A DNA stretch of 64,000 nucleotides, taken from positions 1 through 64,000 of IMG/VR virus record IMGVR_UViG_3300035703_000008. The stretch is one strand, 5' to 3'. Positions 1 to 64,000 of the stretch are shown here, in pieces. Within the stretch, counting starts at the first letter, position 1. Every line of letters starts with the position of its first letter. The notes beneath the pieces were generated by a model. It worked only from the letters and a program-made list of their open reading frames with translations. It was not told the DNA's origin and did not search any database. Position numbers and translations under genes: made by a program.

Positions 1-67
1 CGACGGACGATATCGAATTGTCTATAACAACAACTGTGATGACCTATTGATCATGCCTCCGGGTCTT

Positions 68-75
68 TATAAATA
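68..75 (+). promoter_or_regulatory. T4-type late promoter TATAAATA
   Basis: Exact T4 late consensus 4 nt upstream of ORF 80; the core TAAATA recurs before many genes (1041, 1809, 2216, 32025, 60418, 61203, and 59003-59010 on the minus strand). Confidence 0.7.
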
Positions 76-79
76 ACTG

Positions 80-271
80 ATGCGTGCTCAAGAATTCCAA
101 CGACGCGGTCTCAAGACTTATGCGGCCAAGATAAAACTCCGGCAAATCGGGTATGTCAACATCATTGACACCACTGTGCAAGCACGCACTCCTGAGATGG
201 CACGTCGACTGCTGCGCCAGCTCTACGGTGATCGCCATGTGATCGTAGGTCAACCACGAGAGCTCAAATGA
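80..271 (+). CDS. small protein with MRAQEF leader (putative head-internal protein)
   Basis: Follows late promoter; ATGA overlap with next gene; N-terminus shared with three neighbours. Confidence 0.7.
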   Translation: MRAQEFQRRGLKTYAAKIKLRQIGYVNIIDTTVQARTPEMARRLLRQLYGDRHVIVGQPRELK

Positions 272-1047
272 GAGCCAGTGAATTCTCCAATTCCAAGCTG
301 GTGATCTTCGACATCGACGACACCTTGGTCAACACCGACACCCGTGTCAATGTGGTGCATGATGGCCGAGTGGTCAAACAGCTCAACAGCCACGACTTTA
401 CGCACTACAATCTCCAACCCGGTGAAGAATTTGACTTTGGTGCTTTCCGTGATGCTCGAGAATTTTTCACCAAGGCTCGACCTATACCGGGCATGATACG
501 TCAACTCAAACAAGACATCGCCACTGGCAACAAAGTCATCATGCTCACGGCACGCAGCGACTTCAATGATCGTGATGTGTTCTTGGACACATTCCGGCAA
601 TATGGCATAGACATGGATCGTGTGCATGTGTACCGTGCCGGAAATCTCGCCATCCGGGCCGCCACCGAAGAAAAGAAAAAGATCATACTCCAGCACCTTT
701 TGGGCAAACAGCACTATGACAAAGTGATCATGTATGATGACTCTGTGCCCAATCTCAATGCTTTCCTCAGTCTCCAACAAGACTACCCGTGGAGCCGGTT
801 CTATGCCTGGCATGTGGATCCCAATGGGCAGGCCTCAGAATATCACAGAACCAATGCAGGCGTCAAAGAAAACTTTGCGGATGGTAAGAAGCCTGGACGC
901 AAGGGCTTGAGTCGCAGAGTAGGTATACCCAAGAAAGCCACGCTGGGACAGTTGGAAAAGATAGCCAAGAGCAGCACAGGTGAGCGTCGCAGGATGGCAC
1001 AATGGCAACTCAACATGCGGCGTGGCAAAGCAAGAAGGAATAAATAA
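268..1047 (+). CDS. HAD-superfamily phosphatase with MRASEF leader and a basic C-terminal module
   Basis: IFDIDDTL (motif I), LTAR (motif II), MYDD (motif IV). Confidence 0.8.
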   Translation: MRASEFSNSKLVIFDIDDTLVNTDTRVNVVHDGRVVKQLNSHDFTHYNLQPGEEFDFGAFRDAREFFTKARPIPGMIRQLKQDIATGNKVIMLTARSDFNDRDVFLDTFRQYGIDMDRVHVYRAGNLAIRAATEEKKKIILQHLLGKQHYDKVIMYDDSVPNLNAFLSLQQDYPWSRFYAWHVDPNGQASEYHRTNAGVKENFADGKKPGRKGLSRRVGIPKKATLGQLEKIAKSSTGERRRMAQWQLNMRRGKARRNK

Positions 1048-1107
1048 AAATGTGGATCGCGAGGCGGCAACCTCCACCCACTCTAACATGAAAGGACCAT
1101 ATCAGCT

Positions 1108-1764
1108 GTGTATTTACAAAACAAATACAGCCGTTGGTATAATAGCATTGTTGATCGAGCAAGATCAAGAACCATCACGGGATATACCGAACGACATCAC
1201 ATCATCCCTCGCAGTTTAGGCGGCGATAACAGTCCATTCAATCTTGTAAATCTCACAGCCAGAGAACACTTCGTTTGCCATCTCTTGCTTACTCGTATGA
1301 CCACAAACGAAGCCCGTAAAAAAATGGTGATGTCTGTGTTCTATCTCACAGGTCGAGGCAAAGCAGATAGACAAAATGTCATCAAACAGTCTCGTCTTTA
1401 TGAAAAACTGCGACAAGAGTTGTCACAGATAGTGAGCCAGAAGAAAAAAGGTTGCCGCCAACCACCTCGCAGCGAACTGGCTAAACAGAGATATTCTCAA
1501 TCAAAAATAGGTCGAAACAATCCCAATGCTCGTGGATACTTTATCACGCCTTGGGGCCAATATGAATCGTCGAGATTAGCAGCTAAACATTGCCCGGTGC
1601 CAATTACCGGCAACTATATCATAAGACTCTGTACCACTAACAATCATATTCCAATAAATCTTTTGAGCGTGTGCAGAAGCAAAGCATATCTTGAAGAGAA
1701 ACACATAGGAAAAACACCATTTGAGATGGGCTTTGAATTTCATCCGTATGAAGTCAGGCCGTAA
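1108..1764 (+). CDS. HNH homing endonuclease
   Basis: ERHHIIPRSLGG..N...NLV.LTAREHFVCH; AT-rich; own TAAATA promoter at 1041. Confidence 0.85.
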   Translation: MYLQNKYSRWYNSIVDRARSRTITGYTERHHIIPRSLGGDNSPFNLVNLTAREHFVCHLLLTRMTTNEARKKMVMSVFYLTGRGKADRQNVIKQSRLYEKLRQELSQIVSQKKKGCRQPPRSELAKQRYSQSKIGRNNPNARGYFITPWGQYESSRLAAKHCPVPITGNYIIRLCTTNNHIPINLLSVCRSKAYLEEKHIGKTPFEMGFEFHPYEVRP

Positions 1765-1818
1765 AAAATCCTAATTGACTAGATACTCTGGTCATAAAAA
1801 TCCCCCACTAAATACAGT

Positions 1819-2124
1819 GTGGACACAACATATATCAGAGCTGTGATAGACATCCGCTGTGAGTGGGAAGGCCTTGAGCCAGCCTATCGCATCTACGTCA
1901 ACGAAGAACTGTTCACTGAACGCACCTGGACTTGGACTGATCACTACCTCGAAGAAGTGATACAGATACAGGCCTCGCCAGGGCGCTATCAAGTAAGATT
2001 GGAACCTGTGCCACCCACCCTGGCACGATTCACTGTGGGCAATCACAGAGTGGAACACGGACCTGCACAGTGGGTCAATGATCAAACATTGGAGATATCA
2101 GCGTGCGAGCCCGAGAATTCATAA
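1819..2124 (+). CDS. hypothetical protein
   Basis: ORF after CTAAATA late-promoter motif. Confidence 0.6.
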   Translation: MDTTYIRAVIDIRCEWEGLEPAYRIYVNEELFTERTWTWTDHYLEEVIQIQASPGRYQVRLEPVPPTLARFTVGNHRVEHGPAQWVNDQTLEISACEPENS

Positions 2125-2264
2125 ACGAAAATGCGGGCGTGACCACCGCGGCCTCTATGGCTCCTGTGAGCCAGAGCCTGGGCACACCGTTGACACGAGT
2201 ATCAACAAAGCCTGCTAAATATGCTAATAGCTTAACGAAACGGAAACCCAATGCTGGTAGATGA
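2103..2264 (+). CDS. 53-aa protein MRAREFINENAGVTTAASMA... (absent from ORF track)
   Basis: GTG start with GGAGA RBS at 2091; MRAxEF leader. Confidence 0.6.
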   Translation: MRAREFINENAGVTTAASMAPVSQSLGTPLTRVSTKPAKYANSLTKRKPNAGR

Positions 2265-2694
2265 CCTCAAAACACTGTTGGCCACGCAATATGCCTTCGT
2301 GATCAAAGCACAGTTCTTCCACTGGAACGTGGAAGGTCCTGACTTTGCACAACTGCATCGATTCTTTGGCAAGATCTACGAAGAAGTCTACGAAAACAGC
2401 ATAGACCAGACCGCAGAATTCATACGCATACTCGACGACTACACTCCCGGCAGTTTTGAGAGATTCGGCGAGCTCAGCCTCATCACCGGCCAGATCAAGG
2501 TACCGCGTGCTCGTCTCATGATCCAGGAACTCTTGGCCGACACGCAGACCTTGATCGATCAGCTCAACACCACTTTTGACGCAGCCGAATCCGAAGATCA
2601 GCAAGGCATCATGGACTTCCTGGCCAGTCGCATCGACGCCATGGGCAAGCATGGTTGGATGCTGAGGAGTTTCTTGAAAGAGGAGCGAGCATGA
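2251..2694 (+). CDS. dps: Dps/ferritin-like protein
   Basis: HWNVEGPDFAQLHRFF..IYEE and DQTAE ferroxidase motifs; KHGWML C-terminus. Confidence 0.9.
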   Translation: MLVDDLKTLLATQYAFVIKAQFFHWNVEGPDFAQLHRFFGKIYEEVYENSIDQTAEFIRILDDYTPGSFERFGELSLITGQIKVPRARLMIQELLADTQTLIDQLNTTFDAAESEDQQGIMDFLASRIDAMGKHGWMLRSFLKEERA

Positions 2695-3185
2695 GCCACG
2701 ATCTCCGCGACATACTGGGTCGTTTATCGGCCATCGAAGAAGGCCTGGACGCTGATCAGCGCCGGGTGAAACAACTGCCAGCCCTGTTCCGGCCTCGGAA
2801 AACATCACCGGTCCTGGACGGACCCTACGGCAAACGCGATGCCATGGACGGATACCTCGTGGGCGAAGACATGGTCAGTGCCGAGAAAAAGCGTCTCAGT
2901 GACTATCTACATGACGTGGCCCAGGCCATCGAAAAAGACGCAGATCTCGTCAACACCGACTCGCGTGGCCAGGACACCGTGAAGTCAGTGAAGACCATAC
3001 GCACCGACGACGGACATGAGATCAAGATCGTGGGCAACGAAGACGACGGATTCCGTGTGAGCATACGGGACCAGCAAGGTCACACACGATTCAATAACCT
3101 CGACGAGGCCGTGATGGCCTGCGAGATGTACTGCGCCCGCCGCCGCCAGCGCCGATCCAGCCAAGATTACATAGAAGAAGCCTGA
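2691..3185 (+). CDS. hypothetical (putative head-internal) protein
   Basis: GAGGAG RBS; MSHDLRDILGRLSAIEE leader ending in Glu. Confidence 0.65.
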   Translation: MSHDLRDILGRLSAIEEGLDADQRRVKQLPALFRPRKTSPVLDGPYGKRDAMDGYLVGEDMVSAEKKRLSDYLHDVAQAIEKDADLVNTDSRGQDTVKSVKTIRTDDGHEIKIVGNEDDGFRVSIRDQQGHTRFNNLDEAVMACEMYCARRRQRRSSQDYIEEA

Positions 3186-3187
3186 CC

Positions 3188-4789
3188 ATGAACCTACGAG
3201 ATCTATTTGAGAACAACGAACCCACTGCCATGGCCCAGGCTGTGACACGGAGGATACTGAGCACACGCAGTGACCTCTTGAGCCGCTACGGAGTCGAAGC
3301 TGTGAGCCAGGCCATTGATGATGTCACCCAAGGTGACGACTGGGAAGAGATCGGCAGCTCAGACGTGAGTACCTATGTGCGATATGTGGAAGATTACCTG
3401 CGCGATCACCATGGCAGCCGTGAGGAGATGGCGGATCGTCGACCATTCGCCGAACAAGGTGTCTCGGAAATGGATTCGCAAGGTTATCGAGGTCATCGCG
3501 GTGATGAAGATCCAGGCAAAGGTCCAGAAAAAGTAGTCAAGCCAGCCAAGACAAAAGATGTTGCCAAAGACGCAGAAAAAGAATTAACCAAAGCAATGGA
3601 TAAGGCACACAAGAAAGGTGTGGCGGAAGGCACTGAACAAGTTTATAAAGTTCTAGCAGTAGACAAGAGCAATGCATTGTCTGATAAAGTTATGCTAACT
3701 GTAAAAGCAGGTTCTATAGCAGAAGTGTTTGAACGATTGGCCATGAGTGATTGGTATCCATTGTCAATCAACGGTGCGGAAGTCATCGACGGCCGGCGTC
3801 TAAAGCCGGGTGTGGCGGAAGGCTCCGAACAAGTGTATAAAGTCATAGCCGTTGACAAAAACAATGCCCTAGGTAAAAAAGTCAAACTGAATGTCAAGGC
3901 CAGTTCCGTAGAAGAAGTCTTTGAACGATTGGCAATGAGTGATTGGTATCCTTTGGAAATTAATGGTGTTGAAGTCATTGCTGGCAAGCGTCTAAAGCAA
4001 GGTGTGGCGGAAAACCAACGCCGTTTCAACAATGTCAACGACGATGATCTCTATGCTGTAGATCCCCGAACCAAAGAGATCATAGCCCACCTTGGCAATC
4101 CCTACAACAATAGAACGGCTGTATTGATCAAAAAACGCCAGCACGAACAGCAGGGCCACGAGGTCATGTCAGGTATGCGAGCTAAATTCTACAGAGACGT
4201 CGATGAGCAAGGTGTGGCGGAAGGCACTGAAGGCAACTGGTATGTTCGTGTTAAAGGTAAAGTTCTCAAAGATAGCAAATTTAATGCTATCCCTTTTGCA
4301 TCACAAGATGAAGCAAGAAATCATGCATTGACACTTGCTAGAAAGAAAAATATACCATTATCTCAAGTAAAACTTACAAGAAGTTGGATGGATGCACCTG
4401 AGTCAGAGGTTTCGGAAGGTGAATCACAAACTGTAGAAGTTGTGATCAGTGATGGCACACAGCGTCAGCGTCGCAGAGTTCGTGTTAGTCCCAATACACG
4501 CAATGTCGAAGCTGCAGTGTTAAAGTACTATGCCAAAGTAGGACTGCCAGTTGTATCTATCAATGGCCGACCTGTGAGGGCTGCCATGGCCGAGGGCGAT
4601 GGCAGCACATGTCCTGAGTGCGGTGGTCCCATATTCAAGAGCCGGTTCATGGCCGAAGAGCAGGACGCCTGCTATCGCAAAGTCAAAAGCAGATACAAGG
4701 TGTGGCCATCGGCCTATGCGTCAGGCGCTCTGGTGCAGTGCCGCAAGAAAGGTGCTGCCAACTGGGGCACAGGAGGTAAGAAAAAATGA
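3188..4789 (+). CDS. modular polyprotein with repeated GVAE junctions (putative protease-processed head protein)
   Basis: GVSE, four GVAE, EVSE and two MAE junctions separate ~50-70 aa modules. Confidence 0.8.
   Translation: MNLRDLFENNEPTAMAQAVTRRILSTRSDLLSRYGVEAVSQAIDDVTQGDDWEEIGSSDVSTYVRYVEDYLRDHHGSREEMADRRPFAEQGVSEMDSQGYRGHRGDEDPGKGPEKVVKPAKTKDVAKDAEKELTKAMDKAHKKGVAEGTEQVYKVLAVDKSNALSDKVMLTVKAGSIAEVFERLAMSDWYPLSINGAEVIDGRRLKPGVAEGSEQVYKVIAVDKNNALGKKVKLNVKASSVEEVFERLAMSDWYPLEINGVEVIAGKRLKQGVAENQRRFNNVNDDDLYAVDPRTKEIIAHLGNPYNNRTAVLIKKRQHEQQGHEVMSGMRAKFYRDVDEQGVAEGTEGNWYVRVKGKVLKDSKFNAIPFASQDEARNHALTLARKKNIPLSQVKLTRSWMDAPESEVSEGESQTVEVVISDGTQRQRRRVRVSPNTRNVEAAVLKYYAKVGLPVVSINGRPVRAAMAEGDGSTCPECGGPIFKSRFMAEEQDACYRKVKSRYKVWPSAYASGALVQCRKKGAANWGTGGKKK
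3617..4224 (+). repeat. dispersed in-frame repeat GGTGTGGCGGAA(GG)
   Basis: Exact copies at 3617, 3809, 4001, 4211 (spacing 192, 192, 210); degenerate copies at 3458 and 4406. Confidence 0.9.
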
Positions 4790-5181
4790 GAGACATCATT
4801 GATCTACTGGAGGCCATCGAACAGGGTTGCCCTCCAGCCACGCAGAACATCGATCTCAACTTGAAGAATCGCCAGCGGGCCATTGACGAATATCATTATG
4901 GTCCGCTCAATCCTGCCCGGCCCAGCCTGGAGTATTGGCAAGAACTGGCAGATCAATGGAATACATCTGTAGAAGAAGCACAGAGTGCCAGATGTAGAAA
5001 CTGTGCCGCTTTCGACATCACCCAAAAGACCTTGGATTGTATCGACCGAGGCATAGGTGGCGACGACGATTGGGATATCATCAAAGCCGGCAAACTGGGC
5101 TATTGTAGATTCCTCAAGTTCAAATGCAATGCTTTGCGTTCGTGCTCGGCGTGGGTGGAAGGCGGACCTGTTCGAGACTGA
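4786..5181 (+). CDS. Cys-rich hypothetical protein
   Basis: MRDIIDLLEAIE leader; CRNC...GYC....FKC....SC zinc-binding-like pattern. Confidence 0.7.
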   Translation: MRDIIDLLEAIEQGCPPATQNIDLNLKNRQRAIDEYHYGPLNPARPSLEYWQELADQWNTSVEEAQSARCRNCAAFDITQKTLDCIDRGIGGDDDWDIIKAGKLGYCRFLKFKCNALRSCSAWVEGGPVRD

Positions 5182-5182
5182 T

Positions 5183-5557
5183 ATGAGAGCCCAAGAATTC
5201 GTCACCGAAAAGTGGAGCACCAAGTATAAACGCTCTATCAATTGCTCTGACCCTCGGGGATTCAGCCAGCGTGCCCATTGTCAGGGTCGTAAGAAAAACA
5301 ATGAAGATCAAGACCTGGCGGAAGATCTACGCAAGTGGTTCCGAGAAAAGTGGGTTCGTTTTGGCCCTGATGGAAAGATTCGCGGGGATTGTGCTCGCGG
5401 ATCCGACGCTGAGGGCAAGCCCAAGTGCCTGCCACAATCAAAGGCACATGCCCTGGGCAAGAAAGGTCGTGCGAGTGCGGCAGCCCGTAAGCGCAGACAA
5501 GATCCCAATGCCGACCGCCGTGGCGCTGCACGGAATGTTCCCACGAAAAAATCATGA
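5183..5557 (+). CDS. basic two-module protein with MRAQEFVTE leader
   Basis: ATG at 5183; modules separated by LAE. Confidence 0.7.
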   Translation: MRAQEFVTEKWSTKYKRSINCSDPRGFSQRAHCQGRKKNNEDQDLAEDLRKWFREKWVRFGPDGKIRGDCARGSDAEGKPKCLPQSKAHALGKKGRASAAARKRRQDPNADRRGAARNVPTKKS

Positions 5558-5779
5558 CATTCGTTGATCCCAATAACTACCCTGTGTGGCCCGAAGACGA
5601 CGGCACAGATCAAAAAAGAAATCCCTATAGTCCAGTTTAACGATGAAAAAACCCACTCCACAAAAACCCGCATTCCAACCCCAAGTGGTCCAGCACGGCA
5701 GCCCCATACGACGCATGACACCACCGCCCCGGATGAGCCAGCGAGCAGTATTCGTGAGTGTGCCAATCCGCCTCAACGG

Positions 5780-6466
5780 ATGAGTGTCATGCATGATATT
5801 CCATCCGTGGAATCTCTGGAAATAATCAACGAAAAAGAACTGGATTTGATATCCAATGATTTTCATGATCGTATACTGACCCACGGACAAGATCGCATCG
5901 ACTATGATGAGGAGACTGCCATGGATCGTCGATTGACATTGTCGCTCACAGATCCCATGCACCAACTGATAAGCAACATCATATGGCGTGGCATAGAACG
6001 ATTTCCGTCACCGGGCAAGATCACTGGACTCTATATTGCTTATCAACGACAGTATATCCCACACAACTTACATGTAGATGTCGGCGATGACCCCAATGTC
6101 GACAATCGCGGCGGATTCAGTATGATTATTCCCATCAGCGAAGACCCAGGGTTCCAAACCCTGATATGGAATCTGGAATGCAACGTCAAATCGACGTTTC
6201 TACGTTGGGTGTCATCCATTGACTGGAAAAATGATGCTGTTCTCAGCGATGTTGGAAAAGACTACAACGTCGATCACTGTCGAGGACCCGATGGTTCGCT
6301 GGCAATGAATTATCTAGAGTTCCTGGGAGCCTATCAATATCGTCGCGGCACAGTAGGCAAGTTTCCCAGGAATCATCCACACTGCAGCTCGAACTGGAAA
6401 GCGTCGGGTCGACACTCGCACAAAGATTTCGTTATAATACACAGCCTAGTTATCGACAATGTCTGA
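5780..6466 (+). CDS. putative 2OG-Fe(II) oxygenase-like protein
   Basis: HVD plus distal H (HPH); paralogue of 10223..10897; start uncertain. Confidence 0.55.
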   Translation: MSVMHDIPSVESLEIINEKELDLISNDFHDRILTHGQDRIDYDEETAMDRRLTLSLTDPMHQLISNIIWRGIERFPSPGKITGLYIAYQRQYIPHNLHVDVGDDPNVDNRGGFSMIIPISEDPGFQTLIWNLECNVKSTFLRWVSSIDWKNDAVLSDVGKDYNVDHCRGPDGSLAMNYLEFLGAYQYRRGTVGKFPRNHPHCSSNWKASGRHSHKDFVIIHSLVIDNV

Positions 6467-6505
6467 CCCTTTTTCAATCAACCATAGATTTTATAAAATA
6501 AACTC

Positions 6506-7447
6506 ATGTCGTCACGTATCAAAGACCGTCTGAAACTTTGGAACTTGCCTAGAGATATTTGGAGGCAATTGGCCCGAGTGCAAGGGCGTACCATCGTTCC
6601 ACCCTATGGCTGCGACAGTGCCGATGGTTGTTTGCTCGGCAGTGACTACTGGAACAACTATCCAATAAGGGATTACAAATACATTTATAACTCCTGGGGA
6701 TTTCGATCTTCCCAGGACTACGAGTCACTCCAGGGACAAGAAATCAATCTTTGTATAGGCGACAGTGTCACTGTCAACATGGGAGGCCCTGTTGAACATA
6801 GCTGGCCCTCTTTGCTGGCAAAAAAATTCACGATACCCACCTTGAATTTCGGAATTGACGCGCTGTGTTACTATCATTACCCAGATATTGTTGCCAAGGC
6901 CCGGGACTATTTTAAAATACGACATATTTTTGTTCTTTATAATTTGTTAGAAAAAAGCGAGAGAGTTGGTAACTTGTTGAATCCGCCTAACATCGACCTG
7001 GATATCAAAATAAATTCTCTCAAAAACAATTTTTGGGTCATCGGATCCATTGACGCATTTGTACCCCCATGGAGCTTTCATCCGGAAGAACTTCCCACTC
7101 TTTATCGACATTTCCCCGGTTGCCATGACTATCTCAAACATGTGAAATTCGATTATACCACCATTGATCCTGCAGCAGTGATCCACAACGCTGCAATGAA
7201 AGAAAAATACCAAACACTCTCGGGCGCACGATGGCCCATGTTTGAACGCTGGGCAGAAACTGTGGTATCCGGGATTGATCCATTTGTAGAATTCAATCAT
7301 CCCAGAGACCGTTTGTTGATTTCCCAGATACTATATGAATTTTTACATCCCTACATTTTAAAAAATCGTGACGGATTCCATATGAGTCAAATTTCCAATC
7401 AGGCCCTGGCCGACTACTTTTATCAAAAATCTCAGGGTGTAAAATAA
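6506..7447 (+). CDS. SGNH/GDSL-like protein
   Basis: YNSWGFRS, GDS, NFG and DGFH motifs. Confidence 0.6.
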   Translation: MSSRIKDRLKLWNLPRDIWRQLARVQGRTIVPPYGCDSADGCLLGSDYWNNYPIRDYKYIYNSWGFRSSQDYESLQGQEINLCIGDSVTVNMGGPVEHSWPSLLAKKFTIPTLNFGIDALCYYHYPDIVAKARDYFKIRHIFVLYNLLEKSERVGNLLNPPNIDLDIKINSLKNNFWVIGSIDAFVPPWSFHPEELPTLYRHFPGCHDYLKHVKFDYTTIDPAAVIHNAAMKEKYQTLSGARWPMFERWAETVVSGIDPFVEFNHPRDRLLISQILYEFLHPYILKNRDGFHMSQISNQALADYFYQKSQGVK

Positions 7448-7449
7448 CC

Positions 7450-7692
7450 ATGTCCAACGATGCAAAGACTTTCATCTACGAAAGCCCCGACGGAGGAGAC
7501 ACGGTATATGTTCGCGAGGCCGGTAGCACGGAGAAAACTTTGCACAGTGTCAGTGCGAAAAAACAAACACTCATGGAAGACCTTCGCGAATCCAAGCTCT
7601 GGGGCGACATACATCGAGCCGCTAAATCCGATCCTGCTCTGCGCGACATGTTGGAAAAAATCAAAACTTATTGGGCCCTCGGAAAAAAATGA
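7450..7692 (+). CDS. hypothetical phage protein
   Basis: IYESPDGG.TVY.R N-terminus; tightly packed between neighbours. Confidence 0.7.
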   Translation: MSNDAKTFIYESPDGGDTVYVREAGSTEKTLHSVSAKKQTLMEDLRESKLWGDIHRAAKSDPALRDMLEKIKTYWALGKK

Positions 7693-8804
7693 CTCACCGA
7701 GACCTGTTGCCACAGTCAGTGACTGGGCATGGAAGAAATCAGTTGATATCAGCAGTGAAACAGGAAGCTGCCTGGGCAGATCTAGAGTCTCTAGATTGGC
7801 CCGAGGATGTCTCTTTTGGATTCAATCTCCAATGGCCCAGTTTCTTTTTGCCAAAGCCCGTGATCGAGCGTGCATCATTGATCGTCTTGACTTTTCATAC
7901 CGAACCTGTTGATCTGGTATTCGTCAGAGAAATGATTGACAACTATCCTGATGCGAAAATTTTGATACTCCACGACGGGTACATCGAAAAGCAACCCGAT
8001 TGGCCCGATCGAGTATTCTGGGCCAGATGGATCACCTGGGGGCATCAAATCAGATATATCACCGAGATCTGGACCAGTCCTTATAGATCGCGCACCAGCA
8101 AATATCACCTCAGCAGTCTGTCACATCGCATCGATCTTTTTAAATGTTATATATCAGCGGTGGTGCTACAGCATCCACGTCGGGGAGATTTTTTAATCAG
8201 CTGGCATAGATATCAAACGTCGGGAACAGAAAAAAAACTAAAGTACACCAACAGAGGAGACCCGTATCTAGATTCCCTAGCCGAATGGATATTAAACCAC
8301 GATTCTGTCAGTGCCGACGACTGGTACAATGTAGAACACAACAATCCAATCAGCAATTCCAACTGGGATCATCCGGCTTATATGGATTCAGTGATCAATA
8401 TCAACAACGAAAGTTTTTGGCATAGTTTTCGACATGGATCCAAATACGTCCATCCCGGACCGTTCTTCACTGAAAAAACCTGGAAGCCTATGATAGCTGG
8501 GTGCCCGTTCCTGATCGCAGGTCAAGTCCATTCTCACAGTAGTCTCGCTGAAGTAGGGTTCAAATTCGACTATGGAATGGATCTAGATTTCGACCTTGAG
8601 CCCGACGATCATGATCGTGTAAAGAAGATACTGTTATTGTTACAAGAGATCGCTGACATGGACTCCCAACAACTCAAGTCAATGGTACAGCCCTCGGCGG
8701 ACTACAATCGCGATCATGCTTTTTCACCTGCATTGATCCAGGCCTGCAGTAGGATCAATCAGTCCTCGTTGGAATACATACACAAAGTTATTGATCTAGG
8801 ATAA
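7689..8804 (+). CDS. glycosyltransferase-like protein (TEKT family)
   Basis: NNES...FFTEKTWKP.IAG.PF motif shared with three paralogues. Confidence 0.55.
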   Translation: MTHRDLLPQSVTGHGRNQLISAVKQEAAWADLESLDWPEDVSFGFNLQWPSFFLPKPVIERASLIVLTFHTEPVDLVFVREMIDNYPDAKILILHDGYIEKQPDWPDRVFWARWITWGHQIRYITEIWTSPYRSRTSKYHLSSLSHRIDLFKCYISAVVLQHPRRGDFLISWHRYQTSGTEKKLKYTNRGDPYLDSLAEWILNHDSVSADDWYNVEHNNPISNSNWDHPAYMDSVININNESFWHSFRHGSKYVHPGPFFTEKTWKPMIAGCPFLIAGQVHSHSSLAEVGFKFDYGMDLDFDLEPDDHDRVKKILLLLQEIADMDSQQLKSMVQPSADYNRDHAFSPALIQACSRINQSSLEYIHKVIDLG

Positions 8805-8844
8805 CAATAGTCGATAAGTAACATTTCTTACAGGAACAACGTTT

Positions 8845-10122
8845 ATGAACTATAAAGTAGCAGATATCTCACTGGCCGCTTGGGGCCATCGCGAAATCGC
8901 CATTGCCGAGCACGAAATGCCGGGTCTCATGGCCATCCAGAGCAAGTACCAAGGTCAGCTGCCTTTAAAGGGCGCTCGAATCGTGGGCAGCCTGCACATG
9001 ACCATCCAGACAGCGGTACTGATCAAAGTTCTAGTGGCGCTCGGTGCCGAAGTGCGCTGGAGTTCCTGCAACATCTTCTCTACGCAGGACCATGCTGCTG
9101 CAGCCATTGCTGACCTTGGCATCCCTGTGTTTGCTTGGAAAGGCGAAACCGAAGAAGAATACTGGTGGTGCATCGATCAGACCATCGAGGGCTGGCAGCC
9201 CAACATGATCCTCGACGACGGTCACGATCTCACCGATCGTATCATCACCCGGTATCCTGATCTCGTGCCTGGCATCCTGGGAGTCAGCGAAGAAACCACC
9301 ACAGGTATCCTGCGTCTCAGAGAAAAGGCCGCTGCTGGTCAACTACCATTTCCAGCCTTCAACGTCAACGACTCAGTGACCAAGTCAAAGTTTGACAACC
9401 TCTACGGCTGCCGTGAAAGTCTCGTGGATGGCATCAAGCGTGCCACCGATGTCATGATCGCCGGCAAAGTGGCCGTGGTCTGCGGATTTGGTGATGTGGG
9501 CAAAGGATCCGCTGCTGCCTTGCGCACGCTCAGTGCCCAGGTCTGGGTCACTGAAAGCGATCCCATCTGCGCCCTGCAGGCCGCCATGGAAGGCTATCGT
9601 GTTGTGACCATGGACTGGGCCGCTGACAAGGCCGACATCTTTGTCACAGCCACCGGCAACATCAATGTGATCACACGTGCCCACATGGATGTGATGAAGC
9701 ACAACGCCATCGTATGCAACATCGGCCACTTCGACAACGAAATTGATGTGGCTGCCCTCGATGATCTTGCCTGGGAAGAGATCAAGCCCCAAGTGGATCA
9801 CATCTGCTGGCCTGATGGCAAAAGAATCATTCTCTTGGCCCGAGGACGCTTGGTAAACCTGGGCTGCGCTACAGGACATCCTAGTTTCGTGATGTCAAAT
9901 TCGTTTACCAATCAAGTGTTGGCACAGATCGAGCTGTATCAGAATCATAGAGACTACGATTCAGGAGCAGTGTATGTGTTGCCTAAACGACTCGACGAGG
10001 AAGTAGCTCGTTTGCATCTTGCACAGATTGGTGCCCAGCTCACCGAGTTGACTCCGGCACAGGCCGAATACATCAGTGTGCCTGTGGAAGGCCCTTACAA
10101 GCCCGACGCATATAGATACTAA
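8845..10122 (+). CDS. ahcY: S-adenosylhomocysteine hydrolase
   Basis: [56 protein letters not shown]. Confidence 0.97.
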
Positions 10123-10127
10123 GAACT

Positions 10128-10212
10128 TGCCTTAGGACCGTTGACCCTATGGCCAGTGGGCGGCTGCTGCCCCGATCCTGGATTCGCTACCCCGGCATCG
10201 GAAGTGAGCATA
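10128..10212 (+). ncRNA. candidate structured RNA downstream of ahcY
   Basis: GC-rich intergenic segment folding into three hairpins, with a possible pseudoknot. Confidence 0.4.
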
Positions 10213-10222
10213 TATAATCCAT

Positions 10223-10897
10223 ATGAAACTAGAAATATTAGATCTGTTTGAACCCGGCGAGTGGGATTGGTTAAAACAGGACATGCTGGATCGCATCGAC
10301 GCAGAAGGAGTTGATAGACTCTTTGACGAGAGTTTCGCTGATTCAGTGTGGGGGATCAAAGGCCTGTGTCGAGTGGATCGTCGCGTGGTATTGGCCTACA
10401 ATGATCCGGCTTTCATGATGATAAAACAAATACTGGACCGACATTTTCACGGGTCACAGTGGTTTTATATCGCCTATCAGAGACAGTACATTCCCCACGG
10501 GCTCCATGTCGACATCGGCGATCGACACTATGCCAGCAGTGAAGGTTATAGCCTGGTAATCCCCATGCAACAATCTCCGGAATTCAAATTGTTTCTCTGG
10601 GACAAAAAATTTGACAGCATGGATCAGTTGCAAGAATTTCGCAACGAAATAAAAACACATCCCGAAAAATATATTCCGGTCAACAATCTCAGCCAGGATC
10701 ATCAACTTGCTCATTGCAATCTTGATCTTCCCATCACTGACTATATGGAGCTAGCAGGTATCTATGAGTATAAAATCGGTACCATAGCTAAATTTCCCAA
10801 AAATCATGTTCATGCCAGTCACGACTGGCTGGCGTCCAAAAACCACACGCACAAAGATCTTATCATAATACACAGCATGCCACCTTCCCATGACTAA
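10223..10897 (+). CDS. putative 2OG-Fe(II) oxygenase-like protein
   Basis: YIAYQRQYIPHGLHVD plus HVH; paralogue of 5780..6466. Confidence 0.55.
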   Translation: MKLEILDLFEPGEWDWLKQDMLDRIDAEGVDRLFDESFADSVWGIKGLCRVDRRVVLAYNDPAFMMIKQILDRHFHGSQWFYIAYQRQYIPHGLHVDIGDRHYASSEGYSLVIPMQQSPEFKLFLWDKKFDSMDQLQEFRNEIKTHPEKYIPVNNLSQDHQLAHCNLDLPITDYMELAGIYEYKIGTIAKFPKNHVHASHDWLASKNHTHKDLIIIHSMPPSHD

Positions 10898-12257
10898 TAT
10901 ACACATACCCGTAGAAACTATCCAGCAATGGAAAGCCAGAGTGCTAGATGTCAAAAGCCCCACATTTTGCGGAGCCAAATGGTATCATGCTTCTATGTGG
11001 CTCAACGCTGGAGTGACCACCAGCTGCCACCACAACCCTCCGCATGCCATCGATCGGGAAGCCATTAAAACCAATCCCAGTGCCTTGCACAATACCCCGA
11101 TCAAAAAGCAAGAAAGAGGTATGCTGCAGCGTGGAGAAAAACCCAAGAATTGCCAATTTTGCTGGGTCATGGAAGACCTTGATTCCAACAATGTCAGTGA
11201 TCGGGTATGGCAAAGCACTGTGAGTTCCGAGGAAAGCCTACAATTTGCCTACGAGCAAAGCAACGAAATCGATGTAGCTCCGCATTACCTAGAAGTCAGT
11301 TTCGACCCTACATGCCAGCTGGCCTGCTCATATTGTTGCCCTAGCATATCCAGCAGCTGGGCCAGAGATGTCAAGCAAAACGGTCCCTACCAAAATCTGC
11401 CAACAGATCATCGCAATCACTATATCTATGACGGCAGCGACGCCAGACTGTTTGGCATACAAGAAGTGAATCCCTATGCCGAAGCCTGGTTCCGCTGGTG
11501 GGACACCGAACTACACAAGAGCCTACGGCAGTTAAGGATCACCGGCGGCGAGCCCATGATGAGTCCGCACACTTGGCGTCTTTTAGATTGGCTGGCCAAG
11601 AATCCCAATGAAAGCGAGACACGTATCGAGATGACCACCAATCTCACCTACAACGATGAGATACTGGATCGTTTCCTGGACCATGCCAGTAAAATCAAAC
11701 AACCTATCTGGATCTATACTTCAGGCGAAAGTGTGGGTGCTCGTGCCGAGTACGTGAGAGATGGTCATTCCTGGGAACAATGGCTGAAAAATGTCGAACA
11801 TGTACGCACCAGTGGAGTGATCGAAAATGTCAGTATCTGTGGCACCATGAGCGCGATCAGCAATGATGGGTTCGTGGAGTTCTTGCATTTTCTCTTGGAT
11901 CAGAAACGCCAGTACGGTGCCAACTGGATGTTGATGAGTGTGAACTTGGTTCGATTCCCCACGTTCCAAAACATAGTGGTACTGCCCATGGAACTCAGGA
12001 TGGAGTATGCCCGGGAAATCGAAGACTTCATGGCCATACCCGACGTAGAAACTTTGTTTGTGCCATTTGAAAAAGATCACATCAATCGTTACATACGATA
12101 TCTACGCGGTGTGATCAAACCCCACGACGACGCCGACACCAACATTGATGCGTTGCGTCGCGACTTCCGCAGTTTCTTTGATCAGTATGACCAACGCAGG
12201 AACAAGGACTTTTGTGCCACGTTCCCGCGCTTGGCCGATTGGTATCGCAGTCTCTAG
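10890..12257 (+). CDS. radical SAM protein with N-terminal Twitch/SPASM-like Cys cluster
   Basis: CQLACSYC, TGGEP; N-terminal C...CHH...CQFC. Confidence 0.9.
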   Translation: MTNIHIPVETIQQWKARVLDVKSPTFCGAKWYHASMWLNAGVTTSCHHNPPHAIDREAIKTNPSALHNTPIKKQERGMLQRGEKPKNCQFCWVMEDLDSNNVSDRVWQSTVSSEESLQFAYEQSNEIDVAPHYLEVSFDPTCQLACSYCCPSISSSWARDVKQNGPYQNLPTDHRNHYIYDGSDARLFGIQEVNPYAEAWFRWWDTELHKSLRQLRITGGEPMMSPHTWRLLDWLAKNPNESETRIEMTTNLTYNDEILDRFLDHASKIKQPIWIYTSGESVGARAEYVRDGHSWEQWLKNVEHVRTSGVIENVSICGTMSAISNDGFVEFLHFLLDQKRQYGANWMLMSVNLVRFPTFQNIVVLPMELRMEYAREIEDFMAIPDVETLFVPFEKDHINRYIRYLRGVIKPHDDADTNIDALRRDFRSFFDQYDQRRNKDFCATFPRLADWYRSL

Positions 12258-12958
12258 TTTGTGACTGGCTTGCTGGTGGCCACATAAGGCGCCGTGGGCG
12301 CCTGATACCTCTCCAATGGCACAGCATTTACTGTGAGACCCAGGAGACTGCTATAGCGTATCTCATCGGTGTCGTTGACACCACCGTGCCAGGAATTGTT
12401 GGTGTTGGCATGCCACCATCCGTCACCGTAGGCAGTAGTGATGCGTGTGGGATTATTTCTTTCTAGATCATCCCAGAAAAAACTGCTGAGTCGAGGATCA
12501 TCGTGCTCGCTCCAGTAAACAAGCCCGGTAGCTACCAAAAGGCGATAATCAGTGTGTATATCGTTGACGAACCCAGGTAGGTCTTTGGTGAGTTCACCGT
12601 GTATGGCGCAGTGTTTGAACATGCTGTCTGGCTGCCATCCCCACCAAGACGGGAATTCAGGCAAGCGATCGTACATGGCATCGATGAGCTTGCGCTTGAG
12701 TTCATCCGAGCAGAAATATCTCTGCAGTTCCCAGAGTTTGCGATTTTCCTGGCGTGGCCACAGTACCTTGAACCGCTTGCCAGGCCAGTGATTGATGTTG
12801 ACCTCGCTGGTGGCTCCAAAAGGTTGCCAGTTCTCGCACTCGAACTCTTCTAGTAGCTCATTGCGAGTATAAGGGATATCGATTTTGAGACGAAACAAAT
12901 GACGCTTTTCTTCTACTGCATCCATGCGGATATTAAAACCCGGGAATGATTTTTCCAT
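12254..12958 (-). CDS. 2OG-Fe(II) oxygenase-like protein
   Basis: IHTD...SWHG......R facial triad pattern; start uncertain. Confidence 0.6.
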   Translation of the reverse strand: MEKSFPGFNIRMDAVEEKRHLFRLKIDIPYTRNELLEEFECENWQPFGATSEVNINHWPGKRFKVLWPRQENRKLWELQRYFCSDELKRKLIDAMYDRLPEFPSWWGWQPDSMFKHCAIHGELTKDLPGFVNDIHTDYRLLVATGLVYWSEHDDPRLSSFFWDDLERNNPTRITTAYGDGWWHANTNNSWHGGVNDTDEIRYSSLLGLTVNAVPLERYQAPTAPYVATSKPVTN

Positions 12959-12971
12959 ATATAAAGTTCCA

Positions 12972-14183
12972 ATGAATAAAAATTCTAAACTGTACTGCGT
13001 ATGGGCCGATTCGGGCCTGGCCTTGCACAACAGCGGGCGCACTCTCTTGTGTTGTCACAGTCGTAAATATCTACAGGACGAGAGCGGCAACGATATTTAC
13101 CTACACACCCACTCCCTGGAGCAAAGTCTCGACAGTCCCACACGGCAGGAAATACAGGCGGCCCTGGAACAAGGCGAGCAGCATTGGAACTGCCAGGCCT
13201 GCTGGGACGAGGAATCTGCCGGCAGAGACAGTCGCAGGGTAGTATCCAACCGCATGAATCAACACATAGATACCAGTGGTCGTAATCCCAAGCTCTTGGA
13301 TCTCAAGCTGGGCAACACCTGCAACCTGGCCTGCCGTCATTGCTGGCCCGAAGTTTCCAGCAAGTGGGTCCGAGATTTCTACGAGATCGCTGTGCGGAAG
13401 ACCGGGCAGAGCTATCCTGAATACCTTGCACGCTGGGACTCGATACAAAAGAGCTATGATCGAGACAACGAACCCTTGTGGACACAGTTGCGAGAATACG
13501 TGGATGGCGCCGAGTACATTGATGTGTATGGTGCTGAACCCATGCTGCTGCATCGGCTCTGGGAGATACTGGACTACAGTGTACAATCGGGACACAGTCA
13601 GCATCAAAGCATACATGTCAACACCAACGGAACCATCTGGAATCCCCGATACATCGAGACACTGGGTAAATTCCGTCATGCGCAGATCGATCTCAGCATC
13701 GACGGTGTAGATCAGCACTTCGACTACATACGTTACGGAGAGCCTTGGTCAGTGATGGCCGAGAATCTCGATCGTTACAAGGCCTGGAGTGATCCTCTGC
13801 CCAACGTCAATATCTGTGTGTGTATCACTGTGTTCGCCCTCAATGTCTGGTATCTGCCTGAGCTTTATCGATTTTTCCGAGAACGAAAAATCAGCGTGTT
13901 CTTCAACTTCTTGCACATGCCCCAGTACCTCAATCTCAAGACCTTCCCTGATCCCATCAAACAGGCCATCATAGAAAAACTCGACAGCGTGACCATCGAC
14001 TCGAGGTGGGAGCAAGAGATCCCAGCCGTAAAAAACTTCTTATTGGCCCGAGATCATGACCCCCAGCAACAATGGAAAGATTTCTGCCGTAACACCGATC
14101 ACCTTGACCAACTAAGATCTCAGTCGTTCAGTGACACATTCCCGGAGTTTTGGTCAGTGGTCAAGCCCCATTGGCAAGCCTGA
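12972..14183 (+). CDS. radical SAM protein (Twitch/SPASM-like)
   Basis: CNLACRHC, YGAEP, NTNGT, LSIDG; N-terminal C..CC..CQAC. Confidence 0.9.
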   Translation: MNKNSKLYCVWADSGLALHNSGRTLLCCHSRKYLQDESGNDIYLHTHSLEQSLDSPTRQEIQAALEQGEQHWNCQACWDEESAGRDSRRVVSNRMNQHIDTSGRNPKLLDLKLGNTCNLACRHCWPEVSSKWVRDFYEIAVRKTGQSYPEYLARWDSIQKSYDRDNEPLWTQLREYVDGAEYIDVYGAEPMLLHRLWEILDYSVQSGHSQHQSIHVNTNGTIWNPRYIETLGKFRHAQIDLSIDGVDQHFDYIRYGEPWSVMAENLDRYKAWSDPLPNVNICVCITVFALNVWYLPELYRFFRERKISVFFNFLHMPQYLNLKTFPDPIKQAIIEKLDSVTIDSRWEQEIPAVKNFLLARDHDPQQQWKDFCRNTDHLDQLRSQSFSDTFPEFWSVVKPHWQA

Positions 14184-14949
14184 TGTCGGGTTCCAAGAGA
14201 TCGGCGATGCGACGGTGGCAACCCGGTCCGGGATGCAACAGGTCTCGACCGTAATCCATCTCCCCAGCAAAGAAATCGTTGATGTCGATCTCAAACAAAG
14301 GTATGCCAAGGCTTTCACAAAGGTATCGCATGGTGCAGGCATTCTTGATGGCTGCCAGGCGACGATTCTCATCGTGTTCTACCCACACACGATAATAGTT
14401 GTCCGATGTCGTGGGAGGTTCGCCGCCTCCGCAAGCGTTGACACCGTAGACTGATGCATGCTTGTAGTCTTCGATGAGTTCGTAGCGATGATCAAAGGTT
14501 TTCTGCCAGATCACAAACCTCGGGCTCAACTTGGGTAACCATGTCATGGCCAGTCTCACTGCCGACGAATCGCTGCTGCCGTTCATTCCAAAGTTGTAAC
14601 TGGCTAGCCCCAATCTCTGTGCCAGGTCTTGGTGATAGAGATCCGATTCACACAATGCAGCACCAAAGGTCACACTGTCACCGAACACGCAAAAATGGGA
14701 GCGATCGCTACGGTGTTCCTCGCCGCGAAATCCATGTCCATTGAACCGGTATTCGATAGTGCGGTCCATCCACCCGTTGCGTTCCAGTTGGCTGCGCTGA
14801 CTGCGATCGCGTAGCTTTTTTTCGAAACTCTCTTGATTGTCCTCGCCGAACCATTCCAGTGTTTGGTCCCTCATGTAGTCCTGCCAAGTCTTGATCTCGG
14901 TCAGTTCTGGCATGTCAAATATGTCAGTGTGTTTTTGGTAGTAGAGCAT
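14161..14949 (-). CDS. SGNH/GDSL-like protein
   Basis: FNGHGFRG, FGDSVTFG, NFG, DLLHPG. Confidence 0.65.
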   Translation of the reverse strand: MLYYQKHTDIFDMPELTEIKTWQDYMRDQTLEWFGEDNQESFEKKLRDRSQRSQLERNGWMDRTIEYRFNGHGFRGEEHRSDRSHFCVFGDSVTFGAALCESDLYHQDLAQRLGLASYNFGMNGSSDSSAVRLAMTWLPKLSPRFVIWQKTFDHRYELIEDYKHASVYGVNACGGGEPPTTSDNYYRVWVEHDENRRLAAIKNACTMRYLCESLGIPLFEIDINDFFAGEMDYGRDLLHPGPGCHRRIADLLEPDIRLANGA

Positions 14950-15042
14950 AGAGATATTTACTGGTTGTCCAAAACGGCGGGAAACTATTTGATTTACGCC
15001 CTACACACATGTATAATTACAGCTCTTGTACTAGGAGATCAC

Positions 15043-15303
15043 ATGGACACACGTACTTTCAGCGCCGAACAAAAGGCCAAACTCACACAGCTCATCAACG
15101 AAGGCATGCAGGTCATGCATGAAGTGGAAACACTCAACGGTGGACTCACTGATACCATCAAGGCCGTGGCCGAAGAGCTGGACGTCAAGCCCAGCATCCT
15201 GAAAAAAGCCATCCGCTTGGCACACAAGGCCGAGTTTGGCAAAGAGCAACAGGACCATGCCTTGCTGGAGCATATCTTGACCACGGTGGGCAAAACACTT
15301 TAA
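15043..15303 (+). CDS. T4 DsbA-like dsDNA-binding protein
   Basis: 86-aa helical protein; AGGAG RBS; sigma70-like TTGATT-17-TATAAT at 14989-15017; upstream of the polymerase. Confidence 0.6.
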   Translation: MDTRTFSAEQKAKLTQLINEGMQVMHEVETLNGGLTDTIKAVAEELDVKPSILKKAIRLAHKAEFGKEQQDHALLEHILTTVGKTL

Positions 15304-16019
15304 TGATTATTTTGAGTTTTCCGGGCGGAGCTGGTGGTAACTGGCTTAAACGACTCATCAGAGACGACTTCGAAGAGTTTAAAACACCCGGAATCAACTT
15401 TCATCGTAAAAGAAACACCGATTCCACTGTAAAACTGATTCACGAATTGGATCGTACCAAATTCACTCATCTATACAGCGGAACCTTTTACTTTAATTTT
15501 TATGTCAACGTGTTGTACAAACATTTTGTACATGAACGAAAAATACAAAATCTGGATTACGAATCAGCATTGTTGACTTGTGTAGACACTGCAAAGTATA
15601 TTTGCAGCTTTGATCTGATCAAAGACTCTATCCACTTTGATTTCGACGATCTGGTGCACCGCCCTGATGAGTTTATTCGCAAAGTCAATGCAGTCCAACT
15701 GGAATATCAATTGCCTATCACCCACAGCGACAGATATTTCAGTTTTAGAAAAGACTTCTTTGATACCTGCGTCAACATCTCGGATTTGCACGAAAATTTT
15801 GACAACATGATATGGACATCCTTTGTGATCGGGCAACTCATGAATTTAAATATTGTACCCAACGATTTTGAGATCCACCGTGTTGACAATCAGTCCTTGT
15901 GTAAAAAATTTGCCATTGACAACTACAGCAATTGTATGTTAAAAAACAGCTATGAGTTTCAATCATCGGTGTTGTTAGATGATTTCTTGAGCGGAAACGT
16001 ATTTACTGGAAGCCTGTGA
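15303..16019 (+). CDS. sulfotransferase/P-loop-like hypothetical protein
   Basis: N-terminal FPGGAGGNWL; AT-rich. Confidence 0.45.
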   Translation: MIILSFPGGAGGNWLKRLIRDDFEEFKTPGINFHRKRNTDSTVKLIHELDRTKFTHLYSGTFYFNFYVNVLYKHFVHERKIQNLDYESALLTCVDTAKYICSFDLIKDSIHFDFDDLVHRPDEFIRKVNAVQLEYQLPITHSDRYFSFRKDFFDTCVNISDLHENFDNMIWTSFVIGQLMNLNIVPNDFEIHRVDNQSLCKKFAIDNYSNCMLKNSYEFQSSVLLDDFLSGNVFTGSL

Positions 16020-18673
16020 GTTACATCGACGCACTTTTTGATCGCGACCGCGATCGCATACACATCGTGGGCCGGAGAAACGGCGAGCGCTACTACGAAG
16101 ATCATCCGGCCACTTATGTGTTCTACTACGACGACCCCAGGGGCAAGTTCCGCAGCATCTACGGAAACCCAGTGTCGAGATTTTCGAGCAGGAACAACAA
16201 AGAGTTTCGCAAAGAGCTAAGGATTCAAAGCGGCAAGAACACCTACGAAGCCGACATCAATCCTGTGTTCCGATGCTTGGAGGAAAACTACAAAGGACAA
16301 GATGCGCCGCGCTTGCACACCGCGTTCTTTGACATCGAAGTAGACTTTGACCCCGAGCGCGGATTCAGCCGTCCCGAAGATCCGTTCAATCCCATCACTG
16401 CCATCTCGGTATACCTGGACTGGCTAGACCAGCTAGTGACCCTGGTGCGTCCGCCGCGACATATGAGCGCAGAGACCGCACAAGAGATCGCAGCCGAGTT
16501 CCCCAACACGTTTGTATTCCACGACGAAGCCGAACTGCTAGACACTTTCCTTAATCTCATCGAGGATGCCGATGTCTTGAGTGGCTGGAACTCCGAGGGC
16601 TATGATATTCCTTACACCGTGATGCGTACCACACGGGTGATGAGCAAAGACGACACGCGTCGTTTCTGCCTTTGGAATCAACTGCCCAAGCAGCGTACCT
16701 TTGAAAGATTTGGCGCCGAGAACATCACATTCGATCTCATCGGTCGTGTGCATCTCGACTACATGCAACTGTATCGTAAATACACCTATGAAGAACGACA
16801 CAGCTACAGCCTGGATGCCATCGGAGAATACGAAGAACTGGGATCAAAAACAGCCTTCGAAGGAACCTTGGATCAGCTCTACAACCAAAACTGGAAAACC
16901 TTCATCGAGTACAACCGCCAAGACGTGCAGCTCTTGGCAGCCATTGACAAAAAACTGCGTTTCCTGGATCTAGCCAACACACTGGCTCATGAAAACACAG
17001 TGCTCCTACCCACTACCATGGGTGCGGTAGCAGTTACCGAGCAAGCCATCATCAACGAAGCCCACGAACGTGGAATGGTAGTACCTGTCAGAAAGGAACG
17101 CCTCACTGATGAAGACACACAAGCCGCAGGTGCCTATGTTGCTTATCCCAAAAAAGGTATGCACGAATGGATCGGGTCAATCGACATCAACAGTCTATAC
17201 CCGTCAACCATCCGCGCTCTTAACATGGGGCCGGAAACCATCGTAGGCCAGTTGAGGCCCACGATGACTGACCGCTACATCGCAGAAAAGATGCGTGGCG
17301 GTGCCAGTTTCGCGGCAGCCTGGGAGGGCCTGTTCGGCACACTCGAATACATGGCCGTGATGGAACAGCAGCGTGGCACAGAGATCACCATCGACTGGCA
17401 AGATGGCGAGGAAACTGTGCATTCGGCCGCGGAAGTATGGCGCATGATCTTTGATTCAAACCAGCCCTGGATGATATCGGCCAATGGTACTATCTTCACT
17501 TATGAGACCGAAGCCGTGATCCCGGGCTTGCTCAAGCGTTGGTATGCCGAGCGTAAGGACATGCAGAAAAAGCTAAAGGAATCCACTACCAAGGAAGATG
17601 AAGAATACTGGGACAAGAGACAGCTGGTCAAGAAGATTAACCTTAACAGCCTTTATGGCGCTATCCTTAATCCTGGCTGTAGGTTTTTTGACAAAAGGAT
17701 CGGTCAATCCACCACGCTTACCGGTCGTGCCATCGCGCAACACATGGATGCCTATGTAAACGAATGTGTGACTGGCAGCTATGATCACGTTGGTGAGGCC
17801 ATCATCTACGGTGACACAGACTCGTGTTACTTTTCTGCGTGGCCGGTGCTGCAGCGAGAAGTGGCCGAAGGGCGCATGGCATGGTCCAAAGAGACCTGCA
17901 TCCAGCTCTATGACAGCATCGCTGACCAAGTCAATGACTCATTCCCGGGATTTATGGAACGAGCTTTCCACTGTCCCAGGGAGATGGGCTCGGTGATCCG
18001 AGGCGGTCGCGAGATTGTGGGATCCAAAGGCCTGTTCATCACCAAGAAACGCTATGCCGTGATGATCATCGACAAGGAAGGCAAGAGGATTGATGTGCAA
18101 GGTCGGCCTGGACGGGTCAAGGCCATGGGCCTGGATCTCAAGAGATCTGACACGCCGCGTGTGATCCAGGACTTCCTCAGCGACGTTCTCAACGATGTGC
18201 TCACTGGTGTCACAAGAGAGCAAGTGATCGAGAAGATACGTGACTTCAAATACCAATTCTCTGAGCGTCCGGGCTGGGAGAAAGGTTCGCCCAAGCGTGC
18301 CAACAACATCACCATGTATGGCAAGAAAGAAGAGCGAGAAGGCAAAGCCAACATGCCAGGCCATGTGCGGGCGAGTTTGAATTGGAACACTCTACGACGC
18401 ATGAATTCAGACAACTACTCGATGCAGATCGTGGACGGCATGAAAGTGATCGTGTGCAAGCTCAAATCCAATCCCTTGGGCTGGACATCGATCGCGTACC
18501 CCACTGACGAACTGCATCTGCCACAGTGGTTCCGTGATCTGCCATTTGACGACGCCGAGATGGAGGCCACCGTCATAGACGGCAAGATTGACAACCTATT
18601 AGGTGTTTTGGACTGGGATCTTGGGTCGGCTACCAACACCGAAAACACTTTCCAGACCTTGTTTGAGTTCTAG
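16016..18673 (+). CDS. family B DNA polymerase (T4 gp43-like)
   Basis: FFDIEVD exonuclease I motif, DINSLYPS, KINLNSLYG, YGDTDS, KKRY. Confidence 0.97.
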   Translation: MSYIDALFDRDRDRIHIVGRRNGERYYEDHPATYVFYYDDPRGKFRSIYGNPVSRFSSRNNKEFRKELRIQSGKNTYEADINPVFRCLEENYKGQDAPRLHTAFFDIEVDFDPERGFSRPEDPFNPITAISVYLDWLDQLVTLVRPPRHMSAETAQEIAAEFPNTFVFHDEAELLDTFLNLIEDADVLSGWNSEGYDIPYTVMRTTRVMSKDDTRRFCLWNQLPKQRTFERFGAENITFDLIGRVHLDYMQLYRKYTYEERHSYSLDAIGEYEELGSKTAFEGTLDQLYNQNWKTFIEYNRQDVQLLAAIDKKLRFLDLANTLAHENTVLLPTTMGAVAVTEQAIINEAHERGMVVPVRKERLTDEDTQAAGAYVAYPKKGMHEWIGSIDINSLYPSTIRALNMGPETIVGQLRPTMTDRYIAEKMRGGASFAAAWEGLFGTLEYMAVMEQQRGTEITIDWQDGEETVHSAAEVWRMIFDSNQPWMISANGTIFTYETEAVIPGLLKRWYAERKDMQKKLKESTTKEDEEYWDKRQLVKKINLNSLYGAILNPGCRFFDKRIGQSTTLTGRAIAQHMDAYVNECVTGSYDHVGEAIIYGDTDSCYFSAWPVLQREVAEGRMAWSKETCIQLYDSIADQVNDSFPGFMERAFHCPREMGSVIRGGREIVGSKGLFITKKRYAVMIIDKEGKRIDVQGRPGRVKAMGLDLKRSDTPRVIQDFLSDVLNDVLTGVTREQVIEKIRDFKYQFSERPGWEKGSPKRANNITMYGKKEEREGKANMPGHVRASLNWNTLRRMNSDNYSMQIVDGMKVIVCKLKSNPLGWTSIAYPTDELHLPQWFRDLPFDDAEMEATVIDGKIDNLLGVLDWDLGSATNTENTFQTLFEF

Positions 18674-18674
18674 C

Positions 18675-19619
18675 ATGCAACTGAGCCGACTCATCGCTTT
18701 CCGAAACATGCTACGAGATCTGCGTCCTCGTGACACCGACAATGTGATACGGCAACACGTAGGTCCCAGCCTACATTGGACTCAGACACATCAGGTGCGT
18801 TACGAAGGATTGGTAGACGAGCTCGAGCGTGGATTCAAGGGCATACAAACCGCCTATGCCGAATATGAAAACACCATTGACGTGATCTTAGATCGAGTGC
18901 AGCGCGACATCGACGCCATGGAAACACGCTATTTCGCTGACAGTCAGCGACTCTACGAAAATGATTTCCGCTTTGAACCTGCGGACTATGTGCTGGATCG
19001 TAGGCTGCAGTTTGATGCTGCTACCCAAGAGTATCTCATGGGTCGTATCCAACTGTTCAGTGACTGGCGCCATGCTGGCATGATCTTGCATCCAGGTCGC
19101 GAAGATTGGGTGGAACATCTGGTTGGGTGTGATCCTCTCTATCTAGTGGATGTCAACAGCGAACTAATGATACCAGCACGCGATCGGTTCAACGAGCAGT
19201 ATCAACGTCGCTTGAGGATCTACAGCATACGCGAAAGCACCGATGCTGACATGATGTCAAGGATCCCAGAATCTCAGTTTGGGTTCTGCTTGGCCTACAA
19301 CTTCTTCAACTATCGACCCATGGAGATCATGGAAACCTATCTCGCCCAGATCTATCAACGCCTAAGACCTGGCGGTGTGTTTGCGTTCACTTTCAACGAC
19401 TGTGATCGCCACGGCGCTGTTGAACTCACCGAGCGCTTTTTTATGTGCTACACTCCGGGCAGCCTTGTTGAAGCCTTTTGCGATCGCCTAGGCTTCGTGA
19501 CACGAGAGAAGCGAGCCCTAGACAATGCCACTACCTGGATGGAAGTGGCCAAGCCCGGCGAGTTTGTCACCCTCCGCGGCGGACAAAGTTTGGCCAGAGT
19601 GGTTGCTGATTCTAAATAG
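18675..19619 (+). CDS. class I SAM-dependent methyltransferase-like protein
   Basis: IYQRLRPGGVFAF motif. Confidence 0.6.
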   Translation: MQLSRLIAFRNMLRDLRPRDTDNVIRQHVGPSLHWTQTHQVRYEGLVDELERGFKGIQTAYAEYENTIDVILDRVQRDIDAMETRYFADSQRLYENDFRFEPADYVLDRRLQFDAATQEYLMGRIQLFSDWRHAGMILHPGREDWVEHLVGCDPLYLVDVNSELMIPARDRFNEQYQRRLRIYSIRESTDADMMSRIPESQFGFCLAYNFFNYRPMEIMETYLAQIYQRLRPGGVFAFTFNDCDRHGAVELTERFFMCYTPGSLVEAFCDRLGFVTREKRALDNATTWMEVAKPGEFVTLRGGQSLARVVADSK

Positions 19620-19654
19620 ATGCTGTACACTGAAACGACTTTCAAGGAGAAAAC

Positions 19655-20386
19655 ATGAGGGATTATCTACTGGATCTGGTGGGACACACCTATGATCTTG
19701 GCTGTATCGAACTGATCAAAATCACCGGCACTGATCAAGAAACCACCATCGACGGCATCGCCGAAGATCGCAGCGTGGTTGTACAAGGTCGATTCCTGAA
19801 TCCTGTGCCCGACTTCGTCGGTACCTTTGGTATGCCCAATCTCGGCAAGCTCAAGGTACTGTTGAATCTACAGGAATATCGCGAAAACGCTGACATCACG
19901 GTCACGCATCAGGATCGCAATGGCGTAAACGCACCCGTGGGTCTGCATTTCAAGAATGCCACTGGCGACTTCAAAAACGACTATCGTTTCATGACTGCTG
20001 AGATCATTGGAGAAAAGCTCAAGACCGTGAAGTTCAAGGGAGCCAATTGGAACATCGAGTTCGAGCCCACAGTGAGCTCGGTGCAGCGACTCAAGATGCA
20101 GGCACAGGCCAATGCCGAGGAATCCACGTTCCAGGCCAAGACCAACGGCAAGGATCTCCAGTTTGTGTTTGGTGACCATTCAACACACGCTGGTGAATTT
20201 ATTTTCCAGCATGATGTAGGCGGCACATTGAAACGTGCATGGAGTTGGCCAGTCAAACAGTTTATCAGCATCCTGGATCTTACTGGTGACAAAGTAGTAC
20301 GCATCAGCGACGAGGGTGCGGCTATGATCACTGTGAACTCAGGCATCGCTGAGATCAACTATATCCTACCGGCACAGAGCAAGTGA
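19655..20386 (+). CDS. sliding clamp (gp45-like)
   Basis: 243 aa, beta-rich; near the polymerase; C-terminal NYILPA. Confidence 0.65.
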   Translation: MRDYLLDLVGHTYDLGCIELIKITGTDQETTIDGIAEDRSVVVQGRFLNPVPDFVGTFGMPNLGKLKVLLNLQEYRENADITVTHQDRNGVNAPVGLHFKNATGDFKNDYRFMTAEIIGEKLKTVKFKGANWNIEFEPTVSSVQRLKMQAQANAEESTFQAKTNGKDLQFVFGDHSTHAGEFIFQHDVGGTLKRAWSWPVKQFISILDLTGDKVVRISDEGAAMITVNSGIAEINYILPAQSK

Positions 20387-21411
20387 TCAACCATATCCCC
20401 ATCTATCTCCAGAGTACCTATGAAGCCATTCCCCGGAGAGACATGGGGGTGGCCATCGACTATGACTGCAACATACCTGATCGCAATCTCTTGATTGACT
20501 GGAGTGGCAACTGTTTCCTTTGCCACTGCGAAGCATGGTTGCCGGTGAGCGTGGGGCAGATACAAGAATTTGACACATTGGAACAGGTCTGGAACAATCC
20601 TCGATCCCAGGTCATACGAGCAGACGTGCGAGATCGACGGTTCACACACTGCGCCGTAGATCGATGTGGTATACAGCACGGCAACATACACTGGGATCGA
20701 TATCAGATCAGCATCAACATCGATGAGAGCTGCAATCTCCGTTGTCCCAGTTGCAGGACCGATCTCATAATGCGAGACTCCGGCGCCGAGTACGAAGCCA
20801 AACTGGCACAAGTACGTCATGTGGTGCGGTTGTTAGAGGATTTTGATCAACCTGTACACATAGTCATGAGCGGCAATGGCGATCCACTGGCATCTGCGAT
20901 CATGCGCCCACTCATACATGAGTTCCAACCAAGGTCCACACAGACTTTCCGTTTGTTTACCAATGGACTTTTACTGAAGAAGCAGCTGGAAAAAAGCCGC
21001 ATCGTTCCCAACATCACCCAGTATTTCATATCCATTGATGCTGGTTCTGCTGACGTGTATCATCATGTGCGACAGCCAGGCCGTTGGTCTGTGCTGATCG
21101 ACAATCTCAATTATCTGCAGGCCGTGGCCAAAACACACAGGGCTGAAGTGCTGTTGAAATTTGTTCTACAACGCGACAACTGGCACGACATGGAAAACTT
21201 TGTGAACCTCTGTGTGAGCTATGGGTTCCACGGAGTTATCAATCGCTTGGAAGACTGGGGTACTTGGCCACAATTCCGTGATCACGACGTGATCGGTAAC
21301 CAAGATCATGTCCTCCATGATCAAGCTGTCACCGAGCTGGGGAGGGTTTACAGACTCTACGGTGATCGTGTACAATTCAATTCCAGCCTCAAGGATCTGG
21401 CCACTAAATGA
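20383..21411 (+). CDS. radical SAM protein (Twitch/SPASM-like)
   Basis: CNLRCPSC, SGNGDP, TNG, ISIDAG. Confidence 0.9.
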   Translation: MINHIPIYLQSTYEAIPRRDMGVAIDYDCNIPDRNLLIDWSGNCFLCHCEAWLPVSVGQIQEFDTLEQVWNNPRSQVIRADVRDRRFTHCAVDRCGIQHGNIHWDRYQISINIDESCNLRCPSCRTDLIMRDSGAEYEAKLAQVRHVVRLLEDFDQPVHIVMSGNGDPLASAIMRPLIHEFQPRSTQTFRLFTNGLLLKKQLEKSRIVPNITQYFISIDAGSADVYHHVRQPGRWSVLIDNLNYLQAVAKTHRAEVLLKFVLQRDNWHDMENFVNLCVSYGFHGVINRLEDWGTWPQFRDHDVIGNQDHVLHDQAVTELGRVYRLYGDRVQFNSSLKDLATK

Positions 21412-22949
21412 CTGACTCATCCAAAGACATCACGCACGATTTCACTGCCAATCAACGAGATTATGCGGTATTTTTACCGGCTATCTCCAGTTTCTACGCT
21501 GGTTACATAGGTCGCGAACGCCACGGCGTGGGACTCGAACCCGGGCGTTTACCCGCTGCCTTGGGCACCATGGAAGCCATGAACTGGCTCAACCCCACAA
21601 AAAGCCTGTTCCCTTACCGGTGGAGTCTTTACTCGGCTGGTCACGCTGACCTTGATCTCAAGAGATTCAATGCCAAAGAAGACATGGTCAGGAACAGAGA
21701 TCCCGGTTCTACCCTGGTCATGGACTCGGGTGGATTCCAGATCGCCAAAGGTGTGTGGCCTGGGCGCTGGGCTGATCCCACAGACAAGGCCGCAGAAAAG
21801 AAACGCCGAGCCGTGTTGGAATGGCAATGCGGGGTGGCCGATTATGGCATGACCATGGATATTCCCACATGGACTTTCCGTGATCCTGTGGCCGCAGAAA
21901 AATGTGGAATCCACAGCTACGAAGATGCTGTCAAGGCCACCAAGTTCAACAACGACTATTGGATCGCTAATCGCCACGGATCCACCAAGATATTGAATGT
22001 GCTGCAAGGTGGTAATCATGCCGAAGCCGATCACTGGTACGATCTCATGAAAGGCTACTGCGATGCTGGCCAACACGAAAATCCCTTCAATGGGTGGGGC
22101 ATGGGAGGCCAGAACATGTGTGACGTGCATCTCGTGCTCAAACGCATTGTAAATCTCATACACGATGGTCTCTTGGAACCGGGCCTGCACGACTGGATGC
22201 ACTTCCTGGGCACAAGCAAACTGGAATGGGCAGTGCTGCTCACAGACATCCAGAGAGCCGTGAGATACTATCACAATCCCAATTTCACCATCAGCTTCGA
22301 CTGTGCTTCACCGTTCTTGGCCACAGCCAACGGCCAGCTCTATCACAACATCAACGTGGCCAATCGCACCAAATGGAGCTACAACATGAGCGCCACTGTG
22401 GACGACAAGAAGTATGCCACAGACACTCGCTTGTTTGGTGATGCTGTGCGGCAAGACGGCATCCATCCCCAATTTGAAGATTCACCGATCACCAGTCGCA
22501 TACAAGTGTCAGATGTGTGTTGGTACCGGCCCGGCGATCTCAACAAGATCGGCAAAGAAGGTCGCACATCCTGGGACAGCTTCAGCTATGCCCTGCTCAT
22601 GGGACACAATGTGTGGACTCATATCGAAGCAGTACAGCGTGCCAATCATGCCTATGATTCGGGCACAGCACCTGACATGATGGTGCATCCCTTGGATCCC
22701 ATCTATGACGCCAGATCGGTGATCAATCGAGTATTTGCTGCTCGTGATCGCCAAAAGAGCTTGGCTATAATTGATGATCATGCTAAAGTTTGGGAAAGGA
22801 TCATAGGCACACGTGGTTTCACAGGAAAACGAGCAGTAAACGCACACACCATGTTCAACAACTTTTTCCCTGATGACGACGTCCAAGATCAAGAACCCGA
22901 ACTCGACCCTGATAAACTGGCCCAACTAGAGGAGAATGATGATGTATGA
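21408..22949 (+). CDS. TGT-fold guanine transglycosylase (DpdA-like)
   Basis: MDSGGFQ, MDIP, VLQG, HFLG and SFDCASP motifs; deazaguanine genes nearby. Confidence 0.8.
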   Translation: MTDSSKDITHDFTANQRDYAVFLPAISSFYAGYIGRERHGVGLEPGRLPAALGTMEAMNWLNPTKSLFPYRWSLYSAGHADLDLKRFNAKEDMVRNRDPGSTLVMDSGGFQIAKGVWPGRWADPTDKAAEKKRRAVLEWQCGVADYGMTMDIPTWTFRDPVAAEKCGIHSYEDAVKATKFNNDYWIANRHGSTKILNVLQGGNHAEADHWYDLMKGYCDAGQHENPFNGWGMGGQNMCDVHLVLKRIVNLIHDGLLEPGLHDWMHFLGTSKLEWAVLLTDIQRAVRYYHNPNFTISFDCASPFLATANGQLYHNINVANRTKWSYNMSATVDDKKYATDTRLFGDAVRQDGIHPQFEDSPITSRIQVSDVCWYRPGDLNKIGKEGRTSWDSFSYALLMGHNVWTHIEAVQRANHAYDSGTAPDMMVHPLDPIYDARSVINRVFAARDRQKSLAIIDDHAKVWERIIGTRGFTGKRAVNAHTMFNNFFPDDDVQDQEPELDPDKLAQLEENDDV

Positions 22950-23151
22950 ATCGCGTATCCGGCATCTCGAAATCACGCACGAGACTCTGAACAAGAAAAT
23001 CGATGCCTTGGAAAAGACCGGTGTATTCACGGATCCGCATCTAGCGGAAATGAAGAAACAAAAACTGCAGGTGAGAGATCAACTCAGTGACCTGCGTCGT
23101 CGGCAGTGGGAACACGACCACGAAACAGTTGACATGGATGATGGCCGATGA
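22936..23151 (+). CDS. DUF465/YdcH-like coiled-coil protein
   Basis: H..L...I..LE....MKKQKLQVRD pattern. Confidence 0.6.
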   Translation: MMMYESRIRHLEITHETLNKKIDALEKTGVFTDPHLAEMKKQKLQVRDQLSDLRRRQWEHDHETVDMDDGR

Positions 23152-23738
23152 ACGAAAATCCTCTCACTCACTGGTCGATCTATCATGACTACATCTCAGA
23201 AAAATTCTTGTATGTCTGCAAAGATCGAAAAGTGCTAGAAATAGCCAGCTTCAACGGGCATCAGACGCTGGCTATACAACACAATCAGCCCAGTGATCTA
23301 TTACTGGTGGAGCCTAACACCGAGACAGTCACGACCCTAGAATCGAAATTTCCCGAAGCTGAAATCATCAGCCAGGACATATTCGAAGTCTACAAAAATG
23401 ATTTACCAGCTGATGTAGTAGTTTGTTGTGGATTGTTATATCATTTGCATTGCCCGATCTATCTACTCGAGCTGATAGTAGAAAAGTCTGATCCTGAATT
23501 TATCATACTTGACTCAACTAATGTCAAAGATTTCACGCACGGGCAAGAAAAAATCAACGAACCCGGACATCGTTATTCGGCACTTAAAAAAACTGCTGGT
23601 TTATATGTAGTTTTTCCGCATCAGTATATCAATCAGGCATTGGAAAATCTGGGATATGCCATGACAATCTATCACGAACTCGAAGATTTAAAAATCCATA
23701 CCAAAGAAAACTGGATGGCAATGTGGAGAAAAAAATGA
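23148..23738 (+). CDS. class I SAM methyltransferase
   Basis: VLEIASFNG, VEP, DVVVCCGLLYH. Confidence 0.8.
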   Translation: MNENPLTHWSIYHDYISEKFLYVCKDRKVLEIASFNGHQTLAIQHNQPSDLLLVEPNTETVTTLESKFPEAEIISQDIFEVYKNDLPADVVVCCGLLYHLHCPIYLLELIVEKSDPEFIILDSTNVKDFTHGQEKINEPGHRYSALKKTAGLYVVFPHQYINQALENLGYAMTIYHELEDLKIHTKENWMAMWRKK

Positions 23739-24247
23739 ATCGCCCAGGGCACGAGCAGATAGCATTTTTCTGGGGCAACGAAGTCGAGCACACTCCCATG
23801 CTGGGACGACCCACCTTGTTTGTGGTAGGCTTGCGCAGCGTGTCAGACATCGAGCGAGAATTGGAAAAACGACCCGATGTCGAGCACATCTTTTTTGGAG
23901 CCAACGACAGTTATCTCCCCAGTGACTGGAAAGATCACCAGGCCTGGGAAAGCATGATCGCTACATTCCTGGATCGTGGCCATTGGTGCAGTCTGGATAT
24001 TCCATTCCGGTATGTGGAAGAGTTTCATGAAGGTGGTCTATGTGAACACCATCGTTTCATTCCCATCATCAAAGTTCCGATCCCTTACTCGGGACTCTGG
24101 AACTACAATACCTGTGTCAAGATCGACGATCGAGACTTCGCTGCCACCAATCCCGGTGTGTGGGTACATCAACTCCATGCGCTCATGAGTCGTGATCGAT
24201 TCACCGATTGGAGCCAATATAGCAAGGATGCCCCAGTCAATGACTGA
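23735..24247 (+). CDS. hypothetical protein in the deazaguanine neighbourhood
   Basis: GNEVEHTP..G.PTLFV and DF.ATNPGVW; core-like codon usage. Confidence 0.65.
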   Translation: MNRPGHEQIAFFWGNEVEHTPMLGRPTLFVVGLRSVSDIERELEKRPDVEHIFFGANDSYLPSDWKDHQAWESMIATFLDRGHWCSLDIPFRYVEEFHEGGLCEHHRFIPIIKVPIPYSGLWNYNTCVKIDDRDFAATNPGVWVHQLHALMSRDRFTDWSQYSKDAPVND

Positions 24248-25424
24248 CGATCGGTACTGGAACCAATCTTCTTTTTGCCCAGTGGCCTGGCGTGGGATCT
24301 ATGTAGATCCTGAAGGAAAAGTTGACAACTGTTGTATTTCATCCAATCGGTTGGGCAATCTTCATGATTCACCTATTGGGGAGATAGTGCAAGGTCGACG
24401 GTTCTTGGAAATAAGACAATCCATGATCGACGGCAACATCCCTCAGGGCTGTCAGGTATGCTACAATGGAGAATCTACAAATCTTCGGAGAGCATTTTTA
24501 GACAAGTTTTCCAAATACGATCGAGACATCTACGACGATGTTCGCGGATTTCGTCTTAATTATCTAGACCTAAGATGGAGTAATACCTGTAATTCTGCCT
24601 GTGTTTATTGTGGTCCAAAATTGAGTTCGAAGATCGCAGCCGAACAAGGAATAGAAATACGAAAAGACTCTGCAAACATAGATCGAACCAAGCAGTTTGT
24701 TGCTGATAACATCCACGACGTCAAGGATATCTATCTAGCCGGCGGAGAGCCTTTGCTGATAAAAGAAAACGAATGGTTATTGTCCTTGTTGCTAGAAAAA
24801 GGAATAGCACCGAGGATCCTGGTCAATACCAATCTCAGCCAAATTGACAACCGTGTCTTTGATCTACTCTGCCAATTCAACAATGTGCATTGGTTGATCA
24901 GTGGCGAGCATGTGGGAGAACACTATGAATACATCAGATATGGTAGTTCCTGGTCGCAGTTTGAAAAAAACGTTGATCATCTCTTAGAAAAGACAGTCCC
25001 GCTTGGTCATAGGTACGAATTTAATTTGGTATATTTTTTATTGAATTTGCAAGGGTTTTGGCAATACCTTGACTGGCTTAAGAGTAAAAAGATACCCGAT
25101 ATGGTGGTGCATCCGGCTTGGATCAGCAATGGTGTCATTGATCCACTGGATCCAAGGCGGGTACCCGAATCGTATCAACATCTCATACTAGAAAACATAC
25201 AGAAAAGATTGGAAAATGGAGATCATTGGGATAGGCAATTAGCACAACATCTGCTAAACTGTTGGCAAGAGACACAACGATACCCTAACCCCATATGGAG
25301 TTGTCGGACCAAATTGGCTTCGCTGGACAAGTCTAGAAATCTCAACAGCAAAAAATTATGGCCCGAAATCTGGGCCATGTTTGACCAACTAGCAAAAGAA
25401 TGGAAAGAAAATGAATCAAGATGA
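24240..25424 (+). CDS. radical SAM protein (Twitch/SPASM-like)
   Basis: CNSACVYC, AGGEP, NTN; N-terminal C..CC..CQVC. Confidence 0.9.
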   Translation: MTDDRYWNQSSFCPVAWRGIYVDPEGKVDNCCISSNRLGNLHDSPIGEIVQGRRFLEIRQSMIDGNIPQGCQVCYNGESTNLRRAFLDKFSKYDRDIYDDVRGFRLNYLDLRWSNTCNSACVYCGPKLSSKIAAEQGIEIRKDSANIDRTKQFVADNIHDVKDIYLAGGEPLLIKENEWLLSLLLEKGIAPRILVNTNLSQIDNRVFDLLCQFNNVHWLISGEHVGEHYEYIRYGSSWSQFEKNVDHLLEKTVPLGHRYEFNLVYFLLNLQGFWQYLDWLKSKKIPDMVVHPAWISNGVIDPLDPRRVPESYQHLILENIQKRLENGDHWDRQLAQHLLNCWQETQRYPNPIWSCRTKLASLDKSRNLNSKKLWPEIWAMFDQLAKEWKENESR

Positions 25425-25860
25425 AAGAGAAACCGCACAACGCATCCAAGACCAAGCACGGCGTTGGATCTGGGTCACATTCCAGCGAGAAGGCATACAC
25501 CGATACCCAGCGGCAGCCACCGATCCCAAGCTCGCCACCGGCAGCTGGGACGACGTTTCATTCTTGGCTAATGCTCATCGTCATATCTTCCATTTTCGTG
25601 TGGCTCTCCAAGTATTCCACAATGACCGAGATGTGGAGTTCATTCAGTTCAAGCGGTGGCTTGAACGGTTGTATAGTAGCGACTCGGGTGTACTGTCTCT
25701 CGACTTCAAAAGTTGTGAGATGATGGCCGATGACCTATATATACAGATAGCAGACCGCTATCCAGGACGAGCGGTCTGTGTCGAGGTAGCCGAAGATGGA
25801 GAAAACGGCTGTCGCATCGAGTATGAAACCCATCGTCCATCAATGTCAATCAATATCTAG
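25411..25860 (+). CDS. QueD paralogue (DpdL-like T-fold protein, candidate CDG decarboxylase)
   Basis: LANAHRHIF matches LxxxHRHxF; SCE and EDGENG T-fold C-terminus. Confidence 0.65.
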   Translation: MNQDERETAQRIQDQARRWIWVTFQREGIHRYPAAATDPKLATGSWDDVSFLANAHRHIFHFRVALQVFHNDRDVEFIQFKRWLERLYSSDSGVLSLDFKSCEMMADDLYIQIADRYPGRAVCVEVAEDGENGCRIEYETHRPSMSINI

Positions 25861-25873
25861 AAGGAAAAAGAAC

Positions 25874-26086
25874 ATGGCACGTCCAGCGTTCCGACCCAAT
25901 CCTCGAGTCACCCAGGTCTTCGAAGACCTAGAGCAATACCTACGTTTCTGCCAGGACTTTGGCTACAAGTACGACGAGCGCGACCTGTACAACTGGAAGA
26001 GCTACCCTTATCAACAATTCAACAAGCATCTCCAAGGCAAAACAGCCAAGGACATGTGGACACAAGACCAAAGGCGATCTCGATAG
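25874..26086 (+). CDS. hypothetical protein
   Basis: AAGGA RBS; packed between neighbours. Confidence 0.6.
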   Translation: MARPAFRPNPRVTQVFEDLEQYLRFCQDFGYKYDERDLYNWKSYPYQQFNKHLQGKTAKDMWTQDQRRSR

Positions 26087-26092
26087 TTGCCG

Positions 26093-26986
26093 ATGATTCA
26101 TATATTTTTTGTTCCAGGAATGTTTGGATCAATGTTGGAATATGTACTTAGATCCTATACCAATGAAGGATCTCCTGTTGTTGCAGACATACGTTCCGAC
26201 GGATCAATGCACAGCTTTGACAAACGATATCATCCAGTGACGATTCAACAAATACTTGATGAATTTGATCACGAGGCTGATATTACCACTCCTATATATC
26301 CTTGTATCGGCGGAGAACTGGCAGATATTGTGGAATCTTTTCGACTAAGGTCTAAAACCTGGAATCAGGATCACAAGATCCTGATCTCTAGCCCAAATCA
26401 GGCATGGACGGAAATTAATATTTTATTCCACTATCACAAAACTTTTCTTCGTGGCAGCCCAGGATTAGAAATATATGCTAAACAAAATCCTCCAATGGCA
26501 TCCAAATGGAACACAAATTATTCTGACTGGTCTCAGATGCATGTGTGGGAAATGCGAGAATGGTTTAGTCTTTTTTATAGAAAATGGTCAGAGTCCTGGA
26601 TAGTGTCAGAGATTGACGAAGATTTTTTACACATTACTAACCAAGATCTAATGCAGGATACTAAAAAGACTGTACAAAAAATATTGTCGTGGTGTAATCT
26701 TACCCCAAAACCAGGATTAGATAAATTCATTGATGAATACGTTTCAAAACAAACTTATATACTTGACGAATACAACAAAATAGAAAATGCAGTTGATTGT
26801 GTCGTTAATAATCGAGACTACCATTGGGACAGACTCAGCCCTGTTGGAGAAGCGATGATACAAACCAAGCTCAGGGATCATGGACTGGAAATACAATGTC
26901 ATGGGCTTGACACTTTTCCAACATCCAGTGTAGAGTTAAAAAAACTAACATATCCGTCTATCAATCTACATACAATACAATCATGA
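26093..26986 (+). CDS. sulfotransferase/P-loop-like hypothetical protein
   Basis: N-terminal FVPGMFGS resembles 15303; AT-rich. Confidence 0.45.
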   Translation: MIHIFFVPGMFGSMLEYVLRSYTNEGSPVVADIRSDGSMHSFDKRYHPVTIQQILDEFDHEADITTPIYPCIGGELADIVESFRLRSKTWNQDHKILISSPNQAWTEINILFHYHKTFLRGSPGLEIYAKQNPPMASKWNTNYSDWSQMHVWEMREWFSLFYRKWSESWIVSEIDEDFLHITNQDLMQDTKKTVQKILSWCNLTPKPGLDKFIDEYVSKQTYILDEYNKIENAVDCVVNNRDYHWDRLSPVGEAMIQTKLRDHGLEIQCHGLDTFPTSSVELKKLTYPSINLHTIQS

Positions 26987-28188
26987 GAAAACTTTTTTAC
27001 ATGGGCCTTGAAGCCTATCAAGAACGCTACACTCTACAACTCACCGAGTGGAACCGGCGTGTGTTTGACCGGCGTGGACTGGACGTGGTCTATGTGCCAG
27101 GACTTACACTGGACAATGCCCAAAAGATATCAGTGGGACAGGTCTTGGACGCGCATGGTCGCAGTTATTTTGCCATGAGCCAGATGATGAATCTCGTCAG
27201 ACTCATGCAACAAGGAGATGTCACCAGCGAAGATGTTGTCTACTTTGAAGACATGTTCCAGCCCGGTATTGAAAGCCTGCCTTACATCCTGGATCAAGTG
27301 CCCGACAATCTTCGTCCTAGGATCTTTGTTCGCTGTCTTGCTCAAGCCATTGATCCCGATGACTTCGTTCATGTCTGGGGCATGGCGGGCTGGATGTCAA
27401 CGTATGAACGGATGGTGAATCAGATTCCGGGACTCACTGTGCTGGCCACCAACGAAGAGATGGTGGCACACATGAGGATCGCAGGCTGGACTGCTCCCAT
27501 CTACAACATCTCGGGCCTGGCTTTTGGCCGCGAAGAAGTGCTGGAGCGTATTGGTGGTCGAGACCGGATCCGACCCTTTGCTGAACGTCCTCGCAGGGTG
27601 GCATTTGCTGCTCGATTCGATCAAGAGAAGCAGCCGGGATTCTTCATGGATCTCATCGAGATGACCGGCGAACTCAACTCCACGCCCACCGAATGGTGTA
27701 TCTATTCCGGTAGCGCATTGAGATCCAACAATCCCGAGTTCGTAGAACGTGCCCGTGCCATGGAAAAGAAAGGTCAGCTGCGTATCTATGAAAATCTCTC
27801 CAAGAACGACTACTATGCCTTGCTCAATGATACCAGGGTGTTGTTTAACTGTGCCCTGCAAGATTGGGTTTCAAACACTGTAAGCGAAGCCGATACCCTG
27901 GGCGCCAATGTGGTATACCCAGCCTATCGTAGTTTCCCGGAAACATTTGCCAATGATCCTGAGCGACTCTACGTGCCCTGGAGCATCGACGATGCCTATC
28001 ACAAAGTTCAGAATGCCTTGTATGCACCACATCACAACATGGGCCTGATCTCCGCCTGGAACGATGGCACTGTGGATCGCATCGTGGACATCATCACAGG
28101 ACAAGGCGAACAATGGAATCGCGCAGGCAATCGCTATCGCGATCATGTCGCACACGAAAAATATCAAGTAGTCAAAATCGAAGGATAA
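26983..28188 (+). CDS. GT-B glycosyltransferase
   Basis: FAARFDQEKQP and ALQDWVSNTVSEADTLG (variant of the GT4 E-x7-E region). Confidence 0.75.
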   Translation: MRKLFYMGLEAYQERYTLQLTEWNRRVFDRRGLDVVYVPGLTLDNAQKISVGQVLDAHGRSYFAMSQMMNLVRLMQQGDVTSEDVVYFEDMFQPGIESLPYILDQVPDNLRPRIFVRCLAQAIDPDDFVHVWGMAGWMSTYERMVNQIPGLTVLATNEEMVAHMRIAGWTAPIYNISGLAFGREEVLERIGGRDRIRPFAERPRRVAFAARFDQEKQPGFFMDLIEMTGELNSTPTEWCIYSGSALRSNNPEFVERARAMEKKGQLRIYENLSKNDYYALLNDTRVLFNCALQDWVSNTVSEADTLGANVVYPAYRSFPETFANDPERLYVPWSIDDAYHKVQNALYAPHHNMGLISAWNDGTVDRIVDIITGQGEQWNRAGNRYRDHVAHEKYQVVKIEG

Positions 28189-28190
28189 TC

Positions 28191-29150
28191 ATGGCCAAGA
28201 TGGTGTTAGTCACAGGAGCTGCCGGTTACATCGGCGGCGAAACAGTTTTACGTCTCAAAGATCAAGGGCACACTGTGATAGGAGTGGATACCCGAGCTGC
28301 TCCAATGCATCTACGACACAGTGCAGATCGGTTTTTCCAGGAAGACTTCAGTTCTAAACTGGGGCTTGACATCATCGCCAAATTCAGTCCCGATGTGATC
28401 GTGCATTGTGCTGGGTCTAGTTTGGTGGGACCCAGCATTGGCAATCCACGACAATACTATCACAACAACTTCTGCAAGACCAAGACCATGGTGGATTATC
28501 TCTTGGACAATGCCCAACGCAAGTTGCCCAGGATCGTGTTTTCTAGTTCGGCTGCGGTGTACGGAGAACCAGTGATGACACCGTGCCGTGAAGAAGATCC
28601 AGCCCTGCCCATATCGCCCTATGGCGAGAGCAAGCTCATGATCGAGATGCTGCTGAACAGCTATCATCATGCCTACAATCTCGAGTCGGTGTCGTTCCGC
28701 TATTTCAATGCCTGCGGTGCTGACAGTCTCAACCGACATGGTCAAGAACCCGGGGCCACACACATCATCGCACGTGTGCTGGAGAGCATACGCAATGATC
28801 AAGACTTTGTGTTGTTTGGTGATGCCTATGCCACTGCTGACGGTAGCTGTGTAAGAGATTATGTGCATGTGGAGGACATCGCCAATGCACACGTGGCTGC
28901 CGTGGAAAGCGACATCACCACTGGTTCCTATAACTTAGGCACCAATCAAGGTATCAGCAATCTCGAGATAGTGAACATGGCCGAGAAAATCACCGGTCGT
29001 CGGGTGCGAGTCATGCATGGACCTAACCGCGCCGGTGATCCCGCTGTGCTCACAGCCAATGCCGAAAAGTTCCAAAAGACATCGGGCTGGCAGGCACGAT
29101 TCTCCCTGGAAGACATGATCACACATGCATGGAAATGGTATAACCAATGA
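28191..29150 (+). CDS. galE: UDP-glucose 4-epimerase
   Basis: TGAAGYIG, FSSSAAVYG, YGESK, RYFNACG, RDYVHV. Confidence 0.9.
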   Translation: MAKMVLVTGAAGYIGGETVLRLKDQGHTVIGVDTRAAPMHLRHSADRFFQEDFSSKLGLDIIAKFSPDVIVHCAGSSLVGPSIGNPRQYYHNNFCKTKTMVDYLLDNAQRKLPRIVFSSSAAVYGEPVMTPCREEDPALPISPYGESKLMIEMLLNSYHHAYNLESVSFRYFNACGADSLNRHGQEPGATHIIARVLESIRNDQDFVLFGDAYATADGSCVRDYVHVEDIANAHVAAVESDITTGSYNLGTNQGISNLEIVNMAEKITGRRVRVMHGPNRAGDPAVLTANAEKFQKTSGWQARFSLEDMITHAWKWYNQ

Positions 29151-29728
29151 GTTTTGACACCATCCGTAGATTTGAACAGGCCTTGGGTGAATACACCGGT
29201 GCTCCCTACGTGATCATGACCGATTGCTGCACCCATGCCATTGAGCTGTGCTTGAGACATGAACGGCCCAGCAATCTCGCTTTCACAGCCTACACCTATC
29301 TATCCGTCCCCATGCTGATGCACAAGTTGAACATAGAGTATCGGCTCATTCCCGAGGATTGGACCGGCGAGTATCAATTCCATGGTAGCCGAGTCTGGGA
29401 TTCAGCCCGTAGGTTGGAGCGTGGCATGTATAGACCCGGGCAGATGCAGTGCCTGAGTTTTGGGCATGGCAAGCCTTTACAGATAGGCCGTGGCGGTGCT
29501 ATACTGTTGGATGATGCCCAGACCTATGATGTCATGATCCAGCAACGCTATGATGGTCGCGACCTAAATATCCTACCCTGGGAGAAACAGCAAACATTCC
29601 GGGTGGGTTATCATTATCGTCCCACCATAGAAGAAGCCGAACGCGGACTGGAACTGTTGCCACAGGTCGCAGAAGCACCACGGTATGTGAAGTATCCTGA
29701 TTGTAGAAACATCACTATCATTAAATGA
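29147..29728 (+). CDS. short DegT/DnrJ-family PLP aminotransferase-like protein
   Basis: FE..L..Y.G, CT.A, DSA, SFGHGKPL..GRGG. Confidence 0.7.
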   Translation: MSFDTIRRFEQALGEYTGAPYVIMTDCCTHAIELCLRHERPSNLAFTAYTYLSVPMLMHKLNIEYRLIPEDWTGEYQFHGSRVWDSARRLERGMYRPGQMQCLSFGHGKPLQIGRGGAILLDDAQTYDVMIQQRYDGRDLNILPWEKQQTFRVGYHYRPTIEEAERGLELLPQVAEAPRYVKYPDCRNITIIK

Positions 29729-29765
29729 TAACTCGGCGATCCACCGCCCTAACTCGGAGACAAGA

Positions 29766-30467
29766 ATGGAAAAACAAACCAAGTACCTCAGCGATGCCAT
29801 CCGTGATCGCATGCAGAGCACCAGCAAGCGATTTTGGGCCAGCGACAACATCAGCGAATACATCGCACCAAGCGACAAAGAACATCTGATCAACGAGGCC
29901 ACCGAAGCCTTTGAATTGGTCTTGGACCGACTGCTCATTGACAGGAAAACCGATCCCAACAGTCGGGGCACAGCACGACGATTGGCCAAGATGTATTTCA
30001 ACGAAATCATGGCCGGTAGGTATGATGCTGCGCCCGACTGCACCGCTTTCCCCAATGATTCCGAGGATCGCTACGAAGGCATGTTGGTGGTGCGGAGCGA
30101 AATCCGCAGCATGTGCAGCCATCATCACCAACCTGTGGTGGGTGTGGCTTATATTGGTATCTTGGCTGCAGAAAAACTGATTGGACTTAGCAAGTATACC
30201 CGCATCGCTCAGTGGTGCAGCCGGCGTGGTACGCTGCAGGAAGAACTCTGCAACGACATCGCGCGGGAAATCATGCGGGCAACTGATTCAAAAGATGTGG
30301 GCGTGTATATCCAAGCTACGCATGGCTGTTGCGAGAATCGTGGCATCATGGCGCATAGTTCCTTGACCCAGACCACGGTTTTGCACGGTGCTTTCAAGAC
30401 CGATCCGGCAGTGAAGAAAGAGTTCATCGACAACATCAAGCTACAACAAGACTTTGCACCTAGGTAA
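29766..30467 (+). CDS. folE: GTP cyclohydrolase I
   Basis: SMCSHHH, GLSKY.R, LQEE, HGCCENRG. Confidence 0.95.
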   Translation: MEKQTKYLSDAIRDRMQSTSKRFWASDNISEYIAPSDKEHLINEATEAFELVLDRLLIDRKTDPNSRGTARRLAKMYFNEIMAGRYDAAPDCTAFPNDSEDRYEGMLVVRSEIRSMCSHHHQPVVGVAYIGILAAEKLIGLSKYTRIAQWCSRRGTLQEELCNDIAREIMRATDSKDVGVYIQATHGCCENRGIMAHSSLTQTTVLHGAFKTDPAVKKEFIDNIKLQQDFAPR

Positions 30468-30474
30468 CATGCGG

Positions 30475-30503
30475 TTGACCTAAAATTCCCCAGATCGTAT
30501 AAT
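30475..30503 (+). promoter_or_regulatory. sigma70-type promoter
   Basis: TTGACC-17-TATAAT. Confidence 0.8.
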
Positions 30504-30536
30504 ACAAACATCTTATTACCTTCTGGGGATATGCAC

Positions 30537-32015
30537 ATGAAAACCAAATTGGCATTGGCTGTTTCTTCGTTGTTTGTACTGTATGGTTGCGGTGGCGGGG
30601 AATCAACCACCCCTTTGAGTCAGGCATCAACTCCATCGACTGCGGCCGCAAATGAGATCTCAACTCAGGCCAGTCCGATTTTCTCTCGAGCTGGGCTACA
30701 AAAAAGCTATGTGAGTCAAACCCACTTCGACCTCGATTCTACTGCTTACAGTCATGTGGTATTTTACGGAACCATCATCGATGACATTGATCGCGACGGA
30801 GAAATTGACATCGTATCCTTTCCCAGCAACGGATGGGGCGGAGCACCAATGCAGCCCATCGTTTGGCGTAATCAAGGCGGCAAGTTTGTGTCATCGCTGT
30901 GGCTGATCAAAAATTCAGAAAAAAATGAATTTGTGCGTGAACTGGTATCAGCTGACTTCAACAACGACGGTATAACCGATCATATGGTCATCGACGTCGG
31001 ACACGAACACGAAACTGGATCGCCTTCGTTGGGCGGTATCCCTTTCATGCTCGAAGGATCAGCCAATGGACTGGTACATCGAGCCGCTGATAAATGGCTG
31101 TCGGCTCCCAATGGTGGGCGAGCATTCAACCATATATCTGCGCACATGGACTTTGACAACGACGGCGATGTTGATGTGGCCATTGCTACCATCAATCATC
31201 GTGGGCACAAATTCCGTATCTACGAAAACCTCGGCAACTTCCAGTTCAAGCACCGCCCAGATCTCGTGCCCGAATCAGCTGATGCGGCATCTGGTACTGG
31301 ATTTGTTAAAACCAAAAACGGTCCAATCCTAGTGGCTGGATTTTATCGTACATGGTCGCGAGACAATCCGGCGCCGCCACCGCGTGTCTACTCCTATACC
31401 GGAGGCAAGTTTATAGAAAGTTACAGCCTTGCTAAACCCAATCTAGGTGGCCGAGAAATCAACTACGGTGCCAGTGACATGTTCAACTTGGATGTCAACG
31501 GCGACGGTCTCGAGGACCTCCTGATCACCTGGGAAACCAACAGCTTCGATGGCATCGACGATGGCTCTAGTTTCATGGGCAGGAGCCATATGATTCCCAG
31601 ATACAAAGATATCAGCAACAGTGTCATGACTGTCTGGTTGCAAGATCAAAACGGAAAACTCATCTCTGATCCCAACGGCGTGGTCTATAATCTTTCAAAG
31701 GCATCTGCAGGAGGGCCTTTGAAGTTTGCTGATTTCAATGGCGATGGCGTACTAGACTTTTATCAGCTGGCCTATGATGTATTACCACGCGATTTTGATT
31801 CCATGGTATGGATCAACGACGGTCGTGGGCGATTCTCTAACCCGCAAGGGCAATTCAAAATTGATCCCGCCGATGACACCAACAAGCATCTTATTCCATT
31901 CTTTTTTGATGCCAATCGCGACGGCAAGATCGATGTGGTAGCCATCGAGCCGATATTTGAACAGCCGCCGACCAAGACCATTGGGCAGGCAGTGCGTGTT
32001 TTCTTGTCTCATTAA
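30537..32015 (+). CDS. lipoprotein with FG-GAP/VCBS beta-propeller repeats
   Basis: Signal peptide with lipobox LYGC; six D(I/F/V/A)(D/N).DG..D repeats. Confidence 0.85.
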   Translation: MKTKLALAVSSLFVLYGCGGGESTTPLSQASTPSTAAANEISTQASPIFSRAGLQKSYVSQTHFDLDSTAYSHVVFYGTIIDDIDRDGEIDIVSFPSNGWGGAPMQPIVWRNQGGKFVSSLWLIKNSEKNEFVRELVSADFNNDGITDHMVIDVGHEHETGSPSLGGIPFMLEGSANGLVHRAADKWLSAPNGGRAFNHISAHMDFDNDGDVDVAIATINHRGHKFRIYENLGNFQFKHRPDLVPESADAASGTGFVKTKNGPILVAGFYRTWSRDNPAPPPRVYSYTGGKFIESYSLAKPNLGGREINYGASDMFNLDVNGDGLEDLLITWETNSFDGIDDGSSFMGRSHMIPRYKDISNSVMTVWLQDQNGKLISDPNGVVYNLSKASAGGPLKFADFNGDGVLDFYQLAYDVLPRDFDSMVWINDGRGRFSNPQGQFKIDPADDTNKHLIPFFFDANRDGKIDVVAIEPIFEQPPTKTIGQAVRVFLSH

Positions 32016-32035
32016 ATCCCAAGATAAATATGTAT

Positions 32036-32079
32036 AGTGGACTTTGGCGCTCATCCCACTTTAAAAATTCTGCGTGTCA
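32036..32079 (+). promoter_or_regulatory. preQ1-I-like riboswitch candidate upstream of queD
   Basis: AGTGG/CCACT stem, loop ending CATC, A-rich tail TTAAAAA, possible pseudoknot TGGCGC/GTGTCA. Confidence 0.45.
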
Positions 32080-32112
32080 TCAAACTTGCTCACTCAATAA
32101 AGGAGACTAGTG

Positions 32113-32616
32113 ATGGCAAATCAACCCCGTACCTACCGGTACACATCCACCAAAGAGTATCACGACGCTTTTCCCTGTGCCTATCGTCAATGGCGCGCGG
32201 ACAGTCATTGCAACTTGATACATGGCTACAGTTTTAGCATGAAGTTCTATTTTGGCACTGACGATCTCGATGTGCGTAACTGGTCCGCAGACTATGGTGG
32301 TCTCAAAGAACTCAAACACACCCTGGAAGATCAGTTTGATCATACCTTGCTGGTAGCACAGGATGATCCTGAACTGGCCACTTTCCAGCTTTTGCAGGAA
32401 CGCAACCTGGCCAAGCTCACTGTGCTGCCACGCCTGGGCTGCGAAGGTCTGGCAGACATGCTGTACAAATATGTCAACGGTGTTTATATCCCCGATATGT
32501 GGGGACCTGGTGAAGCCGAAAGGCTTTGGTGCTATCGTGTCGAAGTGCGAGAGACACAGGCAAACATGGCTTTCCGCGAAGGCCATAGAGAATGGAACGA
32601 AGATCTTTTCCAATGA
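32113..32616 (+). CDS. queD: 6-carboxy-5,6,7,8-tetrahydropterin synthase
   Basis: CNLIHGYS, DYGGLK, FDH, GCEGLA, VRET. Confidence 0.85.
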   Translation: MANQPRTYRYTSTKEYHDAFPCAYRQWRADSHCNLIHGYSFSMKFYFGTDDLDVRNWSADYGGLKELKHTLEDQFDHTLLVAQDDPELATFQLLQERNLAKLTVLPRLGCEGLADMLYKYVNGVYIPDMWGPGEAERLWCYRVEVRETQANMAFREGHREWNEDLFQ

Positions 32617-33437
32617 CCCAATCAATCCCACCCATCAGTATATTGCTGCCCACCCGTGGCAGGACCACACAGCTAGAACGCAGTGTGATGAGCTTGATCA
32701 ACCTCGCCGACGACCCCACTGGAATACAGTGGTTGCTTGGGTTCGACACCGACGATCAGCCCAGTTTTGACTACTTCCAGACCAATGTCGCATCTCGTAT
32801 ATCTGAGTCGGGCGGTCGATACACCTGCCTGGGCTTTGAACCCCTGGGCTATCATCGCCTCAATGAGTATGTGAATCGCCTAGCACATGCCAGCACCGGT
32901 GAATGGATGGTGTTCTGGAACGACGATGCTGTGATGCAGACACAAGGCTGGGACACAGTGATCGCCAGCCATACCGGACGTTTTTGCCTGCAGGCCTTCG
33001 ACACACACAAAAAACACCCTTACTCGATCTTCCCTATCGTGCCAAGGAAGTGGCTGGAAATCATCGGACACCTCAGCCTACATCAGCTCAATGATGCTTG
33101 GTTGAGCCAGATCGCTTGGTTGTTGGACATCATGGTCAGGATCGATGTGGTGGTAGATCATGAGAGGTACGATCTCACTGGCAAGAACAACGACGACACA
33201 TTCAAGCAACGCCAGATATTCGAAGGGAATCCCAGCGATCCCAGGGATTTCAATCACGAAACTTTCCGAAAAACACGCATACACGAAGCCGGTCGTATCG
33301 CATACTATCTACACAATCAAGGCTATGATCTCACGCACTGGGAAGAAGTAGTCACTGGACGCCGTGATCCCTGGGCCAAGATGCTGGAGGCCGATGTCAA
33401 TGGTCAAATGACCAAACTGGATATACCTAAAAAATGA
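32613..33437 (+). CDS. GT-A (family 2-like) glycosyltransferase
   Basis: ISILLPTRGR, DTDD, WNDD. Confidence 0.8.
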   Translation: MTQSIPPISILLPTRGRTTQLERSVMSLINLADDPTGIQWLLGFDTDDQPSFDYFQTNVASRISESGGRYTCLGFEPLGYHRLNEYVNRLAHASTGEWMVFWNDDAVMQTQGWDTVIASHTGRFCLQAFDTHKKHPYSIFPIVPRKWLEIIGHLSLHQLNDAWLSQIAWLLDIMVRIDVVVDHERYDLTGKNNDDTFKQRQIFEGNPSDPRDFNHETFRKTRIHEAGRIAYYLHNQGYDLTHWEEVVTGRRDPWAKMLEADVNGQMTKLDIPKK

Positions 33438-34168
33438 ATCTGCAACGATATCTCTACGACGTGGCCAATGCCCGCAGACAAGAGCTGATACCTTTTGTTT
33501 ACTATCACACCAAGGGGCAGGTGCAGACCGGTCCCTTTGCCGGCATGACTATCGTGCCCAATTTCATGTGGGGCGATGCCGATGTATGCGGCAAACTCTT
33601 GGGAGTCTACGAAGACGAGTTGCATGCCAATATAGAGCGTGCCATCGAGCTTGATCCTGATCTAGTGATCAATGTGGGCAGTGCCGAAGGCTACTATGCT
33701 GTGGGTATGGCGCGTAGATGCTCACAGGCTCGCGTGATCTCTGCCGACCTCGAATCAGCGGCACAGCAGATATCAGTGTTGAATGCCGGGGTCAATGGTG
33801 TCACCAATCTCGTACCACACGGTGGTGTGGATCCCGTGATGCTGAGCCAGCTTTTGGTGGAAGGTCAACGACCCCTGATCATCAGCGATTGTGAGGGCTA
33901 TGAAAACGTGTTGCTAGATCCAGCCACTGTGCCCGACTTGGATCGATGCATGATCCTGGTGGAAACACACGATTGCCTGGATGCCGGTATCACCGATCGC
34001 ATCGCCCAGCGATTCTCGGGCACACATCACATCACTCGCATCGAGCAGCAGGGCAAAGATCCCTATCGGTTTGAGTTCCTGCGCACTGTTAGTGACTGTG
34101 ACAAGTGGTGTTTGGTTCACGAAGGCCGGCCCGAGACCGGATATTGGCTATGGATGGAGCCTGTATGA
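33434..34168 (+). CDS. FkbM-like methyltransferase
   Basis: INVGSAEGYY, SDCEGYE, LVETH. Confidence 0.75.
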   Translation: MNLQRYLYDVANARRQELIPFVYYHTKGQVQTGPFAGMTIVPNFMWGDADVCGKLLGVYEDELHANIERAIELDPDLVINVGSAEGYYAVGMARRCSQARVISADLESAAQQISVLNAGVNGVTNLVPHGGVDPVMLSQLLVEGQRPLIISDCEGYENVLLDPATVPDLDRCMILVETHDCLDAGITDRIAQRFSGTHHITRIEQQGKDPYRFEFLRTVSDCDKWCLVHEGRPETGYWLWMEPV

Positions 34169-34884
34169 AAATCAAAAATTATCTAGTAAAAAGTCTGTAT
34201 CGGGTACGAGACCCCAATTGGCTGGTGCACGATCGAGGCCACGAAACCGATCTCTACGAACGCTATCTCGACATGCATCGTGTCAGTGTTGCCAGCTTCA
34301 AGAAGCACTTATTGGGTGACTGGGAGCTGAAATTTTTCACCGGCGAAGTTGATTCCATCAACCAGGCCTTTGAACAGACATTCTGGCGCATACATGAACT
34401 CTGGCACAACGAACCCTGTAACATACTCTACGCCGACCCCGACACTGTGGCCAGGAATGGCCTAGACCCTTGGAATCTAGATGGGTTCCGCATGTTCAAC
34501 TTCACAGACCCACGCAGTTTTGAAAAAGAAAATCCCTACGGTGCCAAGTTTAAATGGTTTTTCAATGCCGGTGTGAGATACTTCTCACATACCATGGATG
34601 AAAAAGTCTGGCAGGTGGGCACAGACATAGCTCGCAACTGGGATCACACTACCTATGACACCGAGCAGATCATACTCAATTCCATGCTGTGGAGCCAGAA
34701 AGTGCGGTTGGATCAAGTCCTGATGCCGCGAGTGGCCTATCAGGCCATGAGCCTGGACCAACGTCCCGTTTGGTGGCACGATGTCTGGAACGGATGCTCG
34801 CTCAATCAGGCCGCTGTGATCCACGTGCATGGCAGCAGGAATGCTCAGTCTAGGCTAGAGCTTATGAAGCAGTTGACCAACTAG
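34165..34884 (+). CDS. nucleotide-diphospho-sugar transferase (GT-A)
   Basis: YADPD, FNAGV, EQ.ILN, IHVHG. Confidence 0.7.
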   Translation: MKIKNYLVKSLYRVRDPNWLVHDRGHETDLYERYLDMHRVSVASFKKHLLGDWELKFFTGEVDSINQAFEQTFWRIHELWHNEPCNILYADPDTVARNGLDPWNLDGFRMFNFTDPRSFEKENPYGAKFKWFFNAGVRYFSHTMDEKVWQVGTDIARNWDHTTYDTEQIILNSMLWSQKVRLDQVLMPRVAYQAMSLDQRPVWWHDVWNGCSLNQAAVIHVHGSRNAQSRLELMKQLTN

Positions 34885-34893
34885 GAAAATATC

Positions 34894-35199
34894 ATGACCA
34901 ACGAAAACATCACCACTGATCCTGAATGGGATAAACTACTGTCACAAGTGAAATCGGCCATTTCCGACTATGAGCAATGCATAGCCGATGGTCGTGAGTG
35001 GGCCGACCCTTTCGCACAGACCAAATCTGAAAAAAAGCCAGCTGCACGCAAGACCAAAAAATCTGCTCGATTTGATCAAGACACCTTGTTGTCCATGACC
35101 AAAGAACAGCTCGAACAACTGGGACGTGAACACGGCATCGAACTGGATCGCCGTCGGCGCAAGCAAGATCTCGTGGATCAACTCATGACCGCAAAATGA
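34894..35199 (+). CDS. protein with C-terminal Rho-N/HeH-like domain
   Basis: MTKEQLEQLGREHGIELDRRRRKQDLV. Confidence 0.6.
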   Translation: MTNENITTDPEWDKLLSQVKSAISDYEQCIADGREWADPFAQTKSEKKPAARKTKKSARFDQDTLLSMTKEQLEQLGREHGIELDRRRRKQDLVDQLMTAK

Positions 35200-35810
35200 A
35201 CGATACCGAAAAAATATTCACAGACATCATACAAAAACATCGATGGCGTGACCATGTTTGTGGTACTGGCAGTACCATGTCCAACACCGAAAACATCCGT
35301 CGAGAACTGCCAGTGATCGTTGCGAAATTAGGGTGCACCAGCCTTTTAGATGCGCCCTGCGGCGACTACAGCTGGATGAGTCAAGTGGAATGGCCCAAGG
35401 GATTCCAATACATCGGTGCCGACATCGTGGCTCCCATGATCGATCGATTGAAAACACAATGGCCAGATCGAGATTTTCGACACATCAACATCATCACAGA
35501 TACACTGCCCAAAACGGACGTCATGCTGTGTCGAGATTGCCTGATCCACTTGCCCTGGGCCGACATCCGGCGAGTGATACAAAATGTGGTAGATTCGGGC
35601 ATTGGATATCTGGCTACCACTTCCTACTCGCGTGGTGAACAAAACGACATCGGCATGGGCGGGTGTCATCACATCAATCTCCAGGCCAAACCCGCTTGCT
35701 TTCCCGAGCCGTTGCATGCTATACTAGATCAAGGACACCAGATCCTAGAACATCACATCATGTTCTGGAGTCGAGATCAACTCATAACAGTATTGGAGAA
35801 TTGGCATTGA
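35196..35810 (+). CDS. class I SAM methyltransferase
   Basis: GTGS, LDAPCGD, GADIV, RDCLIH. Confidence 0.8.
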   Translation: MNDTEKIFTDIIQKHRWRDHVCGTGSTMSNTENIRRELPVIVAKLGCTSLLDAPCGDYSWMSQVEWPKGFQYIGADIVAPMIDRLKTQWPDRDFRHINIITDTLPKTDVMLCRDCLIHLPWADIRRVIQNVVDSGIGYLATTSYSRGEQNDIGMGGCHHINLQAKPACFPEPLHAILDQGHQILEHHIMFWSRDQLITVLENWH

Positions 35811-36319
35811 AAAAGAACTGCTTGGACTGGCAGCAAACACAAGCTCTGACCCAGGAGATCTTGCGGCAGATGCACCGTGACTCCTGGCAACCCGACTATG
35901 TGGTAGGACTCACCCGAGGCGGACTTGTCCCAGCAGTGATGATCAGCCAATATCTCGATTGTCCCATGCATGCCCTGGGCGTGAGTCTCAGAGACAATGC
36001 AGACAACGGTTGTGAAAGCAATCTCTGGATGGCCGAAGATGCCCATGCTGGAAAGAAGATCCTTGTCGTGGACGACATCAACGACACTGGAGCCACGCTG
36101 GACTGGATCATGCAGGATTGGTCAGCGGGATGCTTGCCCCATGACACGAGATGGGATTCAGTATGGAACCATAATGTGAGATTCGCTGTGCTGGTAGACA
36201 ATCTCGCCAGCCAGTGCAGTCGTGGCATGGACTACTTTGGCCAAGAAATCAACAAAGCCGAGGATCCGCAATGGGTGGTATTTCCCTGGGAATCCTGGTG
36301 GAAAGGACAACAGTCATGA
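35807..36319 (+). CDS. type I phosphoribosyltransferase (Gpt-like)
   Basis: GLTRGGLVPA, VVDDINDTGAT, WVVFPWE. Confidence 0.9.
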   Translation: MKKNCLDWQQTQALTQEILRQMHRDSWQPDYVVGLTRGGLVPAVMISQYLDCPMHALGVSLRDNADNGCESNLWMAEDAHAGKKILVVDDINDTGATLDWIMQDWSAGCLPHDTRWDSVWNHNVRFAVLVDNLASQCSRGMDYFGQEINKAEDPQWVVFPWESWWKGQQS

Positions 36320-36687
36320 GCGATGTATTCAGTGACCAGCGTAAATTCATGCAGGCTTGCGGTCAGACCACAGGCTATTTCAATCAAGATCAGTTTGATC
36401 TTTATCTCAGACTCATCGACGAGGAAGTCGAGGAACTCAAAGAAGCCAACCGCCTCGGGGATCGCGTGGAGTGTCTAGATGCCCTAGTCGACATCATGGT
36501 TGTCACTGCTGGTGCCTTGCACAGTCTGGGTGTGGATGCTGACGGCGCCTGGAAAGAAGTCATGCGTAGCAACTTTGACAAAGTAGATCCCAGGACTGGT
36601 CGTGTAAACAAAAGAGAAGATGGGAAAGTCCTCAAACCTGACAACTGGGAACCTCCCCGTTTGGCGCCTTTCGTGAGATCGGAATGA
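36316..36687 (+). CDS. MazG/HisE-like all-alpha NTP pyrophosphohydrolase
   Basis: LIDEEVEEL, DALVD, EV.RSN..K, REDGKVLKP. Confidence 0.85.
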   Translation: MSDVFSDQRKFMQACGQTTGYFNQDQFDLYLRLIDEEVEELKEANRLGDRVECLDALVDIMVVTAGALHSLGVDADGAWKEVMRSNFDKVDPRTGRVNKREDGKVLKPDNWEPPRLAPFVRSE

Positions 36688-37193
36688 TCCAACCCTTGCG
36701 TGATGACCTCATGGTGCAGCAACAACTGCCGGCGGGCTATACCCACAAGGGTGCCTGGCAGCACATGGTGGCTGTGATCATGTTGAATCAGACTGGTCGC
36801 CGACCTGTGAAAACTGTGTTCCCCGTATTCATCAATCGTTGGCCAGGTCCCGTGGAGTTCTTGCATGCCGATTGCGACAATGTGCGTGATGTGATCTGGC
36901 CCTTGGGCATGGTCAATGTGCGCACCAAACGATTGCAACGGATGACCCAGGATTTTTTGAACTGGGATGGCGTAGATGCCACTGACTTGTACGGCATTGG
37001 CAAGTACGGATCAGATTCCTACGAGATCTTTTTCAAACAAAACTACGCCGTCGAACCCACAGACAAAGAACTGACACGATATCTCCGAGAGGAAATTTTC
37101 AGGAATCAACCATGGCACGATACTCAGTCTCACCACAGTACAAAAAAAGCATTGAAGAACGAGAAATCTGGCACCGCAATGGTGTTGAGCTAG
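36684..37193 (+). CDS. HhH-GPD DNA glycosylase (MBD4-like)
   Basis: IMLNQT, PLGM..VR, LYGIGKYGSDSY.IF, DKEL..Y. Confidence 0.8.
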   Translation: MIQPLRDDLMVQQQLPAGYTHKGAWQHMVAVIMLNQTGRRPVKTVFPVFINRWPGPVEFLHADCDNVRDVIWPLGMVNVRTKRLQRMTQDFLNWDGVDATDLYGIGKYGSDSYEIFFKQNYAVEPTDKELTRYLREEIFRNQPWHDTQSHHSTKKALKNEKSGTAMVLS

Positions 37194-37507
37194 TAAGGAC
37201 TCAGGGCTGGCGCGGAGGCAGCGTCTGGCTTATAACCGAAGACGACGAGCCGCTGGAAATTGATGCTGCAAATCCCGACGGCTTGCTGGTCACAGACTGC
37301 GGTTACGAATACGAACTTGACAGCTTCTGGGATGGTGTCTACGAAGACTGGGCCTGGCCTGAAGATATGAGCGAGGAAGAGCAGGAACAGATCCGGGCCG
37401 CATGGGAAGAGGACAGCTACGAAGCCTTGGAAAATCTAGGCTGGACCAATGTGGACACTGAAACCTGGTTCCATGGGCCCTTGGAGATCGTGCTCGAAGA
37501 TGAATAG
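37112..37507 (+). CDS. acidic hypothetical protein
   Basis: AGGA RBS; continuous ORF. Confidence 0.6.
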   Translation: MARYSVSPQYKKSIEEREIWHRNGVELVRTQGWRGGSVWLITEDDEPLEIDAANPDGLLVTDCGYEYELDSFWDGVYEDWAWPEDMSEEEQEQIRAAWEEDSYEALENLGWTNVDTETWFHGPLEIVLEDE

Positions 37508-37691
37508 CATCGAAAAAATCTGGGCCAGAGCTACCGGGCATGTCATGGGCGAAAACGACCACGATCGCCCCGATGTGCCCATTCTCACTTTACGCGAAGC
37601 CAGGATTGCGTTAATATTAAAAACATCCTGGGTGGTCATACATGTGATCACCTGCTTTTTTATCATGGCAAATGTGATAAGGCATTGGTAA
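37500..37691 (+). CDS. small membrane protein
   Basis: Hydrophobic C-terminal half; overlaps both neighbours. Confidence 0.6.
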   Translation: MNSIEKIWARATGHVMGENDHDRPDVPILTLREARIALILKTSWVVIHVITCFFIMANVIRHW

Positions 37692-38584
37692 TGGAAAAGA
37701 TAACATACACCGAGATTTTTTACAGCCTGCAGGGCGAAGGTCGTTGGACCGGAGTTCCTTCAGTGTTCTTTCGTACTTTTGGATGCAACTTCCGCTGCCG
37801 TAAGTTTGGACTTCCGCAGGATCAAGAAGTAGCAGGGCACAACCCCGAAGTGATCGAAGTCATACGACTGATAGAGCAAGATCCTGATCGCTATCAACGA
37901 TTCGAGGACCTGCCCTTGGTCACGACAGGTTGCGACAGCTATGCTTCGATCTATCCCGAGTTCAAGCGATTTAACGCCCAAGAAGACGTGACCACTATCG
38001 CATCTCGCATACACGACTTGATACCCAATCAAACATGGACACAGGATTCGGGCAGCGACATCCACTTGGTGATCACTGGCGGCGAGCCTTTGCTGGGCTA
38101 TCAACAGCTTTACCCTGAACTACTCGACCACTGTCGCCAGCGTGGGTTGCAAAATCTCACTTTCGAGACCAACGGTACCCAAGTGCTCTACGACCAAGTC
38201 TATGACTACCTTTTCAATGATTTTACTCGTTTAGGTCGAGATCGTGATCGTCTCACCTTCTCGGTGAGTCCCAAGTTGCCCTGTTCTGGTGAAGCCTGGG
38301 AAACTGCCATATGCCCCGACGTCGTCATGGAATACCAAGAAGTTGGTATGACCTACCTCAAGTTTGTGGTAGCCACTGATCAAGATGTAGCTTATGCTGC
38401 TGCTGCAGTGGAACTTTATCGCAGTGCTGGATTCACAGGACCGGTGTATCTTATGCCCGCCGGTGGTGTTCCGCAGATATATAATCTAAACACTCAGCAG
38501 GTAGCGTCATTGGCACTCCAGAAAGGCTGGCGATACAGTCCGCGTCTGCAAGTGGATATCTGGCGCAATGCCTGGGGCACTTGA
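37691..38584 (+). CDS. queE: 7-carboxy-7-deazaguanine synthase (radical SAM)
   Basis: EIFYSLQGEG, F.RTFGCNFRC..CDS, TGGEP, ETNGT, SPK, RLQV. Confidence 0.88.
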   Translation: MEKITYTEIFYSLQGEGRWTGVPSVFFRTFGCNFRCRKFGLPQDQEVAGHNPEVIEVIRLIEQDPDRYQRFEDLPLVTTGCDSYASIYPEFKRFNAQEDVTTIASRIHDLIPNQTWTQDSGSDIHLVITGGEPLLGYQQLYPELLDHCRQRGLQNLTFETNGTQVLYDQVYDYLFNDFTRLGRDRDRLTFSVSPKLPCSGEAWETAICPDVVMEYQEVGMTYLKFVVATDQDVAYAAAAVELYRSAGFTGPVYLMPAGGVPQIYNLNTQQVASLALQKGWRYSPRLQVDIWRNAWGT

Positions 38585-38826
38585 TGTTTGGATCCAATTA
38601 TAGATTAAGCGACGAAGAAAACGAGCCCACATGGCTGAGACGAGCATATGTGACACTGGAGTTCTGTGCTGTGCCGAGACGGTGCCATGCCACAGGCCGG
38701 TTGCTTTGGCTACGACGAGCCGTAAAAACCACAAGGATTTATACTGGTCCCGGTGAACCAGTGGAAGAATCTCGCTGGTACGATCAGCATGAATTCTTGA
38801 TGATACAACTAAAAGGAAAACGATGA
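38584..38826 (+). CDS. hypothetical protein
   Basis: Packed ORF with overlaps. Confidence 0.55.
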   Translation: MFGSNYRLSDEENEPTWLRRAYVTLEFCAVPRRCHATGRLLWLRRAVKTTRIYTGPGEPVEESRWYDQHEFLMIQLKGKR

Positions 38827-39920
38827 CATATCTCTTTACCAGCGAATCAGTGAGCGAAGGACACCCAGACAAGGTAGCTGATGCTATTTCTGACACAGTG
38901 GTTGACTACTTCATGGAACAAGGCACAGATCAAGTACGCTGTGCCTGCGAAACCCTGGTCACAACCAATCGCGTGATCATCGCCGGCGAGTACAAGGGCG
39001 AGTTTGATCCCGTCCGGATCGAACGCCGTATCAGAGAAACCGTGAGAAAGATCGGGTATTTCCAATCCGGATTCCATGCCTATGCCATGGAAGTCACAAA
39101 TCTCATGCACGGACAGAGTGCCGACATCGCATTGGGCACTGACTCGTTTGGTGCCGGAGACCAGGGTCTCATGTTCGGTTATGCTTGTCGTGAGACACCT
39201 ACCCTGATGCCGGCAGCCATCTACTGGAGCCATCGCATCGTGGAACGCTTGTCAGAACTGAGAAAAGACGGTTCTATCAAGTGGTTGGGACCTGATGCCA
39301 AGAGCCAGGTCACGTTTGAGTACAACGAGGATGCTACTCCTCGGCGTGTGGCCAAAGTAGTGTGCAGCACACAACACGACGAATCTGTCAGTATCGATGA
39401 AGTACGCACAAGAATCGAGTCAGTGCTGCGGTCAGTGTTGCCACCAGAATACCTAGACGGTCGTACCGAATTCTATGTCAACCCCACTGGTAGATTCGTG
39501 ATTGGTGGGCCCGATGGCGACACCGGCATCACTGGTCGCAAGATCATCGTAGACACCTATGGTGGTTCAGCACCGCATGGCGGAGGTGCTTTTTCTGGCA
39601 AGGATCCCACCAAAGTGGATCGCAGCGCCAGCTACATGATGCGCTACATCGCCAAGAACATCGTGGCTTCGGGACAGGCCACATGGGCCACCTGCCAGAT
39701 CAGTTATGCCATCGGCATGGCCGAGCCCATGAGCTTCTATGTGGAAAGCGACGGTGATAGCCGTGGTATCACAGAGTGGGTGCAAAAAAATGTAGATCTC
39801 ACACCACGTGGTATCATCGATCGATTCGATCTGTTCCGTCCCATCTATGGCTCTACAGTAAACTACGGGCACTTCGGCAAAGATTATCTGCCCTGGGAAA
39901 AGGTCGACCTTTTCAAATGA
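38823..39920 (+). CDS. metK: S-adenosylmethionine synthetase
   Basis: FTSESVSEGHPDK, GAGDQG, GGGAFSGKDPTKVDRS. Confidence 0.97.
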   Translation: MTYLFTSESVSEGHPDKVADAISDTVVDYFMEQGTDQVRCACETLVTTNRVIIAGEYKGEFDPVRIERRIRETVRKIGYFQSGFHAYAMEVTNLMHGQSADIALGTDSFGAGDQGLMFGYACRETPTLMPAAIYWSHRIVERLSELRKDGSIKWLGPDAKSQVTFEYNEDATPRRVAKVVCSTQHDESVSIDEVRTRIESVLRSVLPPEYLDGRTEFYVNPTGRFVIGGPDGDTGITGRKIIVDTYGGSAPHGGGAFSGKDPTKVDRSASYMMRYIAKNIVASGQATWATCQISYAIGMAEPMSFYVESDGDSRGITEWVQKNVDLTPRGIIDRFDLFRPIYGSTVNYGHFGKDYLPWEKVDLFK

Positions 39921-41125
39921 ATCCAGACGTCCTCTATGTGGCGGACATCAACGACGCCAATCTAATCACGTTGCAGAACTGGGCCGGTGCTCCATTGGAA
40001 TCAATGGAGTTAGTTAATGGCTACAAGAATCTAGAAAAATTTCATAAAAAGATCATCATCGTCGAAGCCAAAGAAGCCAACTATCAAATCGATGTTATTA
40101 AAAAAATAGTAGCTAATGGAAATTATTTAATCATAATGGATCCGACGGAAGTTTTTAGTTTTGCGCAGATAGGATTGTGTGAGAGTATACCCGGGATCGA
40201 GCATTTCCCTCGCATCGTGGCCGGTGCCAGCGATTGTGTCACATCAGCCGACGGTGTCATGCGAATTGACGAATTGAGGTCCAAAGATTTTAACCTTGAT
40301 AGTTTTTATTTTCTCACCCACAACGATGACAATGTGTTAAAGGCTGTGGTGTATACCATGACCGAGTATTTCAAAACTGCCAACAAGCCTTTCAAGTTCC
40401 TGTATCTCAACGGCAGAGATAGGCCGCATCGAGCTCATCTTTGGCAACTGTTAGAGCAAAAAAATCTTTTAAAAAGTTCTCTTTGCTCCTATCTGAAATT
40501 TTCAATACCAGGCCGCGAGTCTGAACACAGCGAAATAAAGCCCACCCTGTTGCCCAGAGAATACGATTCTCCATATCTGGGCATAGATTCTTTGCCGAAA
40601 ATGAAAGGCGATGAACGGAATTGGAAAGTTTTCAAGCATGACTTTTGGCGACGCCAGTGGGTAGACAATCATATCGTCCCTGCACAATACATCGATAGCT
40701 ATTTTACCGTGGTCACAGAATCCACGGTAGAACGGATGTTCCCCACAGAAAAGACTTTCAAGCCTCTGTTAGCCGGTCATCCTTTTCTCATACTAGCCGC
40801 CCCGGGGATCTACGAATATCTACATGGTCTGGGATTTAAAACGTTTGATGGTATCATCGATGAACGATTTGCCTCTGAACCCAATCTCGACAGGAAGATC
40901 GAGATGTTGTCTGCCGAGATAGAACGACTCTGCAGCATCGATCTAGAACAGTTCCTGGAAGATGTCAAACCCATCTGCGAGCACAACCAACGTCACTATG
41001 CCAACGGTAGACAAGAGTTTTTCCTCAAAAAACATCTCGAGCTACAGGAATTTTTCAAAAGAGTAGAACAAGATGCCTGTGATTTTTTCAACAAAACAGG
41101 AAGATACAGCCATGGGACTGTTTGA
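39917..41125 (+). CDS. glycosyltransferase-like protein (TEKT family)
   Basis: LNGR.RPHR, VTES..FPTEKTFKPL.AGHPF. Confidence 0.55.
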   Translation: MNPDVLYVADINDANLITLQNWAGAPLESMELVNGYKNLEKFHKKIIIVEAKEANYQIDVIKKIVANGNYLIIMDPTEVFSFAQIGLCESIPGIEHFPRIVAGASDCVTSADGVMRIDELRSKDFNLDSFYFLTHNDDNVLKAVVYTMTEYFKTANKPFKFLYLNGRDRPHRAHLWQLLEQKNLLKSSLCSYLKFSIPGRESEHSEIKPTLLPREYDSPYLGIDSLPKMKGDERNWKVFKHDFWRRQWVDNHIVPAQYIDSYFTVVTESTVERMFPTEKTFKPLLAGHPFLILAAPGIYEYLHGLGFKTFDGIIDERFASEPNLDRKIEMLSAEIERLCSIDLEQFLEDVKPICEHNQRHYANGRQEFFLKKHLELQEFFKRVEQDACDFFNKTGRYSHGTV

Positions 41126-41510
41126 TAGATTCAAGAAAAAACCTCAACCTGTTGCCAAGGACGTTGAACCTAAGCCTCGCACAGAAAAAAAGGAAGCGAA
41201 AAAATCTGCACGCGAGTTGGCCACCGAACGCGGCGAACCATACGTGAACATCATCAGCATCGATGTCAATCCCGACAATCTACACGAAGGATCGTTTGAG
41301 CTGGAGTGGAACGAAAAGTTTGTTGTCAATCTCGTTCGAGCTGGATATCAGATGCAGCCCAACGAGCCCGAGGATGTGATCGTGGATCGTTGGTTCCAGA
41401 ATGTGTGCCGGCACGTGGTCATGGAAACCTGGGAGCAAGAACAGGCCATGAATCCCCAACGCTACGTGAGAGAAAGAAATCTCGGTGGCGGAAGGAAAGA
41501 GATATCATGA
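41112..41510 (+). CDS. hypothetical phage protein
   Basis: MGLFDRFKK start; core-like codon usage. Confidence 0.65.
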   Translation: MGLFDRFKKKPQPVAKDVEPKPRTEKKEAKKSARELATERGEPYVNIISIDVNPDNLHEGSFELEWNEKFVVNLVRAGYQMQPNEPEDVIVDRWFQNVCRHVVMETWEQEQAMNPQRYVRERNLGGGRKEIS

Positions 41511-41782
41511 AGATCCAAGATCCCATACAAGAAATACTGGTGATCGCCCAGGAAGAAGCAGCCGAAGTCATACAAGAGATCAGCAAATGCCAGCGATTTG
41601 GCATAGACGAACCGCATCGAGATGGTATGCTGCATCGTGAACGACTGGCGCAAGAAGTGGGCGATCTCATGTGCATGATCGATCTCATGATGGATCGTGG
41701 CATCGTCGATGCCGGACAAGTTGATCTGGCTCGACAGAAAAAACAAGACAAACTCAAAATTTATAGCAGGATTTATCAATGA
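41507..41782 (+). CDS. MazG-like pyrophosphohydrolase
   Basis: QEEAAEVIQ...EVGDL. Confidence 0.75.
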   Translation: MKIQDPIQEILVIAQEEAAEVIQEISKCQRFGIDEPHRDGMLHRERLAQEVGDLMCMIDLMMDRGIVDAGQVDLARQKKQDKLKIYSRIYQ

Positions 41783-42267
41783 TATTCAACCACATCAAAG
41801 AACTCAAAGCACAAGGTAAAAAGATCGGCATCACCTTTTCCACATTTGACATGCTGCATGCCGGGCATATCGCTATGCTGAGCGAAGCCAAGAACCACTG
41901 CGATTATCTCATCTGTGGCTTGCAGACCGATCCCACTATAGATCGCCCTGACACTAAAAATCGCCCAGTGCAGAGCATAGTAGAACGCCAGATCCAGTTG
42001 GCCGCTTGCCGTTATGTGGACGAAGTAGTGGTGTATCAGACCGAGCAAGATCTCGTGGATCTCTTGCTGATCCTGCCTTTGGATGTTCGCATACTGGGCG
42101 TGGAGTACGAAGGCCGACACTTCAGCGGCCGTGACGAATGTGAGCATCGTGGTATCGATATCATCTTCAATGCCCGAGATCATTCGTTCAGTTCCAGCAG
42201 CCTCCGCAAGCGTGTGGCACAGGCTGAAACAGAAAAAGCCCTAAGGCAAAACAATCAAGAAAGGTAA
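41779..42267 (+). CDS. cytidylyltransferase (TagD-like)
   Basis: TFDMLHAGH, GLQTD, YVDEVV, SSS.LR. Confidence 0.88.
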   Translation: MIFNHIKELKAQGKKIGITFSTFDMLHAGHIAMLSEAKNHCDYLICGLQTDPTIDRPDTKNRPVQSIVERQIQLAACRYVDEVVVYQTEQDLVDLLLILPLDVRILGVEYEGRHFSGRDECEHRGIDIIFNARDHSFSSSSLRKRVAQAETEKALRQNNQER

Positions 42268-42272
42268 TTCTC

Positions 42273-42923
42273 ATGTTTATCTATTTCAATGGAGACAGCA
42301 ATGTGGCCGGTGAAGAACTGGCAGATCGATCCAAGAGCATGGCCGGTGTGATCGCGCAACAGCTCGATGCTGACTACTTCAATGAAGCAGTGAGTGGAGC
42401 CAGCAACGATCGCATCTATGACACAACACTCGAATATCTACGCAACAATCCCAAGCCCGACCTCATGGTGATCGGATGGACCGAGCACGGTCGAGAACAA
42501 TGGTACTTTGATGGACGCATGCACGAAATCAATCAGCTGGATGTAGGCGATCGTGTGCCCGAAGAATTCCGTCGGAGATATCAGTTCTGGAAACATCAGG
42601 TCAAGAACGACGAACATTGGTTCCGTGTCATGGGCAATTATTGGCACAACAAGATCTATAACCTGCATACCATGCTAAGGGAGCAGGAAATTCCGCATTA
42701 TTTCTTTAACATCTTTTTCCACTTCCACCACGACGAAAGACAACGCCTGGAATGGCATAATTCGTTCTATCGACCATATGCTGCCAACAAAACCTACATC
42801 AACTGGTGTAATGAAAACAAATTCTATGAGATTACCCCGGGGTGGCAACACTATGACGAAACTGCACATGCTATGTGGGCCACAGAACTAGTGACCACCA
42901 TGCGACAGGATGGCATAGTATGA
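42273..42923 (+). CDS. SGNH-like protein
   Basis: NGDS, GASNDRI, WQHY. Confidence 0.6.
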   Translation: MFIYFNGDSNVAGEELADRSKSMAGVIAQQLDADYFNEAVSGASNDRIYDTTLEYLRNNPKPDLMVIGWTEHGREQWYFDGRMHEINQLDVGDRVPEEFRRRYQFWKHQVKNDEHWFRVMGNYWHNKIYNLHTMLREQEIPHYFFNIFFHFHHDERQRLEWHNSFYRPYAANKTYINWCNENKFYEITPGWQHYDETAHAMWATELVTTMRQDGIV

Positions 42924-43630
42924 TCTTGTATGTGAACGGCGACAGCCACACCGCGGCCGCAGAAGCCGTGAATCCCCACGCATTCGCCGAAGATGACGGA
43001 AGGTATGCACATCTACGACGACTGCCGCACCCCGACAATCTACAGGTGAGCTGGGGGCGCGTTTTGTCTGACATCATCAAAGCCGGATTCAAATGCGACG
43101 CCGAATCTGCGGCCAGCAACAGTCGTATCTTGCGTACCACCCGGGATTGGTTGGCACAAGCACCCTTGGCCAATACCAATGTTTTAGTGGTCATACAGTG
43201 GAGCACCTGGGAACGCCAAGAATGGCTTATCGACGGCGTCTACTATCAGGTAAACGGATCAGGCGTGGACCAGGTTCCCCCAGACTGGGAAACTCGCTAC
43301 AAGCAATGGATCGTGGACATCGACTGGAATCAAGTCACTCAGCGAGCGCACGACGAAATCTGGCAGTTCCATCTCGAACTCCTGGACCAGAACATACCCC
43401 ATGTGTTTTTCAATGGCAACAACCATTTCGGTAAAATCGCACCAGATCAAAGACGGGATTGGGGGTGCAACTATATCTCCCCGTATGATGCCGGTTCCAC
43501 CTATGATGCTTGGTTAAAAGGCCAAGGACACGACACTGTTTCGCCCAATTCCTGGCATTTTGGACGAGAAGCTCACACAGCTTGGGCAAGATTTATGTTA
43601 CAATACATTATCCGAAACCAACTGATATGA
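42920..43630 (+). CDS. SGNH-like protein, tandem paralogue
   Basis: NGDS, ASNSRI, WHF..EAH..WA. Confidence 0.6.
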   Translation: MILYVNGDSHTAAAEAVNPHAFAEDDGRYAHLRRLPHPDNLQVSWGRVLSDIIKAGFKCDAESAASNSRILRTTRDWLAQAPLANTNVLVVIQWSTWERQEWLIDGVYYQVNGSGVDQVPPDWETRYKQWIVDIDWNQVTQRAHDEIWQFHLELLDQNIPHVFFNGNNHFGKIAPDQRRDWGCNYISPYDAGSTYDAWLKGQGHDTVSPNSWHFGREAHTAWARFMLQYIIRNQLI

Positions 43631-43637
43631 GCCCAAG

Positions 43638-44645
43638 ATGCGATATGTGCTGATTGACACAGCCAATACTTTTTTCCGTGCCCGCCATGTAGCATTCCGA
43701 GCCAGTGATTCCTGGGAACGAGTGGGCTACGCCTTGCACATCACCCTCAGTGCCATCAACAAAGTGGCCGCCAAGTTCCAGGCCGATCATGTGGTTTTTG
43801 CTCTAGAAGGGCGCAGTTGGCGCAAAGACTTTTACCCGCCTTATAAACGCAATCGCAGTGATGCTCGTGCTGCACAAACCGAATCAGAACAGGAAGAAGA
43901 TCGCTTGTTCTGGGAAACTTACGACAACTTTACTAAATACCTTGCTGAGCAGACCAACTGCTCAGTGATCCGGCACCCCGAAGCCGAAGCTGATGACGTT
44001 ATCGCTCGCTGGATCGCTTTACACCCACAAGACCAACACACTATCATTTCAAGCGACACTGACTTCGTGCAACTCATTGCCGAAAACGTAGATCAGTACA
44101 ACGGCATCACCGATGAACTGATCACCATCCAGGGCATCTTTGATGCTCGTGGACGACCTGTGGTTGATAAAAAGACCAAAGAGCCCAAGTCTGTGCCTGA
44201 CCCCAAATGGTTGTTGTTTGAAAAATGTGTGAGGGGCGATGCCACTGACAATGTGTTTTCGGCCTATCCTGGTGTGCGCACCAAAGGCACCAAGAACAAG
44301 GTCGGCTTGCTGGAAGCCTTTGAAGATCGTGATCGTCGAGGTTATGCCTGGAACAACCTCATGCTGCAACGCTGGACCGATCATGATGGGCAAGAGCATC
44401 GTGTGCTGGACGACTACGAGCGCAACCGCACTCTCATCGATCTCGCGGCACAGCCCGAGGAGGTAAAGATCAAAGTGGACACAGCCATACGTGAGCAGAT
44501 CAGCCACAGAGATGTGGGACAAGTGGGCGTGAGATTCATGAAGTTCTGCGGACGATTTGAACTCAACCGTGCCTCAGAATCAGCTGAACAGTATAGCCGT
44601 TGGTTAAATCAAACTTATCAAGGAACCTTAGATGATCGTAGCTAA
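43638..44645 (+). CDS. rnh: 5'-3' exonuclease / T4 RNase H-like
   Basis: LIDTAN, YKRNR, EADD, SSDTDF.QL, GDATDN. Confidence 0.9.
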   Translation: MRYVLIDTANTFFRARHVAFRASDSWERVGYALHITLSAINKVAAKFQADHVVFALEGRSWRKDFYPPYKRNRSDARAAQTESEQEEDRLFWETYDNFTKYLAEQTNCSVIRHPEAEADDVIARWIALHPQDQHTIISSDTDFVQLIAENVDQYNGITDELITIQGIFDARGRPVVDKKTKEPKSVPDPKWLLFEKCVRGDATDNVFSAYPGVRTKGTKNKVGLLEAFEDRDRRGYAWNNLMLQRWTDHDGQEHRVLDDYERNRTLIDLAAQPEEVKIKVDTAIREQISHRDVGQVGVRFMKFCGRFELNRASESAEQYSRWLNQTYQGTLDDRS

Positions 44646-45075
44646 AGCAGTGATACCCAATCAGTACTGGATCTTGCGGCAGGATGATCGCAAGATCGGC
44701 AACATCGAAGCCGGGCCCGATGGTTATCAGGTCCGTATCGACAATCAAGTGCATCGATTCAAAACCATACGCATGATGAAACAGCGTGTGCCCATCGATT
44801 TTGAAGCGCCCACGCAAAAGAAACCCGCTAAATTGGCCAACGAAGTGAATGGGTATCACACCACTGGAAGACCCTACAATGCCATCTATGATGTGAGACA
44901 TCAGGTTCCGTTGTGGACACGAGAGCCACGCAGCAAGAGCTGGTACGCAGCTGGATGGTATCGTGTCAAGCAAGGACGCACCTGGAGCGTGATCGAGTGC
45001 CCCAAGCTGATCATGCTGGATCGCTACCAGTATCAAGGCCCTTTTCGAACACAAGCCGAAGCAGAATCACAATGA
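44632..45075 (+). CDS. hypothetical protein
   Basis: Coupled to rnh. Confidence 0.65.
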   Translation: MIVAKAVIPNQYWILRQDDRKIGNIEAGPDGYQVRIDNQVHRFKTIRMMKQRVPIDFEAPTQKKPAKLANEVNGYHTTGRPYNAIYDVRHQVPLWTREPRSKSWYAAGWYRVKQGRTWSVIECPKLIMLDRYQYQGPFRTQAEAESQ

Positions 45076-45284
45076 GCATGCACATCAATCGATTCATTGA
45101 TCGTGTACGAGCCGCTGACACCAAGGGGCAACGAGACATCGTGATCAGCCTGGCCGATGCCAAGAATCTACACGCCGATATAACCAAACTCTTGCTGGCT
45201 GTGCAGGAAATGCATGATCGCATGTCAGCTGCCGGCAACAACAATCAAGTGATCAATGTGGAAGTGGAGGGTGGCTCGTTCTAA
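45072..45284 (+). CDS. hypothetical protein
   Basis: ATGA overlap. Confidence 0.6.
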   Translation: MSMHINRFIDRVRAADTKGQRDIVISLADAKNLHADITKLLLAVQEMHDRMSAAGNNNQVINVEVEGGSF

Positions 45285-45327
45285 AACTGCTTACATAAAG
45301 GCATAAATAAATGTAGGAGTTTATTGA

Positions 45328-45633
45328 ATGAGCAGACCCAAACCCAAAGTGTTGGTGGAAGTCACTGACAAAAGTACTTACAAAACCGAACAAGTCCTAG
45401 CTGCCGAAGGTATTTGGGCAGTGTTCTTTGACGGCGCTCCCATCAATCTCAAGACCAGCAACCTCCTGGTACAGTACCCAGGCCCCAAGTACAAAAAAGT
45501 CAGTTTCAGTAATCAAGGGCATGCCATCAACTTGGCCAAGAAGCTCAACAGCCAGTTCAAGACTGACAAGTTTTCTGTGGTGCTGTTAAAGCAAGGGGAG
45601 CAGATCTTCCCTGATGACAAATCGAAAACTTGA
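45328..45633 (+). CDS. hypothetical phage protein
   Basis: ATAAATA promoter and AGGAG RBS. Confidence 0.7.
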   Translation: MSRPKPKVLVEVTDKSTYKTEQVLAAEGIWAVFFDGAPINLKTSNLLVQYPGPKYKKVSFSNQGHAINLAKKLNSQFKTDKFSVVLLKQGEQIFPDDKSKT

Positions 45634-46006
45634 TATAGTATCTCAGTTACTGAGATCTCACACCAGCGATCACTCAGCGAGTGTGGAACGAGCCATGACC
45701 ACCTGGTGGTACAACACCAGAGACATCGGCGGCCTGAGACTCACGGACACCGGCTATCATGCCATGGTATCTGAGTTTGGTGTAGAAAACTGGCAGCTAT
45801 CCATCAACGATCCCAAAAAGTCACTGACCAAAAGGCTGCTGTTAGAGATGGACCAGAAGATGGAGTGGCCCTACTACATCGATTACAAGAACAAGTGCGT
45901 GATGTTTTTTGGCAGCCAAGAAGCCGTGATGGCTAGTCTTTACGGAGACCTACTTGCGTGGTTAAAAAATCGTCCAGCTCGAGCACACGTGCATGATAGT
46001 CATTGA
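45614..46006 (+). CDS. hypothetical protein
   Basis: Packed ORF. Confidence 0.6.
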   Translation: MTNRKLDIVSQLLRSHTSDHSASVERAMTTWWYNTRDIGGLRLTDTGYHAMVSEFGVENWQLSINDPKKSLTKRLLLEMDQKMEWPYYIDYKNKCVMFFGSQEAVMASLYGDLLAWLKNRPARAHVHDSH

Positions 46007-46967
46007 GTATTTTTTCGTTCCAACCCCAGCGTACCCAGTCCTGATTTTTCTTTAATCTCTGTTTCAACGGCACAAACGATTTGTGTTTGCGATTGATACC
46101 GGAGAGCAAGAGCTCGCGATTGAGTTCGATGGCTGCACGCCAGCGTTCGCCGTCGGGTAGGTAATCATAGGAAGTGTCCACGATGTCGCGGAACATGTCG
46201 AAACCCAGCTGCTCGCAGTGGTCCACGATGCCACGATAGCCGATCACGATGGGTATCTGTTGGGCTAAAAACGCCATCTGCGTTTTTTCTGTGATGATGC
46301 CCAAGGGATTATGATATATGGTCTCAGTGACTATGTTGATGTCACAGCTGGAATACACCGGTAAAAGACGCAGCCAATTGTCTTCGTTTTCCACACCAAA
46401 GTAGTCACGATAAGGAAACAGCGGCAAGGGTATGTCATCGCCGAGGCTGACTATGCCGTGGGGGTATTTCTGCATCTCTGTGGCCACCCAGCGGCGAACA
46501 TCACTGACTCGTCCATTGAGACATTGCCAATGATATTGTCGCTGACCGCGTTCAATCACCGATTCCCACTGTTCACTGCGAGCATTGAGGTGATGCATGA
46601 GTTCATAGCTGTGACAAGGAAAGTATACGAGATTGAGTGGGCCTTGATAAAAGTCCCCGAGATCTACATCCCAGTGCACCACTATGACTTGACGAGCACG
46701 ATCACCAAAGTAGCGTTCCATCTCTACCAACTCAACACATATGCCGTCGTCGTTGACTGTGAGGAAATCAAAACACTGCATGATCACCACGGTGTTGTCC
46801 AACCAGATCAGGTCTTCGGGCCAGCGTATAGGCCATCCGTTGTCGCTGGTACCGGGACCATGCTGCCCGCGATAATCGGGAATCTGGCAACAGTGTTGAA
46901 ATATCACATCATAGCCTAGATCGTTCCAGGGTGTTGTGAAAACGCGATTAAAATCAAATATTCCCAT
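45933..46967 (-). CDS. glycosyltransferase-like protein (TEKT family)
   Basis: CLNGR, VTET...IITEKT, LGFD.F.D.VD.SYD. Confidence 0.55.
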   Translation of the reverse strand: MGIFDFNRVFTTPWNDLGYDVIFQHCCQIPDYRGQHGPGTSDNGWPIRWPEDLIWLDNTVVIMQCFDFLTVNDDGICVELVEMERYFGDRARQVIVVHWDVDLGDFYQGPLNLVYFPCHSYELMHHLNARSEQWESVIERGQRQYHWQCLNGRVSDVRRWVATEMQKYPHGIVSLGDDIPLPLFPYRDYFGVENEDNWLRLLPVYSSCDINIVTETIYHNPLGIITEKTQMAFLAQQIPIVIGYRGIVDHCEQLGFDMFRDIVDTSYDYLPDGERWRAAIELNRELLLSGINRKHKSFVPLKQRLKKNQDWVRWGWNEKILNDYHARVLELDDFLTTQVGLRKD

Positions 46968-47046
46968 TGGTTGACCAATAAAGATTTCTACTGTAAAGTG
47001 TTGTTTTTATACCACAAAATTAGTTAGTAAGCACTGACTTGTGCGG

Positions 47047-47075
47047 TTGACCAGAAATTCTATTTCGGTTATAAT
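47047..47075 (+). promoter_or_regulatory. sigma70-type early promoter
   Basis: TTGACC-17-TATAAT; a weaker TTGACC-17-TAAAGT lies at 46971. Confidence 0.85.
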
Positions 47076-47081
47076 GTATGT

Positions 47082-47423
47082 ATGGACGCTAAGAAAACGA
47101 CCCGCAAAAAACGAACGGATCGCACCCACATCGTGTACCGCATTTCGTCGGGACGCGACTTCTACATCGGAGTCACGGCCAAGACTGAGTCAACGGTGCT
47201 GAAGTCGGTGCGAGTTCGCATGAACAAGCATCTCTATCGTAGTCGTAGCGAAGACAAGAGCTGGGCCTTGTACGAGGCACTCCGTGCTCGTGGTCCCGAA
47301 TCGTTTGTGTTTGAGATCGTGGCTGTGGTGCGTGGCAAGTCGGCTGCTCACCAATTCGAGCGTGCCTTGATCCGCGAACTGCGTCCTAACTTGAACACCG
47401 ATGTGCGCGAAAGGAGAGTATGA
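47082..47423 (+). CDS. GIY-YIG-like nuclease domain protein
   Basis: HIVY.I....FYIGVT, R...H, E..LI....P.LN. Confidence 0.7.
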   Translation: MDAKKTTRKKRTDRTHIVYRISSGRDFYIGVTAKTESTVLKSVRVRMNKHLYRSRSEDKSWALYEALRARGPESFVFEIVAVVRGKSAAHQFERALIRELRPNLNTDVRERRV

Positions 47424-47511
47424 TGGCTACACCTATCACAGCAAAAGAGTTTCGGGCGTGGGTCCGACGGACATTTAAAGAATGCCAAGAACGGGCCAGG
47501 AAGGAATCACG

Positions 47512-47727
47512 ATGAACGAACGGATCCGAGAACTTGCTATACAGGCGGGTGCGGGTGAATGGGGTGATTCTGCTGTGCCAGCAATGATGGATATTGAAAA
47601 GTTCGCCGAGTTGATCGTAAGAGAATCTATCGTAGATTTCTACAGGCGTTATCTTGATCTGGAGAGTGAAGAGGATATCACCGAGCAGGTCAATCGTTAT
47701 GTCAAAGACAATTTTGGAGTTAAATGA
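47512..47727 (+). CDS. MNERIRELA-family small protein 1
   Basis: Paralogue of 47898. Confidence 0.7.
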   Translation: MNERIRELAIQAGAGEWGDSAVPAMMDIEKFAELIVRESIVDFYRRYLDLESEEDITEQVNRYVKDNFGVK

Positions 47728-47897
47728 TGAATGTGTTCTTAGTGTATTACAATGAAGCAGATTACGCTGGTGATGTGGGTCGTACGGTATGGGACAATGT
47801 ATACGATTCAAAAGAAAAAGCACAGGCTCGAGTAGATGAATTGAACAAAGAAGAAGGTGTCGAGGATGCCGATTACAAACTATTTAAGGTTAAATAG
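47724..47897 (+). CDS. 57-aa acidic protein (absent from ORF track)
   Basis: GGAG RBS; fills the gap exactly. Confidence 0.55.
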   Translation: MMNVFLVYYNEADYAGDVGRTVWDNVYDSKEKAQARVDELNKEEGVEDADYKLFKVK

Positions 47898-48110
47898 ATG
47901 AACGAACGTATACGAGAACTTGCTGAACAGGCTGGATTTACGGAGTGGCATCGCATGAACAATCCCAATGGTGATGCTGTTATTCAAACCTTTGCCGAGT
48001 TGATTGTTCGGGAATGTTGTGGTGCCGCTGATGAGTGGTATCAAAAGCATAACGAACTCCATTGGGACCCGGCTCAACATATTAGAAATCATTTCGGAGT
48101 TGAAGAATGA
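47898..48110 (+). CDS. MNERIRELA-family small protein 2
   Basis: Paralogue of 47512. Confidence 0.7.
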   Translation: MNERIRELAEQAGFTEWHRMNNPNGDAVIQTFAELIVRECCGAADEWYQKHNELHWDPAQHIRNHFGVEE

Positions 48111-48249
48111 AGATGCGAGTTTACATGAGCCGGCACCGCAACCTCTCAGGCGAGCTCACACCCATCGTGGTAGAGACCAACCTTGCCTGGGCCTTGCCCT
48201 ATTGGCACAAGCGTAGGACCATGAATCCCAAGATCTTCTGGGAGATCCA

Positions 48250-48582
48250 GTGACATCGAAGCTGATCCGCGATGGGTTCGTGGCTGTGCTGTACTCGCCG
48301 GGCTATGGAGCAGGGTGGTCCACATGGTGCGTCGGTGATCAACGGATGAGCATGTTGTTCGACCCGCAGATCGCCGACATCGTGGATCGTGGCGGCGAGA
48401 CCTGGCCGGACCAGGCCGAGGCCATCGCCCGGGTCAAATATCCTGATGCCTATTTCAACATCAACGGCTTGAAGAATCTCAGGGTGTGCTGGATCGAGTC
48501 AGGAACTCGTTTCCGTGTCACAGAATACGACGGTGACGAGAGCATAGAAATCATCTCCGAGCTGGATTGGATCACAGCATGA
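48250..48582 (+). CDS. hypothetical phage protein
   Basis: VAVLYSPGYGAGWSTW...EYDG.E. Confidence 0.7.
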   Translation: MTSKLIRDGFVAVLYSPGYGAGWSTWCVGDQRMSMLFDPQIADIVDRGGETWPDQAEAIARVKYPDAYFNINGLKNLRVCWIESGTRFRVTEYDGDESIEIISELDWITA

Positions 48583-48721
48583 TCTGGATCATCGTGGCCT
48601 TGATCGTGGTCGTGATCGCGGGCTTGCTGGCCACTCTGGTACTGCAACGCATTACCTGTACCGATGCGCTGATCCCCGATCACTTGACCAAAAAATCAAA
48701 TCCTAGTAAAATTGATAGATA

Positions 48722-48859
48722 ATGAAGACCCTGCTGACTCTACCTCGCCCAAGAAATTGGGTGGCCAAAAACGATCGCAATCGAGCTGCTCGTCATCGAG
48801 TGGCCGTTAAATATCAGCGGCGTGCCAAGCATCGCTCAACCGAAAGGAACGACTCGTGA
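48722..48859 (+). CDS. 45-aa very basic protein (absent from ORF track)
   Basis: Behind TTGACC-17-TAAAAT (48684-48712); GTGA overlap with next gene. Confidence 0.6.
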   Translation: MKTLLTLPRPRNWVAKNDRNRAARHRVAVKYQRRAKHRSTERNDS

Positions 48860-49080
48860 AACTACATGGACTCACTCCCTTGCAACATCAGATCTGCGAA
48901 GAGATCTGGAGCATGGATACGCAGGAGCAACTCACGTCATGGTTCAATGGCTTGCCCCGTAGCATACAAGCACAGGCTCTCTCGATGATGCATCTCATCA
49001 CCATCGAAGCCATCGATGAAGAAGGTATCACGGACATGTCCCAAGCACAGGCCGTGATTGATCGAGCAAGACGAGGTTGA
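48856..49080 (+). CDS. hypothetical protein
   Basis: AAGGA RBS. Confidence 0.6.
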   Translation: MKLHGLTPLQHQICEEIWSMDTQEQLTSWFNGLPRSIQAQALSMMHLITIEAIDEEGITDMSQAQAVIDRARRG

Positions 49081-49114
49081 CTCGGCATCGAGACTCAGTT
49101 ATAATCACTAACAT

Positions 49115-49191
49115 GCCCTGGTAGCTCAGTTGGTCAGAGCAGGCGACTCATAATCGCTTGGTCGGGGGTTCAAGTCCCTCCCGGGGTACCA
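49115..49191 (+). tRNA. tRNA-Ile2 (CAT)
   Basis: Cloverleaf with CCA; anticodon arm GGCGA-CTCATAA-TCGCT resembles bacterial ileX; promoter TTGACT-17-TATAAT at 49077-49105. Confidence 0.85.
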
Positions 49192-49275
49192 CTATATCTA
49201 TTGACATGGAAAATGACTGGATAGCATTGGCAGGAAGATGGACGGCTCTGATATTCTCCATATCTGTGTGGAGTC

Positions 49276-49938
49276 TTGTTTATTATTTTTACATCAGGAT
49301 TTGAATTGTCAAACTGTTTTGTTAATCGCCCTAGTTTAGTTGTAATTATTGATTGCTGGAAAAATCGGCCATGGAACTTTGAATCTTTCAACCCCATGGT
49401 GGAAAACATAAAAAATTGGTGCGAAAACGATCCAAATATTCAAACCGTAATACTTTCTACATATCTAAATCGTGCAAATAGTATGTGTATAGAAAATCCC
49501 TGGTGGCAGAATTCCAAAGAAATTTTTTTTGATACAACGAGATGGGAGAAATTGAGAGATATCTGGAAATCTACCAATTTTGTTAATGATTCGCACACAC
49601 ATCATAGTATACTAAACATGTCGTTGAAAACAAGTCAGTTAAAACTCATGGCCTGGGACGAATTACAACTGATATATTATTGTAACTACATCAATCCGAG
49701 TATTGAGAACATATATATTGTTGGACAATCATGGAATGTGTGTTTAGAAGGACGACCAACGGGATGGTCTAGGTTGGTCCGTGCCAAACAATACAATCTA
49801 TTCCGTCGATCTATTAGAATCATGTCTCGTCGAGATTGCGTAATACACATGGACGGACGACCTGTTATGGATCCCGGTCCTGACTGGGACGAAGTCAATC
49901 AAAACGTGCTAATCAATAAAACTCAATGCCATGACTGA
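49276..49938 (+). CDS. isochorismatase-like hypothetical protein
   Basis: VIIDCW and VGQSWNVC; AT-rich; start uncertain. Confidence 0.4.
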   Translation: MFIIFTSGFELSNCFVNRPSLVVIIDCWKNRPWNFESFNPMVENIKNWCENDPNIQTVILSTYLNRANSMCIENPWWQNSKEIFFDTTRWEKLRDIWKSTNFVNDSHTHHSILNMSLKTSQLKLMAWDELQLIYYCNYINPSIENIYIVGQSWNVCLEGRPTGWSRLVRAKQYNLFRRSIRIMSRRDCVIHMDGRPVMDPGPDWDEVNQNVLINKTQCHD

Positions 49939-50173
49939 TAAAAAATTGAAAATCGAATTCGCCCCCGGATGTTTTGATCAATGGGATGGCACACAGGAGG
50001 AGCTGGATGAACTCATGGCCGAGCTCGAGCGCCAGGTCGACACCGGAGAGATTTTTGAAAACAGTGTTCCTCTCACCGATGATGTCATTGATGATCTCAG
50101 CGACGAAGAACAAGAGGCCATATTGGCACAGCTGGAGGCCATGATCCATGGTCAAAAAAAATCTTTCCATTAG
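49931..50173 (+). CDS. acidic hypothetical protein
   Basis: Packed ORF. Confidence 0.6.
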   Translation: MTDKKLKIEFAPGCFDQWDGTQEELDELMAELERQVDTGEIFENSVPLTDDVIDDLSDEEQEAILAQLEAMIHGQKKSFH

Positions 50174-50675
50174 TCCTGATCGACATCGCTTCCAATTGGA
50201 ACGATATCTAGAGCGACAAGCCGAAGAAGGGAAAAGTCCTGACAACGACGACGATGTCCAGGCCATGGTGGAGTACATGGAGAAGACTGTGAGAGAACAT
50301 CAAGATCCCAATCGTTTCGCAGGCCAAGAAACCAACAATCTCGAATACGATCTACTCACCACTGACTGGATCCTGTCCAAAGTGCGTGACAGCGACGCGT
50401 ATGCTCAGAATCTCTATGCGGCCATGTGCAACAGATCGTTCCAACGCAACGATGTCATGCCCATACTGAAAAACCAGACCTGGTCATGCTCATGGCGCTA
50501 TGCCGGCGGCATCATCGCTGACATGCGCGAATCCGGCGACTACATCGACTGGTACTGCTCGGGCATCAGTGATAAAGACGATCCCAGTGGCTATGTAGGC
50601 GAAGGCACAGTCACCGACGAGATACGCGCGGATCTGCTCGAGTTGGGTTGGATAGTAATTGACGATAACCAGTGA
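50148..50675 (+). CDS. hypothetical phage protein
   Basis: AQNLYAAMCN, SWR.AGGI.A, DYIDWYCSG. Confidence 0.7.
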   Translation: MVKKNLSISPDRHRFQLERYLERQAEEGKSPDNDDDVQAMVEYMEKTVREHQDPNRFAGQETNNLEYDLLTTDWILSKVRDSDAYAQNLYAAMCNRSFQRNDVMPILKNQTWSCSWRYAGGIIADMRESGDYIDWYCSGISDKDDPSGYVGEGTVTDEIRADLLELGWIVIDDNQ

Positions 50676-50910
50676 TGGATGGACTCGAGTTGAGCTCTGG
50701 AACATCGACTATCGAGAAATTTCTGGTATCATACAATCGGCCAAGGGGCTTGGTCTCATCATCAACCAAGACTTTTCCATCACTGTGATACCGGCCTGGA
50801 CCAATCGGGATCTACATGGCCGCGATGAAAAATCCATAATCGTGGCTTTCCGGGACCCGGCTTGGGCAACATGGTTCCAACTCAAACAGCCGAGATCAGA
50901 TGTCCACTAA
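50659..50910 (+). CDS. hypothetical protein
   Basis: C-terminal F.DP..ATWF.LK. Confidence 0.5.
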   Translation: MTITSDGWTRVELWNIDYREISGIIQSAKGLGLIINQDFSITVIPAWTNRDLHGRDEKSIIVAFRDPAWATWFQLKQPRSDVH

Positions 50911-52167
50911 CCAAGGAAACAACGATGGCCAATCAGTGCCACGACGTCGATCGATCTCAGTGAGATAGGTCCTTAGATCGCGTATGCGATCTGGCTGTCG
51001 CGGTGCTGATGTGATCTGCCGCATGATGCCACGCATGTGCTCTTTGGCATTGACTTCGCTGGGATTCGATTCACGCATCACTGACAGTATGCGTTCAAAG
51101 TCCTCTTCGAAAACACCAGCACCAAAGATGTCAGGCACTAGTTCAGGCGGAGTCATGGCGCTCATGAAACTGTAGCTGATCTGATTCCAGGCCGGTCTTT
51201 GATCGTTCCAGCCATTGATCAGCTCAATGAGCTCAGGTGCGGTCTTGATGGTGAGGCCCGTGATGGCAGCGTTTACACACTGTACCACGAAAGGCTTGTC
51301 CAGGAGATATTCCCAGTTCTCTCGCCATTCTTGGAGATCCAAGCCCCAACGCACGTATTCTTCCTGCGGTCCCCAGGCATCAATGCTGCCCGTGATTTGC
51401 AGTCGCTTGAGTGCTCCTGCTTCGACCATGCGACCAAAGCGATCGATGTAGTCGCGGAACTTCTTGGGCGGCACTTTGAGATTGGTGATGATGTTGAAAG
51501 TGAGTTCGGGATTGGGATGGCTCTCCCAGAAATCCAAGCTCATATCAAACTCGCGCTGGAAGAACGGTTCTCCGCCCAGGATCTGGTAGTAGCGTATGTG
51601 GCGATATCGATCTTTCTCATCCAGGTAGCGCCAAAAATCCGCCAGCATTTTATCGTAGTTGGGGTTCCACTCTTGGTTATAACCAAAGTTCACGCCGTCC
51701 TGCTTGAACACACCGAACCTCTTGTTTTCTTCTTCCCACTTGGTGCTGAAGTGGCTGCCGCAGTACAAACAGGCCATGTTGCACACATTGTTGAAGTAGA
51801 CTTCGAGAATGGTGGGCGTGACTTCGTTGGTTTCGGGATCGATGATCAATTCCGGAGGAGTGCGATCGAGATCGTGCTGCATCAACAGCTGATATTGGCG
51901 ATCACTAGTCCCGCCCGCGGCTTCGATCTTTTCGCAGTACTGGCAACCTTCCTGTGGCCATTCGTCACGGCGCATCATCTCTCTGGCACGGATCTTGTTG
52001 GGAAGATTGTGGAAACTGGCAAAGTCGTCCACGGGTATAGGGCGTTGATCGGTCCTATGACAACTGCTGGAGGTGCCTTGGCCCAGGTACACTGTGCTCC
52101 AGGCCCACTTGAGCAGACAGGCAGTTTTGCTTCGTATGGGAAAGACTCGGGATTCTTGTTCAGGCAT
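50896..52167 (-). CDS. radical SAM protein (Twitch/SPASM-like)
   Basis: CNMACLYC, LGGEP, SIDAWG; N-terminal C..CH..CQYC. Confidence 0.9.
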   Translation of the reverse strand: MPEQESRVFPIRSKTACLLKWAWSTVYLGQGTSSSCHRTDQRPIPVDDFASFHNLPNKIRAREMMRRDEWPQEGCQYCEKIEAAGGTSDRQYQLLMQHDLDRTPPELIIDPETNEVTPTILEVYFNNVCNMACLYCGSHFSTKWEEENKRFGVFKQDGVNFGYNQEWNPNYDKMLADFWRYLDEKDRYRHIRYYQILGGEPFFQREFDMSLDFWESHPNPELTFNIITNLKVPPKKFRDYIDRFGRMVEAGALKRLQITGSIDAWGPQEEYVRWGLDLQEWRENWEYLLDKPFVVQCVNAAITGLTIKTAPELIELINGWNDQRPAWNQISYSFMSAMTPPELVPDIFGAGVFEEDFERILSVMRESNPSEVNAKEHMRGIMRQITSAPRQPDRIRDLRTYLTEIDRRRGTDWPSLFPWLVDI

Positions 52168-52250
52168 AATGTTATGTATCTGATCTGCCCAGACAGGTTG
52201 ATTTATCATGGTCGGCATGCTAGAATCGTCATAACTATCTGGAGACTGCA

Positions 52251-52526
52251 ATGAAATGGCTTAAACGACGGATCTATCGTTGGGTACAAGACGTGCGCAA
52301 CGAAGAAGAAAAAGCACAGGTCCTGACCTGCGAAGAATCGCCCACCTGGAGCGACGGCCTGCGTATCACAGTGAAACGGGTGATAGGTGGCAATATCGTG
52401 AGCTTCCGAACCTATGATCGTCGCAGAGACGAGAGCAACGAGCGCCACTACATCATCACTGATGATCAGGACTTCGATCGCGAACTGGGCAAGATGATCA
52501 CCATGGAATCCATGCGCAACACATGA
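52251..52526 (+). CDS. hypothetical protein
   Basis: GGAGA RBS. Confidence 0.65.
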   Translation: MKWLKRRIYRWVQDVRNEEEKAQVLTCEESPTWSDGLRITVKRVIGGNIVSFRTYDRRRDESNERHYIITDDQDFDRELGKMITMESMRNT

Positions 52527-53602
52527 CGTTCGAACAAGACAACACACATCAATCGGAGATATATGTAATGAGCAACTATTTGACGCGCGAGTTCTCTGTA
52601 CGTCGTGAACTCATACAAGATCTCCAAAAATTGGGGTATAGGTATCATGGTACCTTGGGCAATCATCCCATTAATACTTGCATGACCGGGCATGGACGAA
52701 ACATTTACATCTGTCTAGTAGATGACATCCGCCAACTGGCCGACAAACCATTGGTAGAATTTAACACCAATGACATAGTGATCACCGACAATGTATTTTG
52801 TCGTCCAGTGAATTGTACCATGATTCCCATGCCCGAATCCTGGCGTGGTATTTTTTCCTACGTTCCCAAGATCGTCCACGAGCCTGATCGCTCTTTTGTG
52901 CTGTCCGTGAATCGTATCACGCCCGAACGCATGCATATTTTCTTGGACACTGTGCAGCATTGGCGGCATCCATGCCGCGTGATCGGCGAAGAGATACCAC
53001 AAGGGTACATGAGTTTCCGTTGTGTGCCCATGAATGTGAATCTTCCAGAAACGTTTCCCGAAGATCAGAGCCAAAAATTATGGCATAGTACCTGGGAAGA
53101 ATTGGATTTTGACAAATCTTATATCCAACCTTTCTACGAGAGATTTTCAGAATCTGGCGATTATCGGTTTGTCAATCACGATCTCAAGTTCGATGAAGTC
53201 ATGCAACGAGGTATGTTAAACATGACCATCGAAAGCTACTGTTTCGACCATGTGATCACTTACAGCGAAAAGATGATGCGAGCATTGTCCATGCCCCGGC
53301 CCTGGGTGGCATTTGGTAGCCAATTCATGATCGCACAACTCCGAGTCATGGGTTTTGATGTCATGGATGATCTGGTTGATCACAGCTACGACGAAATCGA
53401 ATTTGGTGAGCGAAAAATGCGAACCTACTCATATGCTGCAGTCACGGCAGCAGAAACATTGAAGTGGCCAGACATACGAGATCGTTGCTATCAGGCCGCT
53501 GAACACAATCAACAGATTTTGCAGTCCTGGAGCCAAGACTGGAAAAATGACTATGCACAATGGCGGAGCGATCTATTAGATTTTCTTGGCTCCACTGCAT
53601 GA
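52523..53602 (+). CDS. glycosyltransferase-like protein (TEKT/SEK family)
   Basis: TIES...YSEK..RAL, GFDV.DDLVDHSYD. Confidence 0.5.
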   Translation: MTFEQDNTHQSEIYVMSNYLTREFSVRRELIQDLQKLGYRYHGTLGNHPINTCMTGHGRNIYICLVDDIRQLADKPLVEFNTNDIVITDNVFCRPVNCTMIPMPESWRGIFSYVPKIVHEPDRSFVLSVNRITPERMHIFLDTVQHWRHPCRVIGEEIPQGYMSFRCVPMNVNLPETFPEDQSQKLWHSTWEELDFDKSYIQPFYERFSESGDYRFVNHDLKFDEVMQRGMLNMTIESYCFDHVITYSEKMMRALSMPRPWVAFGSQFMIAQLRVMGFDVMDDLVDHSYDEIEFGERKMRTYSYAAVTAAETLKWPDIRDRCYQAAEHNQQILQSWSQDWKNDYAQWRSDLLDFLGSTA

Positions 53603-53852
53603 TGCTCAGCCTATGAGCATCATAGAAAAAAAGTAATAAAAAACACGAAAAAATAGCTCGACTCTATGATATATACTCAGTACAATTACTGAGAAACCAG
53701 TTGACTTTGTCAACGGTGTTGTATTAAAATCAAGGAGCGATTACATGAGCTATCGTGAACGTTTTGATTATCTAAAAACCTATCATTGCCCCACCTGCGT
53801 GATGCCACGCCGGTAAGCAATTTGTTTCACCTCCCTCAACAAAAGGAAAACC

Positions 53853-54416
53853 ATGAACCTTATCAACAAACCCATCCCCGAATTCCGTACCCAGGCCTTC
53901 CACAACGGCAAGTTCGTGGAAGTCTCCAACGAAAGCGTAAAAGGCAAATGGACTGTGTTCATTTTCATGCCCGCGGCATTCACATTCAACTGCCCCACCG
54001 AGATCGAAGATGCTGCCGACAACTATGCTGCTTTCCAAGCAGCCGGTGCCGAAGTCTACATCGTCACGACTGACACACACTTCAGCCACAAAGTATGGCA
54101 CGAGACTAGCCCTGCAGTTGGCAAGGCCCTGTTCCCCTTGGTGGGAGATCCCACCCATGCCATGACCCGAGGATTTGGTGTTCACATCGAAGAAGAAGGT
54201 CTGGCACTGCGCGGCACTTTCATCGTCAATCCCGAAGGCCAGGTCAAGACAGCAGAAGTACACAGCAACGAAATCGCGCGTGATGTGCAAGAAACCCTGC
54301 GCAAGCTCAAAGCTGCACAATACACCGCTGCCAATCCTGGCCAAGTGTGCCCGGCCAAATGGAAAGAAGGTGCTGCCACCATCGCTCCCAGCCTTGACCT
54401 TGTAGGCAAGATCTAA
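53853..54416 (+). CDS. ahpC: alkyl hydroperoxide reductase C (peroxiredoxin)
   Basis: [22 protein letters not shown]. Confidence 0.96.
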
Positions 54417-54617
54417 ATGAACCAATGGCTTCAGGCCAACATAGATGCCCTCACTCACTTGGGCATCTATGCTCTCATCGCTTACATGATCTTCGTGATC
54501 GTGATGATATGCCGCGAGAGTGGTGTGCCCAGGTCTGGAGTGATCTGGGTCTTCATCGCCTTGGGCGGAGGATTTACTGGATGGATAGTCAAAGACATCA
54601 TCCAGTGGTTTTTATAG
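54417..54617 (+). CDS. small membrane protein with two hydrophobic segments
   Basis: Two hydrophobic stretches; directly follows ahpC. Confidence 0.55.
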
Positions 54618-54625
54618 GACGAAAA

Positions 54626-55834
54626 ATGAATACCCCGATTTACCTCGACTACTCCGCAACGACCCCTATTGATCCACGGGTTGTGGACGCCATGCTGCCG
54701 TTCCTGCGCCAGGACTTCGGTAATCCAGCCTCGCGCAGCCATGCCTTTGGTTGGCGAGCTGAGGAGGCTGTTGAAGCTGCGCGCCAACAAGTTGCCGATT
54801 TGGTGAACTGCGACGCAAAGGAACTCGTCTGGACCTCTGGCGCTACCGAGTCGATCAACCTCGCACTCAAGGGCGCTGCCCACTTCTACAAAGACAAAGG
54901 CCAACACATCATTTCGGTCAAGACCGAACACAAGGCAACGCTAGACACCTGCCGTGAACTCGAGCGCGAAGGCTATGCGCTCACACTCCTCGATGTGCAA
55001 GAGGATGGCCTCATCGACCTGGCCGCGCTCGAGGCTGCCATGCGTCCCGACACCATCCTGGTCTCGGTCATGCTGGTTAATAACGAGATCGGTGTCATTC
55101 AAGATGTGCAAGCCATTGGTGAGCTCTGTCGGGCGCGCGGCATTATTTTTCACATCGATGCCGCCCAGGCGACCGGCAAGGTTGCGATCGACCTCGCTTC
55201 ACTGAAGTGCGACCTCATGTCTTTTTCGGCTCACAAAACCTATGGCCCCAAAGGGATTGGGGCGCTGTTTGTCCGTCGAAAGCCACGCGTGCGGCTTGAG
55301 CCACTGATTCACGGGGGCGGGCATGAGCGTGGCATGCGCTCTGGAACCCTTCCCACCCATCAAATTGTTGGCATGGGTGAGGCTTTTCGCCTCGCTCAGC
55401 TCGAGATGTCTACCGAGAACGAGCGCATTCGAGCCCTTCGCGATCGGCTGTGGGCAGGTCTCTCAGAAATGGAAGCGGTGTACCTGAATGGAGACCTCGA
55501 CCAGCGAGTGCCGCACAACCTCAATGTCAGCTTCAATTATGTCGAGGGCGAGTCGCTACTCATGGCTGTGAAGGACATCGCTGTCTCATCCGGATCAGCC
55601 TGCACCAGTGCCAGCCTCGAGCCCTCGTATGTCTTGCGTGCCCTTGGCCGCAGCGATGAGCTGGCGCACTCATCCATTCGCTTTTCGGTGGGGCGCTTTA
55701 CCACCACGGAAGAGGTCGACTTCACCATTGCGCTCATGAAAGACCGGGTGGCCAAATTGCGCGAGATGTCTCCCTTGTGGGAGCTCGTGCACGAGGGAAT
55801 CGACCTCAACACCATTCAATGGGCAGCACACTAA
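54626..55834 (+). CDS. iscS: cysteine desulfurase
   Basis: [33 protein letters not shown] end. Confidence 0.97.
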
Positions 55835-55844
55835 AGGATAAAAT

Positions 55845-56474
55845 ATGTTAGAAACCATCTGTGACACCATGCTTGAAGCTTACCGACGCAACTGGATCAC
55901 CAGCCGCGACGGCAATGTTTCGATACGTCATCATGACCGTGACCATTTCTACATCACTCCTTCGGGCGTGCGAAAACAAACTTTACAGCCTGATCAATTC
56001 AAGAAGATTGGGCTGATGTCCAATGGCTCCTGGTCTGAGTTGCCTTACACTGATATCAGTGCCCAACTACGACCCAGTGGGGAAATACCATTGCATTTTG
56101 GTCTTCAGAAGATGATGGGACAGCATGGGCATGATGTGAGAGTGGTCATGCATTTCCATCCCACCTATTGCGTGGCTGCCATGCATGCTGGCATCGAACT
56201 AGCAGACCTGGCCCAGGATTTCCCTGAACTGAGTCGCTATACTCGGGTCGGCAAGAATGTCGGGGACGTTGCCCCCATCAGCCAGGAACTGGCAGATCAA
56301 TGCTTTGAGAGTTTTAAACTAAACAGCCAGGGATTCATCGATTATGACATCGTGGGTATCCGAGGGCATGGTGTGGTCAGTATCGATACATCACCATGGC
56401 GCGCATTCGAGCATATCGAGCGCCTGGAACACATCTGCCAGATCGTGCTGGCGTCAGGAAAAATACAATGCTAG
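55845..56474 (+). CDS. class II aldolase/adducin family protein
   Basis: DGNVS, ITPSG, PSGE..LH, HFHP, RGHGVV. Confidence 0.88.
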   Translation: MLETICDTMLEAYRRNWITSRDGNVSIRHHDRDHFYITPSGVRKQTLQPDQFKKIGLMSNGSWSELPYTDISAQLRPSGEIPLHFGLQKMMGQHGHDVRVVMHFHPTYCVAAMHAGIELADLAQDFPELSRYTRVGKNVGDVAPISQELADQCFESFKLNSQGFIDYDIVGIRGHGVVSIDTSPWRAFEHIERLEHICQIVLASGKIQC

Positions 56475-57961
56475 ATACCGCTATCAAACAACAACTAGCT
56501 CAATACCTTGCCTTGATGGAAGGTGACATCACTGTCCGGGTCAGTGCCGGCGACAACCGCGAAATGACCGAACTGGTCAATGAACTGGCTTCAATGTCCT
56601 CGAAGATACATGTAGAGCAGGCCGAATTGCCACACACTCCCAGTTTCCAAATCGGTGACCGCGTGACATTTGCAGGCGTGCCCATGGGACACGAATTCAC
56701 TAGCCTGATCATGGCCTTGCTACAGGTCAGCGGACGCCGGCCCAAGATCGAAGACAAAATCGTCGATCAGATCAAAGCGATCCGCGGCGACTATGAGTTC
56801 ACTACCTACATCAGTCTTTCGTGCCACAACTGTCCGGATGTGGTGCAAGCACTCAACATCATGTCAGTGCTGAATCCCGGTATCCGTCATGTCATGGTGG
56901 ATGGGGCCGAGTTCAAGGCCGAAGTGGAGGCCAAAAACATCATGGCCGTGCCTTATGTGGAACTCAACGGCGAAGCATTTGGATCTGGTCGCATGACCGT
57001 GGAAGAGATCTTGGCTAAAATGGGTAGCCAAGCCGATGTGTCAGACATCGATGGTCGTGAGTATGATGTGTTAGTCATAGGTGGCGGTCCCGCTGGCGCC
57101 AGTGCTGCCGTGTATGCTGCCCGCAAAGGCATCCGCACTGGGATCGTGAGTGAACGCTTTGGCGGACAAGTAATGGACACCATGGGCATCGAGAACCTGA
57201 TCGGTACACGGTACACAGAAGGTCCCAAGCTCGTGGCACAGTTAGAAGAACATGTACGAGAGTATCCCGTAGACATCCACAACCTACAGCGTGCTAAAAG
57301 CATCAAACGCAACAAACTTGTAGAAGTAGAACTGGAGTCAGGTGCCACGCTACGATCAAAGACTGTGATCATCGCCACAGGTGCCCGCTGGCGTAATCTC
57401 GGCGTGCCCGGTGAGGCTGAATTCCGGAACCGCGGTGTTGCCTACTGTCCGCACTGCGACGGTCCTTTGTTCAAAGGCCGGCATGTTGCTGTGATAGGTG
57501 GTGGCAACTCGGGAGTTGAAGCAGCCATTGACCTCGCCGGCATCGTGAGTCATGTCACTGTGTTCGAATTCATGCCAGACCTCAAGGCCGACGCTGTGCT
57601 ACAGCAACGACTCTTCAGCCTACCCAACGTCACTGTATTAAAGAATGTGCAGGTCACTGAGATCCTAGGAGATCAACGAGTCATGGGCATGACCTATCAA
57701 CAACGCGACACCGGTGAGGTCAAACAGATCGATCTAGCCGGTGTGTTTGTGCAGATTGGTCTGGTGCCCAATACCGAGTTTGTGGACGTGGACAAGGATC
57801 GTTTTGGCCAGATCGTTGTTGATTCCCACGGTGCCACATCAATGCCCGGTGTGTTTGCTGCCGGCGATTGCACCACCGAGCCCTACAAGCAGATCATCAT
57901 CTCAATGGGTGCTGGTGCTGGTGCTGCCTTGGGTGCGTTTGATTACATGATCCGCAACTAA
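56468..57961 (+). CDS. ahpF: alkyl hydroperoxide reductase F
   Basis: CHNCPDVV, GGGPAG, CPHCDGP, GGGNSG. Confidence 0.95.
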   Translation: MLDTAIKQQLAQYLALMEGDITVRVSAGDNREMTELVNELASMSSKIHVEQAELPHTPSFQIGDRVTFAGVPMGHEFTSLIMALLQVSGRRPKIEDKIVDQIKAIRGDYEFTTYISLSCHNCPDVVQALNIMSVLNPGIRHVMVDGAEFKAEVEAKNIMAVPYVELNGEAFGSGRMTVEEILAKMGSQADVSDIDGREYDVLVIGGGPAGASAAVYAARKGIRTGIVSERFGGQVMDTMGIENLIGTRYTEGPKLVAQLEEHVREYPVDIHNLQRAKSIKRNKLVEVELESGATLRSKTVIIATGARWRNLGVPGEAEFRNRGVAYCPHCDGPLFKGRHVAVIGGGNSGVEAAIDLAGIVSHVTVFEFMPDLKADAVLQQRLFSLPNVTVLKNVQVTEILGDQRVMGMTYQQRDTGEVKQIDLAGVFVQIGLVPNTEFVDVDKDRFGQIVVDSHGATSMPGVFAAGDCTTEPYKQIIISMGAGAGAALGAFDYMIRN

Positions 57962-57964
57962 AAG

Positions 57965-57990
57965 AAAAACCGCCCCCAGGGGGCGGTTTT
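57965..57990. terminator. bidirectional rho-independent terminator
   Basis: AAAACCGCCCC...GGGGCGGTTTT between convergent genes. Confidence 0.85.
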
Positions 57991-58075
57991 GCCAGTTACG
58001 ATCATCTGGCTCGGATCTCTCACACCGACGAATAATTGATTAGATTTATTTAATCGTACAACTGTTACAAATCAG

Positions 58076-58246
58076 TTACTTTTTCTGGCACCGACCTTCG
58101 ACTCGGAAACTGGAAAATTTCAACTGATAGGTCATGGTAGAAAGCACTGTTTCGCAGGCGTGTTGATCAGGGAATGTGAGTTCGACCCGGCCGGGTTGAT
58201 CCTGGGGATTATTCGAGTGTACTGCTATCAGTATCATTATCCACAT
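58076..58246 (-). CDS. 56-aa protein with hydrophobic N-terminus and two Cys (absent from ORF track)
   Basis: AGGAG RBS; architecture like 60939..61121. Confidence 0.5.
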   Translation of the reverse strand: MWIMILIAVHSNNPQDQPGRVELTFPDQHACETVLSTMTYQLKFSSFRVEGRCQKK

Positions 58247-58997
58247 AGGTTTTCTCCTGGGTCCAGGTCACGATCTCCCAGCGACCGTCATGATGTTCGA
58301 CCAGGGCTGTGCATGATTCCACCCAGTCCCCATCGTTCATGTAGCGTATGCCATCTATGACCTTGATCTCTGCATGATGTATGTGCCCGCAAATCACGCC
58401 ATCGAATCCACGCTTGCGGCAGTAGACAGCGAGATTGCGCTCGAACTGGAATATGAAATCCACGGCCTGCTTGACCCTGCGCTTGAGGTAGCTGCTGAGA
58501 CTCCAATATCCAAATCCCAGGCGGTGTCGTAGATGATTGAATCGCGTGTTGAGCCACAGTACCGCATCGTAGGCACGATCTCCCAGGAAGCTGATCCAAG
58601 GTGCCAGATCACTGATGCCATCAAAGAGATCACCGTGCGTGACCAGATACCTCATCCCGTCCGCACCGCGATGCTCGGCTTGGTTGCAGATCTCTACACG
58701 CCCGAATGTGATGCCCATGGGTATCATGGGTCGCAGGAACTCGTCGTGATTGCCGGCCACATACACCACCCGGGTGCCACGCTTGGCATGTCCCAGTACA
58801 CGGCGCACCACATTGCTGTGGCTCTGGCGCCAGCGGAAACGATTCTGTTGCACCCTCCAACCGTCGATGATGTCACCCACGAGATACAGGGTGTCGCAGG
58901 TATGATGTTTGAGGAAATTGTTGAGCAAATCGGCCTTGCAATCGCGCGTGCCAAGATGTACATCACTGACAAAGATGCTACGGTAGGTGCGTTGCAT
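58209..58997 (-). CDS. LpxH-like metallophosphoesterase
   Basis: SDVHLG, GDIID, GNHD, HGD, GHIH, N.GDWVE. Confidence 0.88.
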   Translation of the reverse strand: MQRTYRSIFVSDVHLGTRDCKADLLNNFLKHHTCDTLYLVGDIIDGWRVQQNRFRWRQSHSNVVRRVLGHAKRGTRVVYVAGNHDEFLRPMIPMGITFGRVEICNQAEHRGADGMRYLVTHGDLFDGISDLAPWISFLGDRAYDAVLWLNTRFNHLRHRLGFGYWSLSSYLKRRVKQAVDFIFQFERNLAVYCRKRGFDGVICGHIHHAEIKVIDGIRYMNDGDWVESCTALVEHHDGRWEIVTWTQEKTYVDNDTDSSTLE

Positions 58998-59077
58998 CTA
59001 GATATTTATAGCATGCCGGGTTGTTGTTTGTTACATCAATAAGACACCAGATACAGTAAATCATCAGTAAATAGAGA

Positions 59078-59662
59078 ATGGAACTCATAAAAGTAAATCA
59101 AGACTTGATCGCCAAGTTTCCTTATCCTGGAGATGTGTATGATCTCTATGATTCTATCCGATCCAAGCTGGATGTGTTGTTTTCTCGTGGAAATCATTGG
59201 ATACGCATGGATGACGGGGTTTCTACCTACAAAGATCAAGAATTCCCCGAGCAAGGCACTGGACTGCATCACTGGCCTGAGTTGCGACCTTTCCTAGACT
59301 GTGTCTGGCCCAGTGTGAAAGAGTATGCCAGACTGGTGGACCTTGATCCTGAAAGATGTGAGATCCGTACCATGTGGGCCAACATATATCATCCCGGCGG
59401 TCGTGTCAATCGCCATCGGCATTTTTACACCGACAAACTGCCCACTTTCTCGTTGATATGCTATCTAGTAAGACCGCCTGAGTCAGGGAATCTGTTTGTC
59501 TCAGTGCCCGGGGAGGACGATGTCGTGGTCAAAGAGATCGACTATGCCGAGGGCGACATCGTGATTTTCCCCAGTCGCAGGCTGCACTGGAGCGGGCCAA
59601 ATCTCAGCGACCAAGATCGTGTGTTGATCGCATTTGACTGGTATCAGACACCGAGCGGTTGA
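59078..59662 (+). CDS. 2OG-Fe(II) oxygenase
   Basis: WAN...HRH, GD.VIFPS..LH....N....R..IAF. Confidence 0.8.
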   Translation: MELIKVNQDLIAKFPYPGDVYDLYDSIRSKLDVLFSRGNHWIRMDDGVSTYKDQEFPEQGTGLHHWPELRPFLDCVWPSVKEYARLVDLDPERCEIRTMWANIYHPGGRVNRHRHFYTDKLPTFSLICYLVRPPESGNLFVSVPGEDDVVVKEIDYAEGDIVIFPSRRLHWSGPNLSDQDRVLIAFDWYQTPSG

Positions 59663-59718
59663 CCATTAAATAGCACGATGCTATACTAGTGGAACAGTAA
59701 GCAACACGCTCTTTAACA
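59659..59718 (+). promoter_or_regulatory. sigma70 promoter followed by rrn-type boxA
   Basis: TTGACC-17-TATACT (59659-59687); GCTCTTTAACA at 59708-59718. Confidence 0.8.
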
Positions 59719-59749
59719 ACTAGGAAAAGTATGTGGCCCAGAAGTTGGG

Positions 59750-60106
59750 CACCATATTGAAGCACATTACTCTCAGAGCACAGAGCATCCGCGGAGAGGA
59801 CCGATCACGTTCGGCTGCACGGTCGCCGACTCAGTAGTGTGTTTCAATATGGTGACACCATATCCAAACGCATTGAGATTCGGAGTGATCAACCGCGGCA
59901 ATGCAGACAACAGGAGATGAGCGGCCTGCCAGTGCGTTTGGATATGGTATCAAAAGGTCACAGCAGATGCAGGTATCGTGCGTGGACGCATGCACTATTC
60001 GGGCCCTCCCAGCCGGGGACGGGTCCTGAGACAACTGCGGGCTCGGCTACGGACCCTTTAGCGAGGGATTCCCAAATCGCCCCGATCTCTGCTGTGACCT
60101 TTTGGT
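59750..60106 (+). ncRNA. tandem array of three long-stem RNA elements
   Basis: 19-22 bp stems in which every mismatch is G-U; units 1 and 2 are homologous and covary. Confidence 0.7.
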
Positions 60107-60129
60107 ATCATACTAGCCTCAAGATTTTT

Positions 60130-60212
60130 GGATGACGGGCGGCATTGGCGACCGCAGCGGACTGTAAATCCGTGCCTTCGGGAACGGGGTTCGAATCCCT
60201 GGTCATCCACCA
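60130..60212 (+). tRNA. tRNA-Tyr (GTA)
   Basis: Cloverleaf, long variable arm, CCA. Confidence 0.88.
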
Positions 60213-60326
60213 AGATGCACAGCGTCGCTCTACGCTGTGGCAGGACGGCCTCTCGATGCTAGCCACGAAGCCTCTCAAACTGCGACTAGAGCTCTACTTG
60301 CAAGGTTGAGCATAGCACCATTTCAT

Positions 60327-60401
60327 GCACCGTTCGTCTATCGGTTAGGACACATCCCTTTCACGGATGGAAGAGGAGTTCGATTCTCCTACGGTGTACC
60401 A
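60327..60401 (+). tRNA. tRNA-Glu (TTC)
   Basis: Cloverleaf, CCA. Confidence 0.92.
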
Positions 60402-60443
60402 TTTTAGGTTAGTTTGCTAAATAAAGTAAAGGAAAACTAACCA

Positions 60444-60887
60444 ATGGCATTAGGAACTTGTAAAACCTGTAGTAAAGAGTTTAGATTCTTCGGAAGTCAA
60501 TCATCGGGTCAATTCTGTTCGAGAGAATGCACCCACGATTACAGAACTAAACTGATTATGGAAAGCGGTAAAGGTAATAAGACCAATGCTGCAACATATT
60601 TGCGAAGATTTGTAAAATACGAATGTTCTTATTGTGGAATCAGTAATTGGCAAGGAAAGCCAATCTCACTGCAAATCGATCACATAGACGGAAACAATAA
60701 AAATAATACAATCGAAAACATAAGATGGTTATGCCCAAATTGTCATAGTCAAACTCCAACTTGGGGATTTAAAAATGCTAGTGAATCCTCGAAACAGGCA
60801 AGCCAACAAGGAGCAAAAAAAGGCAACCAAAAAAATCATCTAAACAATAAATCTTGTCTATCGATAGCAGATTTAGAAAGGTTGTAA
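60444..60887 (+). CDS. HNH homing endonuclease
   Basis: CSYC, LQIDHIDGN..NN..EN.RWLCPNCH; AT-rich. Confidence 0.9.
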   Translation: MALGTCKTCSKEFRFFGSQSSGQFCSRECTHDYRTKLIMESGKGNKTNAATYLRRFVKYECSYCGISNWQGKPISLQIDHIDGNNKNNTIENIRWLCPNCHSQTPTWGFKNASESSKQASQQGAKKGNQKNHLNNKSCLSIADLERL

Positions 60888-60914
60888 GGGGTTCGATTCC
60901 CCTACGGTGTACCA
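60856..60914 (+). pseudogene. remnant second copy of tRNA-Glu (T arm, acceptor 3' strand, CCA)
   Basis: AGGGGTTCGATTCCCCTACGGTGTACCA versus AGGAGTTCGATTCTCCTACGGTGTACCA; GTCTATCG D-arm fragment. Confidence 0.8.
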
Positions 60915-60938
60915 TATATACAGAGCAAGGAGAAAGCC

Positions 60939-61121
60939 ATGCTCACAGGTTGGTTTCTGGTAGTGATGTTGTCCACGGTGGATCGATATCAGATCATCGG
61001 GCTCTATGCCACCGAACAGCACTGCCTCAAGGCACGAGAAAAATTGATGGTACATGTGTATCGTCAAGAACAGCGTGGCATGGAGTGTGTGTCGGTGGAA
61101 CAAGCCAGGCGTTGGAAATAA
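60939..61121 (+). CDS. small protein with hydrophobic N-terminus and two Cys
   Basis: AAGGAG RBS. Confidence 0.6.
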   Translation: MLTGWFLVVMLSTVDRYQIIGLYATEQHCLKAREKLMVHVYRQEQRGMECVSVEQARRWK

Positions 61122-61125
61122 CTGT

Positions 61126-61200
61126 CGCGGGATGGAGAAGAGGCAACTCGCCAGCCTCATAAGCTGGAGATCGCAGGTTCGATTCCTGCTCCCGCTACCA
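61126..61200 (+). tRNA. tRNA-Met (CAT), initiator-like
   Basis: C1:U72 mismatch, CGCGGG start, CCA. Confidence 0.85.
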
Positions 61201-61209
61201 TATAAATAC

Positions 61210-61283
61210 GCGGCGGTCGTATAATGGTAATACCTTAGCCTTCCAAGCTAAAGCCAGGGGTTCGATTCCCCTTCGCCGCTCCA
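61210..61283 (+). tRNA. tRNA-Gly (TCC)
   Basis: Cloverleaf, U73, CCA. Confidence 0.92.
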
Positions 61284-61291
61284 AGTTTTTT

Positions 61292-61367
61292 TGACCGAAA
61301 CGCACAACGGTGTGCGGCCGGACTGTTAATCCGTGTGAGTCAGGTTCGATCCCTGATCGGTCAGCCA
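61292..61367 (+). tRNA. tRNA-Asn (GTT)
   Basis: Cloverleaf with atypical D arm, G73, CCA. Confidence 0.82.
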
Positions 61368-61374
61368 AGATCAT

Positions 61375-61448
61375 TCCGGCGTGGTATAGTGGCATTACAG
61401 CGGTCTCCAAAACCGTTAAGGGGAGTTCGATTCTCTCCGCCGGAGCCA
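61375..61448 (+). tRNA. tRNA-Trp (CCA)
   Basis: Cloverleaf, CCA. Confidence 0.9.
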
Positions 61449-61453
61449 AACAT

Positions 61454-61531
61454 GCAACGATGGCAGAGTGGTCCAATGCACGGGCCTGCAAAACCCGAAA
61501 GTCGCTGGTTCGAATCCAGCTCGTTGCTCCA
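61454..61531 (+). tRNA. tRNA-Cys (GCA)
   Basis: Cloverleaf, U73, CCA. Confidence 0.9.
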
Positions 61532-61558
61532 CAAAAAAACACAAGAAAGGAGGCGATG

Positions 61559-62164
61559 ATGCCAGCAGTATTTCTAGTCAGCGACACGCATTTTGGTCAT
61601 GCCGGCGTGTGTCGCTTCACAAGATCGGATGGTGTGACCAAACTGCGTCCCTGGGACGACGCCGCGGAGATGGATGAAGCCATGATCCGGGCCTGGAACG
61701 AGCGTGTGCGGCCTAACGACAAAGTCTATCACCTAGGCGATGTTGTGATCAATCGCAAATCATTGACGACATTGGCTCGTCTGAATGGCGACAAAGTGCT
61801 CATCCGTGGCAATCACGACATCTTCAAAGATGAGGATTACGCTCCTTACTTCAGGAGCATCCGTGCTTACCATGTCATGAACGGCATGATCCTTAGCCAT
61901 ATCCCTGTTCACGAAGCCAGCCTGGGTCGATTTGGTGTCAACATCCACGGACACTTGCATGCCAACCGAGTGACGCGAGCTAGGGGTGTCAATGCCCGGT
62001 CTGGAGAAATCCAGTACACCGACGAGATTGACCCCAGATACCATTGCGTGTGCGTGGAACAGACTCCGGACTTTGCTCCCATCCTTTTCGAAGACGTGAT
62101 CAAGAGGATCGAAGCCGAAGGCGGTCAAATAGGGTTCCGCAACGGCAATGGTCCGGTGATGTAG
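61559..62164 (+). CDS. calcineurin-like metallophosphoesterase
   Basis: SDTHFGH, HLGD, GNHD, SH.P, HGHLH; AAGGAGG RBS. Confidence 0.9.
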   Translation: MPAVFLVSDTHFGHAGVCRFTRSDGVTKLRPWDDAAEMDEAMIRAWNERVRPNDKVYHLGDVVINRKSLTTLARLNGDKVLIRGNHDIFKDEDYAPYFRSIRAYHVMNGMILSHIPVHEASLGRFGVNIHGHLHANRVTRARGVNARSGEIQYTDEIDPRYHCVCVEQTPDFAPILFEDVIKRIEAEGGQIGFRNGNGPVM

Positions 62165-62167
62165 ATT

Positions 62168-62243
62168 CCGACCGTAGCTCAGTGGATAGAGCATCTGCCT
62201 TCTAAGCAGAGAGTCGCAGGTTCGATTCCTGCCGGTCGGGCCA
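62168..62243 (+). tRNA. tRNA-Arg (TCT)
   Basis: Cloverleaf, CCA. Confidence 0.93.
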
Positions 62244-62461
62244 GTAAAAAGCATATTGCTACAAGTGCAAACAGATTTCGAGACGATGTCATATAATAAT
62301 ACATGCGTTCAAAATCTGTCGTTCCTGTTGTTTTGCTCATACTCTTTGCCTTGGCTCTGATCGCTGTCGGCGAAGTCCTGGAGTGTGTGATGTTGATCAA
62401 TCCCTATGAGACCTGGTGCGATTGATTTTGATCCACTGCCACACAAAGTTTAAATATCCAT

Positions 62462-63202
62462 ATGGCCACTTATACTCGTCAAACCGTTACCCATGTGCAT
62501 CACTGGAGTGATCGCACCTTTACCTTTCGTTGCACACGTGATCGGTCATTCCGATTCGCTGCCGGTGAATTCGTCATGATCGGACTCGAAGTCGAGGGTC
62601 GGGCCGTGCTGCGTGCCTATTCAGTGACCTCGGCGCCCTGGGAAGAAGAACTGGAGTTCCTGTCGATCAAGATCGCCGACGGCGAACTCACCAGCCGACT
62701 ACAACACATACAAGTGGGCGATACCGTGTTGATCGGCGAACGTGCCACCGGTACGTTAAGGAACGAAGCTCTTGCGCCCGGGCGCGATCTCTGGATGCTG
62801 GCCACTGGCACAGGACTGGCACCATTCATGAGCCTGATGCGTGACCTTGACACCATCGAGCGTTGGCAGCATCTACATGTGGTACACAGCGTGAGACATG
62901 GCCAGGACTTGGCCTATCACAACCAGCTGGCGGAGGCCTTTGCCGGCGAAGACCTGCATGACTTGGTGGCCGCCAAACTGGTCTATCATCCAGTGGTCAC
63001 TGGCGAGGGTGCAGCTCGCATCGGCGATCAGCTCAAGTCAGGTCAGTTGGAGTTGGATCCTGATCAGGATCGTGTGATGCTGTGCGGCAATCTCGAGTTC
63101 AATCATGAACTGGCCGAATGGTGCCGCGGTGCAGGCATGACCGAGGGTTTGATGCGTAGGCCTGGTGGCTTCGTGCTGGAACGAGCCTTTGTGGAAAAAT
63201 AA
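62462..63202 (+). CDS. fpr: ferredoxin/flavodoxin-NADP+ reductase
   Basis: RAYS, GELTSRL, ATGTGLAPF, MLCG, ERAFVEK. Confidence 0.92.
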   Translation: MATYTRQTVTHVHHWSDRTFTFRCTRDRSFRFAAGEFVMIGLEVEGRAVLRAYSVTSAPWEEELEFLSIKIADGELTSRLQHIQVGDTVLIGERATGTLRNEALAPGRDLWMLATGTGLAPFMSLMRDLDTIERWQHLHVVHSVRHGQDLAYHNQLAEAFAGEDLHDLVAAKLVYHPVVTGEGAARIGDQLKSGQLELDPDQDRVMLCGNLEFNHELAEWCRGAGMTEGLMRRPGGFVLERAFVEK

Positions 63203-63213
63203 TAGATCTAGAT

Positions 63214-63287
63214 GCGGGTATGGTTTAATGGTAAAACGAAACCTTGCCAAGGTTTAGTTGCGAGTTCGATTCTCGCTACCCGCTCCA
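63214..63287 (+). tRNA. tRNA-Gly (GCC)
   Basis: Cloverleaf, CCA. Confidence 0.92.
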
Positions 63288-63293
63288 CGCTGG

Positions 63294-63322
63294 TTGACAT
63301 CTAAAACCCGATATTGTATACT
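63294..63322 (+). promoter_or_regulatory. sigma70 promoter
   Basis: TTGACA-17-TATACT. Confidence 0.85.
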
Positions 63323-63332
63323 AACAACAACT

Positions 63333-63423
63333 GGAGACGTGACCGAGAGGCCGAAGGTGCTCCCCTGCTAAGGGAGTATGCGCCAAAAGCGCATCGTGGG
63401 TTCGAATCCCACCGTCTCCGCCA
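63333..63423 (+). tRNA. tRNA-Ser (GCT)
   Basis: Cloverleaf, long variable arm, CCA. Confidence 0.93.
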
Positions 63424-63427
63424 AGAC

Positions 63428-63625
63428 GTGCTGTCTAATCAACAGCTAGTGTGGTCCGCATGTCGAGAAGTGGTGTGATAGCCACAGGACCTTACCATTT
63501 GGAGCAAATGGCGCTGGCAATGCGACAATCCTCCCTGGTCGGGAAGCGGGTGGAAGGCATGCGTGATGGGATTGAGACCGCTCGGTTCTTGATGTGCTAC
63601 AATTACCGCCGCAGGGGGGAAGCAC
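63428..63625 (+). ncRNA. unassigned multi-stem RNA A
   Basis: Closing GTGCT/AGCAC with several internal helices. Confidence 0.55.
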
Positions 63626-63626
63626 C

Positions 63627-63837
63627 TGTTGTCATCAGTGAAGGCGTGAGCGAAAGTATGGCCATGCCCCAACTACCAGGGGAGAGCACCACCCCGAGCT
63701 TCTGCGACTCTGTTATAGAGCGGACCTGATCCTGGCCGGTCAGGATGAGCATGCGGCGGGGGACATTGGCGTTGGATTCATAGTCCAGATAACGTTCGGG
63801 TCTTAAACACAGGGTAGTGCCTTCACCGATGACGATA
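63627..63837 (+). ncRNA. unassigned multi-stem RNA B
   Basis: Long closing stem GTCATCAGTGAAGGC/GCCTTCACCGATGAC. Confidence 0.55.
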
Positions 63838-64000
63838 TCGCCACAGATATCTCGGCATAAAACGATGTCTTTGCTGTGTCTGGGTTAAATATTTTCCTAT
63901 ACGGAGTCAAATCATGGATATATCCATATTACTATTATTGGCAGCAGTGGCAGTGCTTGTATTTTTGTTGAGCAAAAAACAGAACCGTCCGCAAAATCTC

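What the first reader, a model, noticed from the sequence alone, without database searches (positions are those of the whole stretch)
80..5557. Four late proteins share an MRAxEF leader resembling the T4 capsid-targeting sequence
Seen: MRAQEF (80), MRASEF (268), MRAREFINE (2103, missing from the ORF track) and MRAQEFVTE (5183). Three neighbours start with related Glu-terminated leaders (MNLRDLFE, MRDIIDLLEAIE, MSHDLRDILGRLSAIEE). Known: T4 internal proteins carry a ~10-aa MKTYQEFIAE-type capsid-targeting sequence that the gp21 protease removes after Glu. Inference: this block encodes cargo packaged in the head and injected with the DNA.
Basis: partly seen in the sequence, partly recalled or inferred. 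Interest (0 to 1): 0.6.

Follow-up and report, generated by a model that had tools for sequence, protein, structure and literature searches.

The report
Capsid-targeting leader on jumbo-phage cargo proteins
An uncultured giant T4-like phage puts the same nine-residue tag (MRAxEF, usually followed by I/L/V-x-E) at the start of many unrelated, mostly basic proteins; the tag closely resembles the T4 signal that loads proteins into the phage head for injection, so it may let the injected proteins of such phages be read from sequence alone.

Summary
The four MRAxEF starts are at 80, 268, 2103 (GTG) and 5183. The 209-kb contig has two more, at 184831 and 198233. RAxEF occurs nowhere else in any of its six frames.

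The contig is about 60% of a ~340-kb T4-like jumbo phage. It encodes a gp21-type prohead protease and a gp23 capsid protein. In relatives from IMG/VR the same leader heads about 60 unrelated protein families. The leader is the most conserved part of these proteins, and it is conserved as peptide rather than as RNA.

A hydrophobic residue at position 7 and Glu at position 9 occur together (54 of 59). This is a T4-type cleavage site; gp21 cuts after Glu. The same small Cys-rich basic modules occur either just behind the leader or inside larger proteins, nearly always behind [LIVM]-x-E. All six local products are basic (pI 9.3-12).

T4 ipI, ipII and ipIII begin MKT[YF][QK]EF. T4-like cyanophages carry intermediate leaders on a shared module.

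Best reading: a capsid-targeting propeptide, cleaved by the prohead protease where the site is present. No virion data exist and no cultured relative carries the leader, so packaging and cleavage are inferred. It is a new variant of a known mechanism.

The parts
68..75 (+). TATAAATA, a T4-late-promoter-type motif 4 nt upstream of the ATG at 80
   Evidence: The NTAAATA motif is about 25-fold enriched upstream of ORFs in this genome.
80..271 (+). 63-aa basic protein (pI 11.2) starting MRAQEF, with no [ILV]-x-E site after the leader
   Evidence: It belongs to a family of 10 members in relatives.
268..1047 (+). 259-aa protein starting MRASEF: a HAD-type phosphatase domain followed by a basic C-terminal module behind V-K-E. 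The start overlaps the stop of the previous gene (ATGA).
   Evidence: Pfam HAD families and phrog_415. 192 relatives in IMG/VR. pI 9.9.
2103..2264 (+). 53-aa protein with a GTG start, MRAREFINE; the predicted mature part has pI 11.8
   Evidence: Conserved family with M1, R2, E5 and E9 invariant.
2691..3185 (+). 164-aa protein with a different Glu-terminated amphipathic N-terminus (MSHDLRDILGRLSAIEE)
   Evidence: The N-terminus is conserved in L003 and L006.
3188..4789 (+). 533-aa modular protein. It starts MNLRDLFE, followed by units of about 53-70 aa separated by G-V-A-E|G-type junctions. The last unit is a DUF5872-like Cys/basic module.
   Evidence: phrog_727, phrog_3477, weak DUF5872.
4786..5181 (+). 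131-aa protein with the leader MRDIIDLLEAIE
   Evidence: Conserved in relatives (MRNLINRMEAIE, MRELITLVEAAE).
5183..5557 (+). 124-aa protein starting MRAQEFVTE, then two Cys/basic modules (YKRSINC type, then KWVRFGPDG type) joined by L-A-E|D. The mature part has pI 10.6.
   Evidence: (phrog_23735 and phrog_727).

Best explanation
MRAxEF is the capsid-targeting propeptide of an uncultured clade of T4-like jumbo phages with genomes of about 340-525 kb. It is the counterpart of the T4 CTS, MKT[YF][QK]EF.

Inferred mechanism:
1. The tagged proteins are made together with the structural proteins.
2. The N-terminal core (Arg2, Glu5, Phe6) binds them to the scaffolding core of the prohead.
3. After shell assembly the gp21-type protease (contig 160596-161222) cuts after Glu wherever a hydrophobic-x-Glu site follows. 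That site is at residues 7-9 in 2103, 5183, 184831 and 198233.
4. The protease also cuts at internal [LIVM]-x-E junctions. This would release ~50-70-aa Cys-rich basic modules from multi-module proteins such as 3188-4789.
5. Proteins without the site (80 and 268) stay uncut.
6. The mature, mostly basic products remain in the head with the DNA and enter the host at infection.

Shown here: the motif, its restriction to N-termini, its peptide-level conservation, the coupling of positions 7 and 9, the shared junction logic, the presence of the protease, and the basic charge of the products.

Inferred: binding to the core, cleavage, packaging and injection.
For: - N-terminal restriction: 6 of 6 RAxEF occurrences in the genome and 109 of 120 in relatives follow a start codon. 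Complete genomes have 4-5 each against 0 in the control.
- Protease and capsid: gp21-family protease PF03420 and gp23 are present. All four carrier genomes that are at least 90% complete have the protease.
- Match to T4: the T4 leaders read from NC_000866 are MKTYQEFIAE (ipII, ipIII) and MKTFKEF...ITE (ipI). In T4, targeting maps to residues 4 and 7, processing maps to residues 8 and 10, and Asp10 blocks cutting (PMC9026906).
- Coupled cleavage site: among 59 unique strict leaders with a hydrophobic residue at position 7, position 9 is Glu in 54 and Asp in 1. With a non-hydrophobic residue at 7 (34 leaders), Glu does not appear among the residues listed at position 9. Position 5 tolerates Asp. 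The background Glu:Asp ratio is 0.8.
- Many cargo families: about 61 unrelated families carry the broad leader M-R-x-x-[ED]-[FLIVM].
- Strongest conservation in the leader: in a 46-member family with 33% mean identity, the invariant columns are M1, R2, A3, F6 and E9 plus only four others. 110 of the 120 best database homologues start M[RK]AxEF.
- Peptide-level selection: codons at Ala3, Glu5 and Phe6 follow background usage.
- Shared junction logic: four small modules occur both behind the leader (22 cases) and internally (46 cases). P1 is Glu in 60 of 68 and P3 is usually L/I/V/M.
- The phage's own head proteins fit the same protease specificity. gp23 has ILE-34 and LKE-42 where T4 gp23 is cut. 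The gp22-like scaffold has 26 [LIVM]xE sites.
- Charge: all six local products have pI 9.3-12.0, against a genome median of 5.8 with 17% of ORFs above 9.
- Gene context: 184831 follows the head-tail adaptor gene, and 198233 precedes a virion structural protein gene.
- Cargo types in relatives suit ejected proteins: M23 peptidase with a peptidoglycan-binding domain, LysM with GH19, ParB_N and GNAT.
- Bridge to T4: T4-like cyanophages carry the same YKKSIDC module behind MKSFKQFQE or ...FEEFRE.
Against: - There are no virion proteomics, no N-terminal sequence and no cultured carrier. The closest cultured phages (PA5oct, Vibrio 2.275.O, Erwinia pEa_SNUABM_19, Sinorhizobium Phosso) lack the leader.
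- The late-promoter motif is no more frequent before leader genes than before neighbouring genes.
- Two families have a Tat export signal directly after the leader (L106). This is unexpected for a head-internal protein.
- Some cargo (HAD phosphatase, GNAT) has no obvious role as an injected protein.
- Arg2 is AGA or CGA in 96% of leaders, against 36% in the background. Some nucleotide-level or initiation-level constraint therefore acts as well.
- The complex prediction of the protease with a substrate could not be run.
Confidence: 0.66

Rival explanations
1. The leader is an address or recognition tag for some machinery other than the prohead. Candidates are a phage chaperone or unfoldase, an export route to the envelope, or a modifying enzyme. 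On this view the following [LIVM]-x-E is a linker feature rather than a prohead-protease site.
For: Two families carry a Tat signal right after the leader. Several cargo proteins act on the cell wall: M23 peptidase, and LysM with GH19. A Clp-like ATPase fragment lies upstream of the cluster in L011; this rests on my reading of the N-terminal sequence and was not tested.
Against: - The motif matches the T4 CTS at the residues shown experimentally to matter (PMC9026906).
- Strict Glu at position 9, coupled to a hydrophobic residue at position 7, is what a Glu-specific prohead protease predicts.
- All complete carriers have that protease.
- The products are basic, like the T4 internal proteins.
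- The leader is charged and not hydrophobic, so it is not itself an export signal.
Confidence: 0.17
2. The shared start is an expression or recombination cassette. On this view a conserved 5' coding segment is kept for efficient translation initiation or coupling, or serves as a landing site for swapping genes, and the peptide itself has no function.
For: - Arg2 is AGA or CGA in 96% of leaders, and GCA is enriched at Ala3.
- Many starts overlap or abut the upstream stop codon (135 of 209 have a stop within 12 nt).
- NTAAATA often lies only 5 nt before the ATG.
- The loci are hypervariable in gene content.
Against: - Synonymous codons at Glu5 and Phe6 follow background usage, and Ala3 largely does, with GCA enriched.
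- Arg codons differ among the six local genes: CGT, AGA and CGA.
- The peptide is invariant across homologues of about 30% identity.
- The coupling of positions 7 and 9 and the exclusion of Asp are amino-acid rules.
- Recombination at the leader may still occur in addition, as proposed for T-even internal-protein genes.
Confidence: 0.1
3. The resemblance among the four proteins is chance, or is ordinary paralogy.
For: Some members share basic C-terminal modules.
Against: All six RAxEF occurrences in the six frames are at start codons. The mature parts fall into unrelated families. Control patterns give zero matches.
Confidence: 0.02

Closest known systems
[quoted passage not shown]
   Same: - A short N-terminal tag with a basic residue at position 2, a Glu-Phe core, and then hydrophobic-x-Glu.
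- The tag sits on unrelated, basic proteins.
- A gp21-family protease that cuts after Glu is present.
- Some members have the cleavage site further downstream. T4 IPI has it at ITE-19; here a subfamily has it at residues 11-13.
   Different: - The consensus is one residue shorter and differs at positions 2-4 (MRA-x versus MKT-[YF]-[QK]).
- The cargo has no detectable homology to T4 internal proteins (no such PHROG or Pfam hit).
- The cargo range is far wider and includes enzymes, cell-wall hydrolases and Tat-signal proteins.
- Multi-module proteins are delimited by the same cleavage motif.
- The T4 CTS is proven experimentally; this one is not.
Hypervariable internal-protein loci of T-even phages (Repoila et al. 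1994, as cited in PMC9026906 and PMC3012670)
   Same: Clusters of diverse genes that share only the CTS-like leader, and whose gene content varies between close relatives.
   Different: Here the phenomenon is seen across a distant, uncultured jumbo clade, with dozens of families and at least two or three clusters per genome.
Ejection (E) proteins of phiKZ-like and SPN3US-like giant phages, with propeptides cut at (A/S/G)-x-E
   Same: Many head-internal proteins are processed after Glu by a gp21-related protease. Paralogues share conserved N-termini (PMC5694885).
   Different: Those propeptides are mostly longer than 100 residues and the P3 residue is small. Here the leader has 9-13 residues and P3 is hydrophobic, as in T4.
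Polyvalent proteins of phages and conjugative elements (Iyer et al. 2017; recalled from my own knowledge, not read here)
   Same: Multi-domain proteins combining small DNA-binding modules with enzymes such as ParB-N, kinase, acetyltransferase and peptidase, proposed to be delivered together with the DNA.
   Different: Only weak or partial domain matches were found here (ParB_N at 26.1 bits, just under its 26.3-bit cut-off, and Kinase-PolyVal also below its cut-off). The defining large fusions lie next to the cluster rather than forming it.

Membership tests
T4-type CTS-bearing internal head proteins | The tag lies at the extreme N-terminus of the primary translation product | tested here: met
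   6 of 6 RAxEF occurrences in the genome and 109 of 120 in relatives follow a start codon directly. 110 of 120 independently called database homologues start with it.
T4-type CTS-bearing internal head proteins | Sequence resemblance to the T4 CTS, including the Phe needed for targeting and the Ile and Glu needed for processing | tested here: met
   T4 ipII and ipIII are MKTYQEFIAE, and ipI is MKTFKEF..ITE. Here the consensus is M-R-A-x-E-F-[ILV]-x-E. Residue roles come from PMC9026906. Positions 2-4 differ.
T4-type CTS-bearing internal head proteins | The genome encodes a gp21-family (S77) prohead protease that cuts after Glu | tested here: met
   PF03420 scores 89 bits at 160596-161222. It is present in 4 of 4 complete carrier genomes. 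The specificity itself is inferred from T4.
T4-type CTS-bearing internal head proteins | Hydrophobic-x-Glu cleavage site at the end of the leader | tested here: met
   Present in 4 of the 6 local genes (2103, 5183, 184831, 198233) and absent in 80 and 268. 54 of 59 strict leaders with a hydrophobic residue at 7 have Glu at 9.
T4-type CTS-bearing internal head proteins | The same tag on otherwise unrelated, basic proteins | tested here: met
   About 61 families carry it. The six local products have pI 9.3-12.0, against a genome median of 5.8.
T4-type CTS-bearing internal head proteins | Mature protein present in virions with the leader removed | not testable with these tools
   No cultured carrier and no proteome exist. 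The cultured relatives lack the leader.
T4-type CTS-bearing internal head proteins | The leader alone is sufficient to package a foreign protein | not testable with these tools
   This needs a genetic system for a carrier phage.
T4-type CTS-bearing internal head proteins | Direct contact of the leader with the protease or the scaffold | not tested
Polyvalent proteins | Large fusions of several effector domains typical of the class | tested here: inconclusive
   Local genes have one to about eight small modules. In relatives ParB_N scores 26.1 bits, just under its 26.3-bit cut-off, and Kinase-PolyVal is also below its cut-off. A 1,699-aa protein with a nucleotidyltransferase and an amidoligase domain lies just upstream in relatives.

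The most novel reading that the evidence does not exclude
The leader may be a sequence-readable address label that defines the whole injected proteome of a widespread, uncultured clade of freshwater jumbo phages. On this reading:
- Dozens of effector families could be listed from metagenomes alone.
- Multi-module precursors are diced by the prohead protease at [LIVM]-x-E into ~60-aa Cys-rich basic modules that travel with the DNA.
- Some cargo carries a second address, a Tat signal exposed by removal of the leader. Such a protein would be injected into the cytoplasm and then re-exported to the periplasm by the host.
Probability: 0.3. Interest if true: 0.75.

Novelty: new variant of a known kind. 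Interest (0 to 1): 0.55.

Why it matters
Injected phage proteins are the first phage products to act in the host cell. In T4 they include inhibitors of host defence, such as IPI*, which blocks GmrSD. They are hard to find because they share no homology with one another.

If MRAxEF marks them, this clade's ejected proteins can be listed from sequence alone. The 198233 family by itself has more than 500 clusters in public metagenomes, all annotated as hypothetical. The list would give candidate anti-defence and cell-entry factors. It would also give a natural nine-residue packaging tag for a second capsid system.

The rule that modules are preceded by [LIVM]-x-E further suggests that prohead proteases process multi-module cargo precursors, which is not a feature described for T4.

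Tried and rejected
- Megablast of 1-6000 against cultured phages found no match.
- Pattern scans of PA5oct, Vibrio phage 2.275.O, Erwinia pEa_SNUABM_19 and Sinorhizobium Phosso found only background hits, none at annotated starts. The PA5oct virion mass-spectrometry annotation therefore could not be used.
- Carrier contigs of 40-45 kb looked as if they might be T7-like phages, which lack a prohead protease. CheckV rates them 11-13% complete, so they are fragments of jumbo genomes and this objection falls.
- GAATTC encodes Glu-Phe in all six local leaders, but relatives use all four codon pairs, and GAATTC is not avoided in the genome (84 sites). Nothing special here.
- Late-promoter enrichment specific to leader genes was not found: 17% against 19% for neighbouring genes.
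- The structure of the 198233 family (pLDDT 78, pTM 0.48) had no fold match in the PDB or BFVD beyond one uncharacterised phage protein.
It was redone from references.
- A RiPP-type leader was considered and rejected because the cargo includes folded enzymes of 100-600 aa.
- No reads tools were used. Only genetic code 11 was used.


Full report
**Observation**

The window is the first 64 kb of a 208,932-bp IMG/VR contig with 50% G+C. CheckV rates it about 60% complete.
- 80: ATG, MRAQEF, 63 aa.
- 268: ATG, MRASEF, 259 aa.
- 2103: GTG, MRAREFINE, 53 aa.
- 5183: ATG, MRAQEFVTE, 124 aa.

The three neighbouring Glu-terminated N-termini at 2691, 3188 and 4786 are also present.

A whole-contig scan adds two more starts, 184831 (MRASEFIDE) and 198233 (MRAREFLAE). 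RAxEF occurs six times in all six reading frames of the contig, and each occurrence follows a start codon. Chance is therefore excluded. The six genes use CGT, AGA or CGA for Arg and GCT or GCC for Ala, so they are not copies of one DNA segment.

**What the phage is**

The contig encodes a gp21-family prohead protease (PF03420, 160596-161222) and a gp23 major capsid protein (PF07068, 162341-163558). It also has a portal gene, a gp22-like scaffold gene, and tail sheath and adaptor genes.

The closest cultured phages by gp23 (63-66% identity) are the jumbo myoviruses PA5oct, Vibrio phage 2.275.O, Erwinia pEa_SNUABM_19 and Sinorhizobium Phosso. None of them carries the leader.

IMG/VR holds many uncultured relatives with contigs of up to 340-525 kb.

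**Spread of the leader**

I fetched 80 loci around homologues of the HAD gene at 268. In these loci, 114 ORFs start M[RK]AxEF, all on the coding strand. 109 of 120 RAxEF occurrences follow a start codon.

With the looser form M-R-x-x-[ED]-[FLIVM] there are 300 starts in about 61 unrelated families.

Nearly all of the 80 loci read are true ORF starts of 60-480 aa.

The 40-45-kb carrier contigs are fragments, 11-13% complete. All four carriers that are at least 90% complete have the gp21 protease. Each has 4-5 strict leaders in two or three clusters, and the reversed-pattern control finds none.

**Peptide or RNA**

Across 209 distinct leader genes, synonymous codons at Glu5 and Phe6 follow background usage. 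Ala3 largely does, with GCA enriched (49% against 34%). The constraint is therefore mainly on the peptide.

Arg2 is the exception: it is AGA or CGA in 96% of leaders, against 36% in the background. This fits a preference for A-rich codons near the start and for ATGA overlaps with the upstream stop codon.

In the 46-member family of the 198233 protein, mean identity is 33%. The invariant columns are M1, R2, A3, F6 and E9 plus only four others. Among the 120 best of 524 database clusters of this family, 110 start M[RK]AxEF. All that carry a name are called hypothetical, apart from one automatic 'predicted transcriptional regulator', and none has a Pfam domain.

**The cleavage logic**

The real T4 leaders, read from NC_000866, are MKTYQEFIAE (ipII, ipIII) and MKTFKEFTSTTTPVSTITE (ipI).

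Published T4 mutagenesis places targeting at residues 4 and 7 and processing at residues 8 and 10. Asp10 blocks cutting but not packaging (PMC9026906). T4, phiKZ-like and SPN3US proteases all cut after Glu (PMC5694885).

The leaders here follow the same rules:
- Among 59 unique strict leaders with a hydrophobic residue at position 7, position 9 is Glu in 54 and Asp in 1.
- Among 34 strict leaders with a non-hydrophobic residue at 7, Glu does not appear among the residues listed at position 9.
- Position 5 accepts Asp freely.
- The background Glu:Asp ratio in these proteins is 0.8.

A subfamily of the 198233 family has the [LI]-x-E at residues 11-13 instead of 7-9. This resembles the later site in T4 IPI.

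The phage's own head proteins fit the same specificity:
- gp23 has ILE-34 and LKE-42 where T4 gp23 is cut.
- The scaffold has 26 [LIVM]xE sites.
- Two small head-core proteins start MILNEIYE and MNKFEQLIE.

**Modules and junctions**

The 533-aa product of 3188-4789 is built of units of about 53-70 aa. They are joined by G-V-A-E|G, V-S-E|G or M-A-E|G.

Four small Cys-rich basic modules recur in the clade:
- A DUF5872-like module (CYxKVKSRYKVWPSAY).
- KWVRFGPDG...KCLP.
- CWxGY...VPNC.
- YKRSINC.

They occur either directly behind an MRAxEF...E leader (22 cases) or inside larger proteins (46 cases). In both settings they sit behind [LIVM]-x-E, with P1 = Glu in 60 of 68 cases. This equivalence between the end of the leader and the internal junctions is the strongest computational argument that both are protease sites.

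**Cargo**

All six local products are basic, with pI 9.3-12.0. The genome median is 5.8, and 17% of ORFs are above 9. The T4 internal proteins are likewise highly basic (PMC8442874).

Local domains are a HAD-type phosphatase (268) and the phrog_727 / phrog_23735 modules.

In relatives the leader heads proteins with these domains:
- PG_binding with Peptidase_M23.
- LysM with GH19.
- GNAT.
- ParB_N.
- DUF6934.

Two families carry a Tat signal directly after the leader: L006:9606, where Pfam TAT_signal covers residues 9-29, and L106:2992.

184831 follows the head-tail adaptor gene. 198233 precedes a virion structural protein gene.

**Bridge to T4**

T4-like cyanophages carry the YKKSIDC module behind MKSFKQFQE (Bellamy gp122) or behind an internal ...FEEFRE (S-SM2 gp108, which itself starts MKTLKQFLKE). 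These genes lie between the terminase genes. The leaders are intermediate between the T4 form and the MRAxEF form.

**Timing**

NTAAATA is about 25-fold enriched upstream of ORFs. It precedes structural genes as well as the genes at 80, 1819, 2251, 193981 and 194529. It is not more frequent before leader genes than before their neighbours: 17% against 19%. Late expression is therefore plausible but is not specific evidence.

**Verdict**

The best explanation is a T4-type capsid-targeting propeptide, cleaved by the gp21-type protease where the site exists (confidence 0.66).

Rival explanations:
- A tag for other machinery (0.17). This is prompted by the Tat signals and the cell-wall enzymes.
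- An expression or recombination cassette (0.10). This is prompted by the Arg2 codon bias.
- Chance or paralogy (0.02).

Packaging, cleavage and injection are inferred. The structure model of the 198233 family has no known fold match.

The mechanism is known from T4. What is new is the distinct consensus, the clade, the breadth of cargo and the multi-module precursors, so I rate it a new variant of a known kind.

Noticed in passing
window 68-79, 1807-1818; contig 193971, 200374, 201108, 204304: The late-promoter-like NTAAATA motif lies only 4-8 nt (mode 5) before the start codon of many genes. Among leader genes with the motif, 31 of 35 have this spacing. The transcripts may therefore be leaderless or nearly so.
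   Followed up: partly
window 1108-1764: An HNH homing endonuclease (phrog_655, E 2e-41) sits between the HAD gene and the conserved 101-aa gene. It is absent at this position in L003, L006 and L011, so it looks like a mobile insertion.
   Followed up: partly
window 2251-2694: A Dps/ferritin-like gene (PF00210, phrog_3636 'DNA binding protein') lies inside the cluster, is preceded by CTAAATA and is conserved in relatives. It has no MRAxEF leader. Whether it is also a head protein is open.
   Followed up: no
L006:9606-10001 and L106:2992-3609: A twin-arginine (Tat) signal starts immediately after the nine-residue leader in two different families. Removing the leader would expose it at the new N-terminus.
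   Followed up: partly
L006:3926-9022 (also L003:4977-10001, L011:3904-9456): A 1,675-1,851-aa protein with nucleotidyltransferase and amidoligase domains directly precedes the leader cluster in relatives. This contig, and the 209.5-kb contig behind L008, both break at this point.
   Followed up: partly
window 62168-62243 (tRNA cluster 60130-63423, and 49115): The window holds eleven tRNA genes. One is tRNA-Arg(TCT), which reads AGA, the codon used at leader position 2 in 78% of 209 leaders.
   Followed up: no
whole contig: CTTAAG and GTTAAC occur once each in 209 kb, and AAGCTT and TACGTA four times each, against a median of 34 for 6-bp palindromes. This suggests avoidance of restriction sites.
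   Followed up: no
T4 NC_000866 18966-19130 (L229): T4 has a fourth gene starting MKTFKEF: gene 61.1, a 54-aa hypothetical protein next to the primase gene and outside the annotated internal-protein genes.
   Followed up: partly
L227:2501-2656 (Bellamy gp122), L228:2174-2602 (S-SM2 gp108): T4-like cyanophages encode the YKKSIDC Cys/basic module, with CTS-like leaders, between the terminase genes g16 and g17.
   Followed up: partly
L101, L102, L118, L131, L143, L146, L173 and others: The ~125-aa leader-bearing family of 198233 often occurs as tandem pairs 370-400 bp apart. Each upstream copy ends F-[KR]-G-Y-[PK]-[RK] right before the next MRAxEF start.
   Followed up: partly

What the first reader, a model, noticed from the sequence alone, without database searches (positions are those of the whole stretch)
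3455..4660. Cassette-built polyprotein: an invariant 12-nt junction separates in-frame protein modules (candidate module-shuffling system)
Seen: GGTGTGGCGGAA occurs identically at 3617, 3809, 4001 and 4211, with degenerate copies at 3458 and 4406. All spacings are multiples of 3 (159, 192, 192, 210, 195). The codons GGT-GTG-GCG-GAA never vary, although the two homologous modules (3629-3808 and 3821-4000) differ at many synonymous sites. Other modules are unrelated to each other, and several look more AT-rich than the gene ends. Known: T4-type prohead proteases cut after Glu. Inference: the junction works both as a protease site releasing small effectors and as a DNA recombination or insertion site for adding and swapping modules. 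That would be an integron-like array inside one ORF that diversifies injected cargo. I know of no description of such a system.
Basis: partly seen in the sequence, partly recalled or inferred. Interest (0 to 1): 0.85.

Follow-up and report, generated by a model that had tools for sequence, protein, structure and literature searches.

The report
Codon-invariant linker joins swappable phage protein modules
One gene of an uncultured giant phage is a string of small protein domains joined by a short linker whose DNA letters hardly vary across hundreds of related phages, and domains are gained, lost and swapped exactly at that linker, which points to a built-in way of shuffling protein parts that has apparently not been described.

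Summary
ORF 3188-4789 (533 aa) carries GGTGTGGCGGAA four times in frame as Gly-Val-Ala-Glu, plus two diverged copies.

- **Breakpoints:** Syntenic orthologues that are 89-95% identical in shared parts carry different module sets. Every breakpoint lies on this 12-mer or its variant GGTGTCTCGGAA.
- **Spread:** The same linker separates unrelated modules of about 50-75 aa in at least 120 viral contigs of up to 374 kb.
- **Codons:** In loci found through protein only, GVAE is spelled with these exact codons in 49 of 68 cases, against about 1% expected from codon usage. Flanking bases extend the motif to AAGGTGTGGCGGAAG.
- **Composition:** Modules M1, A, A', D and E have foreign, AT-rich third codon positions.
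- **Structure:** AlphaFold gives folded modules with disordered linkers.
- **Peptide:** Variant linkers keep [V/M/L/I]-x-Glu, which is the T4 prohead-protease motif. N-termini resemble T4 capsid-targeting leaders.

Best reading: the linker is a portable in-frame recombination site, the within-gene counterpart of T4 PeSL cassettes, and probably also a maturation cleavage site. Cleavage, injection and any dedicated recombinase are untested. I rate it a new variant of a known kind, of high interest.

The parts
3188..4789 (+). Gene for a 533-aa beads-on-a-string protein: leader, conserved N-domain, variable module array and conserved C-terminal part
   Evidence: ORF list. Syntenic orthologues lie between the ferritin/Dps-like gene and the AdoHcyase gene. 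The ESM Atlas model of the whole protein has pTM 0.21, so it has no global fold.
3188..3211 (+). N-terminal leader MNLRDLFE, ending in Leu-Phe-Glu. It resembles a T4 capsid-targeting sequence with its cleavage site.
   Evidence: Of 113 related proteins, 70 have [LIVFM]-x-E ending at residues 6-14, most often residue 8, with P3 = L (49) or I (16). Internal control windows give 23.6 +/- 4.1. The T4 motif L/I-X-E and the 10-residue CTS are described in PMC9026906.
3188..3457 (+). Conserved N-terminal domain with native composition (GC3 0.59)
   Evidence: It is 89-95% identical in DNA to L001, L002, L004 and L005. It also occurs internally in other multi-module proteins such as P0009, P0045 and P0060.
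3458..3469 (+). Junction J0, GGTGTCTCGGAA (GVSE variant)
   Evidence: The same 12-mer sits at this boundary in L001, L004 and L005. A contig of another sample joins 3464 to 4008.
3470..3616 (+). Module M1 (MDSQGYRG...), lysine-rich and low in complexity, GC3 0.31
   Evidence: Among the syntenic orthologues it is present only in L001, at 95% nt identity. It recurs in 22 other proteins at varied positions.
3617..3628 (+). Junction J1, GGTGTGGCGGAA (GVAE)
   Evidence: Loose ends of contigs from three other samples pile up at 3630-3636. pLDDT is below 50 in the model.
3629..3808 (+). Module A, an autonomous 60-aa beta-beta-alpha-beta-beta domain, GC3 0.37
   Evidence: AlphaFold2 pLDDT 90.8, with the fold spanning residues 4-58. 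It has 52 homologues at varied positions in other proteins. It is absent from the four syntenic orthologues.
3809..3820 (+). Junction J2, GGTGTGGCGGAA
   Evidence: The V-A-E residues have pLDDT below 50 between two folded domains.
3821..4000 (+). Module A', a second version of the module A family, GC3 0.38
   Evidence: It is 76% aa identical to A but 90% identical to P0062 and P0067.
4001..4012 (+). Junction J3, GGTGTGGCGGAA
   Evidence: It is the right-hand breakpoint of the 3464->4008 joint and of the module differences with L001, L004 and L005.
4013..4210 (+). Module M4 (NQRRFNNV...), shared with all orthologues, native composition (GC3 0.56)
   Evidence: It is 92-93% identical in DNA to L001, L004 and L005 and 79% to L002.
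4211..4222 (+). Junction J4, GGTGTGGCGGAA
   Evidence: Loose ends lie at 4206, and a joint runs 4217->4413.
4223..4405 (+). Module D (GTEGNWYV...), the most AT-rich module (GC3 0.20)
   Evidence: It is absent from the four syntenic orthologues. It has 18 homologues at 62-80% identity in other proteins. Composition.
4406..4417 (+). Decayed junction J5, GAGGTTTCGGAA (EVSE)
   Evidence: Read directly from the sequence. It is in frame. The joint 4217->4413 in a contig of another sample has 7 letters that fit both sides.
4418..4600 (+). Module E (TVEVVISDG...), part of the conserved C-terminal region
   Evidence: Homologues at 39-65% identity occur in P0002-P0008 and P0015.
4601..4789 (+). C-terminal CPECGG plus a DUF5872-like domain
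   Evidence: phrog_727 E = 3e-20. Pfam DUF5872 scores only 14.4 bits against a cut-off of 27.5. It is 73-85% aa identical over about 40 residues to cyanomyovirus proteins annotated as structural or virion protein.

Best explanation
The gene encodes a 'beads-on-a-string' protein of an uncultured phage of the T4 superfamily. Its contig is at least 209 kb, and relatives reach 374 kb. Small autonomous domains of about 50-75 aa are joined by one standard linker, (Q/K/E)-G-V-A-E-(G). The linker is written with nearly invariant DNA, AAGGTGTGGCGGAAG.

**Shown.**
- The linker is the exact breakpoint of module gain, loss and replacement between close syntenic orthologues.
- The same linker, with the same codons and always in the same frame, separates unrelated modules in hundreds of phage contigs.
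- Its synonymous sites are conserved far beyond what the peptide requires.
- Several modules in this copy have foreign, AT-rich composition.

**Inferred mechanism.**
- The identical short linkers act as portable in-frame homology for the phage's own very active recombination machinery, as PeSL elements do between genes in T4-type phages.
- Any module flanked by two linkers can then be deleted, duplicated or copied into any other linker of a co-infecting genome without breaking the reading frame.
- Modules whose linkers stay intact remain exchangeable, and this keeps the DNA motif uniform.

**Second inferred layer.** The peptide fits the hydrophobic-x-Glu site of T4-type prohead proteases, and the N-terminus looks like a T4 capsid-targeting leader. 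The array is therefore probably carried into the prohead by one leader and cut into single domains there.

**Confidence by layer.** About 0.9 that junctions are the exchange points, about 0.55 that DNA identity is kept because it serves recombination through general homology, and about 0.4 that the linker is cleaved by the prohead protease. The figure given is for the composite.
For: **Breakpoints at the junction.**
- L001, L004 and L005 are 89-95% identical in DNA in shared parts but differ by whole modules. L002 is 90% identical in the N-domain and 79% in the NQRRF module. Every breakpoint lies on GGTGTGGCGGAA or GGTGTCTCGGAA.
- Contigs of other samples join 3464->4008 and 4217->4413 and diverge at 3630-3636 and 4206.
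- The junction variant is linked to neither flank: compare AEQ-GVSE-NQRRF in L004, and HKK-GVAE in the window against HKK-GVSE in L001.

**Spread.**
- In 596 Gb of cellular genomes it gives only 56 stretches, almost all single hits and many in high-GC actinomycetes.
- Of 267 copies of the 12-mer, 266 are in frame in long ORFs.

**DNA-level constraint.**
- The exact 12-mer encodes GVAE at 105 of 171 sites not used for ascertainment. In loci found through degenerate peptide patterns only, the figure is 49 of 68, or 42 of 57 without two duplicate loci.
- About 1% is expected from codon usage, where GCG is 10% of Ala codons and GTG 26% of Val codons.
- The -1 residue varies among Q, K and E but its codon is always xAA (CAA 82, CAG 1; background 74:26). 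The +1 residue varies among G, A, D, E and V, all with Gxx codons.
- Homologous modules at 50-80% aa identity share codons at 47-60% of conserved G/V/A/E residues, but at 79-88% of junction codons.

**Import.** GC3 is 0.20-0.38 in M1, A, A', D and E, against 0.555 for the genome. The pool of related loci has median GC 0.41.

**Linker and protease layer.**
- AlphaFold2 gives two folded domains, with pLDDT below 50 only at the three GVAE stretches.
- In 146 variant junctions, Glu is kept in 141, Val changes only to M, L, I or A, and the middle residue is free.
- Leaders are enriched for L/I-x-E at residue 8.
- gp21-like protease and gp23-like capsid genes are present in the junction-bearing loci L015 and L028, and gp20 plus gp21 in L120.
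- Homologues of the C-terminal domain are annotated as virion proteins.

**Precedents.** PeSL-mediated shuffling and mini-circles (PMC2839356), and exchanges at conserved motifs in T-even adhesin genes (PMC3157838).
Against: - No recombination event, excised circle or within-population length variant was observed. Only assembled contigs of other samples were available.
- Twelve to fifteen identical bases is well below the patch size usually quoted for efficient T4 recombination ('<50 bp' in PMC2839356). Homology alone may therefore be too weak, and an unidentified enzyme may be involved.
- There are no virion proteomics. P3 is Val, not the canonical Leu/Ile. A minimal protease site does not explain why Gly at P4 and Ala at P2 are so uniform.
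- The gene's neighbours here are metabolic or replication genes, not head genes. Across all loci, structural genes are not enriched near junction-bearing genes.
- No module of this gene has an assignable function.
- Part of the contig survey was ascertained with the exact motif. The protein-ascertained set is smaller, at 17 loci.
Confidence: 0.6

Rival explanations
1. An enzyme-driven, site-specific cassette system, an 'intragenic integron'. A dedicated recombinase or nuclease recognises the roughly 15-bp motif, excises modules as circles and inserts them at other copies of the motif. The DNA motif stays invariant because it is a recognition site.
For: - The strength and length of the DNA conservation (15 nt, including flanking bases that change the amino acid) looks more like a recognition site than a mere homology patch.
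- Breakpoints are precise.
- The homology is short for efficient general recombination (PMC2839356).
- Homing-endonuclease-like ORFs lie nearby in some loci: a weak HNH at window 1108-1764 and a GIY-YIG-like ORF beside the junction-bearing gene in L015 and L028.
Against: - No integrase, recombinase or conserved candidate enzyme accompanies the gene in the window or in four syntenic loci.
- The HNH ORF is not conserved at the orthologous loci.
- The motif has no dyad symmetry or attC-like hairpin.
- Decayed junctions still appear as breakpoints (4406).
Confidence: 0.15
2. The motif is purely a protein-level linker or cleavage site. Modules are shuffled by rare random illegitimate recombination, and only in-frame products at linkers survive. 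The uniform codons reflect something other than recombination, such as a translational requirement or common descent of linker plus module.
For: - Non-synonymous variants are rarer per site than synonymous ones, and the substitution pattern (hydrophobic-x-Glu) shows real peptide-level selection.
- The linkers are disordered spacers between folded domains.
Against: - The codons used include the rarest Ala codon and a non-preferred Val codon of these AT-rich genomes. They are still exact in 61-74% of sites against about 1% expected.
- The neighbouring residues vary in chemistry but keep their bases (xAA before, G after).
- Unrelated modules share the same codons, so common descent of module plus linker cannot explain it.
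- Another conserved peptide motif in the same window, the MRAxEF gene starts, does use varied codons.
Confidence: 0.12
3. An RNA-level or translation-level signal. The motif contains the Shine-Dalgarno-like AGGUG and could pause ribosomes between domains to aid co-translational folding, or serve as an RNA processing site.
For: AAGGUG lies at the 5' end of the motif and always falls at domain boundaries. The match of AGGUG to the anti-Shine-Dalgarno sequence is from my own knowledge.
Against: - Conservation is equally strong over GCGGAAG, which has no Shine-Dalgarno character.
- No start codon follows at a suitable distance.
- There is no Rfam match.
- This reading does not explain why indel breakpoints fall on the motif.
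Confidence: 0.05
4. A local artefact or trivial repeat: a recent tandem duplication inside this one gene, or chimeric metagenome assembly across a short repeat.
For: TRF reports a 192-bp period with 2.1 copies. The data are metagenomic assemblies.
Against: - A and A' are only 76% identical, and each is closer to copies in other phages.
- The junction also borders unrelated modules.
- The same architecture is found in independent assemblies from JGI, ENA and Logan. L002 and L003 carry the same 466-aa protein and the same junctions although they come from two sources.
- An 18-nt repeat is shorter than usual assembly k-mers (my own knowledge).
- The window's contig is recovered intact at even depth in its source run.
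Confidence: 0.02

Closest known systems
PeSL (promoter-early stem-loop) cassettes of T4-type phages (Arbiol et al. 2010, PMC2839356; Comeau et al. 2014, PMC4122927)
   Same: Short conserved repeated DNA elements in phages of the T4 superfamily mark the breakpoints of insertion, deletion and replacement between close relatives. They are proposed to act as homology for the phage's own recombination system. The authors themselves compare them with integrons and with Botstein-Campbell 'linker' sequences.
   Different: PeSLs are intergenic regulatory elements (a promoter plus a terminator) that move whole ORFs. The element here is 12-15 nt of coding sequence in a fixed frame. It moves protein domains inside ORFs and has no promoter or terminator features. 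Mini-circles were shown for PeSLs but could not be looked for here.
Recombination at conserved motifs inside T-even tail-fibre adhesin genes: glycine-rich motifs of gp38 and the conserved motifs of the adhesin genes studied by Tetart et al. 1996/1998, as cited in PMC3157838
   Same: This is intragenic. [quoted passage not shown]
   Different: Those motifs are part of one folded domain's structural core in one orthologous gene, and the order of segments is fixed. Here the motif is a disordered spacer between autonomous domains. The number and order of modules vary, and the same motif serves many unrelated genes and module families.
T4 internal proteins (IPI-III, Alt) with a capsid-targeting sequence and gp21 cleavage at L/I-X-E (PMC9026906, PMC3012670)
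   Same: Both involve a short N-terminal leader ending in hydrophobic-x-Glu, a highly diverse cargo behind a conserved targeting or cleavage signal, and hyperplastic loci. The leader statistics and the substitution pattern of the junction match that motif.
   Different: T4 internal proteins are single-domain genes, each with its own leader. Here many domains hang behind one leader with internal Val-Ala-Glu sites. Packaging and cleavage are untested, and P3 is Val rather than Leu or Ile.
Polyvalent proteins of phages and conjugative elements (Iyer et al. 2017, PMC5512222)
   Same: Both are multidomain phage proteins with 2-15 domains in variable combinations. They are predicted to be packaged, delivered with the DNA and sometimes processed proteolytically.
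   Different: The hallmark domains of that class (MPTase peptidase, ART, ParB-like and others) were not found in this protein. That work describes no standard linker conserved at the nucleotide level.
Demarcation motifs of polymorphic toxins (VENN in CdiA, PxxxxDPxGL in Rhs)
   Same: A short conserved peptide, and its coding DNA, marks the border where variable modules are exchanged. In Rhs it is also a cleavage site. This comparison rests on my own knowledge and was not tested here.
   Different: There is one border per protein, between a constant shaft and a C-terminal toxin, in bacterial genes. It is not a repeated linker between many internal cassettes, and no toxin or immunity pair is present here.
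Integron gene cassettes (attC x attI, IntI)
   Same: Both are arrays of exchangeable cassettes bounded by a repeated site, and the cassettes come from a pool shared between genomes.
   Different: No IntI-type recombinase was seen, and the site has no attC hairpin. The cassettes here are protein domains translated in one frame, not separate genes.

Membership tests
Integron | Adjacent tyrosine recombinase (IntI) gene | tested here: not met
   No recombinase family appears among the precomputed Pfam hits of neighbours in four syntenic loci, nor among the 10 window ORFs flanking the gene. The rest of the genome was not scanned.
Integron | attC sites: imperfect inverted repeats of about 60-140 bp that fold as hairpins | tested here: not met
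   The conserved element is 12-15 nt with no dyad symmetry (read directly from the sequence). Conservation falls to background immediately outside it.
PeSL cassettes of T4-type phages | Sigma-70-like promoter plus stem-loop terminator, located between genes | tested here: not met
   The motif is coding and in frame in 266 of 267 cases. No promoter or terminator pattern lies at the junctions.
PeSL cassettes of T4-type phages | Insertions, deletions and replacements between close relatives have their breakpoints at the repeated element | tested here: met
PeSL cassettes of T4-type phages | Extrachromosomal mini-circles formed by exchange between neighbouring elements | not testable with these tools
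   Only assembled contigs (Logan) were available for the runs that hold this DNA.
Substrates of T4-type prohead protease (gp21) | Cleavage motif hydrophobic(L/I)-X-Glu | tested here: inconclusive
   The junction is V-A-E. In variants P3 is V, M, L or I, P2 is free and P1 is Glu in 141 of 146. The N-terminus has L-F-E at residues 6-8. This fits the pattern, but Val is not the canonical P3 residue and the motif is short.
Substrates of T4-type prohead protease (gp21) | A gp21-family protease encoded by the same phage | tested here: inconclusive
   gp21 homologues are present in the junction-bearing loci L015, L028 and L120 (E 1e-8 to 1e-18). None was found in this 64-kb window, and the rest of the 209-kb contig was not available.
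Substrates of T4-type prohead protease (gp21) | The protein is in the prohead or virion and is found cleaved | not testable with these tools
   This needs mass spectrometry of particles. The only indirect evidence is that C-terminal-domain homologues are annotated as structural or virion protein in S-B68 and S-SCSM1.
Polyvalent proteins (Iyer et al. 2017) | Several conflict-related enzymatic or anti-defence domains in one polypeptide | tested here: not met
   No such domain was found in the window protein. Among relatives, there is only a source-given GNAT name for P0002 and a cytidylyltransferase domain in P0103.
DUF5872 (PF19197) | Score above the Pfam gathering threshold | tested here: not met
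   14.4 bits against a cut-off of 27.5. Homology of the C-terminal 40-60 residues to cyanophage proteins is nevertheless clear (phrog_727 E = 3e-20; tblastn 73-85% identity). Relatives P0053 and P0103 pass the threshold.

The most novel reading that the evidence does not exclude
A dedicated in-frame domain-cassette system in T4-superfamily phages. A phage enzyme not yet identified recognises AAGGTGTGGCGGAAG and moves about 60-aa domain cassettes between genes and genomes as excised circles. The encoded Val-Ala-Glu is cut by the prohead protease, so each infection delivers a rapidly re-assortable set of small injected proteins. One 15-nt element would then serve both as recombination site and as maturation site.
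Probability: 0.15. Interest if true: 0.92.

Novelty: new variant of a known kind. Interest (0 to 1): 0.78.

Why it matters
**What it would add.** Modular evolution of phages is usually described at the level of genes. Here the exchangeable unit is a protein domain, and the 'linker sequence' that Botstein and Campbell postulated lies inside the reading frame. It is standardised in sequence and frame across many genes and many genomes.

**What becomes testable.** The idea that sequence conservation can be maintained by exchangeability itself becomes directly testable. One could recode the linker synonymously and measure exchange.

**Practical value.**
- The linker gives a simple marker, an 18-mer, for finding a large pool of small autonomous phage domains of unknown function. 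Many of these may be capsid-delivered.
- It points to a natural design rule for in-frame cassette swapping, and possibly for multi-cargo loading of T4-type capsids behind a single targeting leader.

Tried and rejected
**Searches that found nothing useful.**
- Pfam and PHROGs on the whole protein matched only the C-terminal domain.
- The PDB sequence search gave no hit.
- A Foldseek search of the module A model against the PDB gave nothing below E = 0.37. The resemblances to RNAP epsilon/YkzG and AcrIF9 are not significant.
- The ESM Atlas neighbours all score below 0.9, so they are leads only.
- There was no Rfam match at 2500-5600.
- A literature search for 'GVAEG' found nothing relevant, and 'DUF5872' found one unrelated mention.
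- No cultured phage matches any part except the C-terminus.

**Technical failures and limits.**
- A stacked alignment of module homologues meant for a full-length AlphaFold run misaligned (A2) and was dropped. A two-module segment was modelled instead (A3).
- Read-level heterogeneity and circles could not be examined, because the runs are held only as contigs.

**Ideas tested and dropped.**
- Modules exist as stand-alone small genes with their own leader. This was rejected for module A, where only 2 short proteins were found and both still carry GVAE. It is supported only for the DUF5872-related pair, ORF 5183-5557 against the S-B68 structural protein.
- Junction-bearing genes cluster with head genes. 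This holds in L015 and L028 but there is no overall enrichment.
- A host could be inferred from cellular genomes. The hits are at about chance level or lie on probably mis-binned short MAG contigs.
- The antisense ORF 3643-4038 is treated as spurious. All conservation is in the sense frame.
Full report
**1. The observation**

ORF 3188-4789 (+, 533 aa) contains GGTGTGGCGGAA at 3617, 3809, 4001 and 4211. These are the only exact copies in the 64-kb window. All are in frame as Gly-Val-Ala-Glu.
- A variant, GGTGTCTCGGAA (GVSE), lies at 3458. A decayed copy, GAGGTTTCGGAA (EVSE), lies at 4406. All spacings are multiples of three.
- The two homologous modules A (3629-3808) and A' (3821-4000) are 75.6% identical in DNA. 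They use different codons at 19 of 43 conserved degenerate residues, while the junction codons never differ.
- TRF reports the 192-bp period. The other modules are unrelated to each other.
- GC falls from about 0.55 to 0.33-0.47 across the array. GC3 is 0.20-0.38 in modules M1, A, A', D and E, against 0.56-0.63 in the N-domain, NQRRF module and C-terminus. The genome mean is 0.555 and the 5th percentile is 0.40.

**2. What genome this is**

The window is the first 64 kb of IMG/VR contig IMGVR_UViG_3300035703_000008, which is 208,932 bp long (locus L128).
- Its family-B DNA polymerase (16016-18673) is nearest to those of cultured jumbo myoviruses, at 42-50% identity. These include Sinorhizobium phage Phosso, Agrobacterium phage Atu_ph07, and Yersinia, Erwinia and Serratia jumbo phages.
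- No cultured phage matches the window at the DNA level.
- Only the last 40-60 residues of the protein match cultured phages. Those matches are cyanomyovirus proteins, two of them annotated as structural or virion protein (S-B68, T4-GC0119; S-SCSM1).

**3. Orthologues differ by whole modules, cut exactly at the junction**

A protein search returned 457 relatives. Typical hits have high identity over only 10-30% of the query, in proteins of 300-900 aa on contigs up to 363 kb.
- Four syntenic loci lie between a ferritin/Dps-like gene upstream and an AdoHcyase gene downstream. Three of them are 89-95% identical to the window in the shared N-domain and 92-93% in the NQRRF module. L002 is 90% and 79%.
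- Their module content differs:
  - L004: N-domain | NQRRF.
  - L005: N-domain | GFID | NQRRF.
  - L001: N-domain | M1 | GFID | a module that JGI names GNAT | NQRRF.
  - Window: N-domain | M1 | A | A' | NQRRF | D.
- Every boundary is GGTGTGGCGGAA or GGTGTCTCGGAA.
- The junction variant follows neither the upstream nor the downstream module consistently, so exchanges resolve within the junction.
- Contigs of other samples laid on the window show the same picture. There are joints at 3464->4008 and 4217->4413, with 6-7 letters shared by both sides. Loose ends pile up at 3630-3636 and 4206.
- Every module of this gene, including the 'N-terminal' domain, recurs at varied positions in many other multi-module proteins.
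- A and A' are each closer to copies elsewhere (86% and 90%) than to each other (76%). They are separate acquisitions or an old duplication.

**4. The junction is conserved as DNA**

Many carry several copies.
- In 596 Gb of bacterial and archaeal genomes it gives 56 stretches. Nearly all are single hits, many of them in high-GC actinomycetes, which is about chance level.
- Across all loci, 266 of 267 copies of the 12-mer lie in frame in long ORFs with a median open length of 650 codons.
- Codon usage in those ORFs predicts the exact 12-mer in about 1% of GVAE sites (GGT 0.45 x GTG 0.26 x GCG 0.10 x GAA 0.81).
- Observed values are far higher. It is exact at 105 of 171 sites (61%) not used to find the loci. 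It is exact at 49 of 68 sites (72%) in 17 loci found only through degenerate peptide patterns of module A. Without two duplicate loci that figure is 42 of 57. In those loci module A itself has diverged to 54-86% amino-acid identity.
- The residue before the junction varies among Gln, Lys and Glu, but its codon is xAA (CAA 82, CAG 1; background 74:26). The residue after varies among Gly, Ala, Asp, Glu and Val, whose codons all start with G. The conserved unit is thus about 15 nt, AAGGTGTGGCGGAAG.
- In homologous module pairs at 50-80% identity, codons agree at 47-60% of conserved G/V/A/E residues inside modules. They agree at 79-88% of junction codons.
- For contrast, the MRAxEF motif that begins four ORFs of this window is written with varied codons.

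**5. The junction is also constrained as a peptide**

Among in-frame sites one or two bases away from the consensus (n = 146), the substitution pattern is specific:
- Glu is kept in 141. It changes to Lys 3 times and Gln twice, and never to Asp, Ala, Gly or Val, although these are one step away.
- Val changes only to Met, Leu, Ile or Ala.
- Ala is replaced freely (Glu, Ser, Thr, Val, Lys, Gly).
- Gly changes to Asp, Ala or Ser.

This gives [small]-[V/M/L/I]-x-Glu, the pattern of the T4 gp21 site L/I-X-E (PMC9026906).
- AlphaFold2 models module A as an autonomous beta-beta-alpha-beta-beta domain with pLDDT 90.8.
- A model of the A-junction-A' segment has two such domains, with pLDDT below 50 only at the three GVAE stretches.
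- Of 113 related proteins, 70 begin with a leader ending in [LIVFM]-x-E at residues 6-14, most often residue 8, with P3 Leu or Ile. Internal control windows give 23.6 +/- 4.1. The window's own leader is MNLRDLFE. This recalls the 10-residue capsid-targeting sequence of the T4 internal proteins.
- gp21-like protease and gp23-like capsid genes are present in the junction-bearing loci L015 and L028, and gp20 plus gp21 in L120. In L015 and L028 the junction-bearing gene lies two genes after the capsid gene.
- Overall there is no enrichment of junction-bearing genes near structural genes.

**6. Interpretation**

Shown:
- A standard in-frame linker, conserved at the DNA level, marks the breakpoints of domain gain, loss and replacement.
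- It is shared by unrelated modules, many genes and many genomes.
- Several modules in this copy look imported from AT-richer relatives. The pool of related loci has median GC 0.41.

Inferred:
- The linker acts as portable homology for recombination. This makes it the within-gene counterpart of PeSL elements, which mediate cassette shuffling and form mini-circles in T4-type phages and which their discoverers already compared with integrons (PMC2839356). It is also a counterpart of exchanges at conserved motifs in T-even adhesin genes (PMC3157838).
- A uniform reading frame is a necessary property of such a system, whatever the peptide does.
- The peptide is probably also a prohead-protease site. 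One leader would then load a string of domains that are separated inside the head, as a multi-cargo version of the T4 internal proteins. This is conceptually related to polyvalent proteins (PMC5512222).

Not shown:
- Any actual recombination event or circle, any cleavage, or any packaging or injection.
- Any function of a module, or any dedicated enzyme.

Twelve to fifteen bases is short for general recombination. A site-specific enzyme therefore remains a live alternative, at about 0.15.

**7. Novelty**

I found no description of this linker or of a nucleotide-invariant intragenic cassette junction in phages. The text search covers open-access papers only. The principle, conserved linker sequences that mediate modular exchange in T4-type phages, is known. 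Its form here is new: inside reading frames, at domain resolution, standardised across genes and genomes, and probably doubling as a cleavage site. I therefore rate it a new variant of a known kind, with high interest.

Noticed in passing
window 80-271, 268-1047, 2103-2264, 5183-5557: Four ORFs begin with M-R-A-x-E-F (MRAQEF, MRASEF, (V)RAREF, MRAQEF). Two continue to a hydrophobic-x-Glu (MRAQEFVTE, MRAREFINE), so they resemble the T4 capsid-targeting sequence MKTYQEFIAE. Unlike the GVAE junction, the motif is written with varied codons (CGT/AGA/CGA for Arg, GCT/GCC for Ala).
   Followed up: partly
window 5183-5557: This 124-aa ORF is homologous (37% over 84 aa, pairwise E = 5e-5) to the N-terminal half of the Synechococcus phage S-B68 'structural protein' (T4-GC0119). 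The C-terminal half of that protein is the DUF5872-like domain that ends the gene under study. The same two domains are therefore fused in one phage and lie in separate genes here.
   Followed up: partly
window 1108-1764: This 218-aa ORF has weak HNH endonuclease matches (Pfam E = 0.003-0.009, below the thresholds). It lies 1.4 kb upstream of the modular gene and is not present at the orthologous position in the four syntenic loci.
   Followed up: partly
window 68-75: TATAAATA, which by my own knowledge is the T4 late-promoter consensus, ends 4 nt before the ATG of ORF 80-271. There are only 3 copies in the window (0.6 expected). The others are at 59003-59010 (-) and 61201-61208 (+).
   Followed up: no
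window 10890-12257, 12924-14183, 24192-25424; 8845-10122; 2251-2694; 56396-57961: There are three radical-SAM-like ORFs, an S-adenosylhomocysteine hydrolase, a ferritin/Dps-like protein and a ribonucleotide reductase large subunit. This is an unusual metabolic load for a phage region, and several ORFs of 400-500 aa have no PHROG match at all.
   Followed up: no
L015:3213-3983 and L028:7842-8588: A GIY-YIG/seg-like homing-endonuclease ORF (MKPYTYLIKHRPTGQVYYGV...) sits between the gp23-like capsid gene and the junction-bearing gene in two related contigs. I identified it by eye from the N-terminal motif and did not test it.
   Followed up: no
L005:4001-5339: The orthologue P0006 (387 aa) ends early (...GALAEADSDHE) and lacks the C-terminal DUF5872-like domain. 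A separate 60-aa ORF follows. This may be a frameshifted or split copy of the gene.
   Followed up: no
P0009, P0017, P0022 (proteins): In proteins of about 800 aa, the 'N-terminal domain' and module M1 of the window gene are appended to the C-terminus of a large domain that matches phrog_13484 (virion structural protein, E = 5e-10). P0017 and P0022 carry an extra module inserted between them. All three end in a conserved tail, DPLxRLKxLALAKTR.
   Followed up: partly
L191 (MAG contig CAILDT010000116.1, 'uncultured Bacteroidetes'): An 8.9-kb contig binned into a bacterial MAG carries three exact copies of the 18-mer. It is probably a mis-binned phage contig of this group. Several other short MAG contigs may be the same.
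   Followed up: no

What the first reader, a model, noticed from the sequence alone, without database searches (positions are those of the whole stretch)
8845..63202. A phage-encoded support network for radical-SAM chemistry
Seen: five Twitch/SPASM-type radical SAM paralogues plus QueE and at least four methyltransferases, together with metK, ahcY, iscS, fpr, dps, ahpCF and a class II aldolase. Known: radical SAM enzymes need SAM (MetK), Fe-S sulfur (IscS), low-potential electrons (Fpr/flavodoxin) and protection from peroxide. SAH inhibits methyltransferases, and a class II aldolase acts in 5'-deoxyadenosine salvage. Inference: these host-like genes were acquired to fuel one large, uncharacterised modification programme.
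Basis: partly seen in the sequence, partly recalled or inferred. Interest (0 to 1): 0.65.

Follow-up and report, generated by a model that had tools for sequence, protein, structure and literature searches.

The report
Cofactor-supply genes in radical-SAM-rich phage
An uncultured giant phage of freshwater and groundwater Betaproteobacteria carries a dozen unusual radical-SAM enzymes together with host-derived genes for making SAM, clearing its by-products, building iron-sulfur clusters and supplying electrons; the same combination recurs in distant relatives, but complete relatives do without the supply genes.

Summary
The window is the first 64 kb of a 209-kb IMG/VR jumbo-phage fragment. It encodes four N-terminal-twitch radical SAM proteins (NF033640), one related rSAM/SPASM protein and a divergent QueE-like gene. 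It also encodes metK, ahcY, iscS, an fpr-like reductase, ahpC, ahpF, a class II aldolase and dps. Dps lies at 2251-2694, outside the stated span. Only three weak methyltransferase-like ORFs were found, not four.

For:
- iscS entered phages at least four times.
- Six of eight large iscS-bearing viral contigs carry 3-18 N-twitch rSAMs.
- A distant relative (G422, PolB 56% identical) has 18 copies plus metK and an fpr-iscS-rSAM gene string. It also has an MTA/SAH-nucleosidase homologue inside its rSAM array.

Against:
- The two near-complete relatives, with about 10-12 copies each, lack metK, ahcY, iscS and fpr.
- The genes are scattered and differ in age.
- No flavodoxin or IscU was found.
- The aldolase cannot be assigned to a subfamily.

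What the rSAMs act on is open; I favour glycan tailoring. This clade also expanded a GT-B (GT10-like) glycosyltransferase family (9 copies). In one bacterial genome the rSAM family sits in an O-antigen locus, one copy sharing an open frame with Wzt.

The parts
2251..2694 (+). dps / ferritin-like protein (outside the finding's span)
   Evidence: PF00210, 64 bits
7671..8804 (+). GT-B (GT10-like) glycosyltransferase family, paralogue 1 of 9 in the record
   Evidence: Paralogue clustering, alignments A2/A3, fold of a paralogue
8845..10122 (+). ahcY, S-adenosylhomocysteine hydrolase
   Evidence: PF05221 432 bits and PF00670; 70-76% identical to Burkholderiales AhcY
10223..10897 (+). Unknown 224-aa ORF overlapping the start of the next rSAM; paralogue of 5564-6466
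   Evidence: no Pfam or PHROG hit
10890..12257 (+). N-terminal-twitch radical SAM (N_Twi_rSAM)
   Evidence: NF033640 286 bits; CX3CX2C at residue 142; no positional orthologue in relatives
12924..14183 (+). N_Twi_rSAM
   Evidence: NF033640 288 bits; no positional orthologue in relatives
18603..19619 (+). Weak methyltransferase-like ORF
   Evidence: PF08242, E 7e-3, below cut-off
20383..21411 (+). Radical SAM with an N-terminal SPASM/twitch-like domain, inserted between two conserved core genes
   Evidence: PF04055 and PF13186; NF033640 only 35 bits; the flanking genes are adjacent in relatives
23148..23738 (+). Weak methyltransferase-like ORF
   Evidence: PF13489, E 6e-5, below cut-off
24192..25424 (+). 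N_Twi_rSAM
   Evidence: NF033640 232 bits
28113..29150 (+). NDP-sugar epimerase/dehydratase
   Evidence: PF01370 167 bits, PF16363 152 bits
29147..29728 (+). Short DegT/DnrJ-like aminotransferase ORF
   Evidence: PF01041, E 1e-10, partial
29766..30467 (+). GTP cyclohydrolase I (FolE)
   Evidence: PF01227 136 bits
32239..32616 (+). QueD / PTPS
   Evidence: PF01242
32688..33437 (+). Glycosyltransferase-like ORF
   Evidence: phrog_14945, E 3e-8
35196..35810 (+). Weak methyltransferase-like ORF
   Evidence: Three Pfam methyltransferase models at E about 1e-3, below cut-offs
37685..38584 (+). QueE-like radical SAM; core gene of the clade
   Evidence: Five QueE equivalog models hit, all below cut-off; present in 10 of 10 relatives at 51-75% identity
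38823..39920 (+). metK, SAM synthetase, directly after the QueE-like gene
   Evidence: Three MetK Pfam domains; same position in G007, G422 and G423
39917..41125 (+). GT-B family paralogue
41779..42267 (+). Cytidylyltransferase-like protein
   Evidence: PF01467
45933..46967 (-). GT-B family paralogue
50896..52251 (-). N_Twi_rSAM
   Evidence: NF033640 217 bits
52523..53602 (+). GT-B family paralogue, divergent from the neighbouring rSAM
53853..54416 (+). ahpC, host-type; the clade's own peroxiredoxin is a different, 28-31% identical protein
   Evidence: PF00578 107 bits; 80% identical to a Burkholderiales AhpC; only 28-31% to the peroxiredoxin of G007 and G001
54417..54617 (+). DUF2788 small ORF
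   Evidence: not next to iscS in 80 bacterial loci
54626..55834 (+). iscS cysteine desulfurase, a recent capture from Burkholderiales
   Evidence: NF010611 735 bits against a cut-off of 548; 81% identical to a Burkholderiales IscS; tree
55845..56474 (+). Class II aldolase/adducin-family protein, subfamily unassigned
   Evidence: PF00596 100 bits; best equivalog MtnB at 46 bits against a cut-off of 137; next to iscS in five other viral contigs
56468..57961 (+). ahpF
   Evidence: PF07992 172 bits plus a thioredoxin domain
62462..63202 (+). fpr-like ferredoxin/flavodoxin-NADP reductase
   Evidence: PF00970 and PF00175; PRK10926 full-length match at 140 bits, below cut-off; 46-48% identical to Burkholderiales Fpr

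Best explanation
The window belongs to an uncultured jumbo phage whose complete relatives reach about 340 kb. It belongs to a widespread clade whose host is probably a betaproteobacterium of the order Burkholderiales.

The clade, and a wider group around it, is marked by large families of N-terminal-twitch radical SAM enzymes. This fragment has 12, and relatives have up to 18 in tandem arrays. The copies in the window are lineage-specific cassettes inserted among conserved replication genes.

This strain has also collected cofactor-supply and by-product-removal genes, one at a time and mostly from its hosts:
- metK (SAM synthesis), an old gene sitting right after the QueE-like rSAM;
- ahcY (SAH removal);
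- iscS (sulfur for Fe-S clusters), a recent capture;
- an Fpr-like reductase (electrons, through a host flavodoxin or ferredoxin);
- host-type ahpCF and dps (peroxide and iron control).

I infer that these are optional boosters. They would relieve SAM, Fe-S and reductant bottlenecks in an infected cell that must load many oxygen-sensitive rSAM enzymes. They are not obligatory parts of the pathway.

The rSAM enzymes most likely tailor sugars or a glycan, working beside a co-expanded GT-B (GT10-like) glycosyltransferase family and nucleotide-sugar enzymes. The product may be linked to host recognition or the cell surface.

Shown: gene identities, copy numbers, origins and distribution across genomes. 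Inferred: that the supply genes serve the rSAMs, and what the rSAMs act on.
For: Identities.

Clade and host:
- At least 596 IMG/VR contigs carry a PolB at 81% identity or more.
- IscS, AhpC and AhcY are 70-81% identical to Burkholderiales proteins.

rSAM load: 12 copies in G000 and about 10-12 in G001, G002 and G003. Phosso, Atu_ph07, Vibrio 2.275.O and Serratia BF have none.

Recurrence of supply genes in rSAM-rich phages:
- The IscS tree needs at least 4 viral/cellular label changes on well-supported branches.
- Seven of 20 iscS-bearing viral contigs have N_Twi. Among the eight that are 75 kb or longer, six have 3-18 copies.
- G422 (GC 33%, PolB 56% identical) has 18 N_Twi copies. It has metK after its QueE-like gene and fpr, iscS and an rSAM-like ORF in a row on one strand. 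An MTA/SAH nucleosidase homologue sits inside its rSAM array.
- G423 has metK, iscS and the same nucleosidase between two rSAMs.
- iscS sits beside the same aldolase in five contigs that belong to a different IscS lineage from G000's.
- None of the five cultured relatives, four without N_Twi and one with two copies, has metK, ahcY, iscS, fpr or AhpC.

Glycan link:
- A nine-member paralogue family folds as GT-B (pLDDT 92.6). Its best matches are H. pylori alpha-1,3-fucosyltransferase (Z 12.4) and T4 beta-glucosyltransferase (Z 12.2).
- That family has 6-10 copies in G001-G003 and none in the outgroups.
- In bacterium G116, four tandem N_Twi copies lie beside Wzt, a TylF-type O-methyltransferase and a WbsX glycosyltransferase. 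One copy shares an open frame with Wzt.
- The N-terminal part of the family profile aligns to the twitch domain of BtrN, and the core aligns to BlsE. Both act on sugars.
Against: - The supply genes are dispensable. G001 (99% complete) and G002 (91%) lack metK, ahcY, iscS and fpr yet keep about 10-12 N_Twi copies.
- G007's 85-kb fragment has metK, ahcY and the aldolase but no N_Twi copy.
- The genes are scattered over 60 kb. Their identity to host proteins ranges from 46% to 81%, so they differ in age.
- No flavodoxin, IscU or plausible ferredoxin was found in the 209 kb.
- The aldolase matches no characterised subfamily.
- AhpCF and Dps would help any phage under oxidative stress.
- The glycan link is weak outside this clade. 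G422 has 18 rSAMs and no member of the GT-B family.
- Gene-order proximity of glycosyltransferases and rSAMs in G000 is not significant (P about 0.1-0.18).
- The best PDB sequence match of the rSAM core is a peptide-modifying cyclopropyl synthase, 8VPO.
- The iscS-bearing contigs may share ancestry, so the co-occurrence is not phylogenetically independent.
- There is no expression or biochemical evidence.
Confidence: 0.5

Rival explanations
1. The supply genes are ordinary auxiliary metabolic genes, unrelated to the rSAMs. MetK and AhcY keep the methyl cycle running for phage methyltransferases. AhpCF and Dps protect the infected cell from peroxide. IscS and Fpr sustain host Fe-S enzymes in general. 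The overlap with rSAM-rich genomes exists only because jumbo phages of this group pick up many host genes.
For: - metK and ahcY are already listed as viral auxiliary metabolic genes (bioRxiv 10.1101/2021.01.05.425418).
- Complete rSAM-rich relatives lack these genes.
- The genes are scattered and differ in age.
- The fragment carries many other metabolic genes, including an MFS transporter, two AMP-binding enzymes and a carbamoyltransferase.
Against: - The fpr-iscS-rSAM gene string in G422, and the MTA/SAH nucleosidase inside rSAM arrays in G422 and G423.
- metK sits beside the QueE-like rSAM in four genomes.
- Six of eight large iscS-bearing contigs are rSAM-rich.
- None of the five cultured jumbo relatives has any of these genes.
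Confidence: 0.25
2. One reading: an obligate, co-evolved support network, acquired specifically to fuel a single large rSAM modification programme. This includes the aldolase acting in 5'-deoxyadenosine salvage.
For: The same recurrence and linkage evidence as for the best explanation.
Against: - Near-complete relatives with 10-12 rSAMs lack metK, ahcY, iscS and fpr.
- The aldolase's best equivalog hit is MtnB at 46 bits against a cut-off of 137, and it has only a 43-residue PDB match.
- In G007 the aldolase sits next to the clade's peroxiredoxin with no iscS.
- No nucleosidase homologue was found in G000.
- Acquisition was piecemeal.
Confidence: 0.12
3. The N_Twi rSAMs modify proteins or peptides, such as virion or tail-fibre proteins or a RiPP-like product, rather than glycans. 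The supply genes may or may not serve them.
For: - The best PDB sequence match is the RiPP cyclopropyl synthase 8VPO, E 1e-14.
- G422's array holds an Asp/Asn beta-hydroxylase and no GT-B member.
- The conserved tandem cluster lies near tail-fibre-like genes, and one rSAM keeps a conserved neighbour shared with phage RsoM2USA.
- Pelagimyophage host-recognition clusters vary by rSAM cassettes (PMC7029224).
Against: - The bacterial copies lie in an O-antigen locus, one in the same open frame as Wzt.
- The clade co-expanded a GT-B family.
- No precursor-peptide-like ORFs or RRE domains were noticed, although no dedicated search was run.
Confidence: 0.25

Closest known systems
T4-like marine viral genome TARA_ERS488813_N000010 and other Fe-S-gene-bearing viral genomes (Nishimura et al. 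2017, PMC5332604)
   Same: A large phage carrying 12 radical SAM genes together with Fe-S cluster assembly and related genes. The authors proposed that viral Fe-S assembly genes serve viral Fe-S proteins.
   Different: That genome has an A-type carrier or IscU, glutaredoxin and PaaD. This one has iscS, fpr, metK and ahcY. It belongs to a different phage group (T4-like marine versus a relative of Phosso and Atu_ph07). Whether its rSAMs are of the N_Twi type was not tested here.
NCBIfam NF033640, 'twitch domain-containing radical SAM protein' (N_Twi_rSAM)
   Same: Four window ORFs and 12 in the record score above the curated cut-off. They share the CX3CX2C motif and four conserved N-terminal cysteines.
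   Different: I found no paper that characterises a member. The family was present in only 2 of 401 Pseudomonadota genomes sampled, and its nearest ESM Atlas clusters are viral.
Twitch-domain sugar-tailoring radical SAM enzymes: BtrN (2-deoxy-scyllo-inosamine dehydrogenase) and BlsE (cytosylglucuronate decarboxylase)
   Same: The family profile aligns to BlsE's core (E 2e-10) and to BtrN's twitch domain (E 2e-7). Both act on sugars or aminocyclitols; their functions are from my own knowledge.
   Different: In those enzymes the twitch domain is C-terminal, and here it is N-terminal. Identity is low. The top PDB hit is a peptide-modifying enzyme.
Viral methyl-cycle auxiliary metabolic genes (metK, ahcY, mtnN) catalogued by Kieft et al. 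(bioRxiv 10.1101/2021.01.05.425418)
   Same: The same gene families are found in viral genomes.
   Different: That work frames them as organosulfur metabolism and does not link them to radical SAM enzymes. 'Radical SAM' and 'iscS' do not occur in its main text.
DHAP shunt for 5'-deoxyadenosine salvage (nucleosidase or phosphorylase, kinase, isomerase, class II aldolase)
   Same: A class II aldolase is present in G000. MTA/SAH nucleosidase homologues sit in the rSAM arrays of G422 and G423.
   Different: No genome examined has both enzymes. The kinase and isomerase were not searched for. The aldolase matches no characterised subfamily. The pathway description is from my own knowledge.

Membership tests
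N_Twi_rSAM (NF033640) | Score at or above the curated 170-bit cut-off over the full model | tested here: met
   The four window ORFs score 286, 288, 232 and 217 bits. The ORF at 20383-21411 fails with 35 bits.
N_Twi_rSAM (NF033640) | CX3CX2C radical SAM motif and an N-terminal cysteine-rich twitch domain | tested here: met
   All 13 ORFs have CX3CX2C. C27, C46 and C88 are invariant and C91 nearly so in alignment A1. BtrN's twitch domain aligns to profile positions 6-84.
N_Twi_rSAM (NF033640) | Binds [4Fe-4S] clusters and cleaves SAM reductively | not testable with these tools
   Needs anaerobic reconstitution.
QueE (7-carboxy-7-deazaguanine synthase) | Equivalog-level HMM score | tested here: not met
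   The best score is 50 bits against a cut-off of 206. Five QueE models hit, all below cut-off.
QueE (7-carboxy-7-deazaguanine synthase) | Pathway context (FolE, QueD) and a cluster-binding cysteine triad | tested here: inconclusive
   FolE and QueD are present. There is no CX3CX2C or CX14CX2C motif; cysteines lie at residues 34, 38 and 83. No QueC or TGT was found in the record, and no TGT in eight relatives.
IscS cysteine desulfurase | Equivalog HMM cut-off | tested here: met
   NF010611 scores 735 bits against 548, and TIGR02006 scores 720 against 643.
Isc Fe-S assembly system | Scaffold IscU encoded alongside the desulfurase | tested here: not met
   No PF01592 match in the 209 kb. Only iscS was taken from the host operon.
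MetK / AhcY | All family domains above the Pfam gathering scores | tested here: met
   MetK N, M and C domains score 105, 148 and 187 bits. AdoHcyase scores 432 and 263 bits.
Fpr (ferredoxin/flavodoxin-NADP+ reductase, PRK10926) | Equivalog cut-off; FAD_binding_6 plus NAD_binding_1 architecture | tested here: inconclusive
   The architecture is met. The match to the model is full-length, but 140 bits is below the 390-bit cut-off. No phage flavodoxin or ferredoxin partner was found.
5-deoxyribulose-1-phosphate aldolase of the DHAP shunt | Class II aldolase fold, assignable to a characterised subfamily, with nucleosidase, kinase and isomerase partners | tested here: inconclusive
   PF00596 scores 100 bits. 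The best equivalog is MtnB at 46 bits against 137. No nucleosidase homologue was found in G000. Kinase and isomerase were not searched.
GT10-like GT-B glycosyltransferase | GT-B two-Rossmann fold | tested here: met
   The AF2 model has pLDDT 92.6. All top Foldseek hits are GT-B enzymes. VIA-align gives Z 12.4 to 2nzx and Z 12.2 to T4 BGT.
GT10-like GT-B glycosyltransferase | Match to Pfam Glyco_transf_10; conserved E...TEK nucleotide-sugar motif | tested here: inconclusive
   No Pfam hit at E up to 5. E269, E284 and K285 are invariant in alignment A3. Their equivalence to the GT10 motif rests on my memory.

The most novel reading that the evidence does not exclude
A group of jumbo phages runs a largely self-sufficient radical-SAM 'factory' in the infected cell. 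Arrays of up to about 16 tandem N-twitch rSAM enzymes would carry out a multi-step radical tailoring of a glycan or virion component that no known pathway makes. The phage itself would supply SAM (MetK), Fe-S sulfur (IscS) and electrons (Fpr), and would remove SAH and 5'-deoxyadenosine (AhcY or a Pfs-like nucleosidase). These supply genes would have been captured repeatedly and independently because they limit the yield of that chemistry.
Probability: 0.3. Interest if true: 0.8.

Novelty: new variant of a known kind. Interest (0 to 1): 0.6.

Why it matters
Radical SAM enzymes are costly. Each needs oxygen-sensitive Fe-S clusters, SAM and low-potential electrons, and each is inhibited by its own by-products. 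A phage lineage that carries 12-18 paralogues of an uncharacterised rSAM family is therefore unusual. That it has repeatedly captured iscS, fpr, metK and a nucleosidase or ahcY suggests two things. First, an unknown and probably important chemistry. Second, a natural experiment on which cofactor supplies limit rSAM function in vivo.

The finding also gives a handle on NF033640, a curated family for which I found no characterised member. Its context in an O-antigen locus, with one copy sharing an open frame with Wzt, makes sugar substrates a testable first guess.

Tried and rejected
- The search for related loci with the rSAM paralogue alignment failed because no conserved stretch was long enough.
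- megablast of 19 kb of the window against cultured phages found nothing.
- The first AF2 model of the glycosyltransferase family, from nine sequences with window 7671-8804 first, was poor (pLDDT 50). I replaced it with a deeper alignment.
- Pfam and PDB sequence searches gave nothing for the glycosyltransferase family.
- The permutation test of glycosyltransferase-to-rSAM gene-order proximity in G000 was not significant. I therefore do not claim physical coupling within this genome.
- A strict regex for methyltransferase motif I found nothing in the candidate methyltransferases.
- Literature searches for the N-twitch family, for rSAMs in jumbo or huge phages, and for rSAMs in O-antigen loci gave no characterised member.
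- No RNA runs hold the region, so expression timing could not be examined.
- A motif scan for ferredoxins or rubredoxins gave only off-frame or HNH matches.
- Weak Pfam hits to TcdB_toxin_midN (E 0.009, in the FG-GAP protein) and Binary_toxB (E 0.008, in the 5'-3' exonuclease) are far below cut-offs. I treat them as chance.

Full report
**What the window is.** The 64-kb window is the left end of a 208,932-bp IMG/VR virus record (JGI 3300035703, Ga0310140_0000114). CheckV rates it 60% complete. The source run is labelled a subsurface metagenome. Almost all genes read on the plus strand, GC is about 50%, and there are 11 tRNA genes between 49.1 and 63.4 kb.

The record encodes a family B DNA polymerase, terminase, baseplate and tail-fibre-like proteins. 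The nearest cultured phages by PolB are Sinorhizobium phage Phosso (50% identity) and Agrobacterium phage Atu_ph07 (46%). Both genomes are larger than 460 kb. In IMG/VR at least 596 contigs carry a PolB at 81% identity or more. Among them are near-complete genomes of 343.6 kb (G001, 99% complete) and 315.8 kb (G002, 91%). This is therefore a widespread, uncultured jumbo-phage clade.

| Gene | Coordinates | Evidence |
|---|---|---|
| ahcY | 8845-10122 | PF05221, 432 bits |
| metK | 38823-39920 | three MetK domains |
| ahpC | 53853-54416 | PF00578, 107 bits |
| iscS | 54626-55834 | 735 bits, cut-off 548 |
| class II aldolase | 55845-56474 | PF00596, 100 bits |
| ahpF | 56468-57961 | PF07992, 172 bits |
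| fpr-like reductase | 62462-63202 | both domains; 140 bits, cut-off 390 |
| dps (ferritin-like) | 2251-2694 | PF00210, 64 bits; outside the stated span |

- Four rSAM ORFs pass the curated cut-off of NF033640, 'twitch domain-containing radical SAM protein'. They are 10890-12257, 12924-14183, 24192-25424 and 50896-52251 on the minus strand.
- In this family the auxiliary-cluster domain is N-terminal. That explains why Pfam places a SPASM hit before the radical SAM domain.
- A fifth ORF (20383-21411) has the same layout but fails the family cut-off.
- The 'QueE' (37685-38584) is only QueE-like. Five QueE models hit it, all far below cut-off. It has no CX3CX2C motif, with cysteines at residues 34, 38 and 83. 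FolE and QueD are nearby, and the gene is present in all ten clade relatives tested.
- I could not confirm 'at least four methyltransferases'. Three ORFs give sub-threshold class-I methyltransferase hits.

**The rSAM family is much larger than the window shows.** The 209-kb fragment has 12 copies above the cut-off, including five in a tandem cluster at 99.5-108 kb. The paralogues are only 20-31% identical to one another. They share four N-terminal cysteines, CX3CX2C and a few other motifs.

One orthologue is at least 72% identical across the 120 best of 7,861 matching 90%-identity clusters in metagenomes. Yet among cultured phages the family appears only in RsoM2USA, Vibrio phages K566 and K567, and one marine single-cell virus. 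It was found in 2 of 401 sampled Pseudomonadota genomes. Its nearest ESM Atlas clusters are viral.

G001, G002 and G003 carry about 10-12 copies each. Phosso, Atu_ph07, Vibrio 2.275.O and Serratia BF carry none.

**The window's own rSAM copies are lineage-specific cassettes.** In 80 relatives' loci around PolB the conserved genes are PolB and the ORFs at 19655, 21408 and 26983, plus ahcY in about nine loci.
- The rSAMs at 10890, 12924, 20383 and 24192 have no positional orthologues.
- In G007 the gap between ahcY and PolB is 2 kb. In the window it is 5.9 kb.
- The ORFs at 19655 and 21408 abut in relatives. In the window an rSAM sits between them.

**Are the supply genes host-like?** Mostly yes, and their ages differ. 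Identities to Burkholderiales proteins are as follows.

| Protein | Identity |
|---|---|
| IscS | 74-81% |
| AhpC | 80% |
| AhcY | 70-76% |
| MetK | 55-57% |
| Fpr | 46-48% |
| Aldolase | no match in five genomes |

- In those bacteria metK and ahcY are neighbours. In the phage they lie 29 kb apart.
- Only iscS was taken from the isc operon.
- The ahpC-to-ahpF locus is a turnover hot spot. In G007 a different peroxiredoxin, 28% identical, directly precedes a 90%-identical aldolase, with no iscS or ahpF.

The result is asymmetric.

Against a tight coupling:
- G001, G002 and G003 have no metK, ahcY, iscS or fpr despite about 10-12 N_Twi copies.
- G007 has metK, ahcY and the aldolase in an 85-kb fragment with no N_Twi copy.

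For a real association:
- No IMG/VR IscS is closer to the window's than bacterial ones are.
- A FastTree phylogeny of 121 IscS sequences needs at least four viral/cellular label changes on well-supported branches. The window's IscS groups with a Burkholderiales sequence. It is separate from an 11-contig viral clade that is sister to Polynucleobacter-like sequences.
- Of 20 iscS-bearing viral contigs, seven carry N_Twi rSAMs. Among the eight of 75 kb or more, six carry 3, 4, 5, 5, 9 and 18 copies.
- In those contigs iscS sits beside the same aldolase (five contigs), beside an fpr homologue (three), near ahcY (one) or near an N_Twi rSAM (one).

I fetched the richest contig, G422, in full (184 kb, GC 33%, PolB 56% identical, 39 of 217 genes shared).
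- It has 18 N_Twi copies plus about six weaker rSAM-like ORFs, many of them in one array at 59.6-86 kb.
- metK directly follows its QueE-like gene, as in the window.
- fpr, iscS and an rSAM-like ORF lie in a row on one strand.
- An MTA/SAH-nucleosidase homologue sits inside the array (PF01048, E 8e-15; PDB 4pr3, E 1e-10). In bacteria this enzyme family also removes 5'-deoxyadenosine, the inhibitory rSAM by-product (my own knowledge).

G423 repeats metK, iscS and the nucleosidase, the last between two rSAMs.

None of the five cultured jumbo relatives has any of these genes; four have no N_Twi copy and one has two. In this sample, supply genes occur only in rSAM-rich phages and are sometimes wired next to rSAMs, but rSAM-rich phages can lack them. 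The sample is small and the contigs may be related, so this is suggestive and not a statistical demonstration.

**What the 'programme' might be.** An all-against-all comparison revealed a second expanded family of nine paralogues, each 330-400 aa. Four are in the window: 7671-8804, 39917-41125, 45933-46967 (minus strand) and 52523-53602. Two lie between tandem rSAMs. The family has no Pfam or PDB sequence match.
- An AlphaFold2 model of one member is confident (pLDDT 92.6, pTM 0.90).
- All top Foldseek hits are GT-B glycosyltransferases.
- VIA-align ranks H. pylori alpha-1,3-fucosyltransferase first (Z 12.4, rmsd 4.5 Å over 253 residues) and T4 beta-glucosyltransferase second (Z 12.2).
- The family has 6-10 copies in G001-G003 and none in the five cultured outgroups.

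The fragment also encodes other sugar-related genes:
- two NDP-sugar epimerase/dehydratases;
- a DegT-like ORF;
- a cytidylyltransferase;
- a PHROG glycosyltransferase;
- a carbamoyltransferase beside the rSAM cluster.

In bacterium G116, four tandem N_Twi genes lie next to a TylF-type O-methyltransferase, a class-I methyltransferase and a WbsX glycosyltransferase. One copy shares an open reading frame with a Wzt ABC-transporter ATPase that has its O-antigen-binding C-terminal domain. In G187 the single copy sits near a GT2 glycosyltransferase and an epimerase. The family profile aligns to BlsE and to BtrN's twitch domain.

These points favour sugar or glycan tailoring, but the case is not closed.
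- G422 has no member of the GT-B family.
- Gene-order proximity in G000 is not significant.
- The best PDB sequence hit is a peptide cyclopropyl synthase.
- G422's array contains an Asp/Asn beta-hydroxylase.
- The conserved cluster lies next to tail-fibre-like genes, and one rSAM shares a conserved neighbour with RsoM2USA. Pelagimyophage host-recognition clusters also vary by rSAM cassettes (PMC7029224).

**Comparison with what is known.** The idea that phage Fe-S assembly genes serve phage Fe-S proteins was put forward for marine T4-like genomes, one of which has 12 rSAM genes (PMC5332604). metK and ahcY are catalogued as viral auxiliary genes.

Three things appear new: the particular set (iscS, fpr, metK, and ahcY or a nucleosidase); its repeated capture by N-twitch-rSAM-rich jumbo phages; and its occasional direct linkage to rSAM genes. 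I found no paper describing this clade or characterising NF033640. I therefore rate the finding a new variant of a known kind.

**Verdict.** The exceptions are that dps lies outside the span, the methyltransferases are overstated, and QueE is only QueE-like. The functional theme is plausible and has some comparative support. However, the supply genes are optional, were gained piecemeal, and differ in how specific they are to rSAM chemistry. MetK, IscS, Fpr and the nucleosidase or AhcY are the best candidates. AhpCF and Dps are generic, and the aldolase is unassigned. The substrate of the rSAM family is the main open question.

Noticed in passing
window 29766-38584: A 7-deazapurine-type module: FolE, QueD and a QueE-like gene, together with a phosphoribosyltransferase (35801-36319), a PRA-PH/MazG-like pyrophosphohydrolase (36316-36687) and an HhH-GPD protein (36684-37193). 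No QueC was found in this record. No TGT/DpdA was found in this record or in eight clade relatives. This fits a nucleotide-level route, like tubercidin biosynthesis, better than base exchange in DNA. The tubercidin comparison is from my own knowledge.
   Followed up: partly
G000 about 69.7-74.6 kb (L100:8766-13634): An MFS sugar-type transporter, two AMP-binding (adenylate-forming) enzymes and a hexapeptide-repeat acyltransferase lie in a row. This is unusual cargo for a phage.
   Followed up: no
G116:C19:4235-11143 (L190): A bacterial O-antigen-type locus with four tandem N_Twi rSAMs. The first lies in the same 854-aa open frame as Wzt (ABC_tran plus Wzt_C). The locus is flanked by a TylF-type O-methyltransferase, a class-I methyltransferase and a WbsX glycosyltransferase.
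   Followed up: partly
G422:C1:59640-86021 (L239, L240): An array of about 16 rSAM ORFs in 26 kb in a 33%-GC jumbo-phage contig. Interspersed are an MTA/SAH nucleosidase homologue, an aminotransferase-like ORF and an Asp/Asn beta-hydroxylase.
   Followed up: partly
window 53853-57961 compared with G007:C1:77508-78637: A gene-turnover hot spot. The clade's own peroxiredoxin, 28-31% identical, stands where this strain has a host-type ahpC (80% identical to a Burkholderiales AhpC). DUF2788, iscS and ahpF are added around a conserved aldolase.
   Followed up: yes
G000 106.7-113.8 kb compared with Ralstonia phage RsoM2USA genes 349-355 (L097): Synteny conserved between distant jumbo phages: an N_Twi rSAM and a 307-aa neighbour. 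The neighbour's domain also ends a 1784-aa protein at 86708-92062. A tail-fibre-like protein with a Peptidase_G2 chaperone domain lies close by.
   Followed up: partly
window 49115-63423: Eleven tRNA genes (Met twice, Tyr, Glu, Gly twice, Asn, Trp, Cys, Arg, Ser) are interleaved with an HNH endonuclease, two metallophosphatases, a 2OG-Fe(II) oxygenase and fpr.
   Followed up: no
G000 about 96.1-97.6 kb (L098:16686-18167): A carbamoyltransferase (Carbam_trans_N and Carbam_trans_C, NodU/CmcH type) lies just beside the tandem rSAM cluster.
   Followed up: no
G000 about 66.2 kb (L100:5307-5543): A small ORF hits RNA_pol_Rpb6 (the omega subunit family), next to an RNaseH-like ORF and downstream of an N_Twi rSAM.
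   Followed up: no
ESM Atlas hit to G000 93157-94317: A 705-aa viral protein cluster appears to fuse the GT-B family fold to an NDP-sugar epimerase/GDP-mannose dehydratase domain (TM 0.69 by the query).
   Followed up: no
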